From an uncultured Hormoscilla sp. (lineage in GTDB: Bacteria > Cyanobacteriota > Cyanobacteriia > Cyanobacteriales > Desertifilaceae), in contig OZ001293.3 in NCBI GenBank assembly GCA_963921275.4, forward strand, positions 5,632,001 to 5,696,000: DNA of 64,000 bases, written 5' to 3'. Positions within the stretch are counted from its first letter, which is position 1. The number at the start of each line of letters is the position of its first letter. This document shows positions 1 through 64,000 of this stretch, in pieces. The notes under the pieces are model-generated. The model made no database searches and was not told where the DNA came from. It saw only the letters and a list, made by a program, of their open reading frames with translations. The position numbers and the translations under genes were made by a program.

Positions 1-351
1 CTTGCTAATTGCTAATTGTTCGTAATTATTTATTGCCATGAGCCTCGTTCCCTGGCGACCCCTGGGAACGGAGCTGCGATGTACACGGCTGCGCCCCACA
101 TCGCGCAGCGCTATCGGGGCGCGCTAGTCGCACTACCTCACGCTGCGCGTCCGCGTAGCGTGCGCGCAGCGCATAAAATCGCACATCGCCATGAGACAAT
201 ACTTTATAGACAGCTGGGGCTACTGAATTAATCGGCATCGTAATTGTACTTTTACCCCAGCCTCAGCTAATATAGGAAAACTTTTAGATTTTCTCTGGAA
301 ATCGCTCTACATTGATAGAAATGGTAATTAAATCGTAATTTATTGTACAAT

Positions 352-3300
352 ATGCATCGAATTTCGGCAACCCCTGGAGGGTGGAATTTTCAAGACATAG
401 GCACGATCTTTATTCAGCAGACCTCCGCACCGATCGTCTGCTTGAGTGCGGCTGATACGGACATTCAAACCCTGGCAGCGGCTGTAAAGCAGTTACCAGT
501 TGAGTTTCCATCTGTGCGAGTGGTTAATCTCTTGCAATTGCAGCAACAATTGAGTATTGATATTTATGCAGAAGAAGTGCTGGGGTCTGCCCAGGTGATT
601 ATTTTGCGGCTGCTGGGAGGGCGGGCCTACTGGTCCTATGGGTTAGAAGTATTAAAAGAAACGGTAGAAAACACGGGTGCTGCTTTGATTGTGCTACCAG
701 GAGACGATCGCCCGGATCCAGATTTAATCGGTCACTCGACTATTTCCCTGGCAGTTGCGAACCAGTTGTGGCGCTACTTCACTGAAGGTGGGATTGTCAA
801 TTTTACCAATGCGCTCAAATTCGTTGCTGACGCCTGTTTGGGATCTAGCTATAACCCACCACCTCCCCAAGCAGTACCCCTGGTGGGACTTATCCGGTGG
901 AATAATAACAGTCAGCAAGCAGTTAAGAAAGTAGGTATTTTATTTTATCGCGCTCATTATCTGGCTGGCAATATTGCACCGATCGATGCTCTATCTGCGG
1001 CTTTGGCAGAACGGCAATTAGAACCACTGCCCCTGTTTGTCTCTTCTCTGCGCGATCGCGAGGTCCAAGCTGAAGTGAATTCCTTTTTCCAGTCACGGGA
1101 AATTGACTTGTTGCTGAATACGACGAGTTTTTCTATTGCTCGATTAGATTTAGAATTGCCTTCGATGTCTCTCGGTGCTGCGTCTCCTGGGAGCTTGATG
1201 TCTCCCGGACGCACTTCGATGCCTACCGTTCCGGAAAAATCGGGATGCTACGCTGCGCGAAAAATCGCACAAACCTACGATGCCTTCCGGACGCACGGCG
1301 AAAACCCGGAAGGCATCACTCAGGCATCGTCGAAACCCGGGGGACATCATAGTCGCACTACCCAGGAGACGCAGCGCGCTACTCGCACTACCCGAGAGAC
1401 ATCGGAGTTAGATTTGTGGAAAAGTCTAGATGTGCCAGTTTTGCAGGTAATTTTCAGCGGCGGTACGGTGGCACAGTGGCAGTCGGGAACTGGGGGGTTG
1501 ACGCCACGGGATGTGGCGATGAATGTGGCCCTACCAGAGGTGGATGGGCGAATTATTAGCCGTGCGGTTTCTTTTAAGGCGGTGCAAAACCACGATCAGG
1601 ATTTGGAAACAGATGTTGTAATTTATCAACCAGAGCGATCGCGGATTAATTTCGTTGCCGATCTAGCAGCTAATTGGGTGCGACTGGGGCAAACACCAGC
1701 AGGGTCAAGGAAAATTGCTCTGATTTTAGCGAATTATCCCACTCGTGACGGACGTTTGGCTAATGGCGTTGGCTTAGATACCCCCGCTAGTTGTGTCGAA
1801 ATTCTCAAAGCTTTGTCAGCAGCGGGATATCTTGTGGAGAATATTCCGGCTAAGGGGGACGAACTGATTCAACGTCTGACTGCTGGGGCGACCAATGACC
1901 CGGAAGAAAAAGAGTTACGATCGATCGAACATTGCTTGCCCCTAGAGGAATATCGGGAATATTTTGCCAACTTGCCCCCCAAAGTGCAGCAGGAAATCGG
2001 CGATCGCTGGAGAGATTGTACTGAGAAAAATATTCCTATTCCTGGTATCAGGTTGGGGAATATCTTTGTCGGCATTCAACCAGCGCGAGGCTACGACATC
2101 GACCCAGCTTTGAATTATCATGCCCCAGATTTAGAACCGACTCATGCTTATTTAGCTTTCTACTATTGGTTGCGGCAAGGGTTTGGGGCTCATGCGATCG
2201 TGCATCTGGGCAAACACGGAAATTTAGAATGGTTGCCCGGTAAAAGTGTTGCCCTGTCCGATACTTGTTATCCCGAGATCGCCTTGGGTGCCATGCCCCA
2301 TTTTTATCCTTTTATTGTCAATGACCCCGGGGAAGGTTCTCAAGCTAAGCGGCGATCGCAGGCAGTAATTATCGACCACCTGACGCCCCCCATGACTCGG
2401 GCGGAACTTTACGGTCCTTTGCAGCAGTTGGAAAGTTTGATTGATGAGTATTACGAGGCCCAAATGCTAGACCCTTCCCGCTTGCCCCCCATTCGCGATC
2501 GCATCACTTCTCTCTTCCAGGAAGAAAACTTACACCAAGATTTAGCACTTGTCAAGTCAGTAGAATTTACCGAATTGCTGAAGAGTGCGGATGGTTATTT
2601 ATGCGAATTAAAAGAGGCTCAAATTCGGGATGGTTTGCATATCTTTGGGCAATGTCCTCAAGGGCGTCAGTTGCGGGATTTGATGGTGGCGATTTCCCGT
2701 GGCCGCACCACCGGCATTACCCGCAGTTTAGCAGTTGATTGGGGTCTGGACTTCGACCCCCTGACCGCAGACCTAGCTCAAACTTTCCTAAACCAAAGGG
2801 CGAATGCGCTGCGCGCACGCTACGCGGACGGGCATTTATCCAAACCCTGTTTCACCGTCGGGGATGTCATTGCGGAATTAGAAGAAAAAGCCGCTGAATT
2901 AGTCCAACAGCTAATTGAAAGTCATCAATGTACAATTAATAATGTACAATTCATAAAAACCCAGGAAGAATTAAATTGGATCGGCAAGAAACTTCTCCCG
3001 GCATTGCAAGAAACTAAAGAGGAAATTACCCAACTGTTGCGGGGACTAGACGGGCTGTATGTACCCAGCGGTCCGGCGGGGGCACCGACAAGGGGGCGTC
3101 CGGAAGTTTTACCCACGGGTCGTAATTTCTATTCTGTAGATATCCGGGCAATTCCGACAGAAACAGCTTGGGATATTGGACGCAAGGCCGCTGAGGCATT
3201 GATTGAAAGTTACACTCAGGAAAATGGGGAATATCCTCAAACTTTGGGACTGTCTGTCTGGGGAACTTCTACCATGCGATCGGGTGGGGACGATATCGCA

Positions 3301-4341
3301 GAAGCGTTAGCATTGCTAGGGGTGCAACCAGTGTGGGATGGTCCCGGACGGCGGGTGGTGGATTTTGAAATTCTGCCCATCTCCTTTTTAGGACGCCCCC
3401 GGGTAGATGTGACTTTGAGGATTTCGGGATTTTTCCGGGATGCTTTTGCTAATTTAATCGATTTATTTGACCGCGCAGTGGCAGCAGTTGCCGCTTTGGA
3501 CGAACCCCCAGAAGACAATCCTTTGGCATCCCAAGTGCAGCAAGAAACTCAGTTTTGGTTGGCAGAAGGGTTGACTCAGTCCCAGGCAGAGGCCCGATCG
3601 CGCTATCGGGTGTTTGGTTCTAAACCCGGTGCCTACGGTGCTGGTTTACAAGGTTTAATTGCAGCCCAAAACTGGACGGACGATCGGGATTTAGCGCGGG
3701 CTTACATTAACTGGAGTAGCTACGCTTATACTAAGAATAACATGGGTCATGCTGCGCCGGAAGCCTTTGAGCAGCGCCTGCAACAGATGCAGATCGTCCT
3801 GCACAATCAGGACAACCGCGAACATGACTTGCTGGACTCTGATGATTATTACCAATTCCAGGGGGGGTTAACGGCGGCAGTGCGATCGCTTACTGGAAAG
3901 AATCCCCAAACCTATTTTGGGGATAATTCCGTGCCCCAAAATCCCCGAGTGCGGCAGTTGCGGTCGGAAATCGCCCGAGTCTATCGTTCGCGGGTGGTAA
4001 ATCCCAAATGGATTGCGGGGGTGATGCGTCACGGTTATAAAGGTGCCTTTGAAATTGCCGCAACGGTGGATTATTTGTTCGCCTACGATGCGACAGCTAA
4101 CTGCGTAGAAGATTACATGTATCAGGGAGTAGCTGATGCCTATTTGCTGGACCCAGCAGTACAAGAATTTATCCACGAAAAGAATCCTTGGGCCTTGCGG
4201 GATATGGCAGAACGGTTGTTAGAAGCTCATCAGCGGGGTTTCTGGCAAAATGTAGATGGAAAGATGGTAGATCAATTGCGCGCGATCGCCCATCTTGCGG
4301 AAGGGGCGATCGAAGATACTCTCCCGATCAGGAAATCCTAG
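352..4341 (+). CDS. cobN: Cobaltochelatase subunit CobN, with in-frame repeat insertions
   Basis: About 1330 aa. Motifs HLGKHGNLEWLPGK, LPTGRNFYSVD, HNQDNREHDLLDSDDYYQFQGG, WIAGVMRHGYKGAFE. ATG at 352 (ORF track uses TTG at 343). Confidence 0.95.
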   Translation: MHRISATPGGWNFQDIGTIFIQQTSAPIVCLSAADTDIQTLAAAVKQLPVEFPSVRVVNLLQLQQQLSIDIYAEEVLGSAQVIILRLLGGRAYWSYGLEVLKETVENTGAALIVLPGDDRPDPDLIGHSTISLAVANQLWRYFTEGGIVNFTNALKFVADACLGSSYNPPPPQAVPLVGLIRWNNNSQQAVKKVGILFYRAHYLAGNIAPIDALSAALAERQLEPLPLFVSSLRDREVQAEVNSFFQSREIDLLLNTTSFSIARLDLELPSMSLGAASPGSLMSPGRTSMPTVPEKSGCYAARKIAQTYDAFRTHGENPEGITQASSKPGGHHSRTTQETQRATRTTRETSELDLWKSLDVPVLQVIFSGGTVAQWQSGTGGLTPRDVAMNVALPEVDGRIISRAVSFKAVQNHDQDLETDVVIYQPERSRINFVADLAANWVRLGQTPAGSRKIALILANYPTRDGRLANGVGLDTPASCVEILKALSAAGYLVENIPAKGDELIQRLTAGATNDPEEKELRSIEHCLPLEEYREYFANLPPKVQQEIGDRWRDCTEKNIPIPGIRLGNIFVGIQPARGYDIDPALNYHAPDLEPTHAYLAFYYWLRQGFGAHAIVHLGKHGNLEWLPGKSVALSDTCYPEIALGAMPHFYPFIVNDPGEGSQAKRRSQAVIIDHLTPPMTRAELYGPLQQLESLIDEYYEAQMLDPSRLPPIRDRITSLFQEENLHQDLALVKSVEFTELLKSADGYLCELKEAQIRDGLHIFGQCPQGRQLRDLMVAISRGRTTGITRSLAVDWGLDFDPLTADLAQTFLNQRANALRARYADGHLSKPCFTVGDVIAELEEKAAELVQQLIESHQCTINNVQFIKTQEELNWIGKKLLPALQETKEEITQLLRGLDGLYVPSGPAGAPTRGRPEVLPTGRNFYSVDIRAIPTETAWDIGRKAAEALIESYTQENGEYPQTLGLSVWGTSTMRSGGDDIAEALALLGVQPVWDGPGRRVVDFEILPISFLGRPRVDVTLRISGFFRDAFANLIDLFDRAVAAVAALDEPPEDNPLASQVQQETQFWLAEGLTQSQAEARSRYRVFGSKPGAYGAGLQGLIAAQNWTDDRDLARAYINWSSYAYTKNNMGHAAPEAFEQRLQQMQIVLHNQDNREHDLLDSDDYYQFQGGLTAAVRSLTGKNPQTYFGDNSVPQNPRVRQLRSEIARVYRSRVVNPKWIAGVMRHGYKGAFEIAATVDYLFAYDATANCVEDYMYQGVADAYLLDPAVQEFIHEKNPWALRDMAERLLEAHQRGFWQNVDGKMVDQLRAIAHLAEGAIEDTLPIRKS
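1162..1404. mobile_element. Nested hairpin mini-element insertion (about 240 nt, in frame) in cobN
   Basis: Outer inverted repeat CGATGTCTCTCGG/CCGAGAGACATCG encloses GCTGCGTCTCCTGGG/CCCAGGAGACGCAGC, then GATGTCTCCCGG/CCGGGGGACATC, then GATGCCTTCCGG/CCGGAAGGCATC. Translates to about 80 low-complexity residues. Confidence 0.85.
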
Positions 4342-4581
4342 CAACAATTAAGAAACCAGGTTCGTAGTAAGCACTAAAGTGCTTCCCAGGCCAGGTTCGT
4401 AGTAAGCACTTTAGCGCGAAAGCGCCTAGCAGTTTAATTAAGAAACCCGGTTTCTCCGAGAAACCGGGTTTCTGGGTTATTGATGAATAGAGTTCGCGGC
4501 CAAATTGAGATGCACCAGAAAAAATTTGCAAAAGGGTGAGAATAATGTATAATATATAGTTAGAACGAAGATAAGAGATAA

Positions 4582-5571
4582 ATGTCAGATCGGAATGAAA
4601 TAACAGCAGAATATGATAGTCCTTGGAAGGATATCATAGGAAACTATTTCCCCGAATTTATGGAATTCTTTTTCCCCTCGGCCTATGGGGAAATAGACTG
4701 GTCGAGAAAATACGAATTTCAGGAGACCGAACTCCAGCAGGTGCGACCGAAAGCGGAGATAGGAAAGCGCGTCGCCGACAAACTAGCCAAGGTTTGGCTA
4801 AAAAATGGCGACGAACTGTGGGGGATGGTGCATATAGAAGTCCAGAATCAGCGCAAAACAGCCTTTGCTAAACGGATGTACACCTACAACCATCGCATCG
4901 GAGATCTTTACAACTGCCAAGTAGCCAGTTTTGCTGTCCTCACTGACGCAGATGCTGGATGGAGACCAACTCAATTTAGCCAACAACTGCTAGGATGTGA
5001 GATAACCTTTAACTTCCCGATCGCGAAGTTGCTAGACTATAAGCAGAGGTGGCAAGAGTTAGAAGAAAGCCGGAACCCCTTTGCGATCGTCGTGATGGCC
5101 CATCTGAAAGCTCAAGAAACACAGGGACAACAACAGGAACGCAAACGCTGGAAGTTGTCTTTAATCAGGCGGTTGTATCAGGGAGGATATGAACGAGAAG
5201 AAATTATCAACCTGTTTAAGTTCATTGACTGGGTAATACAACTGCCCAAAGAACTGGAAACAGAGTTTTGGCAAGAAGTAAATCAATTCCAGGAGGAAAA
5301 ACAGATGCAATACATCACCAGTGTGGAAAGAATTGGCATCGAGAAAGGCGTTCAGCAAGGTCTTGAGCAGGGCCTTCATCAAGGTGCCCTGCGGCATTTG
5401 TTGCGAGCGCTGCAACTAAGGTTTAACTCGGTGCCAGAGTCGCTACAGAGTCGCCTCACCTCTTGTACTGTGGAGCAACTAGATGAGCTTTTCGATATGG
5501 CGCTGACAGTGGAGCAGTTAGATCAGTTCATCGGAAGTATCCCGGTTGATGATACATCAGCAGAAGGATAG
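4582..5571 (+). CDS. Rpn/recombination-promoting nuclease-like protein (DUF4351-like C-terminus)
   Basis: YDSPWK N-terminus, DKLAKVW...HIEVQ PD-(D/E)XK-type motif, MQYITSVERIG tail. Confidence 0.8.
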   Translation: MSDRNEITAEYDSPWKDIIGNYFPEFMEFFFPSAYGEIDWSRKYEFQETELQQVRPKAEIGKRVADKLAKVWLKNGDELWGMVHIEVQNQRKTAFAKRMYTYNHRIGDLYNCQVASFAVLTDADAGWRPTQFSQQLLGCEITFNFPIAKLLDYKQRWQELEESRNPFAIVVMAHLKAQETQGQQQERKRWKLSLIRRLYQGGYEREEIINLFKFIDWVIQLPKELETEFWQEVNQFQEEKQMQYITSVERIGIEKGVQQGLEQGLHQGALRHLLRALQLRFNSVPESLQSRLTSCTVEQLDELFDMALTVEQLDQFIGSIPVDDTSAEG

Positions 5572-5656
5572 GTCTTTAGGAAACCCAACCAGATCAACGC
5601 CAACAACATCTTTGGGTTGGGTTTCGTGCTACAACATTACTATAATAGGAGAACAA

Positions 5657-5905
5657 ATGAACGTCCGCGAAGAAACAATTGCTAAGATTAATCAACTGCC
5701 TGAAGAGCTTGTTCGGGAAGTTAATGATTTTGTCAGCTTCTTGTTGACGAAACGCGAATGCGCTGCGCGCACGCTACGCGATCGCAGGCAGTTGTGGGTG
5801 CAATTTGCCGAGAGAATAGAATTGGCAGAATCTGATTTTGCAGATTATTTATCTAACTTGCAAGACTATGAGGAACGTTTAGCTCGTGGAGAAATTCAAT
5901 GGTAA
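5657..5905 (+). CDS. Antitoxin (DUF2281-like) with an 8-aa repeat insertion
   Basis: AGGAG RBS, INQLPEELVREVNDFVSFL, overlaps the downstream toxin. Contains a 24-nt insert at about 5758-5781. Confidence 0.7.
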   Translation: MNVREETIAKINQLPEELVREVNDFVSFLLTKRECAARTLRDRRQLWVQFAERIELAESDFADYLSNLQDYEERLARGEIQW

Positions 5906-6249
5906 ACGTTATCCGAGGCGATGTGGTATTATGCGATCTTAATCCGGTAATTGGTACGGAACAAGCAGGGATACGACCGGCGGTAATCGTACAAATAGAT
6001 CGGGCTAATGCGGTTAGCCCTCACACAATTATTGCACCATTTACGAGTAAGATTAGGCAGGTGCTTTTGCCTTCCCATGTATTCGTGCCTGCTGGTGTGG
6101 GTGGCTTGACTCTAGACTCTGTGATTCTGTGCGAACAGGTTAGAGTAATTGACAAGTCTCGAATTGTTAAGGCGATCGGTCATTTGGATGATGCCTATAT
6201 AAAAGAACTAGCAATAGCTTTGGGTACAATATTGGGGTTGTCGCTATAG
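5899..6249 (+). CDS. PemK/MazF family toxin
   Basis: RGDVVLCDLNPVIGTEQAGIRPAVIVQ ... DSVILCEQVRVIDKSR. Confidence 0.92.
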   Translation: MVNVIRGDVVLCDLNPVIGTEQAGIRPAVIVQIDRANAVSPHTIIAPFTSKIRQVLLPSHVFVPAGVGGLTLDSVILCEQVRVIDKSRIVKAIGHLDDAYIKELAIALGTILGLSL

Positions 6250-6320
6250 GAAAAAGCGATCGCCCGTGTTCTGTGGCTGCGATCGCTCTTTTCTGTAGTC
6301 AAGGATATGCGGCACTCGCT

Positions 6321-6413
6321 ATAACATCTTTGGGTTGGGTTTCGTGCTACAACATTACTAAAATAGGAGAACAAATGAACGTCCGCGAAGAAACTATTGC
6401 TAAGATTAATCAA
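6321..6413 (+). repeat. Second copy of the antitoxin promoter/5' end (copy of about 5603-5695)
   Basis: ACATCTTTGGGTTGGGTTTCGTGCTACAACATTACT...ATGAACGTCCGCGAAGAAAC is shared with 5605-5695 and then diverges. Confidence 0.85.
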
Positions 6414-6510
6414 CGCTCGTCGTATCCTTTGCGGGAGCGCAGCGCAATCCCTTTCAAGGTATATACAGGTGAGCGTCGAGTCTGACAGTGGGCACGGCCC
6501 ACCCTACTGG

Positions 6511-7010
6511 CTATAGATTAAAACTGCCGAAGCCTTTGTTCTTCTTGCTCTTTTTATTTTTCTTCAAAAACATCAGATAGTTCTGCTGAACAGTCTGAGT
6601 ATGAGAATGATCTTGTCCTAGTTGTGAAATCAGAATAGTTACAGCTTCGGTAAACAGGGGTTCGGCTTCGGCGTATCGCCCTTGGGAGGAGTAGAGATAT
6701 GCCAGGTTTTGGAGACTGGTGGCCACAGATGGATGTGCGGACCCCAGCAGTTGCTTTCTCATCTCCAAGGCTTCCTTATACAGGGGTTCGGCTTCGGCGT
6801 ATCGCCCTTGGGAGGAGTAGAGTTCTGCCAGGTTGTTGAGACTGGATGCCACATGGGGATGTGCGGACCCCAGCAGTTGCTTTGTCATCTCCAAAGCTTC
6901 GGTAAACAGGGGTTCGGCTTGGTCGTATCGCCCTTGGGACCTGTAGAGTTCTGCCAGGTTGTTGAGACTGGTGGCCACAGATGGATGTGCGGACCCCAGC
7001 AGTTGGCAGT
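6511..7010 (-). pseudogene. Tetratricopeptide (TPR_12 type) repeat protein, N-terminally truncated
   Basis: Three 42-aa repeats (HPSVATSLNNLAELY...GRYAEAEPL). The repeat is cut abruptly next to the HIP1 site at about 7015. Confidence 0.75.
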
Positions 7011-7103
7011 GGCTGCGATCGCCCTTCCTCAAGTCCTAGCATCGGAATCTTGAACCTTTGTCATGGGTTGCCGGAGAGAATGAAACAGACATGATGGCCT
7101 CTT

Positions 7104-7265
7104 GAGAGGTTTTCAACCTCAACCGAGAGGTCCAAAACCCCAACCGAGAGGTCCAAAACCCCAACCGAGAGGTCCAAAACCCCAACCGAGAGGTTTTCAA
7201 CCCCAACCGAGAGGTTTTCAACCTCAACCGAGAGGTTTTTAACCCCAACCGAGAGGTCCAAAACC
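7104..7265. repeat. 21-bp tandem repeat, 8 units
   Basis: GAGAGG(TTTTC/TCCAA)AACC(T/C)CAACC starting at 7104, 7125, ... 7251. Confidence 0.95.
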
Positions 7266-7330
7266 AGAACAGTGGGGCACTGGTTTGCAGCTAGTAGGTG
7301 CTGGTTGAGGTCAAAGTACCTTCTCCAGAA

Positions 7331-7804
7331 CTAAGACTCAGGCTGTTGTGACGTCTCACCGCTGGACTTGCGGGCGAACCGACGGGCCATATCGTCCACA
7401 GCCGCTTTTAACCCCGCATCTCCCTTAGTGGCATTGGCATAGTTATAAACCGCCAAAGCTGCCATATAAGCCTCGCTTCCTACCACTGCAACCGTATCGT
7501 CCAGAAGTTCCTGAAGTTGACTTACTGCCAAGACAATGGGATAAAGGGCCTCAAACAGTTCCACATCTTTTCGCATCTCCTCGATATCAAAAGATCGGGG
7601 CAAAAAATCCGGGTTTTGGGTCCCCACTTCCAATGCCTTGACCACAAACCCCCGACTTTTATCCCCCAAACGCGGCAAAGATTTGCTTTCCTCGGGACTC
7701 AACCTGAGCAAAAATGGCAATTTTTCCTTGATTGTAGCGATCGCGGCTAGAACTGCCTGTCGATCTTCAGGCGTTAAACTGGCACTAATTCGATTTGCAG
7801 TCAT
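7331..7804 (-). CDS. Conserved hypothetical helical protein
   Basis: 157-aa ORF with protein-like composition (LPFLLRLSPEE, NPDFLPRSFD, GSEAYMAALAVY). Confidence 0.75.
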   Translation of the reverse strand: MTANRISASLTPEDRQAVLAAIATIKEKLPFLLRLSPEESKSLPRLGDKSRGFVVKALEVGTQNPDFLPRSFDIEEMRKDVELFEALYPIVLAVSQLQELLDDTVAVVGSEAYMAALAVYNYANATKGDAGLKAAVDDMARRFARKSSGETSQQPES

Positions 7805-8107
7805 CTTGTCCAACTCCGATCGCGCAGCGTGGCGCAGCCATGGAATGACATCAACTTCTCCATTTTAACCAAGTATATCCTTGGAAAAGGATATCAACTA
7901 CTTTTGACCACACTTTCTGTTCGACCTTGGCTAAAGACTCTGAGATATCGCACAAACCCGGTTTCTTGCCACAACTCACGGGACCAGAAACCGGGTTTCT
8001 GATTTCCACCTTGGATAAAGACTCTGAGATATCGCAGAAACCCGGTGTATCTCATATTTGCAAAAATATTAATGTCGTAGGTTGGGTTGAGGCATGAAAC
8101 CCTACAT

Positions 8108-8734
8108 CTATTGACTAACCAATTGACCGAGGCACTTTAGCACAGTCAGGACAATGTACAGATCGTTCTCGCGCCGCAACGCAAACTGATCCGACTCAGC
8201 ATATTTCGGTGTATCTTGTTTAGTCAGCTTGAGAAAGATAAAATCTAGACCGTTAGTAACAAATCCAAATGCAGGTTTTTCAGAATCAGGTTTCCCCAGC
8301 ATATAGGCCAGTGCTTGCGGTATTCCCGCCTCCAGGGAGTATTGTGCCTTTTTCGCCTCAATTGCCATTATCCAAAATTCTGGGGTAAACACCAGCAGGT
8401 CGAGACGCCCTTTGACAACAGTTTCCTCATCCACCGAGATAATTTTTACCTCTTTCTCCCCAGCAAAGTAAAAAGGCGGGCGATAAAACCCTGCTAGTTT
8501 CAATAAGGGAGAAAGCACCACCAACTTGACGATCGCTTCGAGAATAGGGTACTTGGACAAGTGACGATAGTCGGCTTTCACCTCATCTAGAACCTGTTTT
8601 TCTGCTTTGGTGAGTTCTGGCAAATTATCTTGCCATTCTGGGAAGAATTGTTTGTCGTCCTCAGTGCGTTCTAGACCAAACTTTTCACTTAAGTCCATCA
8701 GGGTGATATTTTGGGCTTGAATGGTTTCAACCAT
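8108..8734 (-). CDS. Type I restriction enzyme R N-terminal-like (PD-(D/E)XK) protein
   Basis: GRLDLLV...IEAKK, GIPQALAYM, GFVTNG. This family is common in cyanobacteria. Confidence 0.75.
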   Translation of the reverse strand: MVETIQAQNITLMDLSEKFGLERTEDDKQFFPEWQDNLPELTKAEKQVLDEVKADYRHLSKYPILEAIVKLVVLSPLLKLAGFYRPPFYFAGEKEVKIISVDEETVVKGRLDLLVFTPEFWIMAIEAKKAQYSLEAGIPQALAYMLGKPDSEKPAFGFVTNGLDFIFLKLTKQDTPKYAESDQFALRRENDLYIVLTVLKCLGQLVSQ

Positions 8735-8878
8735 GACTTTCTCTCCAATTTATTTAATTATTATAGCAATAATAAACTATCGCGCAATGATAAAAATTAA
8801 AATTAGGCGATCCTCTTTTTACCTTATCAAAATTTTTCGTGCGATCGCGCTTCTTTAATCTTTAACAACTGACGACAA

Positions 8879-9830
8879 TTATGCCTGATGCCGCACGGGA
8901 ATTTCAATAAAAAACACTGTCCCCTGACCGAGTGTTGACTCGCATTTAAGGACTCCTTGATGCTTTTCCACCACAATTTTATAGCTAATTGATAGACCCA
9001 AACCAGTACCTTTACCTACAGGCTTAGTAGTAAAAAACTCCTCAAACAGCTTCGTTTTGACAACTTCCGTCATTCCCGGTCCATTATCAGAATTTGAATC
9101 ACTACAGAGCGATCGTTAACCAGTTGCGTGCGAATCCAAATAGTAGGGGTTTCCAAATGGCGATCGCCATTTTCGTGCTTTGTGCTATTTTTCATTTTCC
9201 ATTTGCCATGACTTTCTGACAAAGCATCAATAGCATTGCTTATTCATAAATACCTGATTCAAGGGCCCGGGATAGCAGTCCAGGGAGATGGCCGTATTCT
9301 TTGAGCACTTGAATTTCCGGGCGAATGCGCTGCGCGCACGCTGCGCGGACGGCAGTTCCTTTCAGCTTATTTTTCAATATTACCAGGGTGCCATCTAGCC
9401 CTTTATGAATATTAACAGTTTGAATTTTGGCGTGGTCGCGGCGGGCGAAATTGCGCAGAGACTGGACAATTTCGCGGATGCGGTCAGCACCTATTTGCAT
9501 AGAAGAGAGCATTTTCGGCAAATCTTCCATGAGGAAATCCAACTCGATCGCCTTGGCATATTTCTGGATAGCGAGGACAGGATTAGGGTAATGTTTTTGG
9601 TATAGTTTGAGCATTCCCAACAGGTCTGAGGCATATTCTTTGATAAAAGTAATGTTGCCGTGGATAAAGCTAACAGGATTGTTGATTTCATGAGCAACAC
9701 CCGCTAGTAACTGTCCCAGCACCGACAATTTTCCCGTTTGCGCTAGTTGCTCTTGGGTCTGCTGTAAATTATGCAAAGCCTGTTGGAGTTGTTCCGCCTG
9801 TGTCGTGGCGATCGCTGCCTGAATGCGCTG
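8879..9830 (-). pseudogene. Sensor histidine kinase C-terminal part, fragmented
   Basis: H-box [10 protein letters not shown] (9240-9776 ORF) and G2 box FFTTKPVGKGTGLGLSIS (8879-9073) lie in separate frames. No sensor domain. Repeat insert at about 9321-9350. Confidence 0.85.
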
Positions 9831-9957
9831 CTGTTAAAATTGACAATTCAAAATTTACAACTGACCACTGACCACTGACCACTGACCGGAATTTAATTAC
9901 CCTATCGCTATCGATAGATTAAATGTTAAAATTTGGCAATGATGGTGTGAGAGTCAG

Positions 9958-10317
9958 ATGAGTATGGAACCAAACCAGCAGATATCCGAAGAAGTCGTGC
10001 AACAAGTGGCCGAGTATTTCAGCGTCTTAGCTGAGCCGATGCGGCTGCGGATTTTGAATTTGCTCCGCAACGGCGAAAAATGCGTGCAAGAATTGGTGGA
10101 GGCTACACAAACCAGTCAGGCTAATGTTTCTAAACACCTGAAGGTGATGTTGCAAGCTGAGATACTACACCGGCGGAGCGAAGGTACATCTGCCTATTAC
10201 AGCGTTAAGGACGAGCTGATATTTCAGCTGTGTAACCTGGTTTGCGATCGCCTAGCGGAACGGATAGAGCAACAAGCCCGTCATTTTCGAGATTTCAGTA
10301 TGACGGGCAAGGGTTGA
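9958..10317 (+). CDS. ArsR/SmtB family transcriptional regulator
   Basis: FSVLAEPMRLRIL...SQANVSKHLKVM winged helix-turn-helix. Confidence 0.9.
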   Translation: MSMEPNQQISEEVVQQVAEYFSVLAEPMRLRILNLLRNGEKCVQELVEATQTSQANVSKHLKVMLQAEILHRRSEGTSAYYSVKDELIFQLCNLVCDRLAERIEQQARHFRDFSMTGKG

Positions 10318-10448
10318 GAGTCGGCCTCTTGCGGTGTCTCCTGGTCGCATGCGCTGCGCGCACGCTGCGCGATCGATGCCTTCCGTTTGCTTTCCTATGC
10401 GCTGCGCGCACGCTGCGCGGACGGGGTCGCACAAAAGAGGAGACACCG

Positions 10449-11060
10449 TTACAGGGCCAATTCCTTTTGGAAGCGTTGACGAGTGAGGGGGCCTTCGACC
10501 TCCAAGCCTCCACCTCCTAAATACTCCAAAGGCTTCCCTTCCACAGAGATCCAGATTTGAGCATCTGGTTGGAGAGTGGTGGCCGTGTAAATAATTTGTC
10601 CCAGCCGACCGCTCATAGAAGCAGTGCCACCGCCAGTGGTAAACTCGCGGGAGAGATCGACGTGGACGCCATTGCTTTTGATCTGTACGCTCCGCAGTCT
10701 TGTCCCTGCTGGAATAGTGGTGGTAAAATTAGGGTCACCTGGTCCTGCTAGTAAACGATGGAAGGCAACTTCTAAAAGTTCGCCCAGATCGGACTTGAGC
10801 GGAATTGGACTGCCAACCAACTCCATATCTAAACTGTTGCCACTGTCCTTGAGCCAATAAACTTGAACTGTCTGGAAAGCTACTGTGGGCTCTGGTGTCG
10901 GTGGTCTGACTGGTGGCTGAGACGGTTCCGTTACTGTTGGGTGGTCAAGAAGTGAATGCAATTGCCACGAGGTTAGGCCGCCAATTGCTACCCCAATCAA
11001 GGTGCAAACACTGGCAACGACGGCTATAGAAATGCTGGGACTTGATTTTTGATCTTGCAT
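10449..11060 (-). CDS. GerMN domain protein
   Basis: N-terminal TM segment, TTIPAGTRL, VDLSREFTTGGGTASMSGRLGQIIYTAT. Confidence 0.85.
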   Translation of the reverse strand: MQDQKSSPSISIAVVASVCTLIGVAIGGLTSWQLHSLLDHPTVTEPSQPPVRPPTPEPTVAFQTVQVYWLKDSGNSLDMELVGSPIPLKSDLGELLEVAFHRLLAGPGDPNFTTTIPAGTRLRSVQIKSNGVHVDLSREFTTGGGTASMSGRLGQIIYTATTLQPDAQIWISVEGKPLEYLGGGGLEVEGPLTRQRFQKELAL

Positions 11061-11092
11061 AATGACCGAGTTCAATGATTTCATTAGACTAG

Positions 11093-11980
11093 CTATCTGC
11101 CAGGAAGACTGGCAGGTGGTTGCTTCTGCACGAACGCTGCTATCTCCAGCAAGCGAGGACTTACTTCCAATTTTAAGAGCCGGATTAAGATTTGGTTAGC
11201 TTCTAGACGGCGCAGATCTCCTCTGCGACTAACGCCTGCTGCGATCGCATTGACTAAAATTGGTGGCACTGGGTTGCCATTGACTTCTAAACGCGGTGCC
11301 ACCAGTTCTATTTGTCGCCCAGCTACTACGCTCAAACCGGACTCTACTAGGATGGCCAGCTTAAACCCGCGATCGTTACCATGCCTCGATGTGCGATTTT
11401 TCGCGCAGCGTGGGACAGTGCGGTTAGCGCGTCCCGATACGCAGTGCGCGACCTTAGGAGCGCTGTGCATCGAATGTTCTTGTAATTCCAGCTGGAAACG
11501 CAGCCGGTTATTATCCAAAAATTCTACTCGCGGATTGACAAACTCATAGCTTTCCATCTGGTCGGCGGCGGCACCTGGCAGGCTGTTTATGCTGAATTTG
11601 CGTAACAGGGCCGCGATCTGGGGCGATCGCAATGCCCGATTTATATCTGCTTCTGTTAACACCAACCGTACCCCCCCTTGCAAGGGTTGTTCTCGAATCT
11701 GGAATAGCTGCTTTCTATCAATATCGATCGGGCCTGTTTCCAATTCCAGAACTGCTATTCGCACCTCTGGTTGTAGCCAGATCCCTCGCCCTGCAATTCT
11801 TACCCGTTCTGCTTTTCCTTGCAGTAGCCTGTGAGTGGGGGCGTTATCTACTCGCACTTGCAGTTCTTCCACCCGATCTACTTGGGCCCTGATGCTATTT
11901 GCGATCGTGCGATCTGCTATCAATCCTGCGGGCGACACTAGCAACAACAAACCTGAGAGCAGTATACTCAAAAATTCCAT
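11093..11980 (-). CDS. DUF2993/LmeA-like protein with in-frame repeat insertion
   Basis: MEFLSILLSGLL signal/TM, VRVDNAPTHRLLQGK, RLVLTEADINRAL. Extra segment at about 11365-11475 is built from repeat units. Confidence 0.75.
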   Translation of the reverse strand: MEFLSILLSGLLLLVSPAGLIADRTIANSIRAQVDRVEELQVRVDNAPTHRLLQGKAERVRIAGRGIWLQPEVRIAVLELETGPIDIDRKQLFQIREQPLQGGVRLVLTEADINRALRSPQIAALLRKFSINSLPGAAADQMESYEFVNPRVEFLDNNRLRFQLELQEHSMHSAPKVAHCVSGRANRTVPRCAKNRTSRHGNDRGFKLAILVESGLSVVAGRQIELVAPRLEVNGNPVPPILVNAIAAGVSRRGDLRRLEANQILIRLLKLEVSPRLLEIAAFVQKQPPASLPGR

Positions 11981-12017
11981 CTTTATTGTCAATTGTGAAT
12001 TCTCACTTCGCACTTCA

Positions 12018-12176
12018 CCCGCCTTCCGTGTCTCGTGGTCGCTCGATGTCCCCGGGGAGCTCGATGTCCCCCCAGAGGGGGACGCGCTAATCGCACTACC
12101 CCCGAGACATCGTAGTCGCACAAAAGCGGGGACATCGTACTCGCACTACCCACGAGACACGGAGGGTTCAAACCCC
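12018..12176. mobile_element. Nested hairpin mini-element (intergenic)
   Basis: Outer CCGTGTCTCGTGG/CCACGAGACACGG with inner GATGTCCCC/GGGGACATC stems and CGCACTAC loops. The same outer shell occurs in reverse at 25812-25918. Confidence 0.8.
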
Positions 12177-12577
12177 CGCGTCATAGCTAAAGTTGGTGTT
12201 ATACCGACTAATAGCATAATGCTTAAACTAATTGTTACTCTCGTTCCCAGGTTCTACCTGGGAACGGTATTCTGAGGCTCCCGCCTCCTATACGTGCCTA
12301 GTCAAGTCTATCATATCTTTTTTTAATGGTATAAGTGTTAATTGTACATTGTTAATTGTACATTATTAATTGTACAGATTAATTTGGTAGCATCTCCCAT
12401 TTGCTCTTTGTCCGTTGGGTAACAAACTTCAAACAAACCAGATTAATGATGAAGTATCTATTGGTTGGGTTTCGTGCGGAGACCCAACCTACCACATTAC
12501 TTCACCCCTAGCCCAGAAACCAGGTTTTTACAGAAAACCGAGTTTCTTAATTCCAGCAGATCGATCTCCCGTTTTTC

Positions 12578-14389
12578 CTAGTGCTCCAAAGCGGCATATA
12601 TTCGCTGTTTTAAGGTAGAAACGACTTGCTCGATCGCAATTTCTTCAGACTTCTTTGTCGATCGTTCCACCACTTCTACCTTACCTTGCGAGAGCGATCG
12701 CCCGGTGACCACCCGATAGGGAATGCCAATTAAATCGGCATCTTTTAATTTTACCCCCGCCCGTTCATTGCGGTCATCTAGTAGGGTTTCTACACACGCT
12801 TGATTTAGTTCGGCGTAGAGTTTTGCCGCCGTTTCCAGTTGTTGGGGGTCGGCGATATTGGGAACGCAGACGATCGCATGATAGGGGGCGATCGCGACTG
12901 GCCAGATAATCCCATCTTTGTCGAAAGATTGCTCTACCGCTGCTTGCGCTATTCGAGAAATGCCTACCCCGTAGCACCCCATGTAAAAAGGCAATTCTTC
13001 TCCTTGTTCGCTAGTGTAGGTAGCATTCATCGCTTGGGAGTATTTTGTCCCCAGTTGGAAAATATGCCCCGCTTCAATACCTCTGGCAGTTTGCAGGGTT
13101 TGACTGGGGTCGTGAATTGCCCGATCGCCCGCTTTTGCCGTTCGCAGGTCTGCCACCAGGAGTGGCAGATCGAATTGCTCGTCCCAATTGGCCCCAACTA
13201 CATGATAACCCGACTCATTCGCACCCGTGACGAAATTTTTCAGCTCGACGACTGTTTTGTCTGCCAACCGCAAAAACTTGGGCGCGACATTCTTTATTGT
13301 ACTACTGATATAATCATCTGGCAACGCTGGATCGATATAACCCAAGGGCCAGGGTTTAGCGGCCCATTTTTGTTGAGCTTCTGCGTCCGGCACTGTTAAA
13401 GCTAAGACTGTTTTCGCATTATACTGAGAAGCTTGGGCTGTCAACTCGTTAAACAACTTCACCTCATTCACATCTTGGTCTCCCCGGATGTTTACTAGGA
13501 CTAGGACTGTCATGCCATTATCGTAAACTACCTGGTACAGGACGTTTTTCACCACATTCGTCGAATCGCACTTGAGGAATTTACACAGCTTCTCGATCGT
13601 CTCACAAGATGGCGTCTCTACTTTTTCATAGGTTGTAAAGGGAGAGGGTTTCGCATCAGGTGGCAGAGATACCGCCTTTTCCACATTGGCAGCATACTTA
13701 TCGTCCGCAGTGTACAGCACCTCATCTTCCCCCGCATCTGCCAGGATCATAAACTCTTGGGACACCCCTCCCCCGATCGCCCCCGAGTCTGCCTGCACTG
13801 CTTGGAAGGCCAAACCGCACCGACGGATCATATTCCGATAGGCGCGATCCATGTCTTGGTAAGTTTTTTTCAGGCTTTCTACATCCGTATGGAAGGAATA
13901 GCCATCCTTCATGATAAATTCCCGTCCCCGCATTAATCCGAAACGGGGGCGAATTTCATCTCGGAACTTGGTTTGAATTTGATAGAGATGTAGGGGTAAT
14001 TGGCGGTAAGAACGGATCATGTCCTTAGCAATGGTAGTAATCACCTCTTCATGGGTAGGTCCCAATCCCAATTCCCGTTCTTGTCGGTCCGTGAGGGCGA
14101 ACATGATCCCTTCAGCTTGAGTGTAGGTATCCCAGCGCCCCGATTCTCGCCACAAGTCAGCCGGTTGCAACTGGGGCAGGAGACATTCTTGAGCCCCCGT
14201 GGCGTTCATTTCCTCCCGCACTATCTGGGATACTTTTTGCAGCACCCGCCACATGAGGGGCAGATAGGCGTAGATACCGCTACCGATGCGACGGATATAA
14301 CCGGCTCGCAATAGCAGCTTGTGACTGGGAATTTCCGCTTCCGCTGGATCTTCCCGCAATGTGTAGAACAGCATTTGAGACAGTCCCAT
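12578..14389 (-). CDS. proS: Proline--tRNA ligase
   Basis: [56 protein letters not shown]. Confidence 0.97.
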
Positions 14390-14668
14390 CGTTTTCCCTC
14401 CTATATAGGCGATCGTCATTGTAGTTTAGAGTCAGGCCAGCCCGCACCTGCGATCTGGGGTGACAAAAAGTTGGCGGGCCCCACGCTAAAGGATTCTGTT
14501 GGCGAATTACCCGATCTTACGCGATCGCTCCCAGGGAGCAGTGGCCAGTGCCCACCAGATGCTACAGGTAGTATAATATAGTATACCGTAGGGTGGGCAG
14601 TGCCTACCAGATGCTACAGGTAGTGATGAGTTACGCTCAGAAAAGACTTAAATAGTAGTGAGTAGAGG

Positions 14669-15058
14669 CAATACTTCTCGGTTAATAACTTGTCCGGAGC
14701 GAGGGGGGCTCCCAAACGAGCAATCTTGCGATCCCCGCGCTTAATCCCCCCCGTAGCGCTACGCGCATTTCGTAAAAGCGCAGCGGCAGATTGCTTCGTG
14801 CCTCGCAACACAGGCGACCGAGGGCTAGCAATCTCACCGCGCTGTATCCTGGGTAGTGCGAGTACGATGTTCCCCCTTTTGTGCGCCTAGCGCTGGGAAC
14901 ATCGAGCGACCAGGATACAGCGAACGACGCCGAAGCGCTCTTCCTCTTATACAGGGCGGGGATTGCTTCGGGGGGGTTAACGAACATGAACGCATAAGTT
15001 AATCGCTACGTACCCCCCCCTCGCAATGACAAATAAAATTCTTAACCGAGAAGTATTG
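14669..15058. mobile_element. MITE, 390 bp, with 17-bp terminal inverted repeats and a probable 10-bp target duplication
   Basis: CAATACTTCTCGGTTAA ... TTAACCGAGAAGTATTG, flanked by TGAGTAGAGG (14659-14668) and TGAGTGGAGG (15059-15068). Confidence 0.85.
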
Positions 15059-15161
15059 TGAGTGGAGGTGATCTCTGCACGTCCAGATAAAAAAAGAGCT
15101 GATAATCTATGTTATCAGCCCTAGAAATTATTTACCTAAATTGTCGTTGCGCTCTCTCAAA

Positions 15162-17099
15162 CTATTGCGACTTAGTCTCAGAGAACTCAGCATCAATCAC
15201 ATCTGCATCGGCACCGCTAGAGGCACCACCCGATGCCGCATCTGCACCCGTGGCGCCATTACCGGTAGGACCTCCCACACCAGCTGCATCACCGCCCGCC
15301 TCTTGATAGATCTTGCTGCTGATACCATAGAGGGTTTGCTGCAACTCGGGTGTGAGCTTCTGTATTTGCTCGTCATCTTCCTTCCCGATCGCCTCCCGCA
15401 GGTTTTTAACCAACTCTTCTATCTTAGTCTTCTCTTCCGCAGGCACCTTGTCTCCCAACTCGTTGACTTGCTTCTCTGCCTGGTAAGCGAGAGTATCTGC
15501 CTGGTTCTTGCGATCGATCTTCTCGCGGCGTTGCTTATCAGCGTCGGCATTTGCTTCCGCTTCCTTGACCATGCGATCGACTTCCTTGTCATCCAGAGTC
15601 GAAGCACCCGTGATGCTGATGGATTGTTCCTTACCCGTACCTTTATCCTTGGCCGTTACATTCAAAATCCCGTTGGCATCGATATCAAAGGTAACTTCGA
15701 TTTGAGGCACGCCTCTCGGTGCAGCAGGAATTCCATCTAAGCGGAAAGTCCCCAGACTCTTGTTGTCAGATGACATTTCCCGTTCCCCTTGCAGAACGTG
15801 GATTTCCACATTCGTCTGCCCGTCCACAGCAGTAGAGAATACTTCCGACTTCTTGGTAGGAATAGTCGTGTTGCGAGGGATGATCTTGGTCATCACGCCA
15901 CCTAAGGTTTCCACACCCAGAGACAATGGGGTGACATCCAACAGCAGGATATCTTTCACTTCTCCCGCCAGCACACCCCCTTGAATTGCCGCACCCACAG
16001 CAACTACTTCATCGGGGTTAACTGATTGGTTGGGTTCTTTACCCAGAACCCTCTTCACCACTTCTTGCACGGCGGGTATCCGGGTAGAACCACCCACCAG
16101 CACCACTTCGTTGATCCCAGACTTGTCTAACTTGGCGTCGCGCATGGCATTTTCTACCGGGATGCGGCAGCGATCGATCAAGTCAGAACAGATTTCTTCA
16201 AACTTGGCGCGAGTTAAGGTCAGATCCAGGTGCTTGGGTCCATCTTGGGTGGCCGTGATGAAGGGCAGGTTGATTTCTGCTTGGGTGACGCTAGAGAGTT
16301 CTATCTTGGCTTTTTCAGCAGCTTCTGTCAAGCGTTGCAAGGCTTGCTTGTCTTTGCGCAAGTCAATCCCTTCAACTTTGTTGAATTCTTCAGCCATGTA
16401 ATCAACAATTTTCTTGTCGAAGTCGTCACCGCCCAGGTGAGTATCTCCAGAAGTAGCCAACACTTCAAACACGCCGTCGCCCACTTCCAGAATCGACACG
16501 TCGAAGGTACCGCCACCCAAGTCAAACACGAGGATGGTTTCATTACTCTTTTTATCTAAGCCGTAAGCTAGGGCGGCGGCGGTGGGTTCGTTAATTATCC
16601 GCAACACTTCTACCCCGGCAATCTTGCCTGCGTCTTTGGTAGCTTGACGCTGGGAGTCGTTGAAGTAAGCGGGAACGGTGATTACTGCTTGGGTGACGGT
16701 TTCCCCCAGGTACTTGCTAGCGTCGTCTATCAGTTTGCGTAGGACTTGAGCGGAAATTTCTTCCGGGGCGAATTGCTTGCCTGCTGTGGGACAGTCCAGT
16801 TTGACGTTGCCGTTGCTATCCCGCAGCACCTTGTAGGATACTTCGGTGGATTCGTTGGTAACTTCCGTGTGTTTGCGTCCGATGAAGCGCTTGACCGAAT
16901 AAAATGTGTTTTCCGGGTTCATCACTGCCTGCCGCTTGGCTATCTGCCCTACCAGGCGATCGCCATTTTTGGCATAGGCGACCACGGAAGGGGTGGTCCG
17001 AAAACCTTCGGAGTTGGCGATCACCGTGGGCGCACCACCTTCCATCACGGCGACGCAGGAGTTTGTCGTACCTAAGTCAATTCCAACTACTTTTGCCAT
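15162..17099 (-). CDS. dnaK: Molecular chaperone DnaK
   Basis: [24 protein letters not shown], acidic DVIDAEF tail. Confidence 0.98.
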
Positions 17100-17254
17100 A
17101 ATTCTCTCCTGATTCTAATTACTAGAGTCTTCTGGCTATTGGTCAAGCCAGGAGTAGGGTTTGGGCTGAGGGGTCTAGCCGTAATTTGAGCCATAGCGCG
17201 AGCTGCGCAGATATCGTTATATCTATACTGAGCGCCTTGAGGCTCTCTCATGAA

Positions 17255-17270
17255 GGGGGGTTTACCGAAC
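17255..17270 (-). promoter_or_regulatory. K-box-like heat-shock element upstream of dnaK
   Basis: GTTCGGTAAACC on the minus strand partially matches the cyanobacterial K-box (GTTCGG-NNAN-CCNNAC). Confidence 0.55.
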
Positions 17271-17317
17271 CCGATCTGGGACGGTTGACAGCTATACCCC
17301 CTTTGCTGTTGTGTATA

Positions 17318-17849
17318 CTAGGCTGCCCAAAGGTTTGTTTTTAACTCATCTGGTTCTGTTACAGCAGTTGGGACTACTTCTGTTTCTGGAGTGCTGTCAT
17401 CTGACGATACCTTGACTTTCACTACCTCTGGACGTACCGCTGATAATTTTGGTAAGGTCAGGGTGAGAATCCCATTGTTAAGTTCTGTCTGCACTTGAGT
17501 ATTCTCTACTGGTACGGGCAGGGGAATGAGGCGACGGAATTTGCCGTAGCGGATTTCTGACCGCCATCTTCCTTGATTTTGGTTTGTGGCCTTGATTTTG
17601 GTTTGTGGCCAGATCGCCTGCAATCAAAACTGCCGATCGGGTCACCTGCACTTCCACATCTTTGCCTGCTACTCCCGACAGTTCTAGGCGCAATATAACT
17701 GCGGTAGAAGTTGTTGGCATTTCCATTGCTGGTGTCCAAGTCATATCCGCTGCTTTCTGGTTGGCGGTGACATCCTTCAATAGTTGATTTAGCTGATGCA
17801 GTAACAATTCTTTTTTTTGTTGAGGTGCAGACATAATTAATGTGCTCAT
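17318..17849 (-). pseudogene. Hsp20/alpha-crystallin small heat-shock protein, frameshifted near 17620
   Basis: WTPAMEM...LRLELSGV...VLIAGD lies in one frame. SEIRYGKFRRLIPLP...NNGILTLTLPK lies in another. Confidence 0.8.
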
Positions 17850-17968
17850 TAGGGCTTCTCCTTATTGTTATTCGTGTTATCATTCGTCAGCTTCTTTCTC
17901 TATATTCAATGTAAAGCTATTATTTGCTTTCACAACAATTACATCCTAGAAAACGACTCTCTTGTATT

Positions 17969-18288
17969 GGTGCCAACCGTATTCTGCTATTGGTGTTTGC
18001 CGTCTGGGCTTTGTAATTAAGCCCGCTATCCCTATTAGCCATTAGCAATTTAAAATTCGCAATCAATAATTACATCTTATGTTAAAAAAAACTCTATCGG
18101 ACATTGGGGTAAACCGTATTCTGCTATTGGTGTTTGCCGTCTGGGATTATTAATTAAGCTCGCAATTACAAAAATTAGCCATTAGCCATTAGCAATTAAC
18201 AATTAGCAACAAATCCATCCTATGTGAAAAAACGGTTTCAGACTAGGGTGCCAACCGTATCCGGGTGGTGGTGTTTGCCGTCTGGGGA
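17969..18288. promoter_or_regulatory. Triplicated 40-bp motif block upstream of hsp20
   Basis: GG(T/G)GYMAACCGTAT-N9-GGTGTTTGCCGTCTGGG at about 17969, 18107 and 18248. Confidence 0.65.
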
Positions 18289-18355
18289 TGGAAACCCAGG
18301 GCAAGATGTTGGTTTAAGATGAAATAAGCTTAGTTTTGACGCTCTGTATGGGTTT

Positions 18356-19416
18356 ATGGTATATTTGTCTCCAGAACTACAATCGCGACTCTCAACCCCT
18401 CTGAAAATTGGCTCGGTTGAGGTCAACAGCCGCGTACTGCAATCCCCTCTATCGGGGGTGACTGACTTAGTGTTCCGTCGCCTGGTGCGCCGTTATGCGC
18501 CAGATTCGATGATGTACACGGAAATGGTGAATGCCACGGGGTTGCATTATGTCAAGCAGTTGCCGAAGATTATGGAGGTAGACCCGAAGGAACGCCCGAT
18601 TAGTATCCAGTTGTTTGACTGTCGTCCGGATTTCTTGGCCGAAGCTGCACAGAAGGCGGTGGCGGAAGGGGCCGATACGGTAGATATTAATATGGGTTGC
18701 CCGGTGAATAAGATTACCAAAAATGGTGGGGGTTCCTCCCTGTTGCGGCAACCGGATGTGGCAGAGGCGATCGTCCGGGAAGTGTCCCGGGCGGTGGAGG
18801 TGCCTGTGACGGTGAAAACCCGGATCGGGTGGTCGGATCGGGAAATCAATATTCTGGAATTTGCCCAACGGATGGAAGATGCGGGGCGCAAATGCTGACG
18901 CTGCACGGTCGGACTCGGGCTCAAGGCTATAATGGACCGGCTAGATGGGAATGGATTGGCAGGGTGAAGGAAATTCTCTCGATTCCGGTGATCGGCAATG
19001 GGGATATTTTTTCGGTGGAAGCGGCGGTGCGGTGTTTGGAAGAAACGGGTGCTGATGGTCTGATGTGTTCGCGAGGCACTCTGGGTTATCCGTTTCTGGT
19101 GGGAGAAATTGACTATTTCTTGAAGATTGGCAAGCAGTTGCCACCGCCGACTGCTGTAGAACGGTTGCTTTGTGCTCGGGAACATTTACAGGCTTTGTAC
19201 GAGTATAAGGGCGATCGGGGAATTCGCCAAGCCCGCAAGCACATGACCTGGTATGGGAAGGGTTTTCCCGGTGCTGGGGAACTGCGGGGTAATTTGGCGA
19301 AGATTGAATCTGTGACCGCAGGGGTGGAGTTGATCGATGGGGCGATCGAGGGGCTGACAGGGATGGGTTATTCTGAAGGACAGGAGATAGAACAGAGACA
19401 GGCTATAGCAGTCTGA
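18356..19416 (+). pseudogene. dusB: tRNA-dihydrouridine synthase DusB, single frameshift at about 18885
   Basis: QSPLSGVTD, DINMGCP and TVKTRIGW in frame 1. LTLHGRTRAQGY and IGNGDI in frame 2. One G is missing in GATGCGGGGCGCAAATG. Confidence 0.88.
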
Positions 19417-19826
19417 TGATTTCTGGGAACCTGCGAAAGCAATTCATTGCCCTAGCTTGGAAACGAGTCCGTCCTGGTAGCGGCAGTCACCGGGAGTTTC
19501 TGGAGGCGAGAACCTGGAAGCATCCCGTGACAAACCTCAAACAAATCGTTCTGCAAACAGCTTTTGTCATCGTCGGCGGCATCGCTACGCGGTTGTATAT
19601 GCCAGAACGGACAACCCTGGATTTAGATATTCTAGTCTTGGCAGAGGACGCGCCTCTACTATACCGAGAGTTACAGCAAGCTAATAGTCAGCAGTTGGGA
19701 ATTTTGTCTATTGGCAAAACTACTTGGCAATTGCCCGATCGCACTATGCTGGATGTGATTGAATCTGGAGAAGCTTGGTTGGAGAGTTTAATCGAACTGG
19801 GAAAATTAGAGTATGGAAACGGCTGA
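19416..19826 (+). CDS. Hypothetical protein, nucleotidyltransferase-like, probably internally truncated
   Basis: VIVGGIATRLYMPERTTLDLDILV motif. Confidence 0.55.
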   Translation: MISGNLRKQFIALAWKRVRPGSGSHREFLEARTWKHPVTNLKQIVLQTAFVIVGGIATRLYMPERTTLDLDILVLAEDAPLLYRELQQANSQQLGILSIGKTTWQLPDRTMLDVIESGEAWLESLIELGKLEYGNG

Positions 19827-19920
19827 AAGCAGTAGGGTGGGCACCGCCCACCGTCCGATTGAGTGGGCACCGCCCACCATCCGATTGAGTTAGGCACCGC
19901 CCACCTATGAATTGAGTGTG

Positions 19921-20358
19921 TTAGGTTCGCCAGTTATCCAACTGCAATTCGTAACCGATCGCCTGAATCCGCTGATAGTGTGATAAATTGCCAGTCACCA
20001 AAGTTAAGTTATATTGTAAGGCAGTAGCGGCAATCATCGAATCAGCCAGACCAATTGGTTGTCCTATAAGTTCGAGAGTGCCACAGATGCGTCCTGCTAA
20101 TTCCGCGCCTTTATGGTCAAGTGTCAAAATCTCCGTCTTACTAATCTCAGCTAGAAACTGCTGAATCCGGTCTTCTCGTTGCAGCTTCTGCCAACCTTTG
20201 ACAATCTCCGTGACTGTGACAACGGAGATTGTGTAGTAACTGAAAGCAGCTATATAAACCGTAGCCCTAGCTACAACCTGCTGATTTCTGCGCTTGCGGC
20301 TTTCGGAAAAAATATCCGTGTCAAGTATTACTTTGTTCAAGGTTCTGACTCCAGCCAA
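19921..20358 (-). CDS. VapC/PIN domain toxin
   Basis: ILDTDIFSE, PIGLADSMIAATAL, LVTGNLSHY. Confidence 0.9.
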   Translation of the reverse strand: MAGVRTLNKVILDTDIFSESRKRRNQQVVARATVYIAAFSYYTISVVTVTEIVKGWQKLQREDRIQQFLAEISKTEILTLDHKGAELAGRICGTLELIGQPIGLADSMIAATALQYNLTLVTGNLSHYQRIQAIGYELQLDNWRT

Positions 20359-20593
20359 ACTTTTGATTTAATGGATGTGCTGCCCGGTCTCTCATAATAT
20401 CTGCAAGTATTTCATCGACCAATTCTGCTTCATCCGTCCATCCTCCTAGTAAGGGGTAATTTTCTGCTTCTGTCACTGCAAACTTTTCAATAGCCTTGGT
20501 AACCAGTTCTGCTAAACTAAACTCGTGCCACTTTGCCATCCACTGTGCTTTTTCCAGGGTTCGTTCGTCTAGTTCTAGTTCTATCTTTTCCAT
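20321..20593 (-). CDS. Putative antitoxin upstream of the PIN toxin
   Basis: AGAGGAGG RBS, MEKIELELDE ribbon-helix-like start, overlaps the toxin. Confidence 0.7.
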   Translation of the reverse strand: MEKIELELDERTLEKAQWMAKWHEFSLAELVTKAIEKFAVTEAENYPLLGGWTDEAELVDEILADIMRDRAAHPLNQKFGWSQNLEQSNT

Positions 20594-20667
20594 AGTGCCT
20601 CCTCTGTAATATCGGATGTCTCTGATTATAGCATTATTGTTACGGAACTTCATCCATGTCTTCCGTA

Positions 20668-20940
20668 TCAAGCAATGCTTTGTTCAACGCTTTCACTCCA
20701 GCCAAATTTTTGATTTAATGAATGTGCTGCCCGGTCCTTCATCACTTCTGCAAGCATCTCATCTACCGATTCCGGGTCATCGGCAAACATTCCTAATATA
20801 CGGTCTTTAGGAGGGTTCTCCTGCGCCAGCTTTTCGATCGCCTTAGCAATTATTTCATCTAAGGTACAATTGTTATCTCTTGCCATGCCTCGGGCCCGCC
20901 AGAGGGTGGGTGATTCTAGTTCTATTTCAATCTTTTCCAT
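20668..20940 (-). CDS. Paralogous putative antitoxin
   Basis: MEKIEIELES ... DRAAHSLNQKFGWS is homologous to 20321-20593 and is followed by a stub of the toxin start. Confidence 0.7.
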   Translation of the reverse strand: MEKIEIELESPTLWRARGMARDNNCTLDEIIAKAIEKLAQENPPKDRILGMFADDPESVDEMLAEVMKDRAAHSLNQKFGWSESVEQSIA

Positions 20941-21040
20941 AGGACATCCTCGGAACTTGCTGGTTATTCTGATGATAACATAATTTCTGGTATCCTGTCA
21001 AGCTGGGAATATTTGGGAGAAAATGCGATCGGGTGCATCT

Positions 21041-21250
21041 CAATACTTCTCGGTTAATAACTTGTCCGGAGCGAGGGGGGCTCCCAAACCAACGGCAGTG
21101 TTGAGCCCCGCCTGGATCCCCCCCGTAGCGCTACGCGCACTTCGTAAAAGCGCAGCGGCAGATTGCTTCGTGCCTCGCAACACAGGCGACCGAGGGCTAG
21201 CAATCTCACCGACGATGCAGGAGCGCTCTTCATCTCATACGGGGCGGGCT
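21041..21250. mobile_element. Truncated copy of the 14669-15058 MITE (left end only)
   Basis: Starts CAATACTTCTCGGTTAATAACTTGTCCGGAGCG and is similar over about 200 bp. It lacks the hairpin insert and the right terminal repeat. Confidence 0.8.
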
Positions 21251-21311
21251 ATATTACACTACTTGTGACCGCACCCCCTGTCTCCTGCGCGGAGCCGGTG
21301 CGTTACCAGTC

Positions 21312-21551
21312 TGCAACCTTATTGCTCGCAGGGTGTAACCTTACTGCTCGCAGGGTGTAACCTTACTGCTCGCACACTGTAACCTTACTGCTCGCAGGGT
21401 GTAACCTTACTGCTCGCACACTGTAACCTTATTGCTCGCACACTGTAACCTTATTGCTCGCACACTGTAACCTTATTGCTCGCAGGGTGTAACCTTACTG
21501 CTCGCACACTGTAACCTTATTGCTCGCACACTGTAACCTTATTGCTCGCAC
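21312..21551. repeat. 22-bp tandem repeat, 11 units
   Basis: GTAACCTTAYTGCTCGCA(GGG/CAC)T at 21313, 21335, ... 21533. No spacers. Confidence 0.95.
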
Positions 21552-21792
21552 GCAGGAGCCGCGTTTAATGAGTCGGAACCGGTGAGCGATCGCCCCATTT
21601 TTTTGTTACCAGGGACCGGTGAAGGAGGCTCTCCCCTCCAGGGGACGAGGCTGAGCCTTTGGAGGCCCGTTACCAGGCGGGAGCCTGGTAACTAGGGGGG
21701 GACCGGTGAGCGCGGGGGGGACCGGTGAGCGCGGGAAAGGAGGGAAAAAAATTTTTTGCGGTTTTGCATAGAAGCTGAGGTGACCTGCAAAT

Positions 21793-24178
21793 ATTAAACT
21801 AAGCCAGGGAGTCACCTCTCCGAGGAGTCTTCAAAACCGGACGATCTGCTTTTCACCTCATCCGGCTCCTCAGTAATGCCATTCTTGTCACGGGTACGGC
21901 TACTGCCATCGCTGGCAGTCTTTGTGTCGTGGCAATGTTTATGCAACAGTTGTAGGTTGTCCCACCGGTCTTTGCCACCTAATGAAAGTGGTTTGATGTG
22001 GTCTACTTCCCACTTGTCGCTGTCCTTAAACGTCAATTCGCAGTGTTGGCATTTCCCTTTTTGCCTCTTGAGTAGCTTGGCTACTCTATTACTTATCTCT
22101 GGGTTTTTGCCTAGTCTTGTGCTCCAGTAGGTGAGGTTCCCGTCGTATGGGCTGGTTGTCCCTTTTACTTTGGTGTGTCGAACTATCTCTACACTTGCGT
22201 GCTTTAACAGTTGGATTTCTTTATTCTTGTCAGTCTGACACCGGAATCGCCACTGTTCATCCTGGTCTGCTGACCAGTATTTCTTGGCTATCCATTGTCT
22301 TGATTTATTGGGATGTCTTCTCTTAGCCCATTGCCACAGAATGTCCCATAGGTAGGTGTCCATGTCGCTGTAAGTTTCTTTACTTACTCCCGTCCTGAAG
22401 TAGTTTGACCATCCCCGTATTATTAGGTTTAGCCTGCTTATTAGGGCTTCTTGGGGTGCGGCGGCTGGTTACCACTTCTGCTAATCTCTCTTTATGCTTC
22501 CCTATGGACTTTTTACTGGGTTTGATAAGGGTTTTGAAACCTAGGGTTTTTCCGTTACATCTGCCACTTCTGTTCTTACTTACCTCGTATTGCCTTACAT
22601 TGAATCCTAGGAAATCAAATCCCGGGTTTTCTCCGTTCAGCGTATGAGATACTTTTGTTTTTTCGGGCTTTAGTTCTAGTCCTACCCCTTTTAGCCACTT
22701 CGCTATGACCGTTTGCGTTTCTTCTATCTTTTCTTTATTGTCATGCATTACCACAAAGTCATCTGCATATCTGACTACAGTCAGTTTTTTCTTTTCACTT
22801 TGTGTTTTTGCAAGCCCCATTATGGCCTCTTCTAACCCATGTAGGGCTATGTTAGCCAGTAACGGAGATATGACTCCTCCTTGTGGTGTACCCTCTTCGG
22901 TCGGATACCAGCTCCCTTTGTCTATCACCCCGGCTTTTAACCATGCCCGTATTTGCTTACGGATTGGTGATGTCGTATTCAGTTTTTCCATCAACGCTTT
23001 ATGGTCAATCTTATCGAAGCACTTCGCTATGTCAGCATCTAGTACCCATTTGGGTTTTTGGCGGATACTGATGAATATTGCTTCGATTGCGTCATGACAT
23101 CCCCTTCCCGGTCTGAAGCCATATGAGTTACCTTCAAAATACGCTTCCCATTCGGGCTCTAGTGCAATTTTCAGTAACCCTTGTGTCGAACGGTCGTACA
23201 TCGTTGGTATTCCTAGAGGACGCTTTTCGTCTCTTCCTGGCTTTGGTATCCATACACGACGTGCAGGTTTGGCCTTATTTGAGATATCTATTTGTCCTGC
23301 CAGTTCTAGACGCTGCTCTGGGGTTAACAATTTTACGCCATCCACACCGGCAGTTTTCTTTCCCTGGTTATCTTGTGTTACCTGTCGTACCGCTAGACTT
23401 TTGGCTGCCCGGGATTTTACCAGTAACCTCTGGAGTCTGCGAACTGTCCGCTTGTCGCCACGTTGTGCCGCTCTGTAAATTCGCTTTTGCAACTTGAAGA
23501 CTACTCGCTCCAGCTTACGCCAGGGGCTGTCCTTCCATTCATTCATCGATGTACTCATCGTGCTCATGACGTATACATTGCTACTTGCAACTTCACATTT
23601 TGACATTACCGTGAGGGCGTCAGCGTATCCTATCCATTACAGATAGGCGTTTGCTTCTCCTCTCAATCTTTCCCAGGCATGACCTGCCGTATGAGAGCAG
23701 ATGTTGCGCCATTGGTGGCTACTCTACCTATCGACCGGTGGTAGAGAGTACATGCCTGGTTTACTTCGTTCCTATAGACGATTGGTTGTAGTTTTAGATG
23801 GGTTCTTATATGCCGGGTTTGTTGCCGGTGCTTATTGGTCGGTCACTCATCCGCCAATGGCCATTATCCTTTCCCTTTTGGGCCAGCGTGTTCAGCCTGA
23901 TTACGCTGGTTCGTCATGACGACACTTATGAACCTTCGCTTGCACTCACCATAACTACTTGTTCGGCGATGACTGGCTTAGGCTGCTAGTCAGGGCGCCT
24001 TTCCTTCCCGCTTTACGGATTGATGCCATCGCTACCGTCGGGAGGGCACTGTCACGAGAGCACCTGGAGGGGTGGACTTTCACCACCATCATCTATAAGT
24101 TGTCAGGGCTAATGGAACCCTGCTAGTGGTCCCCCTTCTTGACCGGTGTCAAGTCGGTTTACACTAAACGAATCGCAC
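21793..24178 (-). mobile_element. Group II intron 1 (RT-encoding lineage, degenerate)
   Basis: 5' GTGCGATTCGTTTAG at 24178 and 3' GGCTTAGTTTAAT at 21793. Domain V GAGCCGGATGAGGTGAAA has a mutated 3' arm. Colinear with the introns at 40211 and 57045. Confidence 0.93.
21812..23606 (-). pseudogene. Group II intron RT/maturase/HNH, frameshifted near 22465
   Basis: PQGGVISPLLANI and YADD in 22380-23606. Maturase and HNH (WEVDHIKP...NLQLLHKHCH) in 21812-22363. Confidence 0.92.
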
Positions 24179-24226
24179 AAGTGACTAGATGCCGAGAGGA
24201 GAAGCACTGTGAATGCATAAGACACA

Positions 24227-24930
24227 ATGGAATGACCAGTTATGGCTGTTCAGCAGCTTATGAGTGGAAGAGGAGGACCGTAGATGGATGCATCTGACAC
24301 ATTGGAACAGCGAGTTCTGGAGATTCAAAAGCTTCCTCGTGGGAGCAATAAGCGTCGCCGAAAGTCGGCTAATTTACGACATTCAGAAATCAGACAAGCT
24401 ATTCTGTCAGGGGAGATTTAATTATCCCAAGGAGGTATTCGACGAGGCACTTTGGGAAACTTTGCCGGAAATTAGTAAGAAGATTGACCAGTACGATCCG
24501 ACTAAGGCGAAGGTGATGACTTGGGTTAATCGCATTTTAGAGTTTAAGTTCAAGGATGGGATTAAGAAATACAACAAGAGGCGAAAATAGAGCCAAAATA
24601 AACTGTCTTGGTATGCTCCTATCAACAACGATTCTAGCACTACATTGGGAGATATTATCCCTGCACATGAAGGCAAATCTTTTGTTTGCGAGCGCGTCTG
24701 AGACTATATTTACAACGATCCTGAAGATCTGTTTGCAACACATTAAGGGTCATCCCCGGGCGAACTATCGGTCGATCGCCCTCTTAGTCCTGGAGGGTTA
24801 CTCCTGGAAAAAGGTAATTTTAGCGGTGGGGATGCCCGAGTAAAAATGGTCTACAGTCCATATTTTTTACTGGCGATAATGCCAGAAGTTCGCTCCCAAG
24901 TTTCGGGAATATTTGCAGAATATGGAGGAC
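24227..24930 (+). pseudogene. Sigma-70-like factor relic of a sigma/DUF1822/CHAT module
   Basis: EALWETLPEISKKIDQYDP...VMTWVNRIL and HIKGHPRANYRSIAL fragments lie in different frames upstream of DUF1822. Confidence 0.55.
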
Positions 24931-24936
24931 GAGTAA

Positions 24937-25613
24937 TGAGTTGTCTAACAACTGAACCTTTGACTTTCACGGTTCCTATTACCAGGGATGTTTATCACCA
25001 GGCGGAGAACTTTAGTCGGGAACAAAAGCACCCTGAAAAAGCCCGATAGGTATATCTGAATACTTTGGCTGTTTCTGCTGTGGAGTTCTACTGTAAATGT
25101 ATGGAAGTGGAAACTGATTTGCAGGAAAGTGATAGCTGGAATCTTTCTTCACGCACTCTGATGGATGTGGTGGTAAAGTTACTACAATGGTTGGATGGAG
25201 TTTTTGAGGAGGGTTGGCAAGCAGTTGAGGAATTATGGGCACCCAGAAGTCAGCTAGGTTATGCTAGAAGTGCGAGTGGCTTCACGGTCAAACGGGCTAA
25301 AGTTATTGACTTGGGGTTACTCCTCAATGGCGAAACTGTGGCTTTAGTGGTAAATCTCCAGCATGAAGCTAATAATGAAGTTGGTATCCTGGTACAAGTT
25401 CAGCCTATGGGCGATCGACAACATCTGCCACCCGGTCTGAAGCTACAGGTTAATCTTGAGTCAGACAGTGCGGAAGTTGAGGCGAGGGAGGCTGACAAGT
25501 ACATTCAATTGGAATTTAGTCAGCGACCTGGGAGAAGGTTTAATGTTCAGATTTCCCTGGGAGATGGCATAATTACTGAAGAGTTTGCTGTTGAAGCCGC
25601 TAGGGCTGCTTAA
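24937..25613 (+). pseudogene. DUF1822 family protein with internal stop and deletion
   Basis: TAG at about 25047 followed by YLNTLAVSAV. Also LLQWLDGVFEEGWQ, KRAKVIDLG, HLPPGLKL, EAREADKYIQL. Confidence 0.8.
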
Positions 25614-25811
25614 TACCATTTTGGGAATAATGCTACAATTTTGGGGTGCATCTCATATTTGCGTCGCCGCCCCGCCCGAACCCTAAAGGGTCCGGCTACA
25701 CGAACAAAGCCCGCGCAAGCGGGCTAGATGAAAAAAGTGACATACACCCCAATTTTGAAGCATTATTATCTTAGTCGGTTTGAACCGACTTGAGCTAAAA
25801 GCCTTTGGGTT

Positions 25812-25918
25812 TGAACCCTCCGTGTCTCGTGGGTAGTGCGAGTACGATATCTCGTGGGTAGTGCGACGCAGGATCGCTCCCACGAGACATCGAGCGACCA
25901 CGAGACACGGAAGGCGGG
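25812..25918. mobile_element. Nested hairpin mini-element
   Basis: CCGTGTCTCGTGGGTAGTGCGAGTA ... CCACGAGACACGG. Same shell as 12018-12176 with a different inner unit. Confidence 0.8.
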
Positions 25919-26169
25919 CTAACAGCGAAGAGAGATAATTTTCGCGGAAGAAGTGCAGCAATATTTTCTACAAATGGTATAACAGATAATGGTTTCAGCT
26001 TTCCCGATACACCGGCGAAGGTTCAAAACCTCTGGCGGTGGCGGGATGGCAGGATGGCGGGATAATTGACAATGAGGCAAGATGAAAATTGATGTAAGAT
26101 TGATGTAAGATGTAAAATGAGGCAAGATGTAAAGTTGAACCGCTGGCGTGGCATCGGGCAAGGGTGAGG

Positions 26170-27416
26170 ATGGCAATGGAGAAACTGGCGATCTTGAAGC
26201 TGGGAAATGGTGATTTTGATGGCAGGTTCCTAGTGGCCATCGAAATTCATCAGTTGGGAAAAAATGGACAGCATGAAATCCATAAATTAGATGGCCAGTT
26301 ACCCCCATGCCCAAAATTGACTGGCCTTTATCAGAATTGGCAGAAACAATATAGAGGTTTGCTTCATTCTGCTAGGGAAGGCTTCAAAAAAGCTCAAGTC
26401 ACTCAGGTTTCGGTTACGGAATGCGAAGATTTCTTCTTACGCGCCAGTCTCAACCGGTGGCTTGACTCGGAGGAATTTCGCTCGACCAAGAAACTGTTAG
26501 AAGAATCTCTCAGTCAGGAACCGCCGCCGGAAATTAGTTTCGTTATCCAAACGGATGCGATCGCCTCAGATGCCACCAAGGACATCTTACACCGACTGCC
26601 CTGGCATGGGCGGGATTTGTTTCCGAAAAACTGGCAAGTGGAAACAGCTATCAGTTTCCGGGATGGGGAAGCGAGTTTTCAAGATTCCCACAGTTCGCCT
26701 GAATCAGGTAGAATAAGAGATGTCAAAATCTTAGGCATCCTGGGGGATAGTGGGGGCATCGATGTTAAGGCTGACGAACAAGTAATTAGCCAGTTACCAG
26801 TCGCCTCTGTTTCTGAGCCAGCCAAAACGAGCAGATTTTGCCCGACTCAGATCATAGCGAGACTGAAGGGGACGGTCAAACTGGCTTGCTCGATATTAAT
26901 CCCGACGATCGGCTGAACATTGAGGAAATCAGAAGGACTCTCACAGTAGCTTGGGAGCGGGGTTTGAAGTTAGCAATTTTCAACTCCTGTGATGGGCTAG
27001 GCTTGGCGCGGCAACTAGCGGACTTAAACATCCCCCAGATCGTTGTTTGGCGGGAACCAGTGCCAGATTTAGTGGCGCAAAAGTTTCTGAAATATTTTCT
27101 GACATCCTTTGCTGGGGGTAATTCTCTATATAGGGACAAGTTACGAGAACTCGAACCTGAGATTGAGGAGCAACTACCGAGGGTAACTGCATTGCCTGTC
27201 ATTTGTCAAAATCTGGCGGACGAACCTGTCACTTGGAAGAAGTTGAGAGAATGCAGTGGTGACAGCACCAGTAGTGATGACCCGAAGCCAGTGAATTGGC
27301 TCAATCAGATGATCGTGTCTGTTGGGATAAAAATTATCTTGTTAGGGATGACGATGACAATGGTAGGAATTACCTTATCATTTACAATGAATATCAACAT
27401 CATCTCAATCAAATAA
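26170..27416 (+). pseudogene. CHAT domain protein, frameshifted/deleted
   Basis: KLAILKLGNGDF, LHRLPWH and ILGILGDSGGID, then GLKLAIFNSCDGLGLARQL and LPVICQN in a second frame. Confidence 0.82.
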
Positions 27417-27503
27417 TTATATACTGGTAGACAAGGGACTGACAGTTTGCCCCCAACTACTAGCCATCGGTCAAACTAGGTTCTTTTTGAGGGATACGAG
27501 TTT

Positions 27504-27887
27504 TTGCAGAATCGAGATTATGACAGGGCTGAAGAAAAATTCAACCAGGCGAGAATGCGGGAACCTAAATCCCCAGACCCTTGGTACTGGAAAGCTCAAC
27601 TGGCTCTCGCAAGAGAAAACAAACCCGTCGCACTAAAATATACTGATAAAGCTTTGAAGCTGGAACCAAATCATTTGCATAGTTTGGTGCTAAAAATTAA
27701 ACTTATGTTATTGAATGGCGGTCATGACTTAGTCAATGCTTTAGCAATAGCAACCAAGAGTCACAGGAGATCAGAGGAACTAGATTCATGGTTGAATTGT
27801 TTGGAGAGAGAAAAAGTTTTTTTGTCTTCGTTGAATACAGATTCGGAATTAGATGCAAAATGTCCCCTTCCCATCTACAAATGGTAA
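27504..27887 (+). CDS. TPR-containing protein (fragment)
   Basis: YDRAEEKFNQA...PDPWYWKA...ALKLEPNH. Confidence 0.6.
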   Translation: MQNRDYDRAEEKFNQARMREPKSPDPWYWKAQLALARENKPVALKYTDKALKLEPNHLHSLVLKIKLMLLNGGHDLVNALAIATKSHRRSEELDSWLNCLEREKVFLSSLNTDSELDAKCPLPIYKW

Positions 27888-27905
27888 ATAATTGAGGAAT
27901 GTACC

Positions 27906-28935
27906 ATGAGTGCCAAGAAAATGATTCGTCGTTTATTATTGAGTGTTTCGATTTTATCAGCAGGACTAGGAATAATTTATTTATTATTATCGTCCATGTG
28001 GCTGTATAGACTAAGCTCTCCCCCAGTGGGCCGCCAAGCACCCCCAGTAAAGCAAAGACGCCCAGCACACCCTACCTCAGCATCCCCTCATGATTTACCC
28101 CTAACCAACAAAACTCAGCCATTGCCCCATGATGGCTTATTTATCAGAAGAAAAAATGAGTTCGGCACGAAACTTGATGTAGGAATCAAAGACTTGATTG
28201 ACCAAGGGGTCTTGATCGATCAAACTCTCATTCGCTTCGATGACTTTATAGTATCAAATAGCGATCGCGTGCCCCTGCCTCAATCAGGTCAATCTCTTGC
28301 GGTCAGCTATGGCATAGCACCAATTCCCCTGAGCCAAAAGCGCGACGATCGAGCTACCCATTATTTAGAGATTGCCTTAAGAGCATCGGATGTAGCTCCC
28401 GCAGGACATAGCAAAACTAAAGCCCCACCAGTTAATTACATTTTTGTGATTGATACCAATGGGTCGATGTCAGGAGAAAAATTAGACACCGTCAAAGCCG
28501 CAATTCGAGAGCTATTTAAGAGAATGAGGAAAAACGATGTTCTGGGGATTGTCGAATTTAATAACCAGCCGAGAACCCTGTTAAAGGCGACCCCTGTGGG
28601 AAAAATTTCCCGCAAAGAATTCAGCCGAATCATCAGTAATATCACCGCCGATGGCGGGACGGACCTCAACATCGGTCTATCATATGGCATCGATGAGATC
28701 GGTCGTTATGAAAGTGACGCCTCTTTGAATCACATCTTTTTGTTTTCAGATGGCCAGCCCACTTCAGGAGAAAGAGACTGGATTAAAATTCGGCAAAACG
28801 TGGATAAGAAAACGCGGGGAGATATCCGCTTATCAACATTTGCCTTCGGTGCAGATGCCAATACCAGGGAACTGGATGCCTTAGCCAGTCTAACGGGAGA
28901 AAAATTCAGTTTTATCGCAGACCCCACAGACACCG
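27906..28935 (+). pseudogene. von Willebrand factor type A domain protein, 3'-truncated
   Basis: FVIDTNGSMSGEKL MIDAS-like motif, GGTD, LFSDGQPTSG. The sequence switches to Uma2-derived DNA at about 28935. Confidence 0.8.
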
Positions 28936-29203
28936 GTTCGATATGTCGGGGGAGTCGTTACAACTGTACTGTCCGAATGGGGAAGCATTTGCGACCTATT
29001 GGGAGATAAAAAAACAACTCAAACAGACACAGCAGGAGCGAGAATGGGAGCGCAAGCAAAAGGAACTTGCTCTACAACAAGTTCAGCAGACACAGCAGGA
29101 GCTAGAATTAGAGCGTCAGGAAAAGGAACTTGCTCTACAAGAAGTTCAGCGTTTAAAAGAGTTGCTGCTTGCAGCTCGTATTGACCCGGATACAATTAAT
29201 TGA
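28935..29203 (+). pseudogene. Uma2/DUF820 C-terminal fragment
   Basis: RFDMSGESLQLY...coiled coil...LLAARIDPD, homologous to 33770-33977. Confidence 0.8.
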
Positions 29204-29377
29204 ACTCGGGAAAATGCTCCCGGAAGATGATGCTGTAGGGGCGGTTTCAAGGCGGCACTAAGTGCCGCCCTGGTCCTCCGGGGGACAGAACCGCCCGATC
29301 GCACCCGTACCAGAAAGCCCTATCGCTGCTAAAATGGAATCGGAAAGGCGATCGCAATTTGGGCGATCGGTCCGACG

Positions 29378-29930
29378 ATGGAAGAACAGCAGCAAGATAA
29401 ACAGTCGTTGGAGGAGGTAACAGTAGTGGAAATGCAAGGAACAAAAGCCGGAGAAATAATCTATCCCGAAAGCGATGGAAAACCAATAGCAGATAATACG
29501 GTCCAGTTCCGCTGGATAACGAAGATATATTCTAATCTGGAGTCGCTATTTGCTGACAATCCCAACGTATTTATAGCCGGGGACTTGTTATGGTATCCAG
29601 TAGAAGGGGATAATCCAGATGGATGGTTGGGTAAGCCCCCGGTTGCATATTCGGTTCGATATGTCGGGAGAGTCGTTACAACTGTACCGTCCGAATGGGA
29701 AAGCATTTGCGACTTATTTGGAAATCAGCAAACAACTAGAACAGACACAGAAGGAACTAGAATTGGTGCGTCAGAAAAAGGAACTCGATCGAAAGCTAGA
29801 ATTGGCGCATCAGGAAAAGCAAAGGTTAAAAGAGTTGCTCCTAGCGGCTGGAATTAACCCAGATAAATTGATTGAACTGGGGAAAATGCTCCCGGAAGAT
29901 GAGCGCCAAGCCCGATCGCTGATAAAATGA
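29378..29930 (+). pseudogene. Uma2/DUF820 endonuclease with internal deletion
   Basis: IIYPESDGKPIADNTVQF...GDLLWYPVEG jumps directly to the DGWVSPRL region in another frame. Confidence 0.82.
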
Positions 29931-30238
29931 AATAAATAATCTGTAGGAGATCCCAGATGAGAGCGATCTTGCGCAACAGGAATTATTAACGATCTCGGAC
30001 TTATATCTCTAGACAAACCCCTAGAGATAACTCCTCCAAACAGCAGAGGATCCTGACGATGAAAGCATAGAGTCGGTAAAAGTTCCTCTGCGCCGGTCCT
30101 TAGCAGAAGCTAAAGAGGGAAAACGCTTACCCATTGCTCAATTGTGGTGGGGAATTGATGCAAAATGAACCGCCTTCTCGACTAAATCTGTAGCAGGAGT
30201 AGGCCCGATAGTCTATGACAGGACAGGAGGGCGATCTC

Positions 30239-30760
30239 TTTATCTTTCCTATTGAAACATTTCCTGAATTACTTTCATTGTCAAAAATAGTCTATTAGGG
30301 CGAGCGGGAAAACCCATAAAATGATAATGTTCGTAGAAAGATACAGCGCCTTCATCCTTAGCATCCACCACTACAGCCATAGAAGCAATTTCATTATTCA
30401 AGCTGCGTTGCAGTGCATTGATGAGTAAAAAATATCCCCAACCTTGTTTTTGGTAATCTCGATCGACTGCTAATCTACTAAGCAGAGTAGCTGGTAATAC
30501 TGGATATAAGGGAAGTTTTTTCGTAATAGACTCCGGTAATTATGTTAACTTAATACTCATTGCCGAAAGAGTATAATAGCCGATAATTTTCTGACGCTCT
30601 CGATCGAAAGCAACAAAGGGGCTAGCCACATATTTGCGTTTATCTTGGTTGGCTTACTATTGGAGATAGCGGTCCAACTGTTCCACGCCACAGGAAAATG
30701 CCCCTCGATCATGATGGGAACTCAGAAGTTCAACAATATAATCAACTGACTCTGGCGATC
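30239..30760 (-). pseudogene. GNAT acetyltransferase toxin relic
   Basis: Minus strand reads HDRGAFSCGVEQLDRYLQ**ANQDKRKY with stops. Later segments include IIGYYTLSA and VVVDAKDEGA. Confidence 0.7.
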
Positions 30761-31138
30761 GCATCTTACTCTCCCTTCAGGAGATATCTAAATGAGGCAA
30801 CGGCGTCAAGAGTTGAAAGCACAGTTACTCAAATGATGCTTAAGTCAGTGCCATTCGTTGTAGGGTGGGTTAGCGTTCGCGCGTAACCCACCGCACCCAT
30901 AGCGCGTAACCCACCGCGCCCGTCACCGGTTGTAGGCGATCGGGTTTGACGACAACGGTGGGTGACGGAAGGGGCCGTCGGTGGAGGGGCGATCGGGAAT
31001 TGATACGAACTGAACGGGATATCTCAATGATACTCTCGATCAATGGTCCTCCCGCTTGCTCGGCGCCCGACGCTCGTGCAAGAGCGCAATCATGAGTTAT
31101 AATGTGATTGCTCTCCCAACAGCAAGCAGGAGCAAAAC

Positions 31139-31798
31139 ATGTCCCAAATAGTAAGTACAACATTATCAGACAATACTGCAGAAAGACTGAAAAAACTAGC
31201 GCTGAGTTTGGGCAAAACTCCCGGCGAAACAAGTGCAATGCTGATTGAAGAGTCCCTGGGAGAAGCGGAGTTTACATATATTGAGTTTCGCGATCGCTCT
31301 ACCGGTGGTCGGCAAGCATACATGAAACCTACATTCCGCACGGACAAATGTTTGACGTAATGATTACAAACAGCTTGTGATTGTACGAACCGAAAAGTTC
31401 ATATCCGTATAAATAAATATACGTCCTGTTTCCTAAATTCTCAGAGCTAGTACTGATTACAAAAAGTAGTGCAATAGTAATCTAACCGATAAATTACGTA
31501 TTGCTTAGCATCTTACAACTTATAGTACACAAGTGAGATGAAAGGTTCTAACCTGGCAGTATGGCAAGTAATTATGCTTGCCCAGAACTACGATATGAAC
31601 TGTGAAAAAGTTGCCCAGCATTTAGTACGAACCTTAGAGTGGGTGCAGGCAGCTTTCAATTATGCTGAAACTTACCCAGAGAAAATTAATGAGGCGATCG
31701 CTTATTTTCAGGCGATCGACTACACAGCTATTCAGCAAATATTACCTCAAATTGAGCTGAAGACGGTTCGCAAAGAAATCTTCTCCAAAGAACAGTAA
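31139..31798 (+). pseudogene. DUF433-like antitoxin gene split by a 210-bp insertion
   Basis: Removing the insert joins IEFRDRSTGGRQAYMK to GSNLAVWQVIMLAQ in frame. Confidence 0.75.
31328..31537. mobile_element. 210-bp non-coding insertion with 6-bp target duplication (IS1634-like end)
   Basis: ATGAAA at 31322-31327 and 31538-31543. The insert begins CCTACATTCCGCAC. Confidence 0.75.
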
Positions 31799-32170
31799 TG
31801 CTTTCCTTTCTCCTTGACGAACAGATATCACCAGAAGTAGCCAAGCAAATCAAACGCAAGGGGGCTGAGATCCCGATATACAGTATTTATATGTGGCAAG
31901 AAGGAAGGTGCCTCGGTGTTCCCGGTGAAGTCATACTTCTGGCTGCAACCGAGGCAGGGCTTACACTTGTGAGTTACGATCTCAAGACAATACCTCCGAT
32001 TATACAAGTGGGGAGAAGCTGGTATATCCTACGGAGTAATCATTTTTGTTGATTATAAATCAATTCGGACAAGTAATTTCGGTGGATTAGTGCGATCGCT
32101 GATTTTGCTTTGGGATACGGAACAGGAAATGGACTGGAAAGATCAGATTTTCTACCTCCAACCTCAATTG
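31798..32170 (+). pseudogene. DUF5615/PIN-like toxin, frameshifted
   Basis: FLLDEQISPEVA...LTLVSYDLKTIPP, translationally coupled to the upstream gene. Confidence 0.65.
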
Positions 32171-32340
32171 TGACAAGACTGGAGAACAGAATCTGTAGTA
32201 TAATGCTATAACAAAAGAGTCTGTGGCGGATGATAGCTTCGTTGTTAGTATCGTGCGATCGCAATGCGCATCGCACGGCTCTAACATAACAGAAAATCGA
32301 CAACACAGGGTTAAACATGAGACTGTAGGGAAAAAATACT

Positions 32341-32634
32341 ATGCTTCTAACAATCGACATCCCGGATGACATCATCCCAGATGACATAACCCAGCAACTC
32401 CCGGAAACATCTGACAAATTGCGACATTACCTGCTGGAACTCCTAGTCATTGAAGCCTACCGCACGGAACGCATTACCCACTTTCAGGTGGGGCAAATCC
32501 TCAAACTGCCCTCTCGTTGGGCGGTTGACGAATTCCTCAAAACCCATGATGTTTACCTCCACTACAACGAAGAAGATTTGGAACGCGATCGCGCAACCCT
32601 GCGCCAGTTGAGAGCCAAGAATGCCACCAGATAA
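32341..32634 (+). CDS. UPF0175 family protein (antitoxin-like)
   Basis: ITHFQVGQILKLPSRWAVDEFLK...YNEEDLERD. Confidence 0.8.
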   Translation: MLLTIDIPDDIIPDDITQQLPETSDKLRHYLLELLVIEAYRTERITHFQVGQILKLPSRWAVDEFLKTHDVYLHYNEEDLERDRATLRQLRAKNATR

Positions 32635-32692
32635 TAAACAATCGTTATCTCCACATGCTGCGCTGTACTCAATTGTTATACCTGCTACATGA

Positions 32693-33175
32693 ATGATAGT
32701 TATCTCCGATACTTCTCCTATTCTCTATCTGCTACTGATTAACCATCTAGACTTACTGCCGCAACTGTATGGTCAAGTAATTATCCCCAAAATTGTAAGG
32801 GATGAACTCCGAGATCCGGGAGCCCCTGTCGAACTTCAGCAATGGATTGCAAATCCACCGGAATGGCTCCGCGTTCAGCCAGTCACCAGTACACCCAATG
32901 TAATTCTACATAATCTCAATCCAGGCGAACAAGCTGCTATCACCTTCGCCCAAGAATGCCAAGCTGACTTACTCATTATTGATGAACGAGCAGGACGACG
33001 CGCCGCAACAAACCTAGGAATTCCTATTATAGGTACACTAGGTATTTTAGATGAAGCGGCATTTCTTGGCTTGGTCAACTTCCCAGAGGCGATCGCCAGA
33101 CTCACAGCAACTAATTTCCGTGTCTCATCCCACTTAATTCAGACCGTCCTAGATCGGCATTCACAGGCTCCGTAA
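32693..33175 (+). CDS. DUF3368 PIN-like protein
   Basis: MIVISDTSP, LNPGEQAAI, LLIIDERAGR, IIGTLGIL. Confidence 0.88.
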   Translation: MIVISDTSPILYLLLINHLDLLPQLYGQVIIPKIVRDELRDPGAPVELQQWIANPPEWLRVQPVTSTPNVILHNLNPGEQAAITFAQECQADLLIIDERAGRRAATNLGIPIIGTLGILDEAAFLGLVNFPEAIARLTATNFRVSSHLIQTVLDRHSQAP

Positions 33176-33270
33176 TACCATGATTGTACCGGTAGCGCAT
33201 GTAGCCGTAGGGTGGGCGGTGCCCACCCTACATTACACGCATCAGGTGTATAATAAAAGATAAACAGGAG

Positions 33271-33977
33271 TTGGTGGAGGTAACAGTCATGGTAATGCAA
33301 GCAACCAAAGCCAGAGAGATAATCTATCCCGAAAGCGATGGAAAACCAATGGCAGACAATACGGTGCAGTTCCGCAGGATAACGGTCATACATTATAATC
33401 TGGAGTCGCTATTTGCTCACAATCCCAACGTATTTATTGCGGGGGACTTGTTATGGTATCCAGTAGAACATGATACGGGAATAAGCCAAGCACCGGATGT
33501 GATGGTAGTGTTCGTCCCAAGGGCGATCGGGGTTCCTACCTACAGTGGAACGAAGGCAATATAGCGCCGCAGGTGGTGTTTGAAATCCGTTCTCCAAACA
33601 ATACCCGAACGGAAATGGACAGGAAATTGGTATTTTACAACCGCCACGGCGTAGAAGAATATTACCTGTACGATCCTAAGAAGAACGATCTGAGTGGATG
33701 GTTACGTTCCCAGTGGGGTTTAAATGTAATAGACCAGATGGATGGTTGGGTAAGCCTCCGGTTGCAAATTCGGTTCGATATGTCGGGAGAGTCCTTACAA
33801 CTGTACCGTCCGAATGGGAAAGCATTTGCGACCTATTCGGAGACAGAGGAACGACTCGAACAGACAAAGGAACGACTCGAACAGACACAGCAAGAACTAG
33901 AATTGAAGGATAGGGAAATTCAAAGGTTAAAAGAGTTGCTGCTCGCGGCTCGTATTGACCCGGATACAATTGATTGA
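33271..33977 (+). pseudogene. Uma2/DUF820 endonuclease, frameshifted near 33510
   Basis: QAPDVMVVF and PQVVFEIRSPNN...GVEEYYLYDP are in different frames. Confidence 0.85.
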
Positions 33978-34425
33978 ACTCGGGAAAATGCTCCCGGAAG
34001 ATGATTCTATAGGGGCGGTTTCAACGCGGCACTTAGTGCCGCCATGGCTTTGTCCTCCGGGGGACACAGCCGCCCGATCAGGGTGCACCTGTACCAGAAA
34101 GCCCGATCGCGGATAAAATAAAATAGGTAAATCTGTAAGAGAGCCCAGATGAGAGCGATCTTGCGCAACAGGCATTATTAACGATCTCGGATTTATATCT
34201 CTAGACCAACCCCTAGAGATAACTCCAGAAACAGCAGAGGATCCAGACGATGAAAGCATAGAGTCGGTAAAAGCTCCTCTGCGCCAGTCTTTAGCTTCTG
34301 CTAAAGAGGAAAAAGCTTATCCATTGCTCAATTGTGGTCGGGAATTGATGCAAAATGAACCGCCTTCTCGACTAAAATCTGTAGCAGCCCGATCGCCCCT
34401 GACAGGACGGGAGGGCGATCGCATC

Positions 34426-34635
34426 TTACTCTCCCTTTTCGTTTATCTGCTGCTTATAACGTCGAGCAGAAGCACGCAACTTGTTACTCGGTTCTGGCGG
34501 GTTGAGTAAAGCTTCTGCGAAATAAGCACTATCCGGATCGCTTAAATGCATCACATCCTTTTCTCGAACAATGCTTCTGGCTACCTTCTGCACGGCGTCG
34601 AGTCTGTTACGATCTCCTCGCATCTCATTCCTCAC
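34426..34635 (-). pseudogene. DUF1778 family antitoxin, N-terminally truncated
   Basis: MHLSDPDSAYFAEALLNPPEPSNKLRASARRY C-terminus. Confidence 0.7.
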
Positions 34636-34759
34636 TACAATATATAATCTGATTATATCTGAAAATTGTTTCCAGTCCCTTGCCTGCGGATCGCCTATGA
34701 CAGAACGGGAGGGCGATTGCTCATCTGGAGCCGGTGGTGGGCGGTGCCCACCCTACAAA

Positions 34760-35743
34760 CTATTGCATTACGCAAATACATTAGGACATTCTCGAAAGGC
34801 AGCATCAATGCAGTCTTGGAAATTCTCAAATTCGTTTATCCTTTGTTTCATCCAATTCTTGAGAACAAACCACCAATGCTCTATTTTATTAAGAGCGGGA
34901 GAATAGGTTGGTAAGTATAACAGCTCGCATCCAGCCGACTCAATTAGTTCCCTAACGAATATTGACTTATGAAAACTTGCATTTTCAATAATAACTACAT
35001 CTCCCAAGTTGAGGGATTAAACAGAATTCTACCCAAAATTCAAATAAATCCTTGTTACAACCTCCACTAAATGCTAAAGGAGCAAAGACCTTATCTTCTC
35101 TCTGCGCCGCTATCTAACTGACTCTCTCGGTTCGTTTTCCGGATTTTAGTGCGTAAAATCTTTCTCCTCGGATCGCAGTAACCATAGGGGTATTCTTCTC
35201 TGTTATCTATTCCTGCGATGTCTCAGGAGAGCGCTAATCGCACTACTCCTGAGACATCGCCTCATCAACGTATATTCTCTTATTTTTTCGAGATTATCTA
35301 GTTTTCGCAAAAACTCTTGACGTTTTTCTTCATCTCTTTCCCGATATCCATAGGTCTTTTTTTTTCTGCTTATCCCTAACCAAAGCATGGTTCTACTAAT
35401 ATTTGGTTGCGTAACACAATATGGCCATCTCTTTTTGAGTTTTATCTCCATGCTCCTTTATAAACGCACGAAACTTTTCTTGATTGTTGATTTTGGGTTG
35501 AGGACCTTTGCGACTGGCTGTTTTAGCCTGAAAATATCCAGTCTCAGCCTCTCTTTTCAACCAAAGGTCCAGAGGATTCCTGCTAATATTGAGTTTTCGA
35601 CATATGTTTGTTTTTCGTTCACCTCGTTTATAAGCTTCGATTGCCTTTTTCCGAAAAGCTGTAAGGGGCCGGCATTATTATTCTCCTCGAATCGGTCTTC
35701 TTGTTTTACATTATACGTCCTAAGCTGCTTTGGTAGTGCTATA
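34760..35743 (-). mobile_element. IS630-family element, degenerate
   Basis: MPAPYS start, [45 protein letters not shown]. Multiple frameshifts and TATAG-type ends. Confidence 0.85.
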
Positions 35744-35821
35744 CAAGGTTTTCAGAAGGTCCATTCCGGTGAGTTATAATCAATATACCTTGTCAGTAGC
35801 CAATATGGAGCACTCGCACTT

Positions 35822-36451
35822 ATGTCTTACAGCGAATTCACCCTCGAAGAACTAGAAAGCCAATTTCAACTAACAATTCAGGAAGAAGTGGAATTATTTG
35901 ACACCGTAGAACCAGTCACGCCGAGTGGACTCTTGAGAGAAATATTAGCAGAGAACATTCCCCTCGCCTTAGCAGTAGATACAGAAAAAGCCCGCTCTGA
36001 ATTGATTATAGCTCCAATATTGGTAGAAATGAGGAAGCAATTTAATCGTCAAATTAGTGTTTTCTCTGGGACAGAATTTAACGTAGATAGAAGTAAAGGA
36101 CTAAGCGGGAGATGTGACTTTATCATCAGTCATTCTCCCAGACAGTTGTCCGTGACCGCCCCAGTAGCTATTCTCGTGGAGGCAAAAGATGATAACATCA
36201 AATCTGGAATATTCCAGTGCATTGCCGAAATGGTAGCAGCTCAAGTATTTAACGAACAGAAAAATAATAACATTCCCAGCATCTATGGTATAGTCACAAC
36301 AGGAAGTATTTGGAAATTTATGAAATTGGCAGAAAAACAGGTGGCGATCGAGCCCGGAGAGCATTTCATCAACAATATAGAATCCCTGCTGGGCATCCTC
36401 TCATATATAATCCATACTACTCGCCCCCTCACCGTGGTCGAGAAGCCGTAG
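35822..36451 (+). CDS. Conserved PD-(D/E)XK-like hypothetical protein
   Basis: TEKARSELIIAPIL, GRCDFII, VEAKDDNI, QCIAEMVAAQ, YGIVTTG. Confidence 0.75.
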   Translation: MSYSEFTLEELESQFQLTIQEEVELFDTVEPVTPSGLLREILAENIPLALAVDTEKARSELIIAPILVEMRKQFNRQISVFSGTEFNVDRSKGLSGRCDFIISHSPRQLSVTAPVAILVEAKDDNIKSGIFQCIAEMVAAQVFNEQKNNNIPSIYGIVTTGSIWKFMKLAEKQVAIEPGEHFINNIESLLGILSYIIHTTRPLTVVEKP

Positions 36452-36522
36452 TTGGGTTGAGGCACGAAACCCAACCTACGATATTAAAGTAAATCATCGC
36501 CGAAGATATTACCGATCGCCCA

Positions 36523-37674
36523 GTGACGAATCAATTTACATTTCAATCTCAGGCTGAATGCAGCCACACCCAAGCCCGGGCCGGGATTTTTACCACCCCT
36601 CATGGTATAGTAGAAACACCCCGTTTCATGCCCGTAGGCACTACCGCCACCGTCAAAGGCGTCACCTCTTCCCAACTGTTGGCAACCGGTGCCCAGATTG
36701 TGCTAGCCAATACCTATCACCTCCACATCCAACCCGGAGAAGATTTGATCGCCAAAGCTGGAGGTTTACATAAATTCATGGACTGGAATGGCCCTATCCT
36801 CACGGACTCCGGCGGCTTCCAAGTCTTCAGCTTATCTGAGTTACGCACCATCAGCGAAGAAGGCGTCACCTTTCGTTCTCCCCGTGACGGACGGATGATT
36901 AACCTCACCCCCGAGCGCTCGATCCAGATCCAAAATAAACTGGGGGCAGATGTAATCATGGCCTTTGACGAATGTCCCCCCTACCCCGCCACCCGCGCAG
37001 CAGTGGAAGCAGCCACCTCACGCACCAGACGCTGGCTAGAACGTTGCCTTCAGACCCATAAACGTCCAGAGCAAGCCTTATTTGGCATCATCCAGGGAGG
37101 GGTATATCCAGACCTGCGGTCAGCCGCAGCCAAATCCCTAGTAGAATTAGACTTACCCGGTTATGCCATCGGTGGCGTCAGCGTCGGCGAACCAGAAGCA
37201 ATCATCGCCCAGATCGTCAAGGTAACCACCCCCTTGCTACCCCCCCACAAGCCCCGTTATCTCATGGGCATCGGCACATATCGGGAAATGGCCCAGGCGA
37301 TCGCCTCCGGTGTAGACCTGTTCGACTGCGTCATACCCACCCGTTTAGCCCGTCACGGCGCCGTCTTCGTCGCTGGGCATCGCTGGAACATCAAAAACGC
37401 CCAATTTACCGAAGACTTCGCCCCTCTGGACGGGGAATGTCCCTGCTACACCTGCCAGCACTTCAGCCGGGCCTACCTCAACCACCTCTGGCGATCACGG
37501 GAACTCTTAGTCTATACCCTACTGTCCATTCACAACCTCACGGAACTAATACGGTTCACCCAGAGGATCCGGGATGCCATTATCCGCGACTGCTTCACCA
37601 GGGAATTTTCCCACCTGCTTACCCCACCTCAAGTGACCAGTGACCAATTATCAGTTCCAGAAAATGTAGTTTAA
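36523..37674 (+). CDS. tgt: tRNA-guanine transglycosylase
   Basis: [43 protein letters not shown]. Confidence 0.97.
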
Positions 37675-37755
37675 ATTTGTCTTAGCTTAACTGAGGAACT
37701 ATGTTAAAATTTATTTAAATTATGAGAGCCCCAACTAGGAGAGGTAAATTTACAC

Positions 37756-37893
37756 ATGGAAGCAGTGCTGCTATTGGCCAAATTGCCCGAAGCTTACTCA
37801 ATTTTCAACCCCGTGGTAGACGTTATGCCCGTTATTCCCGTCTTTTTCTTGCTGCTGGCCTTCGTTTGGCAAGCCGCCGTTGGGTTTAAATAA
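37756..37893 (+). CDS. psbK: Photosystem II protein PsbK
   Basis: Hand translation [45 protein letters not shown] with RBS AGGAGAGG. Below the ORF-track cutoff. Confidence 0.97.
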
Positions 37894-37923
37894 GAACGTC
37901 ACAGGCGATCTGCCCGATCGCCT

Positions 37924-38481
37924 TTAACCGCGTTTCCCGATCGTCTTCTGGAAAGCCGGTCGTTCCGAAAGCCGTTTAATATAATCCACCACCGCCGGAT
38001 ACTCACTCAAATCCAGCTTCAGCATAATCGGCACGTAGGCCAAAAGGGACCCCACTGCCACATCCGCCACCGTCAACTCATTTCCCAGTAAAAACGGTTG
38101 CCGATCGAAAATATCATTCAGCGGTGGGAGAAGTTGGGACATCGCCCGATCGCGACTCGCCTCAACAAAAATCCCCGGTCCCAAAGTCGCATTGCCAAAT
38201 AGCACCCACTGTGCTATCTCCGAACGTTTTTCCAGAGACTCTGGCAGTTGGGAGTGCTTTTCCGCCAGATACATGAGACAGGCCCCCGACTCCCACAGAT
38301 TAAAATCCCCCTCCACGATCGCTGGCACCTTCCCCATCGGATTAATCGCCAGAAACTCTGGTTGCTTGTGTTCTCCCGCCTCCATATCCAGCAAGACGAA
38401 CTCGTAAGGGATCTCCAGTTCTTCCAAATACCATTGCACAATCGACGCCCGCGATCGGGCCCCACCGTATAATTTCAACAT
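37924..38481 (-). CDS. Glutathione S-transferase family protein
   Basis: INPMGKVPAI, LWESGACLMYL, TVADV. Confidence 0.93.
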   Translation of the reverse strand: MLKLYGGARSRASIVQWYLEELEIPYEFVLLDMEAGEHKQPEFLAINPMGKVPAIVEGDFNLWESGACLMYLAEKHSQLPESLEKRSEIAQWVLFGNATLGPGIFVEASRDRAMSQLLPPLNDIFDRQPFLLGNELTVADVAVGSLLAYVPIMLKLDLSEYPAVVDYIKRLSERPAFQKTIGKRG

Positions 38482-38482
38482 C

Positions 38483-38950
38483 TTACAAAACCTTGTGAGT
38501 ATACTCGTGTTGCTTCACATTATCCTCCTTCCGCACAATATTTTCGGCATTCAGCACCCGCTTGCGGGCCGTTGAATAGTTAAAATCCTGGCGAATTGTG
38601 CCCAGAGGGATGTGATTTTTCGCACTTGGACGACTCTTATAGCTGCGCGTCGCCGCGATCGCCCTCTCCGCGAACTCATCGGGAAACTGGGCCATTGATG
38701 GGAAATCATCGGGTCTTTGCGGAGTTTCACCGGTTAGCACCCTTCCCAAAGTCGTTCCACAAGCCATTTCATAGGAAGTTGGAATTCCCTTCACAATTGC
38801 TTCCAGGGCCGCCGAAGGTATCGGTTCCACCACCTTCACCTCATGGACATCTCCCTCTTCCTTAATGAAACAGGTAGCCAAGCCCACCACCAAATAGTCA
38901 TCTTTAGACAGTTCCGGAGCATTTGCATATACCACTGTACTTGTCATCAC
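38483..38950 (-). CDS. Conserved cyanobacterial hypothetical protein
   Basis: DDYLVVGLATCF, EPIPSAALE, DNVKQH. Directly upstream of the GST gene. Confidence 0.75.
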   Translation of the reverse strand: MMTSTVVYANAPELSKDDYLVVGLATCFIKEEGDVHEVKVVEPIPSAALEAIVKGIPTSYEMACGTTLGRVLTGETPQRPDDFPSMAQFPDEFAERAIAATRSYKSRPSAKNHIPLGTIRQDFNYSTARKRVLNAENIVRKEDNVKQHEYTHKVL

Positions 38951-39690
38951 AATCCGACCTTATCCCTTGCTGAGTACCAAATTATATAGCCTTTTACATA
39001 CCGATACCGCCACTCACTCATCCTTGTGACAATTGAGCGACTGGCACAATCTCCAACTAGCGCGGGCCATCGCCAACTTCATCAATTAAACTTTTGGCCT
39101 TGCACAATCGAGGGATGATAGTCATTGTCAATTTTTCATTGTTTGCGCTCATTTTTTATAGTCATAAATAATCAAAATTTGCAATTTTCAATTTTCGATT
39201 TGCAATTTTCAACCCAGAACTTTTTAGCAGTAATACACGTCCCTAAACACACCGCCTCTTGCCCGAACTATCTCTGGAATCAAGATGCCCTTGAGCGTAT
39301 AATTTATTATTGGCGGCATCTGTGGGGCCACAGCCAGCAACCACTTCAGTAACTGACACAATGTCCGTTCCCGGTGGCACGAGCAAGAAATAGGGTAAAT
39401 GTATTCAGGCATCTATACAGCAATACAGCAAATGAACAACAACTCCCCCAGTATTTTACATCCCACTATTTTGGCCGCCACAACGCAAGGACTCTTTCCT
39501 CTGGGAGCCCCCTGCTAACAGCCCCGAAGCCCGTCAGCAACGCCGGTTAGAAGCCTGGTTAAACGACTTGCTCCGACCCCTATTAGCTTAGAACAGTTGT
39601 TAGTTGTCGGTTGTTAGTCGTTAGTTGTCGGTTGACCACTGACCGCTGTTTGGGGCTTTAGCCCAACAACGAACGACTACTGACCACTGA

Positions 39691-40192
39691 CTACTTATTT
39701 TCCTCTATCAGAACAATCGGACGGCGTTGGGGAGCAACTCTGTGACTTTCCTCCTGCATCACCGTTTTCGCCTGCCCTGGATCGAAAGCCCGGTTAAAAT
39801 CCCTTTGCCAGCGGTTTACACGTTCTTCTGCACGCTTCACCTCTGTTTGGATAACGAGGGACTTTTCCTGTACAGACTGATATAAGGGCAATAAGCGCAT
39901 CAGCCCCGAAATTGCTGCCGCCGCCAGTACCAAATTCACCGTTAGCTTAGCTGTTGTTTCCAGGGCCCTGGCTTTTTCAGCCCGCAACATACCCTGGCCT
40001 CCTGTTTCCCCCGATGCTGCGTCTCCTGGTGCTGCATCTCCTGGGAGCGCTAATCGCACTACCCAGGAGATGCAGCGCGCTAATCGCACGTTCCCAGGCA
40101 GAGCCGTGGGAACGAGGGGGGGGACACAACCCCGCTGTTGGCGACGTGACTTCGAGAGTGGTTTTTCTTGTCGTGTCGCTTGATGGCATCAT
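39691..40192 (-). pseudogene. slr1601-like protein (TM plus coiled coil) with its 5' part disrupted by repeat insertions
   Basis: ALETTAKLTVNLVL...LLP...FDPGQAKTVMQE. ATG at 40192 is out of frame with the body, and nested repeats lie at 40012-40125. Located near psaM. Confidence 0.6.
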
Positions 40193-40210
40193 ATTTACAG
40201 CTCAAACTTA

Positions 40211-42608
40211 ATTAAACTAAGCCAGTCCGTCACCGGACCGACTCGTCTTCAAAACCGGACATGAGACTTTCGCCTCATCCTGCTCCTCGGTCACGCCACC
40301 CTTGTCATGGGTACGGCTACTGCCATCGCTGGCAGTCTTTTTGTCGTGGCAGTGTTTGTGTAGCAACTGTAGGTTGTCATACCGGTCCTTACCTCCTAGT
40401 GAAAGGGGCATGATATGGTCAACTTCCCATTTGTCACTATCCATAAACGTTAGTCCGCACTGTTGGCATTTTCCCTTTTGCTGCTTGAGTAGCGTTGCTA
40501 CCCTTTTACTCAGTTCGGGGCTTTTGCCTAATCTTGTGCTCCAATATGTGAGGTTCCCGTCGTATGGGCTTGCGGTCCCTTTCACTTTTACGTGTCTGAT
40601 TATCTCAGTTTCGGAGTGTTTACGTATCTTCATATCACCCTCTTTTGTCTTGCTTCGGAATCGCCATTTAGCATCCTGGTTTACAGACCAGTATTTATAG
40701 GTTATCCAGTTACTTGACTTGTTAGGGTGCCTCCTTTTGGCCCATTGCCATAGGATGTTCCATAGGTAGTTGTCCATATCGCTGTAAATTTCCTTGCTTA
40801 CCACTGTCCTAAAGTAGTTTGACCATCCCCTTATTATCGGGTTTAGCCTGCTTATTAGGGCCGCTTGTGGTGCTGTTATATGGCTAGTTACCATTTCTGA
40901 TAACCGTTCTTTATGCTTCCCTATGGACTTATTACTGGGTTTGATTAGGGTTTTGAATCCTAGGGGTGTTCCGTTTGTTGATTTGCCGGTTCTGTATTTT
41001 CCCTCTTTATATTGCCTTATATTGAATCCTAGGAAGTCGAATCCCGGGTTTTCTCCATTTAGCCTGTGGGCTATCTTTGTCTTTTCAGCCTTCAACTCAA
41101 GCCCTATTCTTCTTAGCCACTCTGCCACCACTGTTTGCGCTCTGTCTATCATCTCCCTGTCTTCATGCATGATCACAAAGTCGTCTGCGTATCTGACTAC
41201 CGTCAGCTTTTGCTTTTCCCTTTGTGTCTTTGCTAATTCCATTACTGCTTCCTCTAACCCCTGTAGGGCTATATTGGCTAGCAGTGGGGATATGACACCC
41301 CCTTGTGGCGTTCCTGCCTCAGTTGTGTGCCATATCTTCTTGTCAATCACCCCGGCTTTTAACCATGCCCGTACTTGTTTACGGATTGGTGACGTAGTAT
41401 TTAATTTTTCGACTAGCGCTTTGTGGTCTATCCTGTCGAAACATTTCGCAATATCTGCATCTAATACCCATTTGGGTTTCTGTTTAATGCTGCTGAATAT
41501 TGCCGCAATTGCATCGTGGCATCCCCGACCCGGTCTGAATCCGTATGAGTTCCCCTCCATATATGCTTCCCATTCGGGTTCGAGCGCAATCTTGAGGAGC
41601 CCTTGATTCGCGCGGTCGTGCATCGTGGGTATTCCTAAAGGACGTTTTTCTTCTCTCCCTGGCTTAGGAATCCATACACGACGTGTAGGCTTAGCCTTGT
41701 TTGAGATTTCAATCTGTCCTACCAGTTCTCGGCGTTGCTTTGGGGTTAGTGATTTCACACCATCCACACCGGCTGTCTTCTTTCCCTGGTTATCTTGTGT
41801 AACCCGTCGTACCGCTAGACATTTGGCAGCCCGGGAGCTTACCAGTAACCTTTGGAGCCTGCGAACTTTTTGCTTATTGCCTTCTTGTGCCGCTCTGTAA
41901 ATTCGTTTTTGCAACTTAAAGACTACCCGTTCCAGCCGAGGCCAGGGGATATCCTTCCATTCATTCATCGATTTTGACATCGTGCTCATGACGTATGTAT
42001 TGCTACTTACAACTTTACAATTGACGTTACCGTGAGGGCGTCAGCATATCCCATCCATTACAGAAAGGCGTTAGCTTCTCCGCGAAATCTTTCCCAGATA
42101 TAACCTGCCGAATGTAAGCAGATGTTGCGCCTTTGGTGGCTGCTCAACCTATCGACCGGTGGTTGAGAGTATGTACCTGGTTTACTTCGTTCCTCTAGAT
42201 GATTGGTCGTAGTTTTAGGTGGATTCCTTATGCCGGGTTTATTGTCGGTGCTTATTGGTCAGAATTCAAACCGCCAATGACCATTATCCTTTCCCTTTTG
42301 GGCCAGCGTGTTTAGCCTTATTACGCTGGTTTGTCGTAACGACACTGTAAATCTTTGCTTTCGCTCACCGTGACTACTTGCACGCTGCGCGAAAAATCGG
42401 CGATGACCGGTTTAGGCTACCAGCCAGGGCGCCTTTCGTACCCGCTTCACGGATTGATGCCATCGCTACCGTGGGGTAAGTGCTGTCACTCCTGCACCTG
42501 GAGGGGTGGGCTTTCACCACCATCATCTAAAAGTTATCAAGGCTAATGGAGCCTTGCCAGTGGTCCCCCTTCGGTTATCACCGGTGGTTTACACTGAACG
42601 AGTCGCAC
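40211..42608 (-). mobile_element. Group II intron 2 (RT-encoding, intact ORF)
   Basis: 5' GTGCGACTCGTTCAG at 42608, domain V GAGCAGGATGAGGCGAAAGTCTCATGTCCGGTTT, 3' GGCTTAGTTTAAT at 40211. Confidence 0.95.
40217..41989 (-). CDS. ltrA: Group II intron reverse transcriptase/maturase with HNH endonuclease
   Basis: 590 aa. RPLGIPT, PQGGVISPLLANI, YADD, GWSNYF, CxxC/HNH tail. Confidence 0.95.
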   Translation of the reverse strand: MSTMSKSMNEWKDIPWPRLERVVFKLQKRIYRAAQEGNKQKVRRLQRLLVSSRAAKCLAVRRVTQDNQGKKTAGVDGVKSLTPKQRRELVGQIEISNKAKPTRRVWIPKPGREEKRPLGIPTMHDRANQGLLKIALEPEWEAYMEGNSYGFRPGRGCHDAIAAIFSSIKQKPKWVLDADIAKCFDRIDHKALVEKLNTTSPIRKQVRAWLKAGVIDKKIWHTTEAGTPQGGVISPLLANIALQGLEEAVMELAKTQREKQKLTVVRYADDFVIMHEDREMIDRAQTVVAEWLRRIGLELKAEKTKIAHRLNGENPGFDFLGFNIRQYKEGKYRTGKSTNGTPLGFKTLIKPSNKSIGKHKERLSEMVTSHITAPQAALISRLNPIIRGWSNYFRTVVSKEIYSDMDNYLWNILWQWAKRRHPNKSSNWITYKYWSVNQDAKWRFRSKTKEGDMKIRKHSETEIIRHVKVKGTASPYDGNLTYWSTRLGKSPELSKRVATLLKQQKGKCQQCGLTFMDSDKWEVDHIMPLSLGGKDRYDNLQLLHKHCHDKKTASDGSSRTHDKGGVTEEQDEAKVSCPVLKTSRSGDGLA

Positions 42609-42953
42609 TAAATCGCCGACATTACACCGATTACAGTCCCAAGCAGATGTCGCTAATGAGAGTCCTGCTCCTATACAATCTACAACAGAACTGCGTTGTC
42701 AGTTGTTAGTTGTGGGTTGTTAGTTGTTAGTTACTCGTTGTTCCTTGGCTGCTGACCACCGATCGCCTACCTCTAATACAACTAGCCACTGACTACTGAC
42801 CACTGACTTGCGATCGTCAAGGGGGGCTGCCTTGTCTGCACTAGCAAACCATACAGCCCCAGTACTTACGCAACTTTTTCCGTCCTAGACTGCCGATAGC
42901 CTCGGGCTAGCCCAGAGTTGTGTAAGTCCTCAGTTCTTGGCGACCAACTAGCC

Positions 42954-43049
42954 CTACTTGTAAAGTTCCGTTCCTAGCCGGTACATCAATACCAACGGAA
43001 ACAATGCAATTACTAGAGCCGTGTAGACTTGAACATCCGATAGACTCAT
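42954..43049 (-). CDS. psaM: Photosystem I subunit XII PsaM
   Basis: Hand translation MSLSDVQVYTALVIALFPLVLMYRLGTELYK with RBS AGGAG. Confidence 0.93.
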   Translation of the reverse strand: MSLSDVQVYTALVIALFPLVLMYRLGTELYK

Positions 43050-43242
43050 GGTTATCAAACTCCTGAAAATAATGGTAGTTTCTCACCACTGTCGGTCAAA
43101 TTGGGCAAAACTGGAAGGGGTTTGTTACAAAACTTAACTTTCGGGCTGATGACAACCGGTAGATTAGGTGAGAGTAGAACAGGAGTCGGACGGGGCATGT
43201 GCTGCGTTTAACCCTCACAAATCCAACAAGTAGATCCGTGCA

Positions 43243-44077
<835 letters not shown>

Positions 44078-44735
44078 AGTATAACAGAGCGCATGAGATT
44101 GGCGCGCTCAGGCAAGGCTCGTGCAAAGCTCGTAGCGTAACACGCTCACGCTGCGAGCGCTTATAGTTAGCAGCCAGGGCTAGCCATCCACTGCTTTTTT
44201 CTAGCTTAGTGGACTTGCCTCACAAAAAGCAAGTAATATACCGGATTTGCCGCTCTCAAGTAAGACGAGCGCCTGCTATGGCAATAATACGGAACGAGGG
44301 AGATGATGAGAGATTACTGCCAAATCCCCCGCTCGTACTGAGGATTACCCCAAATATTGGAGATGTGTAAGTTTTTGGGCAACAAGAGCGCAACTCCAGA
44401 TAAGTAGGATGCGTATTTTGCCAGAAGACGAGATCGCCTCTGGACTGGGATGGTGCCCACCAGTGACCAGGACCAGGCCCACCAGTGACAACTAACAACT
44501 GACAACTGATAACTTGACAAAGAGCAGGAGAGATGAGTTATTATATACAGATTAACCTAGCCCGAACGATAGTGGTCGATTTTGAGTGGGAAAACTAGAG
44601 GACAGGCTGGTCGCTATACTGGGTCGGGCCTAGCTCGGGGCGGTATAAATCTGGGTTGGTATCTACACGCACATGGCTACAGGGCGAGGTCATACAAGTT
44701 GCGCCTGCGCGATCGGAGAGTTGGAGTTAAAGCTA

Positions 44736-45407
44736 ATGGATGCTCCTGTTCCAGGTCCAAGAGTAATTACCAGAACTAGCTTGGCTCGCCAGCTGCGAAG
44801 CTTACAGGGGGACGTATTACGCATGGGATCCCTGGTAGAAAAGTCCTGCTGGCTGGCCCGTAAAGCTATATACGATTGGGATTTGGCAGCGGCCAAAGAG
44901 ATCGCGGTGCAAGATAAACAGATCGATCGATTTTACCGACAAATTGAACTAAACTGCGTCAGCACGATGGCACTCCAGGCACCGGTGACCCAAGACTTGC
45001 GGTTAATCAGTGCTCTGATGCAGCTAGTACGAGACCTGGAGCGAATAGGTGATTATGCTAAGGATTTAGGCGAAATCGCGTTTAAACTGTTTGCTTATCC
45101 GCCTCATGAGTGCATGGGAAAAATTCAGGTGATGTTAGACAGAACTCAAGCTATGCTGGCAATGAGTTTAAGGGCCCTGTCGGACTTGGATGCCCAGGCG
45201 GGTCTAGAAGTTAAGGTGAAAGATGATCAGGTAGATTCAGACTACCTGATCATCTATAACGAACTGGCCAATCAAAAGGATCTTCAGGGGGTGGTGGAAC
45301 AGACTATGCTACTGGTGTTAGTCATCCGTCACTTGGAACGCATGGCAGACCATGCTACTAATATTGGACAACGAGTGGCTTACATTGTCACAGGTCAGCG
45401 CTATTGA
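44736..45407 (+). CDS. phoU: Phosphate signalling protein PhoU
   Basis: ALQAPVTQDLR, DLERIGDYA, LERMADHATNI. Confidence 0.95.
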   Translation: MDAPVPGPRVITRTSLARQLRSLQGDVLRMGSLVEKSCWLARKAIYDWDLAAAKEIAVQDKQIDRFYRQIELNCVSTMALQAPVTQDLRLISALMQLVRDLERIGDYAKDLGEIAFKLFAYPPHECMGKIQVMLDRTQAMLAMSLRALSDLDAQAGLEVKVKDDQVDSDYLIIYNELANQKDLQGVVEQTMLLVLVIRHLERMADHATNIGQRVAYIVTGQRY

Positions 45408-45754
45408 CCTCTTGGTTGTCCTGTTCCCTATAGGTGTGAATTGACATCGATACCAACTGGACTAGGTGGGAAAAACAGCAAAGGGTTTTGCCATGCTGGA
45501 CATCGGTGCCGCCCCGCATTGTATCATCAATGTCTCCTGTGTGCCGTCCATGTCCCCTGGGACAAGAGCAAGGAGCAGAGATATCGAATCATCGACTTTC
45601 AAAAGATGGTGACACACAACCTACGGAAGTGGCCATGATGTCTGGAGACGTGATGATCTGGCGATATCACTTGACACAGGGTGAGATCCTATCGTCTCAC
45701 CCCTGTCAAGTGATATGGGATTGACAATTGTTCAAGGAGAGGAATCATCGCTAC

Positions 45755-48031
45755 ATGGAATTTTCAATCGCAACACTGCTAGGGAATTTTGAAGATGAAA
45801 AATTGGTAGCGCCTAAGGTTTTGGAGAAAAAACTGGGTGCTACGGAAAATGGAAGTCTGCGCAAACTCCAAATTGCCTTAGACGCCCTAGAAAGAATTGG
45901 GATTTTAGTCAAAGACCGTGGCAGATATAGAAGGGTCTATGACAAGCAATCCTTCGTTGAAGGCAAACTCCGCTGTTCGAGCAAGGGTTTTTGCTTTGCT
46001 ATCCAAGATGCCGAAGATACTGAGGATATCTATATCCGAGAAAGCAATCTCTCTACGGCATGGAACGGCGATCGGGTATTGGTGAAGATCCTCAAAGAAG
46101 GCAGTCGCAGACGCTCTCCAGAAGGAGAAGTACAGCTGATTCTAGACCGAGCAATTACTTCGGTACTAGGACGGGTGAAGCGTGCGAACGGGGATTACAA
46201 AGCCGTGCCTCTGGATGACCGGCTGCTGTTTGAACTGGACATTAAATCACAGGAGGCTCAAAACCTGGAAGAAGCGGTGGATCACCTGGTACATGTGGAA
46301 ATCCTCCGCTATTCTCTCGGTCAGCATCCTCCCATAGGCAGAGTTACCCAAGTCCTGGGTAGCAATGCTGAAGAAGCGGCTGATACGGAAATCGTCCGCT
46401 GCAAACATAACTTGCCCAAAGAGTTTCCCCCTGAGGTCTTAGCTGCTGCGGCTCAGGAGATGTCCCCGCCGGTATCGGAGGCAAAACGGCGGGATTTGCG
46501 CCAGATGCTGACAATTACGATCAAACCAGGCGCCTCGAAGGACAGTCGCCCTGAGACCTTAGATGACGCGCTCAGCCTGGATCGAACTGAAGCGGGATAT
46601 TGGCGCGTGGGGGTTCATATTGCCGATGTGGCTGAGTATGTCCTACCAGATGAGCCGATCGACCAGGAAGCTTCAAAGCGAGGGGCCTCGGTCTATTTGG
46701 GCGAAAAGGTGCTGCCGATGCTACCAGAGGCGGTGGCTGCTCGATGCTGCTTGGTGCCAGAAGCAGATAGATTAGCTGTCTCTGTATTATTGACCCTCGA
46801 CAGTGAAGGGCAGTTGATTGAGTTTGAGTTTCAACCGACAATCGTGCGAGTTAATTATCAATTGTCTTATCAGCAGGTAAGAGAAATTATTAATAAAGAG
46901 ACCAAATCATTTCCGAGAAAGGTAGCTGAAACTTTGTCCGAACTGTTGCTATTGACTCAGGGATTGAGAGAACAGCGCCTGAAGAGGGGTTCCTTTGATT
47001 TGAATTTGCCAGACAAAAAATTTCACTACGATGATGAGGGCACCTTGGGGGCTTTGGTAGTCTCGCCCCAACTGCCAGAGAGATCGATCGTAACGGAGTT
47101 GATGATTCTGGCAAACCAGGTGGTGGCAACCCATTTGCAGGCCCTATCTTTGCCGTTAATTTACCGCGTACATCCGACCCCTCATATGGAAGAGGTGCAG
47201 GAGTTAATTAAGTTGGCGGGTAATTTGGAGATTGAACTGGAACTGGCAGAAGAAGATGTGGTGACGCCGGCGGATTATAAAGCTTTCACCGGGGTGTTTG
47301 CCCAGTCATCGGCCCAGAAGGTACTCACCAATATCTTGATATCTACCTTGAAGCCAGCTGCTTACAGCACTACCCCTAAACCTCACTTTGGACTGGCCCT
47401 GGACGAGGCATACACTCACTTTACCTCTCCTCTACAGCGTTACGGCGATCTGCTGGTTCACCGGATATTGCATGCGGTGTTCGAACAGGGACGCGATCGC
47501 CGTACCAGTCGTGCTAAAGAAAGTTTTAACCTGCGCCACAGCAGTTGCCACAATCAAATCAACTGGAAGGTTCTCCCCCCAAACATCCTTCAGGACTTCG
47601 AGGATCACTTTACCTCAGTTGCTGCTCACTTGAGTGAGAAAGAAAGGATCGCCCAAGAAGCCCAAGAGGACTTGGACGGACTGCAAAAAGCGGAATTTAT
47701 GAAGGCACATACAGGGGAGATATTCAGTGGGGTGATTACTGGGGTCCAGTCCTACGGTTTCTTTGTGGAGCTGGAAGATGTATTGGTAGAAGGACTGGTA
47801 CATGTAAGCTCCCTGAAAGATGACTGGTATGAATATCGCTCCCGACAGCAAATGCTGGTGGGTCGCAAAAACCGCAATCAATACCGACTGGGCTCACGGG
47901 TGGAGGTGCAGGTGAAAAGCGTTGACTATTACCGCCAGCAAATTGACCTGATTGCTGTTAGCGGGGGTAGCGTTGGCACGGAATGGGAGGATGACCCAGA
48001 CGACCTTGAACCCGATGAATATAAAGATTAG
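45755..48031 (+). CDS. Ribonuclease R family protein
   Basis: Cold-shock domain (KGFCFA), LDDALS, VHIADV, YTHFTSPLQRYGD, S1 domain. Confidence 0.92.
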   Translation: MEFSIATLLGNFEDEKLVAPKVLEKKLGATENGSLRKLQIALDALERIGILVKDRGRYRRVYDKQSFVEGKLRCSSKGFCFAIQDAEDTEDIYIRESNLSTAWNGDRVLVKILKEGSRRRSPEGEVQLILDRAITSVLGRVKRANGDYKAVPLDDRLLFELDIKSQEAQNLEEAVDHLVHVEILRYSLGQHPPIGRVTQVLGSNAEEAADTEIVRCKHNLPKEFPPEVLAAAAQEMSPPVSEAKRRDLRQMLTITIKPGASKDSRPETLDDALSLDRTEAGYWRVGVHIADVAEYVLPDEPIDQEASKRGASVYLGEKVLPMLPEAVAARCCLVPEADRLAVSVLLTLDSEGQLIEFEFQPTIVRVNYQLSYQQVREIINKETKSFPRKVAETLSELLLLTQGLREQRLKRGSFDLNLPDKKFHYDDEGTLGALVVSPQLPERSIVTELMILANQVVATHLQALSLPLIYRVHPTPHMEEVQELIKLAGNLEIELELAEEDVVTPADYKAFTGVFAQSSAQKVLTNILISTLKPAAYSTTPKPHFGLALDEAYTHFTSPLQRYGDLLVHRILHAVFEQGRDRRTSRAKESFNLRHSSCHNQINWKVLPPNILQDFEDHFTSVAAHLSEKERIAQEAQEDLDGLQKAEFMKAHTGEIFSGVITGVQSYGFFVELEDVLVEGLVHVSSLKDDWYEYRSRQQMLVGRKNRNQYRLGSRVEVQVKSVDYYRQQIDLIAVSGGSVGTEWEDDPDDLEPDEYKD

Positions 48032-48353
48032 GGGGAGCATGTGAGTTCGTAGGGCGGGCGACAAGAGCTGCCAGTCAGTTGTTAGAGCGTCGGTCTATTA
48101 ATAATACTTGACAAATTAAAACATCTGTGAATCAACGAAAAATCAACATATTCTCGCCTCCCCCTCTCCCTGGACCCCTCATGATTTTACCCAAAATTTG
48201 TTGTACTGGACCGATGCTTTAGCTGTTAGCGCCATCCCCGTCGGTAGGTGATTTTGTCTGAGAGCAAAAATAAGGACGAGACTTATCTGGACATGCTCCC
48301 CCGTTCCCAGGCAGAGCCGTGGGAACGAGGGGGAGGACAAGGCCAAAGGAAAA

Positions 48354-48977
48354 ATGGAAAATCAAGTGAGACAGACTCTGGTTATGGGAGTATCGGGGTC
48401 ATCGGGTTTAATCTATGCGGTGCGGGCGCTCAAATTTTTGCTCTGGGCAGATTACACTATTGACCTAGTTGCCTCGAAGGCAGTTTATATGGTCTGGCAG
48501 GCAGAGCAAAATATCCGCATGCCAGCGGAGCCAGTACAGCAGTCGGAGTTCTGGCGGCTGCAAGCTGGGGTAGAAACTGCCGGGAAACTGCGCTGTCACC
48601 CCTGGCAAGATATTGGTGCCAATATTGCCAGTGGTTCCTTCCGCACCCGAGGGATGATTATCATCCCTTGCAGTATGGGTACGGTGGCCAAATTGGCAGC
48701 AGGCTTGAGTTCGGATCTGCTCTTAAGGGCCGCTGATGTCCAGATCAAAGAAGGTCGGAAATTGGCGATCGTCCCCCGGGAGACTCCCTTAAGTCTGATT
48801 CACTTGCGGAATCTGACGGCTTTGGCTCAAGCAGGTGTTAAAATTGTTCCAGCAATTCCTGCTTGGTACCACAAGCCGCAGACGATCGAGGATCTGGTAG
48901 ATTTTGTGGTGGCTCGTGCTTTGGACCAACTGGATATTGATTGTGTGCCGATTAACCGCTGGGAAGGTCACGCTTAA
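48354..48977 (+). CDS. ubiX: Flavin prenyltransferase UbiX
   Basis: GVSGSSG, ANIASGSF, PCSMGT, VPRETPL. Confidence 0.93.
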   Translation: MENQVRQTLVMGVSGSSGLIYAVRALKFLLWADYTIDLVASKAVYMVWQAEQNIRMPAEPVQQSEFWRLQAGVETAGKLRCHPWQDIGANIASGSFRTRGMIIIPCSMGTVAKLAAGLSSDLLLRAADVQIKEGRKLAIVPRETPLSLIHLRNLTALAQAGVKIVPAIPAWYHKPQTIEDLVDFVVARALDQLDIDCVPINRWEGHA

Positions 48978-48981
48978 AGTT

Positions 48982-49698
48982 ATGCCTGCCATTAGCCTTG
49001 TTTTACTGCTAGTCATTGGCGGAGGGCTGACTCTGTTTGCTTTGCAAAACTGGTCGCCTTCTTTGTCCCTGGTGTTTTTAGGATTGCCAACTCCTCCCTT
49101 GCCCCTGGCTGTCTGGATATTGCTGGGCCTGGCTGCCGGAGTGATGACTGGGTTGTCGATCGCGGCCTTGTTTAGGTGGTACAGTTATCTAGAGGCACGC
49201 CCACGCTACGAGGGAGGGTCTGCTTATCCTGCGGGTTCTTGGCCTCCTCAAGAGTCGAAAGGTAGCGAAACGGATTTTATTCGACGTAGTAAAACCACTT
49301 ACAATGCCCACCAGCGACGGGACGGTTTTGATACCATAGGCGATCGCACCCAAAAAGCGGCAGTCCCGACTAAAGGCGATCGCTGCGCGAAAAATCGCAC
49401 CCCCTCTTCAGCAGCATCGAATAATGATGATTGGGAACAGGAAAACAAGATATCTGAGGATTGGGATGATGCTGTAACGTCCGCAAGCACGGAGCAGAAA
49501 AAGGGCGATAAGGCTAAAGCAGGTCAGGAGGAAGGGAAAGATTCATTCTACTCCTATGGCTTCCAGGATAAGGGGAATTCGGGGAAAACTGAGGATGTCT
49601 ACGAAGCGAATTATCGGGTGATAATTCCTCCGGTTCGCGAGGAGAGTGACGCAGAGGAAAATGATGAAGATTGGGGATTAGATGAAGATGAAACTTAA
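48982..49698 (+). CDS. LapA-like membrane protein with acidic tail
   Basis: Two TM segments (LFALQN...LVFLG...PLAVWIL) and a DVYEANYRVI tail. Repeat-derived segment at about 49340-49400. Confidence 0.7.
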   Translation: MPAISLVLLLVIGGGLTLFALQNWSPSLSLVFLGLPTPPLPLAVWILLGLAAGVMTGLSIAALFRWYSYLEARPRYEGGSAYPAGSWPPQESKGSETDFIRRSKTTYNAHQRRDGFDTIGDRTQKAAVPTKGDRCAKNRTPSSAASNNDDWEQENKISEDWDDAVTSASTEQKKGDKAKAGQEEGKDSFYSYGFQDKGNSGKTEDVYEANYRVIIPPVREESDAEENDEDWGLDEDET

Positions 49699-49734
49699 TG
49701 AGATGATTGGTTTTCAACAGAAAAAAGATGATCA

Positions 49735-50331
49735 ATGAACAATTTAAGAGGAATTAGTATTTATATAATCGGGATGATGGGTGCAGGGAAAACGACGGTG
49801 GGGGAATTATTGGCAAAGGAACTGGAATATCGTTTTTTTGATACGGATGTGCTGATTGAACGAGTCAAAGGAAAAGCGATCGGGGAAATATTCAAAACGG
49901 AAGGAGAAGCAGGATTTCGGGAGATAGAAAGTCAGGTGTTGGGCTCGCTGTCAGCCTATCTGCAATCAGTGGTGGCTACGGGTGGAGGGATAGTATTGCG
50001 GCAGAAAAATTGGAGTTACCTGCACCACGGCATCGTTGTCTGGCTAGATTTACCGGTAGAACAATTATATAAGCGTTTGCAAGGAGATACGACCCGCCCT
50101 CTGTTACAAGAATGCGATGTCTCCCGGACGCACGGCGAAAACCCGGGAGACATCGCAGACCCCTTGGAAAAACTGCGATCGCTCCTGTCCGACCGGCAAC
50201 CCCTGTACAGTCAAGCGGATTTACACATTACTATGACAGGAGAAGAAACCCCTGAAGGAGTAGCAAGGCGCGTGCTAGAGGAAATTCCGACTATTATCAA
50301 ACCAGAAGTAAAGAATCGGGAATTTAACTAA
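49735..50331 (+). CDS. aroK: Shikimate kinase with in-frame hairpin insertion
   Basis: IGMMGAGKTTVG, GEAGFRE, ATGGG, TRPLL. Extra CDVSRTHGENPGDI at 50113-50154. Confidence 0.95.
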   Translation: MNNLRGISIYIIGMMGAGKTTVGELLAKELEYRFFDTDVLIERVKGKAIGEIFKTEGEAGFREIESQVLGSLSAYLQSVVATGGGIVLRQKNWSYLHHGIVVWLDLPVEQLYKRLQGDTTRPLLQECDVSRTHGENPGDIADPLEKLRSLLSDRQPLYSQADLHITMTGEETPEGVARRVLEEIPTIIKPEVKNREFN

Positions 50332-50374
50332 ATTAACAATTTATTTGTGTGAGTAAATAATACCCATTAGACAT

Positions 50375-51268
50375 ATGCTCAAAGAAAATGAAGATTTGCA
50401 GCTTGAAGTTAGTGCGCGGGTGCGAGTGCTGAGTGAAGCGCTGCCCTATATGCAACAGTTTGCGGGTCGGACTGTGGTGGTCAAGTACGGGGGGGCGGCG
50501 ATGAAAGATAGCACTCTCAAAGATAAGGTGATGCGGGATATTGTATTTTTGTCCTGCGTTGGCGTGCGTCCGGTGTTGGTGCATGGTGGCGGTCCGGAAA
50601 TTAATACCTGGCTGGGTAAACTAGGCATTGAACCACAATTTAAGAATGGTCTGCGGGTGACGGATGCGGACACGATGGAAGTTGTGGAAATGGTCCTGGT
50701 GGGGCGGGTGAATAAAGAAATTGTCTCTCTGATTAATACGGCTGGGGGAAAGGCGATCGGGCTGTGCGGTAAAGATGGTAATTTGATCTGCGCTCGCCCG
50801 CAAGGTGCTGAAGGTATTGGTTTTGTCGGGGAAGTCAGCAGCGTGGATACCCAAATTTTGCAGTCCCTGGTCAACAGTGGCTATATTCCCGTAGTCTCAA
50901 GTGTGGCAGCAGATGAAACGGGACAGGCTTATAATATCAATGCTGACACGGTGGCCGGGGAGTTAGCAGCGGCCCTGGGGGCGGAAAAGCTGATTTTGCT
51001 GACGGATACTGCTGGAATTTTGCAGGACTATAAAGACCCATCAACCCTGATCTATAAATTAGACATTCAACAGGCGCGAAGTCTGATAGAAAAAGGGGTG
51101 GTGGCTGGTGGGATGATTCCTAAGGTGAATTGCTGCGTGCGGAGTCTGGCTCAAGGTGTGCGGGCTGCTCACATTATCGATGGTCGCATGCCCCACGCTC
51201 TGTTGCTGGAAATCTTTACTGACTCTGGGATCGGCTCGATGATCGTTGCCTCGGAATTCATGAGTTAA
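50375..51268 (+). CDS. argB: Acetylglutamate kinase
   Basis: [31 protein letters not shown]. Confidence 0.97.
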
Positions 51269-51336
51269 TAGCGTAGGACGGGCGGATCGCCTGTCAGCGT
51301 AGGACGGGCGGATCGCCTGTCAGGGAGAAGCGTAGG

Positions 51337-51852
51337 GTGAAGACAGAAAGTTTAGAGATTGTCAAGGATAACTACGAGGCGGGCAAAAATGCCTTTGAGC
51401 GCGGTCAGTACAGCGCCTCAGTTGAGTATTTGGAAAAAGCGAGTGGCCTAGTTAATCCCAATTCTCAACTGGGAGGAGATGTGCTTCTGTGGCTGGCGAT
51501 CGCCTATGAGGCTGCCAGTAAGCAAGCAGAGGCGCGGGCGGTTTGTCAGCAGTTGCAATCTCATCCCAGTCTGGAAGCCCGCAAAGAAGGTAAGCGCTTA
51601 CTCTATATTCTGGAAGCACCCCAGCTAAAGAGACCGGAAGCATGGATGAGCAAAATCCCGGATTTAGGCTCAATGTCGGAAAGTGAGGTAAAATATCGGC
51701 GGGGTGCTGGTGTTGCTAAAAGCGGCACATCCCAGGGGCGGGTTGAACCGGAAGCAGATTTAACTCAGGTAAATAGGGAAGATAATCGATTTATCTGGGT
51801 GGCTCTGATTGTAGCAAGTCTGACAATCTGCGGTTTTATTTTGCTAAGTTAG
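51337..51852 (+). CDS. TPR-like membrane-anchored protein
   Basis: YEAGKNAFERGQY, LLYILEAPQL, C-terminal TM segment. Confidence 0.75.
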   Translation: MKTESLEIVKDNYEAGKNAFERGQYSASVEYLEKASGLVNPNSQLGGDVLLWLAIAYEAASKQAEARAVCQQLQSHPSLEARKEGKRLLYILEAPQLKRPEAWMSKIPDLGSMSESEVKYRRGAGVAKSGTSQGRVEPEADLTQVNREDNRFIWVALIVASLTICGFILLS

Positions 51853-51869
51853 TAGGAAGGGAAAAGGTA

Positions 51870-52604
51870 ATGATCGTGCAGAGGCAAAAGTCAGTTATCC
51901 GTTTTCTGGTCCCGGTTTATATTTTACTTTTGACAATGCTGACAGGCTGCGTCGAATATGACATTGGGGTCCAGATGAATAGTCAGACTCATGGGGAAAT
52001 AGTACAGCAGATTCAGCTGAAAGATCAGCTAAATCTTTTTAGTCGGGCGACGCTGCAAACATGGTTAGATAGCATTGACGAACGGGTGCGCCAGTTGGAA
52101 GGCAAAACAGAGATGCTTTCTGACCAGGCTATGAATGTGATTATTCCTTTTAATAATGGGGCGGAATTGGCTGTGAAGTTCAACAGTTTTTTTAATCCCT
52201 ATGAGCGGCCAGCTAATTATAATAATAATGAGGCGGATTTATCTTTACTTTCATCAAATTTGGAGGTAGCCCAAAATAATTTTATCTTGGCGCTCCGCAA
52301 TCACTTGCAACTAGATTTGGATTTGCGATCGCTCGCTGTGGTCTCAGCTGATGACGAAGTATTGCTGAGTCCGGATAGGTTTTTGGCTCTGAAATTTGGC
52401 CTGACTACTCCTTGGGGGGCAAAAATAATTGGCGATGATACCCGGAGATCGGGAAATCAGCTAGTCTGGACACTGGAACAGGGTAAACTAAATCATATTG
52501 AAGCGATATTCTGGGTTCCCAGTCCGATCGGAATTGGTGCTTTGATAATTATTATGTTGGTAGCAGGGGGAACATATTTGAAAGAGGGAAAGGTGAAGAG
52601 TTGA
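51870..52604 (+). CDS. DUF3153 family lipoprotein
   Basis: LTGCVEYD lipobox, LDLRSL, IEAIFWVPSPIGIG. Confidence 0.8.
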   Translation: MIVQRQKSVIRFLVPVYILLLTMLTGCVEYDIGVQMNSQTHGEIVQQIQLKDQLNLFSRATLQTWLDSIDERVRQLEGKTEMLSDQAMNVIIPFNNGAELAVKFNSFFNPYERPANYNNNEADLSLLSSNLEVAQNNFILALRNHLQLDLDLRSLAVVSADDEVLLSPDRFLALKFGLTTPWGAKIIGDDTRRSGNQLVWTLEQGKLNHIEAIFWVPSPIGIGALIIIMLVAGGTYLKEGKVKS

Positions 52605-52634
52605 GAATAGAGAATAGAGAATAGAGAATAGAAA

Positions 52635-53564
52635 ATGGAATCATTAAAAGGACGAGATTTATTGAGTTTGGCAGACCTAAGTGCTAGGGAATTGAACTCA
52701 CTGTTAGAACTGGCGGCGCAACTGAAAAAGGGTAAGGTAAAATGGCGCTGCAATAAGGTGCTGGGACTGTTATTTTCTAAAGCTTCTACCCGGACTCGGG
52801 TGAGTTTGACTCTGGCAATGTATCAATTAGGAGGTCAGGTAATTGACCTGCTTCCTAATGTAACCCAAGTTAGTCGGGGAGAACCGCTGATCGATACAGC
52901 AAGGGTTTTAGAGCGATATCTAAATGTTTTGGCAATTAGAACTTTTGAGCAGCAAGATTTAGAAACTTTTGCTGAATATGCTAAGATTCCAGTGATTAAT
53001 GCGCTGACAGATAGAGAGCATCCTTGTCAGATATTGGCTGATTTATTGACGATCAAAGAATGCTTTTGCAATCTGGAAGGTAGGACTTTAACTTATGTGG
53101 GAGATGGAAATAATGTGGCGCACTCATTACTGTTAGGTTGTGTACTGGCGGGGATGAATGTGAGAGTGGCGACGCCGCCGAAGTTTGAGCCGAATGGTGA
53201 AATTGTGGCCCAGGCGCGTCAAATGGCGGCGGGACGCACGGAAGTGATGATAACCACAGACCCAGTGGCAGCAGTAACGGGCAGTCAGGTGGTTTATACT
53301 GATGTTTGGGCTAGTATGGGACAGGAAGCTTCTGCGGGCGATCGTTTGCCAGTTTTTCAGCCTTATCAGGTGAATAAAGCACTGTTAGCTAAAACGGATC
53401 CAAAGGCGATCGTGCTCCATTGTTTGCCAGCCCATCGGGGAGAAGAAATTACTGATGAGGTGATGGAAGGTTCTCAATCACGAATATGGGACCAGGCCGA
53501 AAATCGATTGCACGCCCAAAAGGCTTTACTGGCAAGTATTCTGGGGAATGAATTGAGCAATTGA
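52635..53564 (+). CDS. argF: Ornithine carbamoyltransferase
   Basis: STRTR, HPCQILAD, YTDVWASMG, HCLPAHRG. Confidence 0.97.
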   Translation: MESLKGRDLLSLADLSARELNSLLELAAQLKKGKVKWRCNKVLGLLFSKASTRTRVSLTLAMYQLGGQVIDLLPNVTQVSRGEPLIDTARVLERYLNVLAIRTFEQQDLETFAEYAKIPVINALTDREHPCQILADLLTIKECFCNLEGRTLTYVGDGNNVAHSLLLGCVLAGMNVRVATPPKFEPNGEIVAQARQMAAGRTEVMITTDPVAAVTGSQVVYTDVWASMGQEASAGDRLPVFQPYQVNKALLAKTDPKAIVLHCLPAHRGEEITDEVMEGSQSRIWDQAENRLHAQKALLASILGNELSN

Positions 53565-53721
53565 GAATTGAGAATTGAGAATTGAGAATTGAGAATTGAG
53601 TTTAGTAAGTTGGGTTTCGTGCCTCAACCCAACCTACAGTTACTGAAATTTATATTATGGGCATTAAACCGGAGATGGGCAGGCGATCCGCCCGCCCTAC
53701 GCAAAAAATAACTGACAAATA

Positions 53722-55356
53722 ATGAGTGAAGTCCTGCTTTCTGTGGAAAATCTTCGAGTCGCTTATCCCCAACTTCACGGAACACCTAGTTGGGCGGTGG
53801 ATGATGTCTCTTTCACTCTCAAACCTGGAGAAAGATTGGGTTTGGTGGGAGAATCGGGTTGTGGTAAGTCTACTCTGGGACGTGCGGTGATGCGACTTTT
53901 ACCAACTGGTTCTCGCCTGGAAGGACGGGTAACTTTTGCGGGGGAGTCGGTATTTGATCTTTCTCCAACACAGTTGCGCCGCTTTCGTGGAGAAGCAGTG
54001 GCGCTGGTGTTTCAAGACCCGATGACTCGTCTGGATCCTTTGATGACCATCGGGGACCATTGTCTGGAAACTCTGCGATCGCACGAACCCCAACTTTCGC
54101 GCCGTCAAGCAAAGCAAAGAGCAATTTCTACTTTGTCGGCGGTGAACATTCCTGCCGATCGGTGGGGACAGTATCCTCACGAGTTTAGTGGTGGCATGCA
54201 ACAGCGGGTGGCGATCGCTCTCGCATTGGTGCTGAAGCCAAAACTAATTGTTGCCGACGAACCCACTACTAGCTTGGATGTGACGGTAGCGGCACAAATT
54301 CTCCAGGAACTGACGCGCCTCTGTCAAGAACGGGAAATGGCGCTGCTGTTAATTTCCCACGATCTGGCAACGATCGGAGAGTATTGCGATCGAATTGCGG
54401 TGATGTATGCCGGTCAGATCGTGGAAATGGGCGCTACTCAACAAGTGCTGCAACATCCCGAACATGAGTATACCCGATCGCTCTTGGCAACTGCACTCCA
54501 CATTCAAGCCGTCTCCGATAGAATCTCAGAAGTCAAAACTGACAATTCGCCCCTACTGCGGGTTACCGACTTACAGCAGCATTATACCTTGGAGGGCAAT
54601 TTTGTCGAACAGCTGTTTCGCAAAAACACTCCTGTAATTAAAGCAGTGGATGGAGTCAGCTTAGAATTATATCCTGGGGAGATTCTGGGATTAGTCGGAG
54701 AATCTGGTTGCGGCAAAAGTACCCTTTCTCGCAGCATTTTACAGCTTGTTCGCCCCACAGGTGGCAAGGTCGAGTTTCTTGGAGTTAATTTAACGAAAGC
54801 TTCACCTCGCAGACTGCGAGGGTGGCGCAGACAAATGCAAATGGTATTTCAAGACCCCCATGCTTGTCTAAATCCCTTGATGACCGTGGGACAAAGTATA
54901 GCAGACCCACTGTTTATCCACAAGTTGGCTACCCCTGCTGAGGCCAAAGCACGAGTAATATCCATGTTAGAAAGAGTCGGGTTAACTCCAACTGCTGATT
55001 ATTATCATAGATATCCCGGTGAGTTGTCTGGAGGACAGCAGCAACGAGTCGCGATCGCCCGGGCTTTAATTACCCGTCCGCAACTGCTGATCTGCGACGA
55101 ACCTGTCAGCATGCTAGATGCCAGCGTCCAGTCCCAAGTCCTAGATTTAATGTTAGAACTAAAACGGGATTTTGACCTCACTTATCTGTTTATTACTCAC
55201 AACCTCTGGGTGGCCAGGTTTCTGTGCGATCGCATTGCCGTGATGAACCAAGGTAAGATTGTCGAACTCGGTTCCACTCATGATATCTTTACCAACCCTC
55301 AGCACCCTTACACTCAAACTCTGTTGCAAGCTGCTCCTTTACTTGCGAATTGTTAA
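53722..55356 (+). CDS. Oligopeptide-type ABC transporter ATP-binding protein (two ATPase domains)
   Basis: Two GESGCGKS Walker A motifs, FSGGMQQR and [12 protein letters not shown]. Confidence 0.93.
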
Positions 55357-55950
55357 TTGTTGATTGTTGATTGTTAATCGTGCAACACGACATGCTCATT
55401 CATCTCTGTGGTTTGTTAGATGATGGAGGCTTTGCCAGTCCCTTGAATGTAAAGGATGAAGATTGGCAACCAATCAGACTCCATCTGATTCAAGTTAATG
55501 ATGATGATAATTTTGTAGCATATATTGATGCGCTCCATGAATACGCAGATGAGCCCTCCCAAACCTGCCCAAGGAAACTGGCTTCAAGTAGCCTTCAGTC
55601 AGGGTTGGTGGAGACATAGTTTGGGTGCATCCCATTTTTGTAATTTTGCGTAGCGTTAGGGGCGAGCCCGCTGAATTTTATTCCTCTTCGTCGTATCGGT
55701 GAGGTTGGGGGAAGGGAACAGGGAACAGGGAACAGGGAACTTTTAACAGGGAAACAGGAGAACAGGGGCTCCCGGGACGGCGGGGGCGGTGGGGGGATCG
55801 CTAGCGAGCAGAATAACATCAATTGATGCCTTATTTTTGATACTCCCCCAAAGCTTGGATGCGCCCCTTCGGCCCCGACAGCTTTTGCAGGACAACCCCA
55901 CCATAGCTAGTCGCAACTCTGGCTAACGTCGGTTGGGGGTTGGGAGTGTT

Positions 55951-56116
55951 GACCTATAATAAATTGATTTCGACCTATAATAAATCGATTATAATATATA
56001 ATAAACTTAGTATAAATATGACTAAATTAATTATAACATATAATCGATTTATTCATATTTATACTAAGTTTATTCATATCCATACTAAGTCTATTCTGAC
56101 ATATAATAGATTCTTA
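55951..56116 (+). repeat. Degenerate AT-rich 21-bp periodic repeat, 8 units
   Basis: ACCTATAATAAATTGATTTCG-like units, translating as TYNKLIS/TYNKSII/IYNKLSI/NMTKLII/TYNRFIH/IYTKFIH/IHTKSIL/TYNRFLS. Confidence 0.75.
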
Positions 56117-56558
56117 TCCGAACAGATAAGGGAGACTCAGACTTAAAGTCGGGACAACCCGTTCCGAGCTAGGCTTCTAGCCCACAGGGACGTGCTTGCC
56201 GCTCGCGCGAGCGCCTCAATGTCACGCTTTTACGTTGGTAGCCCATTTTTCTCTTTTTTTTTTCCAAGTCACCTTGTCTCTCTTGTCTTCCAAGTCACCT
56301 TGTCTCCCTTGTCTGGTCACTGCCTCTTTGTAAAAAACCTACCCTTGTAAGCCTCCCCCTCCCCCCACACCGGAGGAAGCTCCCACACCTCCCACACTCC
56401 CCTCCCCCAATCTCCGGATACGCCCCTTCGCCAGGGTTAAGATAGCCCGCCCCGTAACGGGTTTCAGAGCAAAAATGAGATGCTCCAATTAGCAATTAGC
56501 AATTAACCATTCTCAATTTTTAACAAAGGGTTGTCAGAGTGGGAAGAGATAGAGTATA

Positions 56559-59500
56559 ATGGAGGGAGAGGGAGGAAGAAGACTCCCCCAGGCCAGAGCA
56601 GCGATCGCCCGCAAGCAACCCGATATTATCCTCTTGGATCTAGGCTTTCCCGAACAGGCAAAAAACGGGTTTCAACTGTTAGCGGAACAGACTCAATCCC
56701 CCGTGCCTGTGTTAGTATTTACTGATCGAGAGAGCTTGATTGACCGGGTAAAAGTGGCTCGTTTGGGAGCACGGGGCTTTCTCCAGAAACCTATATCTAC
56801 AGCGCAAATTATGGAGGCGATCGCTCAAGTTATGGAAAAAACGGACCCGACCGTGGCCAAGCTGCTGATTGTAGACGATGACCCTCAGATGCTAGACCTG
56901 CTGCGCGCAGTATTAGAACCTTGGGGATTTACAATCACCCTGCCAAACGACGCCAAGCAGTTCTGGAATACCCTAGAACAATCGGCTCCCGATTTGCTGA
57001 TTTTAAATGTAGAAATGCCAGAGTTTAGCGGGATAGACCTGTGCGTGCGATTCGTTTAGCGTAAACCTACTTGACACGTGTCAAGAAAGGGAGACCGCTA
57101 CCAGGGTTCCATTAGCCCCGAGAACTTACAGGTGATGGTGGTGAAAGTCCACTCCTTCAGGTGCAGAAGTGAAAGCACTATCCCTACGGTAGAAATGGCA
57201 TCAATCCGTAAAGCGGGATAGAAAGGCGCTATAACTGGCAGCCCAAAACCGGTCAACGCCGATTTTTCGCGCAGCGTGCAAGTAACATGATGAGCGAAAG
57301 CAAAGGTTTGCAGCGTCGTCACTATCAACCAGTGTAATAAGGCTGACACACTGGCCCAAAAGGGAAAGGATACTGGTCATTGGCGGATGTACAGCCGACC
57401 AATAAGCACTGACAACAAACCCGGCGTATAGAACCCATCTAAAGTTACGACCAATCATCTGTAGGAACGAAGTAAACCGGTTGTAGACTCTCCATCACCG
57501 GTCGATAGATGGAGTAGCCACCACAGGCGCAACATCTGCTTTCATCTGGCAGGTCACAACTGGGAAAGATTAAGTAGAGAAGCAAATGGCCACCGGTAAT
57601 AGGTGGTATAGGCTGACGCCCTCATGGTTTCGTCAATTGTGAAGTTGTAAGTAGCAGTGAATATGTCACGGAACATCGTCGATAGACAAGTGTATGACTG
57701 GAAGGCCGTCCCTTGGCGAAAGCTAGAAAGGGTAGTTTTTAAGCTGCAAAAACGAATTTACAGAGCGGCACAGGAAGGCAACTTGCAGTTAGTTCGCAAG
57801 CTCCAAGGGTTACTGAATAGGTCATGGTCCGCCAAGATGATAGCGGTTCGGCAGGTAACACAACAGAACCAGGGAAAGAAGACAGCTGGTGTGGATGGTG
57901 TAACAGCACTAACCCCAAAACAACGACAAGAACTGGTAGGTCAACTCAAAGTCACCAGAGAAGCAAAGGCAAAACCCACACGTCGAGTGTGGATACCCAA
58001 GCCAGGAAGGGACGAAAAGCGGCCACTAGTAAGACCGACGATACACGACCGCGCACTTCAGAGATTGGTCAAACAGTCGCTAGAGCCCGAATGGGAAGCG
58101 TACATGGAAGCCAACTCCTACGGATTCAGACGCCCGAGAGGATGCCACGATGCGATCGAAGCGATATTCAATAGCATCAGATACAAACCCAAGTGGGTTC
58201 TAGACGCCGATATTGCCAAATGTTTCGACAAAATTGACCACTCAGCACTCCTAGAGAAATTGAATACAACATCACCAATCCGTAGACAGATACGGGCATG
58301 GTTAAAAGCCGGAGTGATGGACCAGGGAATATGGCAGGACACAGAAGCCGGAACTCCTCAAGGTGGGGTAATATCACCACTGCTGGCCAATATAGCCCTA
58401 CATGGGTTGGAAAAGGTAGTGATGAGTCTTGCCCACACAAAGAGTGAGAAAAGTAAACTAACAATAGTCAGATACGCCGACGATTTTGTGGTAATGCACG
58501 ATGACCGGTCAATGATTGAGCGGGTACAAGGAGTAATTGAGGAGTGGTTAAGAGGGATAGGACTAGAGTTGAAAGCCGAGAAAACCCAAATATCTCACAC
58601 GCTAGAAGGAGAAAACTCAGGATTTGATTTCTTAGGGTTCAACATCCGACAATATGCAGTAGGGAAACACAGAAGCGGTAAACTCACCAACGGAACCCCC
58701 CTAGGATTCAAAACCCTAATCAAACCTAGCGATAAATCCATTAGGAATCATAAAGAGCAACTATCACAGATAGTTCGCCGCCATAAATCGACACCACAAA
58801 CAGCCTTGATAGCCAAACTAAACCCAATGATCAGGGGGTGGAGCAACTACTTCAAGACGGTGGTAAGTAAGTTTCCTTACACCGACATGGACAAATACCT
58901 ATGGGAGCTGCTATGGCAATGGGCAAAAAGAAGGCATCCCAACAAAACGGGCAAATGGATTGCCAGTAAATATTGGGCCATAACCGGGAAAGACCGGTGG
59001 AGGTTCACGGGCAAATCAAAAGAAAATGGAGAAATAAAGCTAAACCGGCACTCTGAAACTGAGATAATCAGACACACAAAGGTAAAAGGGACAGCTAGCC
59101 CGTTTGACGGTAACCTAGTCTACTGGAGCCAGAGATTAAGAAAGAGCCCGGACGTAAGCACGAGAGTGATTAACCTACTCAAGAGGCAGGAGGGCAAGTG
59201 CCAGCATTGCGGACTAACGTTTAAGAACGGCGACAAATGGGAAGTGGACCACATTCTGCCAACCTCACTGGGAGGAAAGGACTGGTACTCCAACCTACAG
59301 TTGCTACACGATTACTGCCATGATTATAAGTCTGCCAGAGATGGCAGCAAAGGCCGTATCCATGACAAGGATGACGAAACTGAGGAGCCGGATGAGGTGA
59401 AAGTCTCACGTCCGGTTTTGAAGACGAGTCGGTACGGTGACGTACTGGCTTAGTTTAATAAAGTAGTGCGCAATGACCCACATTGGAATGATTTGCCCGT

Positions 59501-60146
59501 GCTGTTTTTCTCAGCTCACACCGATGCCGAAACATTGCATCAGGTGTTTGCAGCTGGCGCCGATGACTACGTGCAAAAGCCAATTGTCCCACCAGAACTA
59601 ATCGCCCGGGTTATGAATCGACTGGAACGCAATCTCATGGGGCGCAAACTGTCGGAAACTGATGGGCTAACTGGTATTAAAAACCGGCGGAAATCGGGAC
59701 AGGAACTCACCCGCATGCTACATCTGGCAGAACGGCACAAACAGCCTTTCTGTTTGATGCTATTGGATTTAGATAAGTTCAAACAAGTCAATGACCAGCA
59801 CGGTCACGATGCAGGCGATCGAGTGTTGAGTCTTGTGGGAGAACTCCTGAAGCAAAACTTTCGCAGTGAAGATGTGGTGGGTCGCTGGGGCGGCGAGGAG
59901 TTTGTCGTTGGTCTCTACGGGACGACCAAAGATCGGGGCGTGGCACGACTGACAGCATTTCTGGAAAACCTGCGTCAGCACACATTTACCGATGCCGATC
60001 ATCACGAGTTTCATGTCACCTTCAGTGCGGGGGTGGCCGAGTATCCCCAGGATGGGACTGACCTGCAAGCACTCTATCGGGCCGCTGATACCATCCTCTA
60101 CCAAGCCAAGGCAGCAGGTCGAAATCGGGTATTACCCGTGCAATAA
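56559..60146 (+). CDS. Response regulator-diguanylate cyclase (REC-REC-GGDEF), interrupted by group II intron 4; exons 56559-57044 and 59460-60146
   Basis: Splicing joins ...EFSGIDLC to KVVRNDPHW... in frame. DLDKFKQVND and GRWGGEEF motifs. The first REC domain appears N-truncated. Confidence 0.88.
57045..59459 (+). mobile_element. Group II intron 4 (RT-encoding)
   Basis: 5' GTGCGATTCGTTTAG, domain V GAGCCGGATGAGGTGAAAGTCTCACGTCCGGTTT, 3' TAGTTTAAT. Boundaries agree with host frame restoration. Confidence 0.96.
57657..59453 (+). CDS. ltrA: Group II intron reverse transcriptase/maturase with HNH endonuclease
   Basis: 598 aa. PQGGVISPLLANI, YADD, HNH. Some conserved motifs are altered (RPLVRPT, FRRPRGC). 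Confidence 0.93.
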   Translation: MNMSRNIVDRQVYDWKAVPWRKLERVVFKLQKRIYRAAQEGNLQLVRKLQGLLNRSWSAKMIAVRQVTQQNQGKKTAGVDGVTALTPKQRQELVGQLKVTREAKAKPTRRVWIPKPGRDEKRPLVRPTIHDRALQRLVKQSLEPEWEAYMEANSYGFRRPRGCHDAIEAIFNSIRYKPKWVLDADIAKCFDKIDHSALLEKLNTTSPIRRQIRAWLKAGVMDQGIWQDTEAGTPQGGVISPLLANIALHGLEKVVMSLAHTKSEKSKLTIVRYADDFVVMHDDRSMIERVQGVIEEWLRGIGLELKAEKTQISHTLEGENSGFDFLGFNIRQYAVGKHRSGKLTNGTPLGFKTLIKPSDKSIRNHKEQLSQIVRRHKSTPQTALIAKLNPMIRGWSNYFKTVVSKFPYTDMDKYLWELLWQWAKRRHPNKTGKWIASKYWAITGKDRWRFTGKSKENGEIKLNRHSETEIIRHTKVKGTASPFDGNLVYWSQRLRKSPDVSTRVINLLKRQEGKCQHCGLTFKNGDKWEVDHILPTSLGGKDWYSNLQLLHDYCHDYKSARDGSKGRIHDKDDETEEPDEVKVSRPVLKTSRYGDVLA

Positions 60147-60224
60147 TTTGGTAAAATCAATATTAAATCGATCCAGGACTGATAAATGAAATGACATCCC
60201 CAGAACCACCGGTACGTACCTCCA

Positions 60225-60536
60225 ATGCCGATGAGGATGGCAATGCATCGCCATCTACTTACGGTTAGTCCAGAGACTTGCATCAAAGCGGCGATCGCCC
60301 TAATGAGTCAAGCACAAAGCAGTTGTGTCTTGATTGTAGAGGGATCGAGTCTGACTGGTATCTTTACAGAACGAGATTTGGTCAGATTAATTGCCTCGGG
60401 TACCTTGACAGAAGAGGCGACCGTTGATGGGGTGATGACCAGAGAACCGATCGCCTTGAGAGTTGATTGCTATGGCAATGAGCAATTACAAAAAGGTTTT
60501 AATCCCAGGAAAGTTAGAAATAATCGATCAATTTAG
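60225..60536 (+). pseudogene. CBS domain fragment
   Basis: LLTVSPET...AIALMSQ...LTGIFTERDLVRL...VMTREP, followed by unrelated sequence. Confidence 0.7.
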
Positions 60537-60547
60537 GAGGAGTGAAG

Positions 60548-60721
60548 ATGAATAATTACCCTTGCTGCTCTGATACAATGTTACGTCACATTCGCCATCA
60601 CGAAATCTATTGGTATTGTCCTTCCTGTAGGCAGGAAATGCCAAATTTCACAACATTGATTAGTAAGTCAAGCTTGTTAAGCAACATCGAGCTTGAGAAA
60701 AAACAGTCAACCATGGTATAA
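60548..60721 (+). CDS. Small Cys-rich (zinc-ribbon-like) protein, 57 aa
   Basis: AGGAGGAG RBS. Hand translation MNNYPCCSDTMLRHIRHHEIYWYCPSCRQEMP... Confidence 0.7.
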   Translation: MNNYPCCSDTMLRHIRHHEIYWYCPSCRQEMPNFTTLISKSSLLSNIELEKKQSTMV

Positions 60722-60795
60722 CTCTGGGATTTAAGTGCAAGTCCTGAACGGATTACGGATGACATTTGATGACAAAAAAACATTAACAAAATAAA

Positions 60796-62019
60796 ATGAC
60801 AAAGCAATCATTACCTGAGGAGAAGACTGAGAAAAATCTCTGCTGTTATGTGAATGGAAGGAGGCAGTGCGATTCGTTCCGACATAAGCCAGTAGGTGAA
60901 AGTCGGGTCTGGCTCTATCAGCCAGATAACTCTGGTTATCATGGGGGTTAAATTCCCTTTCCCCAGGTACGGGGGTCGAGGGTACTACCGGTCGGAGGTG
61001 CTACGGAGCCACATCGCCGTGGTGCCTCCCGAGGACTTAAATGTAGGATAACTGGCAGCCTAAGCCGGTGACGCCGCTAGGAAAGATGCTAATGGTTAGA
61101 ACAAGCGAACCTATGTAAACCTCGTTAACCAGAACCAGCGGAAGAAGGCTTATGCGCTTGCCCAAAAAGGGAAATGGTAGTTAGTATTAGCTCTTGCCTC
61201 TGGCTAATAACGTACTCAAAGAACTCCCGGGGTATAGTAGGAACCTAAAAGCATCGTGAAATGATACTAGGGAACGAAGTAACCTCTCGTGAGCTGTCCC
61301 CATTTGGACAAGTTAGATGTAAAGCGCAAGCCACGAAGAAGAAGGATGTCCTAAGAAGCTAACGCCCAGGGTAATGCCTGTGGATATGCAGACGTAGGAC
61401 GGATATGGTAAGACACCCTTGGGAAAAGTAACCTTAATGTCACAGAACTAGGGAGAAATTCCGAAAGTACGAATTTTGGATTCAAATCTTAGCCAGGTAA
61501 AGTTCAGAGCCCTTACGAAAAGCGGAAAGCAGAATGGGGAAGATGTTAGTAAAGAGCGGCGAGTATGGTTTGCTGAACTATCCTCCGCGAACCTTCCGCA
61601 GCTCAGTACTTAAACGGTCCAATAGGATTGACCATAAGGGGTAAAATTTCAAAGGGTAAGGGACAACGGGGGTAACCCCCAGTAATCCTACTGATGACAA
61701 CAGCTTACCAACCAGTAGCCGTGTGCGGTTCCAGTCGCTCTTCAGGTTTCGCTCTTGGAGGGTTGGGGAGTGATTCCCAGCTCGACCCCGACCATTGCTG
61801 GTGCTTCGGATCGCCAATATTCCCAATTGGTATTTTGAGCGAGTGGTTTTTCCCAAAGAGCGCTTATTGTTTGCAGCACCGCCAACAGCTAAGCTAGAAA
61901 TTCATCAGCACAACCATGATGGGACAACTCTATCAGATATTATTCCCTGCAAGTACTTGCGTGTTGATGAAGTCAGCCATAATAATAGAGCAATCGAGTT
62001 ATGCAGTTCTCCTGGTTAG
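60796..62019 (+). CDS. DUF1830-like protein interrupted by ORF-less group II intron 5; exons 60796-60866 and 61794-62019
   Basis: Spliced product ...NLCCYVNGRRQLLVLRIANIPNWYFERVVFPKERLLFAAPP... matches the family pattern. Confidence 0.85.
60867..61793 (+). ncRNA. ORF-less group II intron 5 (about 927 nt), domain V degenerate
   Basis: 5' GTGCGATTCGTT, long blocks shared with 43243-44077, 3' CTCGACCCCGACC. Confidence 0.9.
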
Positions 62020-62315
62020 GAGCGGGTTGGCGATCGCCAACCCGCTTAAAAATTACCTGATAGTAAAAAAGAGGAGGTAAAAGAAGCATGTTCCATGAAT
62101 TTGAAGGGGCTAAAGTCACGGCTTTTCAAATCAAGAAATGTCAGCCCCAGGAGTTGACAATTGTAGCCGATCGCGACAGCGCGGCGCCAGCCGTAGAATT
62201 GCTAGCATAGTTAAGGTTCAGAGAAGTCATAGATCCTGGTGGGCGGTGCTCGCCATACTAGCTAAAGAATGCGCTGCGCGCACGCTACGCGGACGCCTGG
62301 TGGGCGGTGCCCACC

Positions 62316-64000
62316 CTACGAGAAATTACGACGAGCAGCTGACAGCAGGAGGCGCTGTTCCCCACGGGAGATCGCCTGCCGGGTACGATCGACGGCATTA
62401 ATATCTACAGAAATGGAGGTGATACCCCAGCGCACTAAAGCATCTATTAATTCGGGATACATCGCCGGTGCCTGACTGCAGATAGAACAAGGAATTCCAG
62501 CTTGCCGTGCCATGGTAATTAACTGCTCGATCGCCCCCATGACAGCGGGATGACTAGCATTAAGATTACTTGCCAGGGGACCTAAGTCCCGATCAACCCC
62601 CAGCAACAGCTGAGTCAAATCATTGGTGCCAATAGCAATTCCCTGGACTCCAGCTTTAACATATTCGGGCAACAAAAATAAGATAGAAGGCACCTCGGCC
62701 ATGATCCAGAGTTGTAGAGAACGGAAAGCAAAGGTTTCTACCCGACGGCGACAAAAGGAAAACTCCTCTACCCTGCGCACAAAGGGCAAAATTAAGTTAA
62801 CATTGGTTAAACCCTCCTGGTGTAACCTGGCCAAAGCAGCTAGTTCCAGATCGAATAAAGTCGGATATAGCTGATAGCTGAGAGTCCCTCGCAAACCTAA
62901 TTCGTTTCTATCGCTGTCAGACCGCAAATCAAAAGAGCGATAAAATACTGGTCGGGGGGCAAAGGTAGCCGCAAACTTCCGCAGGATCTCCACCCATTGA
63001 TCGATCAACTCCGCCCCGCGACCCTGCTGCAACCACCACTTGGGATGCTTGTTCTCTAAAACCTCTGGGGCCATTAGTTCCGATCGCAATAATCCTACCC
63101 CATCCACGGGCAGGTCTTTGGCCCGTTCCAGAGAACTGGGTTGAGACAGGTTAACTAGCAGTTGCGTGGCAATGGGGTATGGAAAGTGCAAGTGACCGAC
63201 TGTGCTTGCCTGTGGGACTGGTACAAAGGAGTCTTCGATGTCTCCGGAGTAGTGCTCAGATGATGTCCCCTGGGTTTTGGCGATGTCTTCGGGGTTTTTG
63301 CGATGCATCCCGTCGCGCAGCGTGGCGCAGCCATAGACATCGGTCCGGGGGACATCAAGCTCTCCGGAGACATCGAAAGCCTCAACCTGATAAACTTCAC
63401 CTTTGTTGCCATCCATGAGTAATCTGGTGCCAGTGGAAATTACTTGCGTGGCATTACTGGCACCGAGAATGGCTGGGATACCCAATTCTCTGGCAACGAT
63501 CGCCCCGTGGCTAGTCAGTCCTCCCCGTTCCGCGATCGCCCCAGCAGCTTGTTTGAGTAGAGGCAAGTAATCAGTAGTGATTGCCCGCACTACCAAAATT
63601 GTACCCGACACGGCTGGCGCCGCGCTGCGCGATCCGACTGGCTCTCCGGGGTGGGAAAGCACCGTCGCAGGAGCGATCGCGCGTCCGGCCGCAGCGGCCA
63701 GTCCTCTGAGGACTAGCGTAGGAGATTTCGGATTATCCATTAGTTGGGGTCTGGGACTAGAGGGTGGGAGTACAGCATCATCTTTTTCTCTATTTTCCCC
63801 AGTCTCCCGTCTGGGAATTGTTTGCGTCAGCACAAGTTGCGGGTCGTTACCTGGTGCGAGTGAAGCCTGGACCGTCCATTCTAAAGTAAATCTAGGACTA
63901 AAGTCTGCTGCTATTCTAGTTGCGAGGGCAATTAGCTGTTGCAGGTAAGTTTGGTCTAGGGAATTGGTTGCGATTAGTTCCTCGCTGACTGTATAGCTTT
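62316..64000 (-). CDS. PEP synthase-like/PEP-utilising protein (5' end outside window), with nested repeat insertion
   Basis: GGLTSHGAIVARELGIP, DGVGLLRSE, IMAEVPS, AIGTNDLTQ. The frame is open to the window edge. Insert at 63234-63377. Confidence 0.88.
   Translation of the reverse strand, partial: SYTVSEELIATNSLDQTYLQQLIALATRIAADFSPRFTLEWTVQASLAPGNDPQLVLTQTIPRRETGENREKDDAVLPPSSPRPQLMDNPKSPTLVLRGLAAAAGRAIAPATVLSHPGEPVGSRSAAPAVSGTILVVRAITTDYLPLLKQAAGAIAERGGLTSHGAIVARELGIPAILGASNATQVISTGTRLLMDGNKGEVYQVEAFDVSGELDVPRTDVYGCATLRDGMHRKNPEDIAKTQGTSSEHYSGDIEDSFVPVPQASTVGHLHFPYPIATQLLVNLSQPSSLERAKDLPVDGVGLLRSELMAPEVLENKHPKWWLQQGRGAELIDQWVEILRKFAATFAPRPVFYRSFDLRSDSDRNELGLRGTLSYQLYPTLFDLELAALARLHQEGLTNVNLILPFVRRVEEFSFCRRRVETFAFRSLQLWIMAEVPSILFLLPEYVKAGVQGIAIGTNDLTQLLLGVDRDLGPLASNLNASHPAVMGAIEQLITMARQAGIPCSICSQAPAMYPELIDALVRWGITSISVDINAVDRTRQAISRGEQRLLLSAARRNFS

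Follow-up and report, generated by a model that had tools for sequence, protein, structure and literature searches.

To our knowledge, small dispersed repeats (SDRs) have no known mobiliser; work by Elhai et al. in 2008 reportedly gave them a length range of 21-27 nt and described compensatory structure and self-nesting, and it is said to have proposed an RNA-mediated route. SDR1-8 are the small dispersed repeats of Nostocaceae (available portions of PMC5861425, PMC4390886 and PMC13756078), of which SDR5 is 21 nt long (PMC13756078) and inserts between bases 3 and 4 of HIP1 (PMC4390886). Here we describe hairpin elements with two loop types, L1 and L2, which occur in about 400 copies of 42-47 bases in a Hormoscilla genome, both within and between genes and nested in one another; the window referred to below is the whole analysed stretch of 64,000 nt. 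Like SDRs, L1 and L2 are very small, non-coding, recently mobile and cyanobacterial, they have the compensatory stems and self-nesting reportedly seen in SDRs, and their 24-nt companions insert within HIP1-like sites. On published descriptions they are nevertheless set apart, since at 42-47 nt they are about twice SDR length (the 22-24-nt companions fit), form one long hairpin, are found only in Hormoscilla and carry evidence that leans to DNA, whereas an RNA route is said to have been proposed for SDRs; unlike SDR5 they need no HIP1, and the empty aroK site has none.

REP/REPIN sequences and their TnpA-REP (RAYT) HUH transposases, as presented in the available parts of PMC8266576, PMC6006769 and PMC3116915, resemble L1/L2 in the strand-specific small hairpin, a possible GTAG tag in most L1 copies, the TA-ending loop and, prospectively, a single-copy enzyme acting in trans; L1/L2 differ in having no cognate gene flanked by elements, junctions other than CT/CA, frequent in-frame positions in genes, deep self-nesting and a tag that lies inside a longer stem. 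With IS200/IS605 single-strand transposition (introduced in PMC8266576) there is a common lack of target duplication, a one-sided short target motif (CCGA, in the companions), a hairpin-forming transferred strand and possible DNA-DNA pairing with the target. However, those elements have two ends around tnpA where here there is one tiny hairpin, and L1/L2 further differ in a fuzzy junction with base replacement, in the lack of any detected replication-direction bias and in complementary bases that lie on the hairpin side opposite to the known guides. Group II introns (RF00029) are present in the same genome, also lack target duplication and share the pentamer GTGCG, but in the elements GTGCG is internal and paired, intron domains are missing and the distribution is decoupled from intron load.

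We propose that L1 and L2 are SDR-like micro-elements copied through folded single-stranded DNA by a putative trans-acting strand-transfer enzyme, a reading to which we give an even chance. The observations behind it are insertion with modal net gains of +45 nt (L1) and +42 nt (L2), a mostly Y|G target, covarying stems, same-strand nesting inside the loops of older copies, and persistence within genes with the frame preserved. Genome-wide the exact loop occurs 135 times versus 0 for its reversed control, far beyond chance, and among the genomes compared the exact L1 loop is found only in Hormoscilla (four of four relatives, 0 of 36 other genomes). ORFs contain 113 of the 408 copies, and 187 of the 408 are longer, nested or composite. 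For copies in ORFs the GTGCG strand is antisense in 68 of 97, a bias best explained by the TAG codons of that strand. The available part of PMC6520454 makes no mention of these repeats or of the introns.

Each of the ten positions that the original prediction had cited for the L1 core, CGCACTAC, carries it within 1 nt, on the plus strand at 129, 1354, 1384, 12092, 12142, 35239 and 40055 and on the minus strand at 14853-14860, 25833-25840 and 25858-25865. The complete 16-nt L1 loop is present at only five of them (121, 1376, 12084, 35231 and 40047), and two other core matches in the window, at 59470 and 63586, are without element context. The loop occurrences stand, but the picture of free hairpins does not hold for 1354, 1384, 12092, 12142, 14860, 25840 and probably 129, which are mostly 3' halves of nested Russian-doll stacks. 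At 35215/35246 and 40031/40062 the two stems quoted earlier pair as perfect 15-bp arms, and the second loop lies in the two genes in which it had been placed, at 1291 in cobN and 50128 in aroK (gene identities by Pfam). The simple L1 element at 35214..35260 (plus strand) has a 14-bp core stem (35216-35259) around the 16-nt loop, which on the minus strand folds into an inner stem of 5 bp that includes a G.T pair and is capped by a pentaloop; no clean empty allele was found for it, including among run contigs over 34900-40200. At 40016..40090 (plus strand) an older L1 copy has received a further L1 element (core 40032-40075) in its loop. The simple L2 element in aroK, at 50113..50154 (plus strand), is a 42-nt insertion in frame, its empty sites being GAA|GCA in genome G002 and GAA|GTA in G003 and G004, and the three bases with which it opens are reverse-complementary to the three target bases that come after it.

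The remaining copies are layered. A composite insertion 5' of cobN (75..187, plus strand), absent from the orthologous loci of three relatives, has an outer hairpin frame that encloses an L1 loop (121-136) and, in opposite orientation at about 151-173, a 24-nt double mini-hairpin element. Within cobN, the in-frame stack at 1161..1404 (plus strand, core 1163-1404) adds a net 243 nt, or 81 codons, leaves the reading frame intact and is empty in four of four relatives; its nesting order is L1 > L1 > L2 > L2-like frame, and this last frame encloses three pieces, a 15-mer (1225-1239), a TCGC-type unit (1251) and a copy of L2 (1279-1318). An L1-type frame of the AAAAG variant (10332..10448, plus strand) encloses two 24-nt elements (10350 and 10398) and is absent from one contig of run X6, which skips across, while an 87-nt composite lies in frame in an LmeA-like gene (Pfam) at 11388..11474 (minus strand; target A|GAG), with empty alleles in G004 and in runs X5 and X6. 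The intergenic three-deep L1 stack at 12026..12162 (plus strand) is missing from the G002 site, where other repeats lie. Two-deep L1 stacks on the minus strand occupy another dispersed repeat (14840..14922), which has an empty paralogue in the same genome, and a dispersed palindromic repeat (25820..25910), which has empty homologues in relatives. Finally, a PEP-utiliser gene (Pfam) carries in frame an L1 > L2 > L2 stack with a 22-nt element (63236..63375, minus strand). Core enzymes such as those of cobN and aroK gain 14-15 codons from the elements and stay unbroken.

Both loop types are closed by a 13-14-bp stem, and the stem covariation claimed for them is real. In 203 copies picked without a pairing criterion, 12.9 of 14 stem positions pair versus 9.4 with shuffled partners, double changes occur in 13 of 15 stem pairs (0 of 500 shuffles), the stem alignment is 86% paired against 36-50% in slid controls, and the inner stem has compensatory variants too. 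The covarying stems point to a folded single-strand intermediate. The 96 copies with a perfect stem use 58 different perfect stems, whose perfection could reflect hairpin-templated repair instead of selection on the fold. The stems vary freely, while the loop keeps TA in 198 of 206 copies and most of its remaining positions are above 90%; we propose that the conserved loop may be a protein-recognition site and that the stem would need pairing alone. As DNA, the GTGCG strand folds 2-3 kcal/mol better than its complement, and the active strand is probably this one, with a 14-bp stem, a bulge, an inner stem and an NNNTA loop. It is also the better folder as RNA, however, which counts against the DNA reading.

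Recent mobility is evident from empty alleles for 105 of the 508 elements examined, the filled and empty pairs coming mainly from G004, G003 and paralogues. The net insertion is core+1 in 52 of these 105, and in 41 of the 76 whose flanks are at least 90% identical. Roughly half of the junctions differ from +1 (range -8 to +12), which is loose for an enzyme. In well-aligned events the junction base is G in 26 of 43 and a pyrimidine precedes it in 33 of 43, and the junction is fuzzy over 1-2 nt. Element base 2 is matched by a complementary next base of the target in 16 alleles when empty and in 21 when filled; eight changes at this target base went towards complementarity and three away. Nested copies keep the strand of the outer copy by 150 to 3. 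We propose that one element end would be joined fairly precisely and that the other may be resolved through a 1-2-base target overlap pairing with the hairpin foot, which would sometimes overwrite target bases. For the chemistry of the putative enzyme, an HUH type is our single best guess, a tentative one with no gene assigned.

Several other routes were considered for these junctions. A direct repeat of at least 4 nt flanks 2 of 171 copies, compared with 2.1 in shuffles, and a DDE-mobilised MITE was set aside for lack of a target-site duplication; the same comparison does reveal genuine MITEs, which have 8-bp duplications. Insertion of L1 between HIP1 bases 3 and 4, at which the copy at 35215 had hinted, was discarded since the empty alleles have Y|G without HIP1. 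A 45-nt circle with a simple one-base crossover was rejected because it leaves unexplained the junction G of 11 of 43 events, in which the empty site reads T or C. We regard as rather unlikely an enzyme-free process in which a nascent or free DNA strand switches template at 1-5 bases of microhomology, a tight fold brings the element flanks together so that the element is copied into an empty site, with hairpin-templated repair preserving the match between its arms. Such a process would suit the fuzzy junctions with carried-over donor bases, the local same-family clusters, the lack of a dedicated gene among those found and mini-hairpins so stable that they need no protein (PMC13037366, available part), but it is at odds with a conserved loop on freely changing stems, with a modal net length at an L1 target that is a mere dinucleotide and offers little homology, and with confinement to one genus when replication machinery is universal. 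After strict filtering L1 shows no local clustering (19 pairs versus 14.5 expected). Neither a replichore bias nor a common orientation of different-family neighbours was seen, and the GC skew is too slight for an origin to be placed.

The original prediction had also tied the elements to group II introns through GTGCG. All five introns of the window do begin with this pentamer (43243, 57045 and 60867 on the plus strand, 24178 and 42608 on the minus strand); four of the five have an Rfam domain-5 match, 60867 having none, and those at 40211..42608 (minus strand) and 57045..59459 (plus strand) carry an RT-maturase-HNH ORF and lie outside the element family. The claim that every sub-family contains GTGCG is right for the main L1 and L2 variants but not genome-wide, the pentamer being present in 333 of 423 L1 and 46 of 79 L2 copies, in 169 of 169 copies of one 24-mer and in 0 of 513 of five other companion families; it also occurs in 9% of shuffled 44-mers. 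It is the 5' arm of the inner stem plus the first loop base, and was rejected as an intron-like end, being paired, missing from companions and at the element start on either strand in 0 of 171. That intron ribozymes reverse-splice the elements as miniature group II substrates via GTGCG is scarcely credible: GTGCGA, which the L1 loop has in common with the first bases of each of the five introns, speaks for it, but the internal, paired position and the absence from five companion families and many variants speak against it, as do the lack of any Rfam intron domain match on the elements and a longest word common to L1 and introns of 8 nt, which is chance level.

It is decidedly unlikely, in our judgement, that intron reverse transcriptases in trans retro-insert a small hairpin RNA, with priming by a match of 1-2 bases at the 3' end of that RNA. 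The genome has the means, with 93 RT matches and hundreds of introns, and RT template switching resembles the 1-2-base overlap at one junction. The inner-stem G.T pair could be G.U, and the aroK copy shares with two introns a 12-nt word, a length that 2% of shuffles reach, although this word lies in the RT coding region, outside the ribozyme. Within the genus the intron-poor G001 (two matches) has the fewest copies (25 L1 loops, six 22-mers), a trend among five kin that general mobile-DNA load explains equally. Across genomes copy number does not track intron load. The 22-nt family has 104 copies in the draft G139, where scoring of 150 out of 252 candidates gave 0 RF00029 matches. It has 10 in G075, a complete genome also with 0 RF00029 matches, and 15 in G252, with no RT match, yet 0 in G028, which has at least 87 introns. 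Elements lie no closer to introns than random sites, and same-strand nesting and local clustering ill suit a diffusible RNA; the GNA triloops favour DNA. Mobilisation by intron machinery, the striking part of the prediction, fails its own tests.

Among the densest element windows of the genome we found neither a candidate gene within a dense cluster nor a tnpA-REP gene, and no autonomous parent with these ends was recognised among the listed part of 289 larger indels. It is very unlikely that L1/L2 derive from REP/REPIN and owe their mobility to a Y1 (TnpA-REP/RAYT) protein, of which the genome has two. On the folded strand 134 of 171 copies do have GTAG immediately 5' of their inner stem, inside the longer stem, and the loop ends in TA, with a TTTTA variant, like the genome's GTAG...TTTA repeats; however, TTTG replaces GTAG in 24 of 171, the many copies in ORFs are unlike REPs, and the repeats that flank the two Y1 genes are of other kinds, one of these genes appearing frameshifted. 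CT/CA cleavage on the tagged strand, the sites given in the available part of PMC8266576, was rejected, since most junctions there are C|G or A|R; on the opposite strand 69 of 171 copies have C|T. The intact Y1 protein was rejected as the mobiliser because only 16 of the 47 genomes that carry the 22-mer yielded a homologue (Fisher p 0.047, hand-counted, kin not being independent) and none was found in the element-rich G344, G418 and G333 (41, 42 and 29 copies). Neither Y1 gene fits as mobiliser.

The companion elements of 15-33 nt likely use the same or a related route as L1/L2. They carry GNA mini-hairpins on one strand (22- and 24-nt families, loops left free), both loops of the 22-mer being GNA in 117 of 124. 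Of 64 triloops only GNA makes a stable DNA mini-hairpin, the RNA counterpart being much weaker (available part of PMC13037366), so these loops favour DNA rather than RNA; L1/L2 are mostly without GNA triloops, and the case for DNA is carried over to them from the companions. The companion insertions follow CCGA (C 51, C 56, G 59 and A 62 of 66), a target different from the Y|G of L1/L2, and many 24-nt insertions sit in CGATCG. The 24-mer forms 44 pairs within 12 kb versus 13 expected, 33 of them on the same strand, and the 15-mer 54 versus 19, with no strand bias (28 of 54).

A bolder form of the ssDNA-copying proposal is that the hairpin foot acts as a programmable guide of 1-3 bases pairing to the target flank, making these minimal ssDNA transposons whose cyanobacterial strand-transfer enzyme, outside the known Y1 families, would serve families of 15-47 nt in Hormoscilla and heterocystous lineages. 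We consider this rather improbable; if true, that enzyme would be the mobiliser long sought for SDRs and could serve as a tool for scarless micro-insertions. With hundreds of recent insertions whose empty sites are mapped, a probable active strand and a rule for the junction, assay substrates and targets can be specified. The 22-nt family also occurs outside the genus, its pattern being present in 29 of 37 genomes of the large family f6, which is probably Nostocaceae, and in all nine listed genomes of family f56. In the window, 24-nt double mini-hairpin companions lie in cobN (2805..2827, plus strand, GNA loops on the minus strand) and at 5759, 9326 and 62270, and a 22-nt one at 7819..7840 (minus strand) has an empty allele in G004.

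The loop motifs that the original prediction had placed in the window were recovered by our search to within ≤1 nt, its quoted stems are perfect 15-bp arms, and its second loop lies, as it had claimed, in cobN and aroK. They belong to a family of mobile hairpin elements of 42-47 bases with two loop types, L1 (a 16-nt loop in a 14-bp stem) and L2 (a 15-nt loop in a 13-bp stem). In the Hormoscilla genome studied (G000) the exact L1 loop is present 135 times (reversed controls, 0), and each of four same-genus genomes (G001-G004) has 25-63 copies; the loop is absent from the 36 other genomes searched, where reversed controls were also 0. Scanning the genome collection gave at least 78 stretches with a match, every listed one titled Hormoscilla. 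In G000, 256 simple copies were found by a loop-plus-stem search and 419 copies by an outermost-frame search; 408 of the latter do not exceed 300 nt, and among these 187 are nested or composite. The 3' halves of such stacks account for most of the positions first listed, and the deepest stack, 243 nt, lies in frame within cobN at a site that is empty in four of four relatives.

The stems of the elements covary. Specifically, in 203 un-nested copies selected for their loop and for loosely similar arms, pairing playing no part in the choice, 12.9 of 14 positions are paired versus 9.35 (sd 0.09) with arms shuffled among copies, and the 96 perfect copies hold 58 distinct stems. In a second set of 79 aligned sequences (66 distinct; 77 of the 78 listed scan loci and two window copies), 13 of 15 stem pairs show double changes, a score reached by 0 of 500 shuffles, and pairing is 86% with true partners versus 36-50% with slid partners, the controls in both sets ignoring kinship of the copies. 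The stem covariation reported in the original prediction is therefore borne out on these terms. The loop, its three tip bases excepted, is far less variable than the stem. Hairpin-templated repair could also yield such matching stems, and we regard template switching without any enzyme as a possible, if rather improbable, origin of the elements.

The elements also have a strand polarity. Fold prediction for the strand carrying GTGCG gives the loop region a structure of its own, made up of a bulge, an inner stem of 5 bp that includes a G.T pair, and a pentaloop; GTGCG is the inner-stem 5' arm plus the first loop base. This strand is predicted to be more stable than its complement by 2-3 kcal/mol as DNA and 2-5 as RNA. 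Stem mismatches are G.T on the GTGCG strand in 81 cases versus 47 of the opposite kind, and nested copies lie on the strand of the outer copy in 150 cases and on the opposite strand in 3. No replication-direction bias was seen among the elements.

The rule of insertion comes from a comparison with empty sites, a check that the original prediction had suggested: an empty allele was found for 105 of 508 elements, either among G000 paralogues or in relatives' sequence totalling about 2.9 Mb and drawn chiefly from G004 and G003. The net length is core plus one (45 or 42 nt) in 52 of the 105, the remainder spanning -8 to +12, and in 41 of 76 where flank identity is ≥90%. Target duplication is absent (2 of 171 copies versus 2.1 expected by chance). 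Among 48 distinct +1 events, 43 are well aligned; in these the empty-site junction base is G in 26 and a pyrimidine precedes it in 33. That junction base is the same as the last stem base in 27 events and the same as the first element base in 13; 2 events fall under both headings and 5 under neither. Element base 2 is complementary to the base after the junction in 16 empty versus 21 filled alleles, and in aroK empty GAA|GCA became GAA, TGC, hairpin, GCA. Hence the element has one fairly precise end; its other end overlaps the target by one or two stem-extending bases that are sometimes overwritten. Inside ORFs, 99 of the 113 copies have a length divisible by three, compared with 198 of the 295 copies elsewhere, a pattern consistent with a basic 45/42 unit combined with selection. 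We propose, at about even odds, that the element would pass through a folded single-stranded DNA intermediate on which a loop-recognising enzyme would act in trans; that this enzyme uses HUH chemistry is a more tentative suggestion.

G000 has two HUH-type transposase (Y1) genes, each flanked by its own GTAG repeats. The protein of the first (stretch L259:84-557; G000, contig C1:241783-242256) has the Y---Q--H signature of subclass 1.2, whose members, in the passages of PMC6006769 consulted, are generally without terminal structures; despite this signature, the gene precedes a tandem array of GTAG-tagged, TTTA-loop hairpins. The second (stretch L260; C1:1348400-1349050) has the NHYH and YIHYNP motifs of cyanobacterial subclass 2.8, follows GTAG repeats and is apparently frameshifted, split over two frames. 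Repeats of the GTAG...TTTA/TAAA type number about 790 genome-wide. GTAG also precedes the inner stem in 134 of 171 L1 copies, and the GTAG-strand junctions differ from the CT/CA cleavage sites reported for REP elements in the excerpted text of PMC8266576; mobilisation by a REP-RAYT pair is accordingly improbable. The first Y1 protein was rejected as mobiliser: the search detected it in 16 of the 47 genomes that carry the 22-mer, a companion element described below, and not in several 22-mer-rich ones. No mobiliser gene was found within a dense element cluster in G000, and its six small contigs hold 0 of 1,265 motif matches. One contig, C3 (31 kb), has 17.6% G+C versus 47% for the chromosome and is possibly foreign to the organism.

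Tests for REP elements, group II intron derivatives and MITEs each set the L1/L2 family apart. MITE families of 114-129 nt, which have terminal inverted repeats and duplicate 8 bp of target, are active in both G000 and G004, and overlapping AT-rich inverted repeats with 33-36-nt arms, unrelated to L1/L2, lie at 55979-56074 of the window. L1/L2 work like the small dispersed repeats (SDRs) of Nostocaceae, as these are known in part from passages in other papers, but do not share their size and HIP1-site features, and we do not claim SDR membership; G000 itself is HIP1-rich (4,738 sites). No published description of the family was found in the literature searched, the original SDR paper lying outside that search's reach.

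The original prediction had linked the elements to group II introns, in which G000 is rich: the commonest intron 5' 14-mer has 264 copies, RF00029 matches number at least 88 and reverse transcriptase (RT) matches 93. None of 171 elements begins with GTGCG as the window's introns do, and reverse splicing by a ribozyme is very improbable. GTGCG was said to occur in every sub-family; it is in most L1 and L2 loops (absent from 90 of 423 and 33 of 79; 9% of shuffled 44-mers hold it) and never in five companion families. The positional link also failed, L1 lying a median 9.7 kb from introns versus 9.2 kb at random, with no shared orientation. RF00029 matches number at least about 87 each in G002-G004 and in the unrelated G028. 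Because L1 is confined to one genus and four of its five genomes are intron-rich, the 22-mer served as cross-family proxy, and copy number proved decoupled from intron load in four genomes outside the genus: draft G139 (104 copies; no RF00029 match in the 150 of 252 candidates scored), complete G075 (10 copies; no RF00029 match), G252 (15 copies; no RT match) and G028 (at least 87 introns; neither 22-mer nor L1 loop). Favouring a link, G001, with only 2 intron matches, holds the fewest elements in the genus, and a 12-nt word is common to the aroK copy and two introns; this word sits in RT coding sequence, and equal length was reached in 32 of 1,500 shuffles. We thus consider an intron RT working on hairpin RNA unlikely, though less so than reverse splicing. 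Within the window, an intron-like GTGCG start at 60867 onward (+) has no Rfam domain-5 match downstream and is possibly truncated or divergent, and the intron starting at 24178 has a 408-aa RT ORF (22380-23606, -) without maturase or HNH match, followed by a second ORF (21812-22363) that suggests a split gene.

The comparison with relatives' DNA and paralogues also revealed companion insertions of 15-33 nt, several within the window's stacks, which insert after CCGA without duplication (66 events). Their loops, left free in the search, are nearly all GNA triloops on one strand; of 64 triloops, GNA alone gives a very stable DNA mini-hairpin, the RNA counterpart melting far lower, according to the portion of PMC13037366 consulted. 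After copies with shared flanks were dropped, the 24-mer formed 44 same-family pairs within 12 kb versus 13 expected (33 same-strand) and the 15-mer 54 versus 19 without strand bias; cross-family pairs were close to the expected number, and L1 showed no local clustering (19 pairs versus 14.5). Of 301 genomes of the phylum, 36 carry the 22-nt pattern, including 29 of the 37 from family f6, as do 47 of 201 genomes of the order. Another family of hairpin insertions in G004, 39/48 nt long, follows the pattern GTCGTGTCC...GGACACGA and forms nests of its own (stretches L098 at ~9912, L086 at ~11240 and ~16465, L115 at ~13777). A 50-nt insertion with a companion-like CCGA|TTTTTC start and a full GTAG-type palindrome inside (stretch L122 at ~15653; G000:C1 at ~4740145 and ~2379080) is a hybrid of two repeat systems.

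Follow-up and report, generated by a model that had tools for sequence, protein, structure and literature searches.

The window, a 64,000-nt stretch of DNA from an uncultured Hormoscilla sp. (genome G000), carries near its start an uninterrupted plus-strand frame which was identified as cobN, the gene of a cobalt-inserting enzyme of the vitamin B12 pathway, by a match to PF02514 and by a match at E = 0 to the CobN entry 9uk9 of the PDB. Inside this frame lies a net insert of 243 nt, corresponding to 81 codons (window 1162-1404); the coordinates and the open frame given for it in the preliminary description of this DNA were both correct. The features of the gene and its upstream region are:

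343..4341, plus strand: cobN, cobaltochelatase catalytic subunit; 1332 aa from TTG at 343, 1329 aa from ATG at 352
1161..1405, plus strand: whole nested insert, 245 nt replacing 2 target nt; flanked by Pro and Gln/Glu in a variable loop
2804..2827, plus strand: second cobN micro-insertion, 24 nt, in frame (+8 aa); missing in the congeners G001, G002 and G004
75..186, plus strand: related nest of mini-hairpins upstream of cobN, 112 nt; missing in G002, G003 and G004, the three congeners aligned

The 81 extra residues follow the NTTSF strand of CobN and precede its DVPVLQV strand; they are missing in the aligned homologs, which display the clean gap that the preliminary description had predicted. 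The loop measures 98 aa here compared to 11-31 aa in 26 of 29 other loci (the measurable ones), and DNA alignment with the four same-genus genomes, which are approximately 94% identical, showed the site to be empty in all four. The exact register, with 245 nt replacing two, we infer from the junction rule of filled and empty sites presented below. No strain with a partial cobN stack was found, as the CobN protein cluster has a single member and a junction scan of metagenome contigs gave no match. At the second micro-insertion (2804..2827) the alignment of G003 differs, and 24-mers like it occupy HIP1-like sites elsewhere, as SDR5 of Nostoc punctiforme reportedly does. A 15-nt duplication-like indel is found at 2936-2950 of the window, in a stretch of cobN that varies among the congeners. 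G001 and G002 (L003 and L004) have a different palindromic insert of their own, approximately 66-74 nt long, in another cobN loop at window 911-929; the G002 gene (L004) also contains single-base frameshifts at homopolymers, which are probably sequencing errors. The ORFs at 4582-5571 and 5899-6249 appear to resemble a nuclease of the Rpn type and, together with a partner upstream, a toxin of the PemK/MazF type.

An assembly artefact of collapsed repeats, which the preliminary description had named as a possible refutation, would fit the multicopy nature of the inner parts and the fact that no contig among those of runs X1/X2, X5 and X6 crosses the entire insert. However, unique contigs joining flank to element were recovered from the runs of three studies. 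Contigs of run X6 (study P3), from a slightly different strain with 3 and 7 other letters, span both junctions, a contig of run X5 (study P2) matches the right junction exactly (1290-1576), and the contigs of X1/X2, possibly the source runs, also reach both. The insert furthermore carries private substitutions compared to its sister copies, and we regard the chance of an artefact as negligible.

The insert contains five nested inverted-repeat pairs (1160-1175/1392-1407, 1177-1191/1361-1375, 1196-1208/1337-1349, 1217-1224/1322-1329 and 1279-1290/1306-1317), four of which bear GATG..CATC ends. The nesting had thus been recognised correctly, while the earlier count of four pairs, three of them with such ends, was low. 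Parsed against simpler copies, the five stems and two 15-nt mini-hairpins make up seven units:

1161..1175, plus strand: Unit A, type-1 hairpin, left part (own net +45; right part 1376..1405)
1376..1405, plus strand: Unit A, right part, which carries the loop motif CGCACTAC
1176..1194, plus strand: Unit B, type-1 hairpin in the loop of A, left part (own net +45)
1350..1375, plus strand: Unit B, right part, which carries the loop motif CGCACTAC
1195..1214, plus strand: Unit C, type-2 hairpin in the loop of B, left part (own net +39)
1331..1349, plus strand: Unit C, right part
1215..1330, plus strand: Unit D including the cargo, type-2 hairpin in the loop of C (own net +42)
1225..1239, plus strand: 15-nt mini-hairpin (15a) in the left arm of D, preceded by CGA on the minus strand
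1250..1264, plus strand: 15-nt mini-hairpin (15b) in the loop of D, preceded by CGA on the minus strand
1276..1319, plus strand: Unit E, innermost type-2 hairpin (own net +42); free-standing copies also occur elsewhere

Unit A holds B, B holds C, C holds D, and D holds the two 15-mers and E. By coordinate bookkeeping, the own net lengths of A, B, C, D, the two 15-mers and E are 45, 45, 39, 42, 15, 15 and 42 nt, which add up to 243. All seven are multiples of three; steps of 40 and 43 nt exist elsewhere in the genome. Unit A has a 14-bp stem and the loop AGCGCTANTCGCACTA, the type-2 unit C has a loop of the form ACGCAC..CGAAAC, and the nesting step represented by unit B is also present as a polymorphism between G004 and G000. 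Both sequences previously reported as recurrent loop motifs do recur, CGCACTAC with 12 occurrences in the window and 651 on the chromosome, and CGCTGCGCGAAAAATCGCA with 3 and 28, respectively, but the latter is not the loop of a big hairpin; it consists of a separate 15-nt element together with three target bases. The predicted fold of 1155-1412 has an energy of -138.1 kcal/mol (z -11.9), which was equalled by none of 200 shuffles.

Matches to the type-1 loop motif numbered 201 in G000 and 33-113 per genome in the four congeners, but there were none in 36 other relatives and at most one per genome across 400 other genomes of the phylum, 396 of which had none. In a collection of genome contigs, all 78 of the matches listed (at least 78) were Hormoscilla records, and a search of plasmids gave no match; across the genomes searched, the repeat sequence is confined to one genus. 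The family makes up approximately 0.46% of the chromosome. Its large units are hairpins of 39-47 nt with stems of 13-15 bp, and among 66 perfect copies (of 139 exact-loop monomers) 41 distinct perfect stems were found, the two arms co-varying; hairpins with unmatched, mosaic arms are also present. Self-nesting is common, with 95 of 345 innermost monomers nested and 92 of these sharing the orientation of the host unit, although nested counts and nested junctions are not independent, since one event may be copied repeatedly. Single nesting steps appear as polymorphisms when compared with G004. When the chromosome was divided into 14 bins, the two orientations of the motif were balanced in every bin and formed no replication-strand blocks, which is a weak test. 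Literature searches retrieved no description of these repeats in the papers covered, and a search by term of the main text of two Hormoscilla genome papers (PMC6520454, PMC7313196) returned no passage on such elements.

The ends of the units were defined with filled and empty pairs taken from 2.4 of the 6.9 Mb of G004 together with paralogues in G000. This yielded 71 unique pairs, of which 64 were kept and 7 with poor flanks dropped; the empty alleles come from genomes that are approximately 94% identical, or from paralogues, so that single-base calls are blurred. In the main junction class (33/64 pairs), the first base of the unit is T in 30 of 33 and the first lost target base is G in 29 of 33, while at the next target base the filled and the empty allele have different letters in 18 of 33 (10 of 23 at free sites), compared to 0-6 of 33 at other flank positions. 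The remaining 31 pairs comprise 18 whose length is reduced by two nt, most of them located at a single loop site, and 13 of other lengths. These counts indicate that a unit consists of T plus a closed hairpin, replacing two target bases; the junction is polar and the main class shows no target duplication. A C precedes the leading T in 16 of 33 empty sites and in 65 of 97 non-coding copies, and the HIP1 sequence GCGATCGC is spanned by none of the 63 empty alleles of the 45- and 42-nt classes. The register of the cobN insert agrees with the rule, whose G is not probed at this site because the congeners show C or T there (the Pro wobble position). Two ways of generating the stems were considered and rejected: templating by the target, as an inverted copy of the flank, since the stems belong to the element, and rebuilding of the arms from each other in every copy, since in many copies D retains arms that do not match and a 15-nt insert on one side only.

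The imperfect pairs also bear on which strand is folded. One pair of the mini-stem reads C.A in 248 of 251 type-1 copies, which is a T.G wobble on the opposite strand; this near-invariant pair suggests that the folded strand is the one antisense to cobN. Similarly, distinct stem mismatches comprise 59 A.C against 33 G.T (p = 0.009), and the insert folds better as the minus strand (-141.5) than as the plus strand (-137.1). Viewed on the minus strand, the unit is a hairpin with one 3' A, antisense in cobN. We consider a single-stranded intermediate rather likely.

The core of the cobN insert has a history of its own. Simpler and more complex forms occur in the genome, namely D alone, D[15a], D[E], D[15a,E], C[D], C[D[15a]] and the full core. 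The composite D[15a,15b,E] exists in four copies in G000, in cobN, at C1:5082512, at C1:6373148 and free at C1:5696008, and the shells around the four differ. At C1:5082512, the outer shell is common to G004 and G000, while the core is found in G000 only and G004 has other loop content; at C1:6373148, G000 has a 287-nt nest where the site in G004 is empty. Three of the four copies keep the reading frame of their gene and encode nearly the same peptide: apart from the one in CobN, they lie in a ketoacyl synthase (462 aa; L183:344-1729), with 86% over 77 aa, and in a PEP-utilising enzyme (862 aa; L184:320-2905), with 84% over 43 columns. The free copy in the latter gene has unique flanks, with approximately 10-20 nt of possible homology on each side, and composite copies end in the same way as monomers. 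The 287-nt copy, which is not a multiple of three (L185:1149-1436), lies outside any ORF of at least 150 codons, directly upstream of an ORF that its translation names as psbC-like, and could affect the expression of this ORF.

The preliminary description had proposed serial insertion of mini-elements into each other. As a general process this is supported by the free simpler forms and the G004 polymorphisms, but the cobN stack was probably not assembled unit by unit inside cobN, because its core is a ready-made composite common to three other loci, and because the shell of one core copy predates the species split. Four separate builds of the same core are unlikely, which leaves copying of the unit or conversion between nests. 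We consider it likely that the inner core was copied in as one piece. The presence of the core in frame in two unrelated enzyme genes makes it likely that selfish DNA is pasting one floppy peptide into several proteins.

The consequences for the proteins were assessed with gene calls consisting of plain ORFs of at least 300 codons. About a quarter of the free type-1 copies (37/134) lie inside such ORFs, and among the 36 located in open long-ORF frames, 17 use the frame rich in Ser, Thr and Pro, compared to 6.4 expected (p = 5e-5), and only one uses the hydrophobic sense frame, compared to 5.8 expected; the expected counts were derived from the target preference. In the cobN insert, the outer units are in the favoured frame and 23 of the 81 residues are Ser or Thr. 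The AlphaFold model gave pLDDT values below 50 over nearly the whole insert, with a flanking fold that matches CobN 7c6o. For cobN without the insert, the G000 branch has a dN/dS of 0.15 (33 non-synonymous and 66 synonymous changes over 1049 codons), with congeners at 0.10-0.36, and 6 of 10 cobN differences from the X6 strain, which has the same junctions, are synonymous. Judged by these substitutions, cobN is under purifying selection. Taken together, the frame bias, the dN/dS and the model make it likely that the insert is translated as a tolerated, disordered loop of a working CobN. The new protein loop proposed earlier is thereby supported, but only indirectly; nothing suggests that the loop is useful.

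A mechanism that would account for these observations starts with a unit being lifted as a folded single strand together with any cargo that its loop contains; the strand would be the one opposite the CGCACTAC motif and would end in a single 3' A. A group II intron reverse transcriptase would then use the folded strand as a template, beginning at the 3' end, and add the copy to a broken end of the target. This would explain the fixed T, and the far end would be joined through 1-2 bases of microhomology. A single-stranded template copied from the 3' end is suggested by several features in combination: one end is exact, the other shows 1-2 bases of homology, cargo is tolerated and the fold depends on a wobble. 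Loops of earlier copies would be preferred landing sites, so that stacks grow, and selection would purge copies within genes that shift the frame or encode a hydrophobic peptide. Such a structured template would borrow a reverse transcriptase. Group II intron reverse transcriptases are reported to switch template on one base pair (PMC3683930) and to be able to join ends by microhomology (bioRxiv 2022.03.14.484287). G000 has 93 RVT_1 matches, and all four reverse transcriptase loci scanned gave group II intron matches in Rfam.

Other observations bear on the proposed enzyme. Among relatives, reverse transcriptase matches numbered at least 58 in G002, 46 in G004 and at least 57 in G028. As a predictor of the repeats the number fails, since G028 with its at least 57 matches has no type-1 motif; in the fragmented assemblies of G001 and G003, 3 and 8 reverse transcriptase matches were found against 33 and 69 motifs. 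The large units have no tail, neither a donor locus nor a processed RNA was found for the units, and Rfam returned nothing for the insert and no intron family for window 1-3000 among matches up to E = 10. An origin of the units from domain V/VI of group II introns was considered and has no Rfam support, though the reverse transcriptase loci do match. As the mobilising enzyme, a group II intron reverse transcriptase is our best guess, with prospects that, judged from sequence, fall somewhat short of even.

The main rival, which we judge unlikely, is transposition of the hairpins as single-stranded DNA, with an HUH transposase (Y1, RAYT/IS200-like) acting in trans to cut and join them. The hairpin shape, the lack of target duplication and the C preceding the leading T in the sites and copies counted above would all suit such an enzyme, several TnpA-REP subclasses are reported from Cyanobacteria (PMC6006769), and two Y1_Tnp matches are present in the genome, of which one is strong and the other (L072) marginal. 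The strong Y1 gene (L071:1290-2400; G000:C1:241795), however, is flanked within 1.6 kb around L071 by a different repeat, tandem and palindromic of the GTAG type, which presumably gives the locus the look of a RAYT with its own REPs. Y1 enzymes carry out exact strand transfer, and both the overwritten target bases and net lengths of 43-48 nt are unlike this; the balanced orientation of the motif in the 14 chromosome bins also speaks weakly against it. Alternatively, only monomers would be mobile, and the shared cores would result from gene conversion among look-alike copies with transfer of nest contents. All shells have loop and arm sequence in common, mosaic hairpins with unmatched arms are known in the genome, and the core at C1:5082512 occupies the place of other loop content in G004, all of which could be products of conversion. 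Nevertheless, the copy in the PEP-utilising gene offers little homology beside its unique flanks, composites end like monomers, and the arrival of monomers at new sites would be left unexplained, which makes this reading quite unlikely.

Two further alternatives concern the fate of CobN. The gene could be inactivated by the insert and decaying in a symbiont that obtains cobalamin from elsewhere, as 81 extra residues and an mRNA hairpin of -138 kcal/mol could block folding or translation. Against this, all 1332 codons are open, the dN/dS lies inside the range of the congeners, most differences from the X6 strain are synonymous and the loop naturally varies in length among homologs, and we find decay very improbable. 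The very stable fold, which closes exactly at the ends of the insertion, and the richness of the genome in group II introns would also be compatible with an intervening sequence at the RNA level, where the hairpin joins the ends and the insert is spliced out or skipped, leaving CobN without it. Every step is a multiple of three, however, and copies within genes favour one benign frame; the better-folding strand is antisense and the insert has no intron match in Rfam. Excision is a very remote prospect as well. Our best overall explanation, a stack of mobile hairpins whose core was copied whole, inserted by a reverse transcriptase and tolerated as a protein loop, has about an even chance of being right as a whole when read from the sequences. 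A bolder and rather doubtful reading takes the units for bacterial micro-retroelements: hairpin RNAs of 45 nt would exploit the reverse transcriptases of group II introns as hitch-hikers, with any cargo in the loop, and would thereby copy a ready-made disordered peptide of 40-80 residues into unrelated enzymes. If true, new protein sequence could arise by this route, and the units would represent a minimal system for RNA-to-genome insertion.

To our knowledge, neither the small dispersed repeats (SDRs) of Nostoc nor the Rickettsia palindromic elements (RPEs) have a proven mover. The present family has hundreds of copies, many filled and empty pairs and a polar junction rule that predicts the strand and ends of the intermediate, and the movement of bacterial repeats of less than 50 nt thereby becomes testable. 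It also shows new protein sequence spreading as a module, with nearly the same peptide in CobN, a ketoacyl synthase and a PEP-utilising enzyme, and selection is visible on the length and reading frame of the copies within genes.

Elhai and co-workers reportedly described SDR1-8 of Nostoc punctiforme in 2008 as elements of 21-27 nt with compensatory changes and, for SDR1 and SDR4, self-nesting. Like these, the Hormoscilla repeats are tiny, dispersed and structured, encode no enzyme, nest within themselves (95/345) and show compensatory changes. They differ in that the large units have net lengths of 39-45 nt, with only the 15- and 24-nt companions near 21-27 nt, in that the type-1 motif is confined to one genus and in that whole composites are apparently copied; SDR5 is furthermore reported to insert between bases 3 and 4 of HIP1, a target (GCGATCGC) not used by the 45- and 42-nt classes (0/63). 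With RPEs they share the in-frame placement of a palindromic repeat within protein genes. RPEs, like intragenic REP clusters, are described as in-frame palindromes in housekeeping genes, the clusters adding 43-82 residues (PMC3733652), and the passages of that paper on singles, dimers and clusters contain no loop-in-loop stack. The sequences are unrelated to RPEs, the host is a cyanobacterium and thus belongs to another phylum, and in Hormoscilla a single composite encodes the same peptide in three enzymes that are unrelated to each other. The likeness to SDRs and RPEs drawn in the preliminary description therefore stands as an analogy rather than as membership, given that length, target or sequence differ. 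As in the REP/REPIN-RAYT systems, in which non-autonomous hairpin DNA is thought to be moved in trans (PMC3116915, PMC6006769), the hairpins are non-autonomous, but they have no terminal GTAG tag and no link to the strong Y1 gene of the genome. Finally, unlike a MITE, the main class overwrites two nt of its target and leaves no target-site duplication.

Follow-up and report, generated by a model that had tools for sequence, protein, structure and literature searches.

A stretch of 64,000 nt from an uncultured Hormoscilla sp., hereafter the window, contains three related introns that encode reverse transcriptases (RTs), each inserted behind a different exon sequence. The locus raises the question of whether one intron family has been redirected to new sites through its exon-binding sequence EBS1, as the first-pass annotation proposed in describing three paralogous RT-encoding introns, each retargeted through a different EBS1, or whether more than this guide has changed.

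Introns of the window and of the host genome

Five introns lie in the window, with the following parts:

21793–24178, minus strand: intron 1, RT-type group IIB, 2386 nt
21812–23606, minus strand: intron 1 protein, split over two frames (RVT_N and RT, 22380–23606; maturase end and HNH, 21812–22363)
23843–23848, minus strand: intron 1 EBS1, GAGTGA (EBS2, 23912–23916; EBS2a, C at 23918; EBS3, T at 23808)
24179–24184, minus strand: intron 1 IBS1, the 5' exon end TCACTT (base −15, G)
40211–42608, minus strand: intron 2, RT-type group IIB, 2398 nt, in non-coding DNA
40217–41989, minus strand: intron 2 protein, 590 aa, intact RVT_N-RT(YADD)-maturase-HNH
42263–42268, minus strand: intron 2 EBS1, TGAATT (EBS2, 42332–42336; EBS2a, T at 42338; EBS3, A at 42228)
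42609–42614, minus strand: intron 2 IBS1, GATTTA (base −15, A)
43243–44077, plus strand: intron 3, ORF-less group II, 835 nt, 75-copy family
56559–57044, plus strand: 5' exon of the intron 4 host gene, receiver domains, ending in IBS1 CTGTGC
57045–59459, plus strand: intron 4, RT-type group IIB, 2415 nt, in sense orientation in a signalling gene
57389–57394, plus strand: intron 4 EBS1, GTACAG (EBS2, 57322–57326; EBS2a, C at 57320; EBS3, T at 57429)
57657–59453, plus strand: intron 4 protein, 598 aa, intact RVT_N-RT(YADD)-maturase-HNH
59460–60146, plus strand: 3' exon of the intron 4 host gene, rest of the receiver domain and GGDEF
60867–61793, plus strand: fifth intron, ORF-less, 927 nt, 17-copy family (EBS1 TGCCTC against exon end GAGGCA)

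The introns start with GTGCG, and those of RT type end in AAT. The RT-type trio share 74.5–81.1% pairwise identity, the domains of their proteins are RVT_N, RVT_1, GIIM and HNH, and the best PDB match of the RT is the Thermosynechococcus elongatus intron RT 6ME0 (E 5e-107). Introns 2, 3 and 4 score above the gathering score of RF00029 and intron 1 below it. All three are real RT-type introns, as first annotated, except that the ORF of intron 1 is frameshifted; together with an altered upper domain V and an EBS2 that pairs at 3/5 positions, this frameshift suggests that intron 1 is probably inactive. Intron 2 belongs to a set of nine near-identical copies. The ORF-less intron 3 has a putative EBS1, TGCACT, at about 43564–43569 and ends in CU, one base past the Rfam match. 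A possible sixth intron at 13571 on the minus strand was discarded, as its 5' motif lies within a tRNA-synthetase ORF (12578–14419) and the sequence downstream is not intron-like.

Removal of intron 4 restores its host gene to a single open frame of 390 aa. Its site query matched two of four relatives, one of which (G001, locus L001) holds the exact empty site, while the match in the other (G003) ends before the junction; no empty site was found for introns 1 and 2. Every exon-binding pairing is satisfied in intron 4, which on these sequence features is the best candidate for an active element and a targetron.

Complete group II introns number at least 383 in the genome (about 400 in all), the full-length RT-coding ones number 47, and 7.75% of the chromosome is intron-like DNA. 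Among 68 RT-type copies, which fall into 32 families at a 96% cut and are about 75–100% identical, there are 33 distinct EBS1 strings. RT-type introns end in AT (55/59) or AC (4/59), and most ORF-less introns in CC or CU (DNA CC/CT). Elsewhere in the assembly, 4 of 26 simple RT-type copies have an exact empty site, as do 64 of 292 among the simple ORF-less ones, and each of these fits in a single register. Recent mobility is implied by the presence of nearly identical copies at many different sites that match them. The trio are real group II introns, three among dozens of differently aimed relatives. In Arthrospira platensis, which has a similar genome size and a likewise heavy load of CL-type and ORF-less introns, at least 150 group II introns, 71 with RT, have been reported (PMC2853384), and a pipeline counted 101, more than in any other of 1,790 representative genomes (PMC8919778). 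The present total is about 2.5–3 times higher through its ORF-less copies, whereas the 47 full-length RT-coding introns do not exceed 71.

The trio's lineage is likely IIB2/CL2. At the RKYG..K motif, 6ME0 has a 16-residue gap opposite the RT, in keeping with the approximately 16 extra RT residues that distinguish IIB2/CL2 from IIB1 (supplement of PMC8643678), and CL2 is described as almost exclusively cyanobacterial (PMC4424553). A free-energy fold of the first 516 nt of intron 4, which is not a curated model, gives two extra 5' hairpins (z −2.2). The 25 best plasmid RT matches are all cyanobacterial; these ltrA-type RTs (Oscillatoria, Tolypothrix, Nostoc, Acaryochloris) have the same domain order but are only 51–59% identical to the present RTs. 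The RT scores 592–697 bits against such plasmid RTs below 60% identity and 362 bits against 6ME0, the two scores coming from different programs.

The annotated parallel with T. elongatus holds for the mechanism but not for the class. The families of that thermophile are likewise set by diverged EBS1/2/3, with ORF-less copies outnumbering RT-coding ones, nested introns, minimal protein recognition around −15 and few gene insertions; its introns comprise 28 copies in 6 families (2 with an ORF), 85–100% identical and of class CL1/IIB1 (Mohr, Ghanem & Lambowitz 2010, PMC2882425). Here, by contrast, complete copies number at least 383, and we find 32 families of RT type, IIB2-type features and ORF-less ends that are mostly CC/CU. 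The trio work like TeI4 yet lie outside TeI4 (CL1/IIB1), falling short of its 84–100% protein identity and lacking its IIB1 motif length. The retargeting mechanism is likely the one already known from Thermosynechococcus, and the trio introduce no new principle.

Guide loops and exon pairing

The loop and exon-end sequences assigned to introns 1, 2 and 4 all read as claimed, and so does the proposed 6-bp pairing of each loop with its own 5' exon: 6/6 in every case, with one, two and one G-U pairs in introns 1, 2 and 4, compared to 1–4/6 with the exons of the other two. The chance of 6/6 pairing with a random genomic hexamer is 0.0047, 0.0047 and 0.0013 for the three loops. In 61-nt local folds each makes up the 8-nt loop at the tip of a common hairpin, but the stability of these folds does not exceed that of shuffled sequences (z −0.7 to 0.0), so hairpin stability was dropped as proof of EBS1 and the assignment rests on covariation.

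We scanned all alignment columns against flank positions −22 to +8 at 63 unique RT-type sites, and 14 column–flank pairs exceeded z 5. The six positions of the same loop covary with −1 to −6 (z 5.1–8.0), bearing out its identification as EBS1, and the scan further retrieved five EBS2 positions against −9 to −13, EBS2a against −14 and EBS3 against +1, so that four known exon-binding pairings emerged without preset positions. The EBS3 column (385) is complementary to +1 at 42/52 sites (18.1 expected), and EBS2a to −14 at 42/63 (19.0 expected) and in all three RT introns of the window; the −14 pairing, considered as a new interaction, proved to be the published EBS2a. Column 266 likewise tracks +1 (z 5.1).

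Cognate EBS1 pairing averages 4.86/6 over the 63 sites, compared to 2.57 after permutation, which together with the 33 strings upholds the view of a diversifying intron family. With one site per family (32 families) the values are 5.25 and 2.52, and at 40 sites in two related genomes (G002 and G004) they are 5.3 and 2.71. EBS2 pairing averages 3.63 against a null of 1.98; IBS2 is frequently one or two bases out of register. EBS1 pairing is weak (3 or fewer) at 9/63 sites. The annotation had named as a point against itself that other copies might show no complementarity to their exons; this applies in one family, to six of the nine intron-2 copies. Nor did the trio arise from one intron changed through EBS1 alone: they are paralogs, as claimed, that differ in EBS1, EBS2 and RT residue 173, and intron 2 differs also in EBS2a and EBS3.

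RT residue 173 and the base at −15

Beyond the RNA-paired positions, the sole conserved flank position is −15, a purine at 50/63 sites; no strong conservation was seen at −16 to −24 or +2 to +10, and a T at +5 (22/52) is weak after multiple testing. Flank recognition by the protein looks minimal, because no other unpaired position is conserved. The choice of purine, however, follows RT residue 173, which we located by means of PDB 6ME0 and the supplement of PMC8643678. At purine sites of the present genome (G000) the residue and base combine as Glu with G 13 times, Glu with A 3, small residue with G 0 and small residue with A 20; the other 27 of its 63 sites have an unreadable residue, Lys or Gln, or a pyrimidine at −15, including one family with C at −15 in three Glu-bearing sites. 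Counted per family over three genomes in strict register, the combinations number 13, 1, 0 and 17. The window introns obey the rule, introns 1 and 4 with Glu (codons 23082–23084 and 58158–58160) and G at −15, and intron 2 with Ala (codon 41504–41506) and A.

Both the pairing with −14 and the preference of Glu for G−15 and of Ser, Ala or Gly for A−15 agree with Monachello et al. (2021, PMC8643678), who described the latter across bacterial introns of many species as a correlation without experimental test; the published case for direct DNA contact of residue 173 consists of this correlation and a density-map argument. Here, in contrast to that multi-species set, the residue has switched at least 10 times between closely related paralogs within a single genus, and these provide near-matched natural pairs.

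Relaxed protein-level site recognition, as annotated, therefore holds only in part: recognition looks minimal, but the −15 purine still follows the protein. Were recognition fully relaxed, the −15 pattern would have to reflect shared ancestry, and the lack of strong conservation elsewhere in the flanks would suit this. The 50/63 purines speak against it, as does the tree: residue 173 changes 10 times over 28 rows, and in 8 independent pairs on well-supported branches residue and base change together in 7–8 and oppositely in none (sign test p 0.008–0.016), although paralog recombination weakens the independence of these pairs. We consider complete relaxation highly improbable; the protein contact appears retuned rather than lost, since the purine tracks residue 173. 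It is also quite unlikely that the guide diversity was imported, with distinct introns arriving by repeated horizontal transfer and each homing to the kind of target that its ancestors used. The low identity of the trio would fit such arrivals, as would the single EBS1 string common to G000 and the 40 sampled G002/G004 sites, and GATC is avoided in intron ORFs (16 vs 89 after codon shuffling) but enriched in host ORFs (616 vs 520), a contrast that could be expected of foreign DNA. The best plasmid matches, however, remain below 60% identity while copies in the genus share 64–88% at the protein level, which points to diversification within the lineage, and both mosaic ORFs and an intron-2 family with two loop alleles bespeak change inside the genome.

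Probable guide replacement and proposed mechanism

In six of the nine intron-2 copies, which are more than 99% identical, EBS1 reads CCTTTT instead of TGAATT, while their sites still fit TGAATT: these six flanks form 29/36 pairs with TGAATT (null 15.2; reached in 0 of 200,000 draws) and 8/36 with CCTTTT. The foreign-loop tract spans at most about 65 nt and covers the guide loop, and SNPs combined with the loop show all four gametes. This pattern suggests that gene conversion likely replaced the guide loop once the introns were in place, and the CCTTTT copies are predicted to be unable to splice. Conversion between intron subgroups of one genome is known for c-Ha.de.I1 in Hamiltonella (PMC3522654), where the tract is about 700 bp and the text examined mentions no EBS effect, whereas here the tract is far shorter and the guide itself is replaced. 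Literature searches, with most subscription papers outside their reach, returned no relevant paper on chimeric EBS recombination, non-canonical group II intron 3' ends, sponge-symbiont cyanobacteria with introns or restriction avoidance, and on EBS1 with gene conversion none about guide replacement, judged by title or start of abstract.

For this family, the mismatch between loop and flank could be an artefact of assembly or polishing that mixed near-identical repeats, which we regard as unlikely. The high identity of the copies would favour such mixing, mis-assembly can also yield the four-gamete pattern, and the loop lies 340 nt inside the repeat, where contigs cannot join it to a flank. All nine flanks nevertheless fit TGAATT better than CCTTTT, so that the assembly offers CCTTTT copies of this family no site of their own. 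The CCTTTT loop also occurs in intron-2 context in contigs from all four read runs (X1–X4), at a depth about equal to that of a neighbouring family contig (348 vs 378; 478 vs 520), a rough hint. No contig of these runs has TGAATT in this context, though contigs drop rarer variants, and neither allele was found in five related genomes.

Alternatively, CCTTTT could have been driven through the family by restriction, in that TGAATT creates GAATTC and unmethylated new copies would be cleaved by an EcoRI-like enzyme, with a copy that lacks the site serving as repair template. In 410 kb of complete introns there are only four GAATTC sites, two of which lie in the intron-2 loop, the word is scarce in host ORFs (13 vs 33 expected), and the assembly contains an EcoRI-family methylase gene. 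That gene, however, sits on a small contig (C6) among genes that look phage-like by eye, and no EcoRI endonuclease was matched, in a search whose control likewise went unmatched. Compared with codon-shuffled sequence, intron ORFs show no clear depletion of GAATTC (1 vs 3.0; 5 vs 5.9), and the chromosome retains 1,334 sites (ratio 0.74), which sets GAATTC apart from words that are truly avoided. Such a drive is therefore very unlikely. As for palindromes generally, their avoidance in introns is striking under a Markov model, but the codon-shuffled ratio of 0.80 in G000 intron ORFs is close to that of the host (0.84), and we discarded it; what remains in intron ORFs after shuffling is avoidance of GATC/RGATCY and a subset of hexamers.

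Our main reading, to which we assign a probability of about 80%, is that these are group IIB introns, likely IIB2/CL2, with guides matched to their flanks, that spread by retrohoming in waves, their RT being predicted to read little beyond the −15 purine. In the established scheme the site is chosen by RNA–DNA pairing while the protein helps to open the duplex, and insertion is fixed by HNH-primed reverse transcription (Mohr 2010, PMC2882425; Monachello 2021, PMC8643678). Each new guide set would open new target sites and so allow successive waves. The RT-type proteins may also mobilise the 300+ ORF-less introns in trans. In the two largest ORF-less families, −15 is A rather than G (81 vs 1 of 113 sites; 39 vs 2 of 59), which predicts a helper with Ala or Gly at residue 173; the intron-2 family and the GTATAC family of nine copies would qualify, an assignment that depends on this one base.

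Recombination between paralogs may shuffle both guide loops and ORF segments; mosaic ORFs were found in 4 of 276 pairs of representatives. It is conceivable, if doubtful, that short conversion tracts entering through the conserved arms move EBS1 loops between introns while residue 173 flips the choice at −15, and that in the intron-2 family, where a foreign loop would have replaced the original, this loop swept most copies and disarmed the RNA, with the Ala-173 protein still serving A−15 ORF-less introns.

With 383 or more complete introns, the load is above the published counts compared and bears on how introns multiply within a cell. With natural Glu, Ala and Gly variants at one residue and 33 guides, the published prediction for residue 173 becomes directly testable, and a IIB2 element could widen the site choice of targetrons, for which intron 4 is the obvious start. 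If the loop overwrite is true, it shows the birth of new specificities and a way in which a host could retain the maturase as the mobile RNA is lost; module swapping in the intron-2 family would then be a stage on the way to a splicing factor that is shared among introns and kept by the host.

Exon-binding loops across the RT-type introns

The first-pass annotation had proposed that the three RT-type group II introns of the window each pair over 6 bp with their own 5' exon through a different EBS1 loop. The loops (GAGTGA, TGAATT and GTACAG in introns 1, 2 and 4) and the exon ends were confirmed exactly as claimed, with 6/6 cognate pairing in all three introns, compared with 1–4/6 for non-cognate combinations; the probability of 6/6 pairing by chance is 0.0013–0.0047 per loop.

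Intron 1: 21793-24178, minus strand, RT-type
Intron 2: 40211-42608, minus strand, RT-type
Intron 4: 57045-59459, plus strand, RT-type

These introns are 74.5–81.1% identical overall and lie well apart from one another in the ORF tree. Introns 2 and 4 carry an intact RVT_N-RT-maturase-HNH ORF, and intron 1, which falls below the Rfam cut-off, has a frame change near residue 372 and an altered upper part of domain V. In intron 4, every exon-binding pairing can form; without the intron, the host gene reads as a 390-aa receiver-GGDEF protein, and the genus relative G001 has the exact empty site. The RTs contain the 16-residue insertion diagnostic of IIB2, and their nearest plasmid relatives are cyanobacterial (51–59% identical). 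Among representatives, 4/276 pairs are mosaic, with one segment 97–100% identical and the others 77–87%, and one of the four involves the RT0-2a region of the intron-2 family.

Genome-wide, 73 RT-lineage 5' regions, minus 5 of low identity or coverage, yielded 68 copies at 63 unique sites, for which complementarity was scored between each alignment column and each flank position. Fourteen column-flank pairs exceeded z of 5 (next best, 3.6): six loop positions with -1 to -6, five EBS2 positions with -9 to -13, one column tracking -14, and two tracking +1. The covarying columns are EBS1, as the loop had been called, EBS2, EBS2a (described in PMC8643678) and EBS3, plus one extra column tracking +1. 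Among the 68 copies, EBS1 takes 33 different sequences, including one variant with a 2-nt deletion. On average, EBS1 pairs at 4.86/6 positions across the 63 sites vs 2.57 +/- 0.15 under 5,000 permutations, with 5 or 6 pairs at 47/63 sites and at most 3 at 9/63. Two relatives, G002 and G004, replicated this result (5.3 vs 2.71) at 40 unique sites, taken from the 44 loci with a simple 5' end among the 60 best matches. The original loop/exon observation holds.

Intron load of the genome and its relatives

Searching with a domain V/VI profile derived from the introns of the window gave 476 matches at E 0.01, all on the chromosome, C1. Iterative excision parsed 383 complete introns (324 with an ORF-less-type end, 59 with an RT-type end), amounting to 5.97% of C1. 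Broken copies left over by this procedure contain 78 strict 5' motifs, along with 110 domain V matches; in total, 7.75% of C1 is intron-like DNA. There are 47 full-length RT-type copies, 30 of which have an open frame of at least 555 codons and a YADD motif. After excision, sense frames of at least 150 codons hold 5/59 RT-type introns, intron 4 among them, and 73/324 ORF-less-type introns, compared with 104/400 random points on a given strand. Separately, 44/383 complete introns are nested inside others and 36/383 interrupt long frames in antisense.

Exact 5' motifs number 94–148 in three of the four genus relatives and 2 in the remaining one; Rfam intron counts are lower bounds in those three and in G028, a genome of the same order from another family. 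G028 (3.8 Mb, one contig) has at least 87 RF00029 matches and nearly lacks the 5' motif (5 matches), possibly representing a large, independent expansion. Published counts for comparison are 28 in T. elongatus (PMC2882425), 101 (PMC8919778) and at least 150 (PMC2853384). The intron family described here is unusually large.

Protein recognition and the ORF-less introns

Apart from the positions that pair with RNA, the flanks show one clear bias, at -15 (A 32, G 18, T 9, C 4), a base that Monachello et al. (PMC8643678) proposed to be read by RT residue 173, the X of CHDAI-X-AIF in these RTs. Residue and base are Glu/G in introns 1 and 4 and Ala/A in intron 2. In the source assembly, counting Glu, Ala or Gly with a purine, which leaves out 27/63 sites, we found Glu:G 13, Glu:A 3, small:G 0 and small:A 20. 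The relatives (40 sites) gave Glu:G 20, Glu:A 2, small:A 6 and small:G 0, and sites with EBS2 in register, one entry per family (38 families), gave Glu:G 13, Glu:A 1, small:G 0 and small:A 17. A tree of those 28 in-register families for which full-length sequence exists shows 10 switches of residue class; 7–8 of 8 independent pairs agree on residue and base, with none opposed (p 0.008–0.016). Of the suggested relaxation of protein-level recognition, one part survives: recognition seems to be minimal, like that of T. elongatus introns, because -15 is the only clear bias. Because -15 follows residue 173, however, recognition appears, from sequence, to have been retuned rather than lost.

The two largest ORF-less families (144 and 75 members) have EBS1 loops, AGACTC and TGCACT, matching their respective flank consensus; at -15, their sites favour A (81 A vs 1 G and 39 A vs 2 G). 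Under the residue-173 rule, their helpers are therefore predicted to carry Ala/Gly; among the Ala families, the GTATAC family has the most intact copies (8), followed by the intron-2 family (4). ORF-less introns, including 43243-44077 (intron 3) and 60867-61793 of the window, end in CC (201/324) or CT (98/324) rather than AY. This 3' register is anchored by exact empty sites for 64 copies. The terminal nucleotide changes in step with the presumed gamma position (C with G, T with A), and the Rfam match ends one base earlier.

Guide loops mismatched to their insertion sites

The intron-2 family comprises nine copies that barely differ in domain I; across the eight that are complete, 26 columns vary. 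Three of the nine carry the EBS1 loop TTTGAATT (TGAATT form) and six carry TTCCTTTT (CCTTTT form), and all nine flanks fit TGAATT better; in the flanks of the six CCTTTT copies, the resident loop pairs at 8/36 positions and TGAATT at 29/36. At C1:823942 lies a diverged paralog carrying TTCCTTTC; upstream of the loop it matches the family perfectly over a long arm, and its own site fits CCTTTT 6/6. The simplest reading is that a short conversion tract from this paralog would have put the CCTTTT loop into the family, after which it would have spread among near-identical copies. Splicing loss would likely be cheap for the host, since the eight complete copies all leave long frames uninterrupted.

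The mismatch might instead stem from assembly mixing. Copies 402444 and 437963 have the same private ORF variants and different loops, which requires either recombination or mis-assembly. Contigs of all four sequencing runs examined contain the CCTTTT form, with coverage close to that of the neighbouring family contig; the TGAATT form is absent from these contigs, which can drop rarer variants. Alternatively, the loop change could reflect conversion driven by restriction. We regard conversion from the paralog followed by spread as the simplest of these explanations.

Further irregularities were noted. The intron-2 copies 402444/4106536 and 726973/1670429 have a common 3' flank or last 20 bases of the 5' flank and otherwise different flanks, which suggests rearrangement through introns. 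The chimeric intron C1:3244012 joins a TCTGGA-family 5' part and flank to the EBS1 hairpin of the ATATTC family and is a second case of a guide unfit for its own site. The same short substitutions recur in domains V and VI of several copies, including intron 1 (about 21830-21870), disturbing the helices; they are perhaps further short conversion tracts.

Intron ORFs of the source assembly, G002 and G004 contain far fewer GATC sites than expected from codon shuffling (16 vs 89; 37 vs 177), and RGATCY is likewise avoided (0 vs 15), possibly through selection against cutting of fresh unmethylated intron copies; host ORFs are GATC-enriched through HIP1 (GCGATCGC), which is abundant on C1. GTCGAC, ACGCGT, CGTACG, GTGCAC and TTCGAA are almost absent from C1 (ratios 0.02–0.11). 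The assembly encodes several DNA methylases. An EcoRI-family adenine methylase on a 42-kb contig (C6:11060-12085) adjoins lysozyme-, holin- and HNH-like ORFs (judged by eye) and is possibly a phage orphan methylase. Another contig, C3 (31 kb, 17.6% G+C vs 47% in the genome), is likely foreign.

The retargeted intron family is thus real and well supported, and its mechanism is already known. What this genome would add is the scale, the repeated switching at residue 173 and the apparent overwriting of a guide loop.
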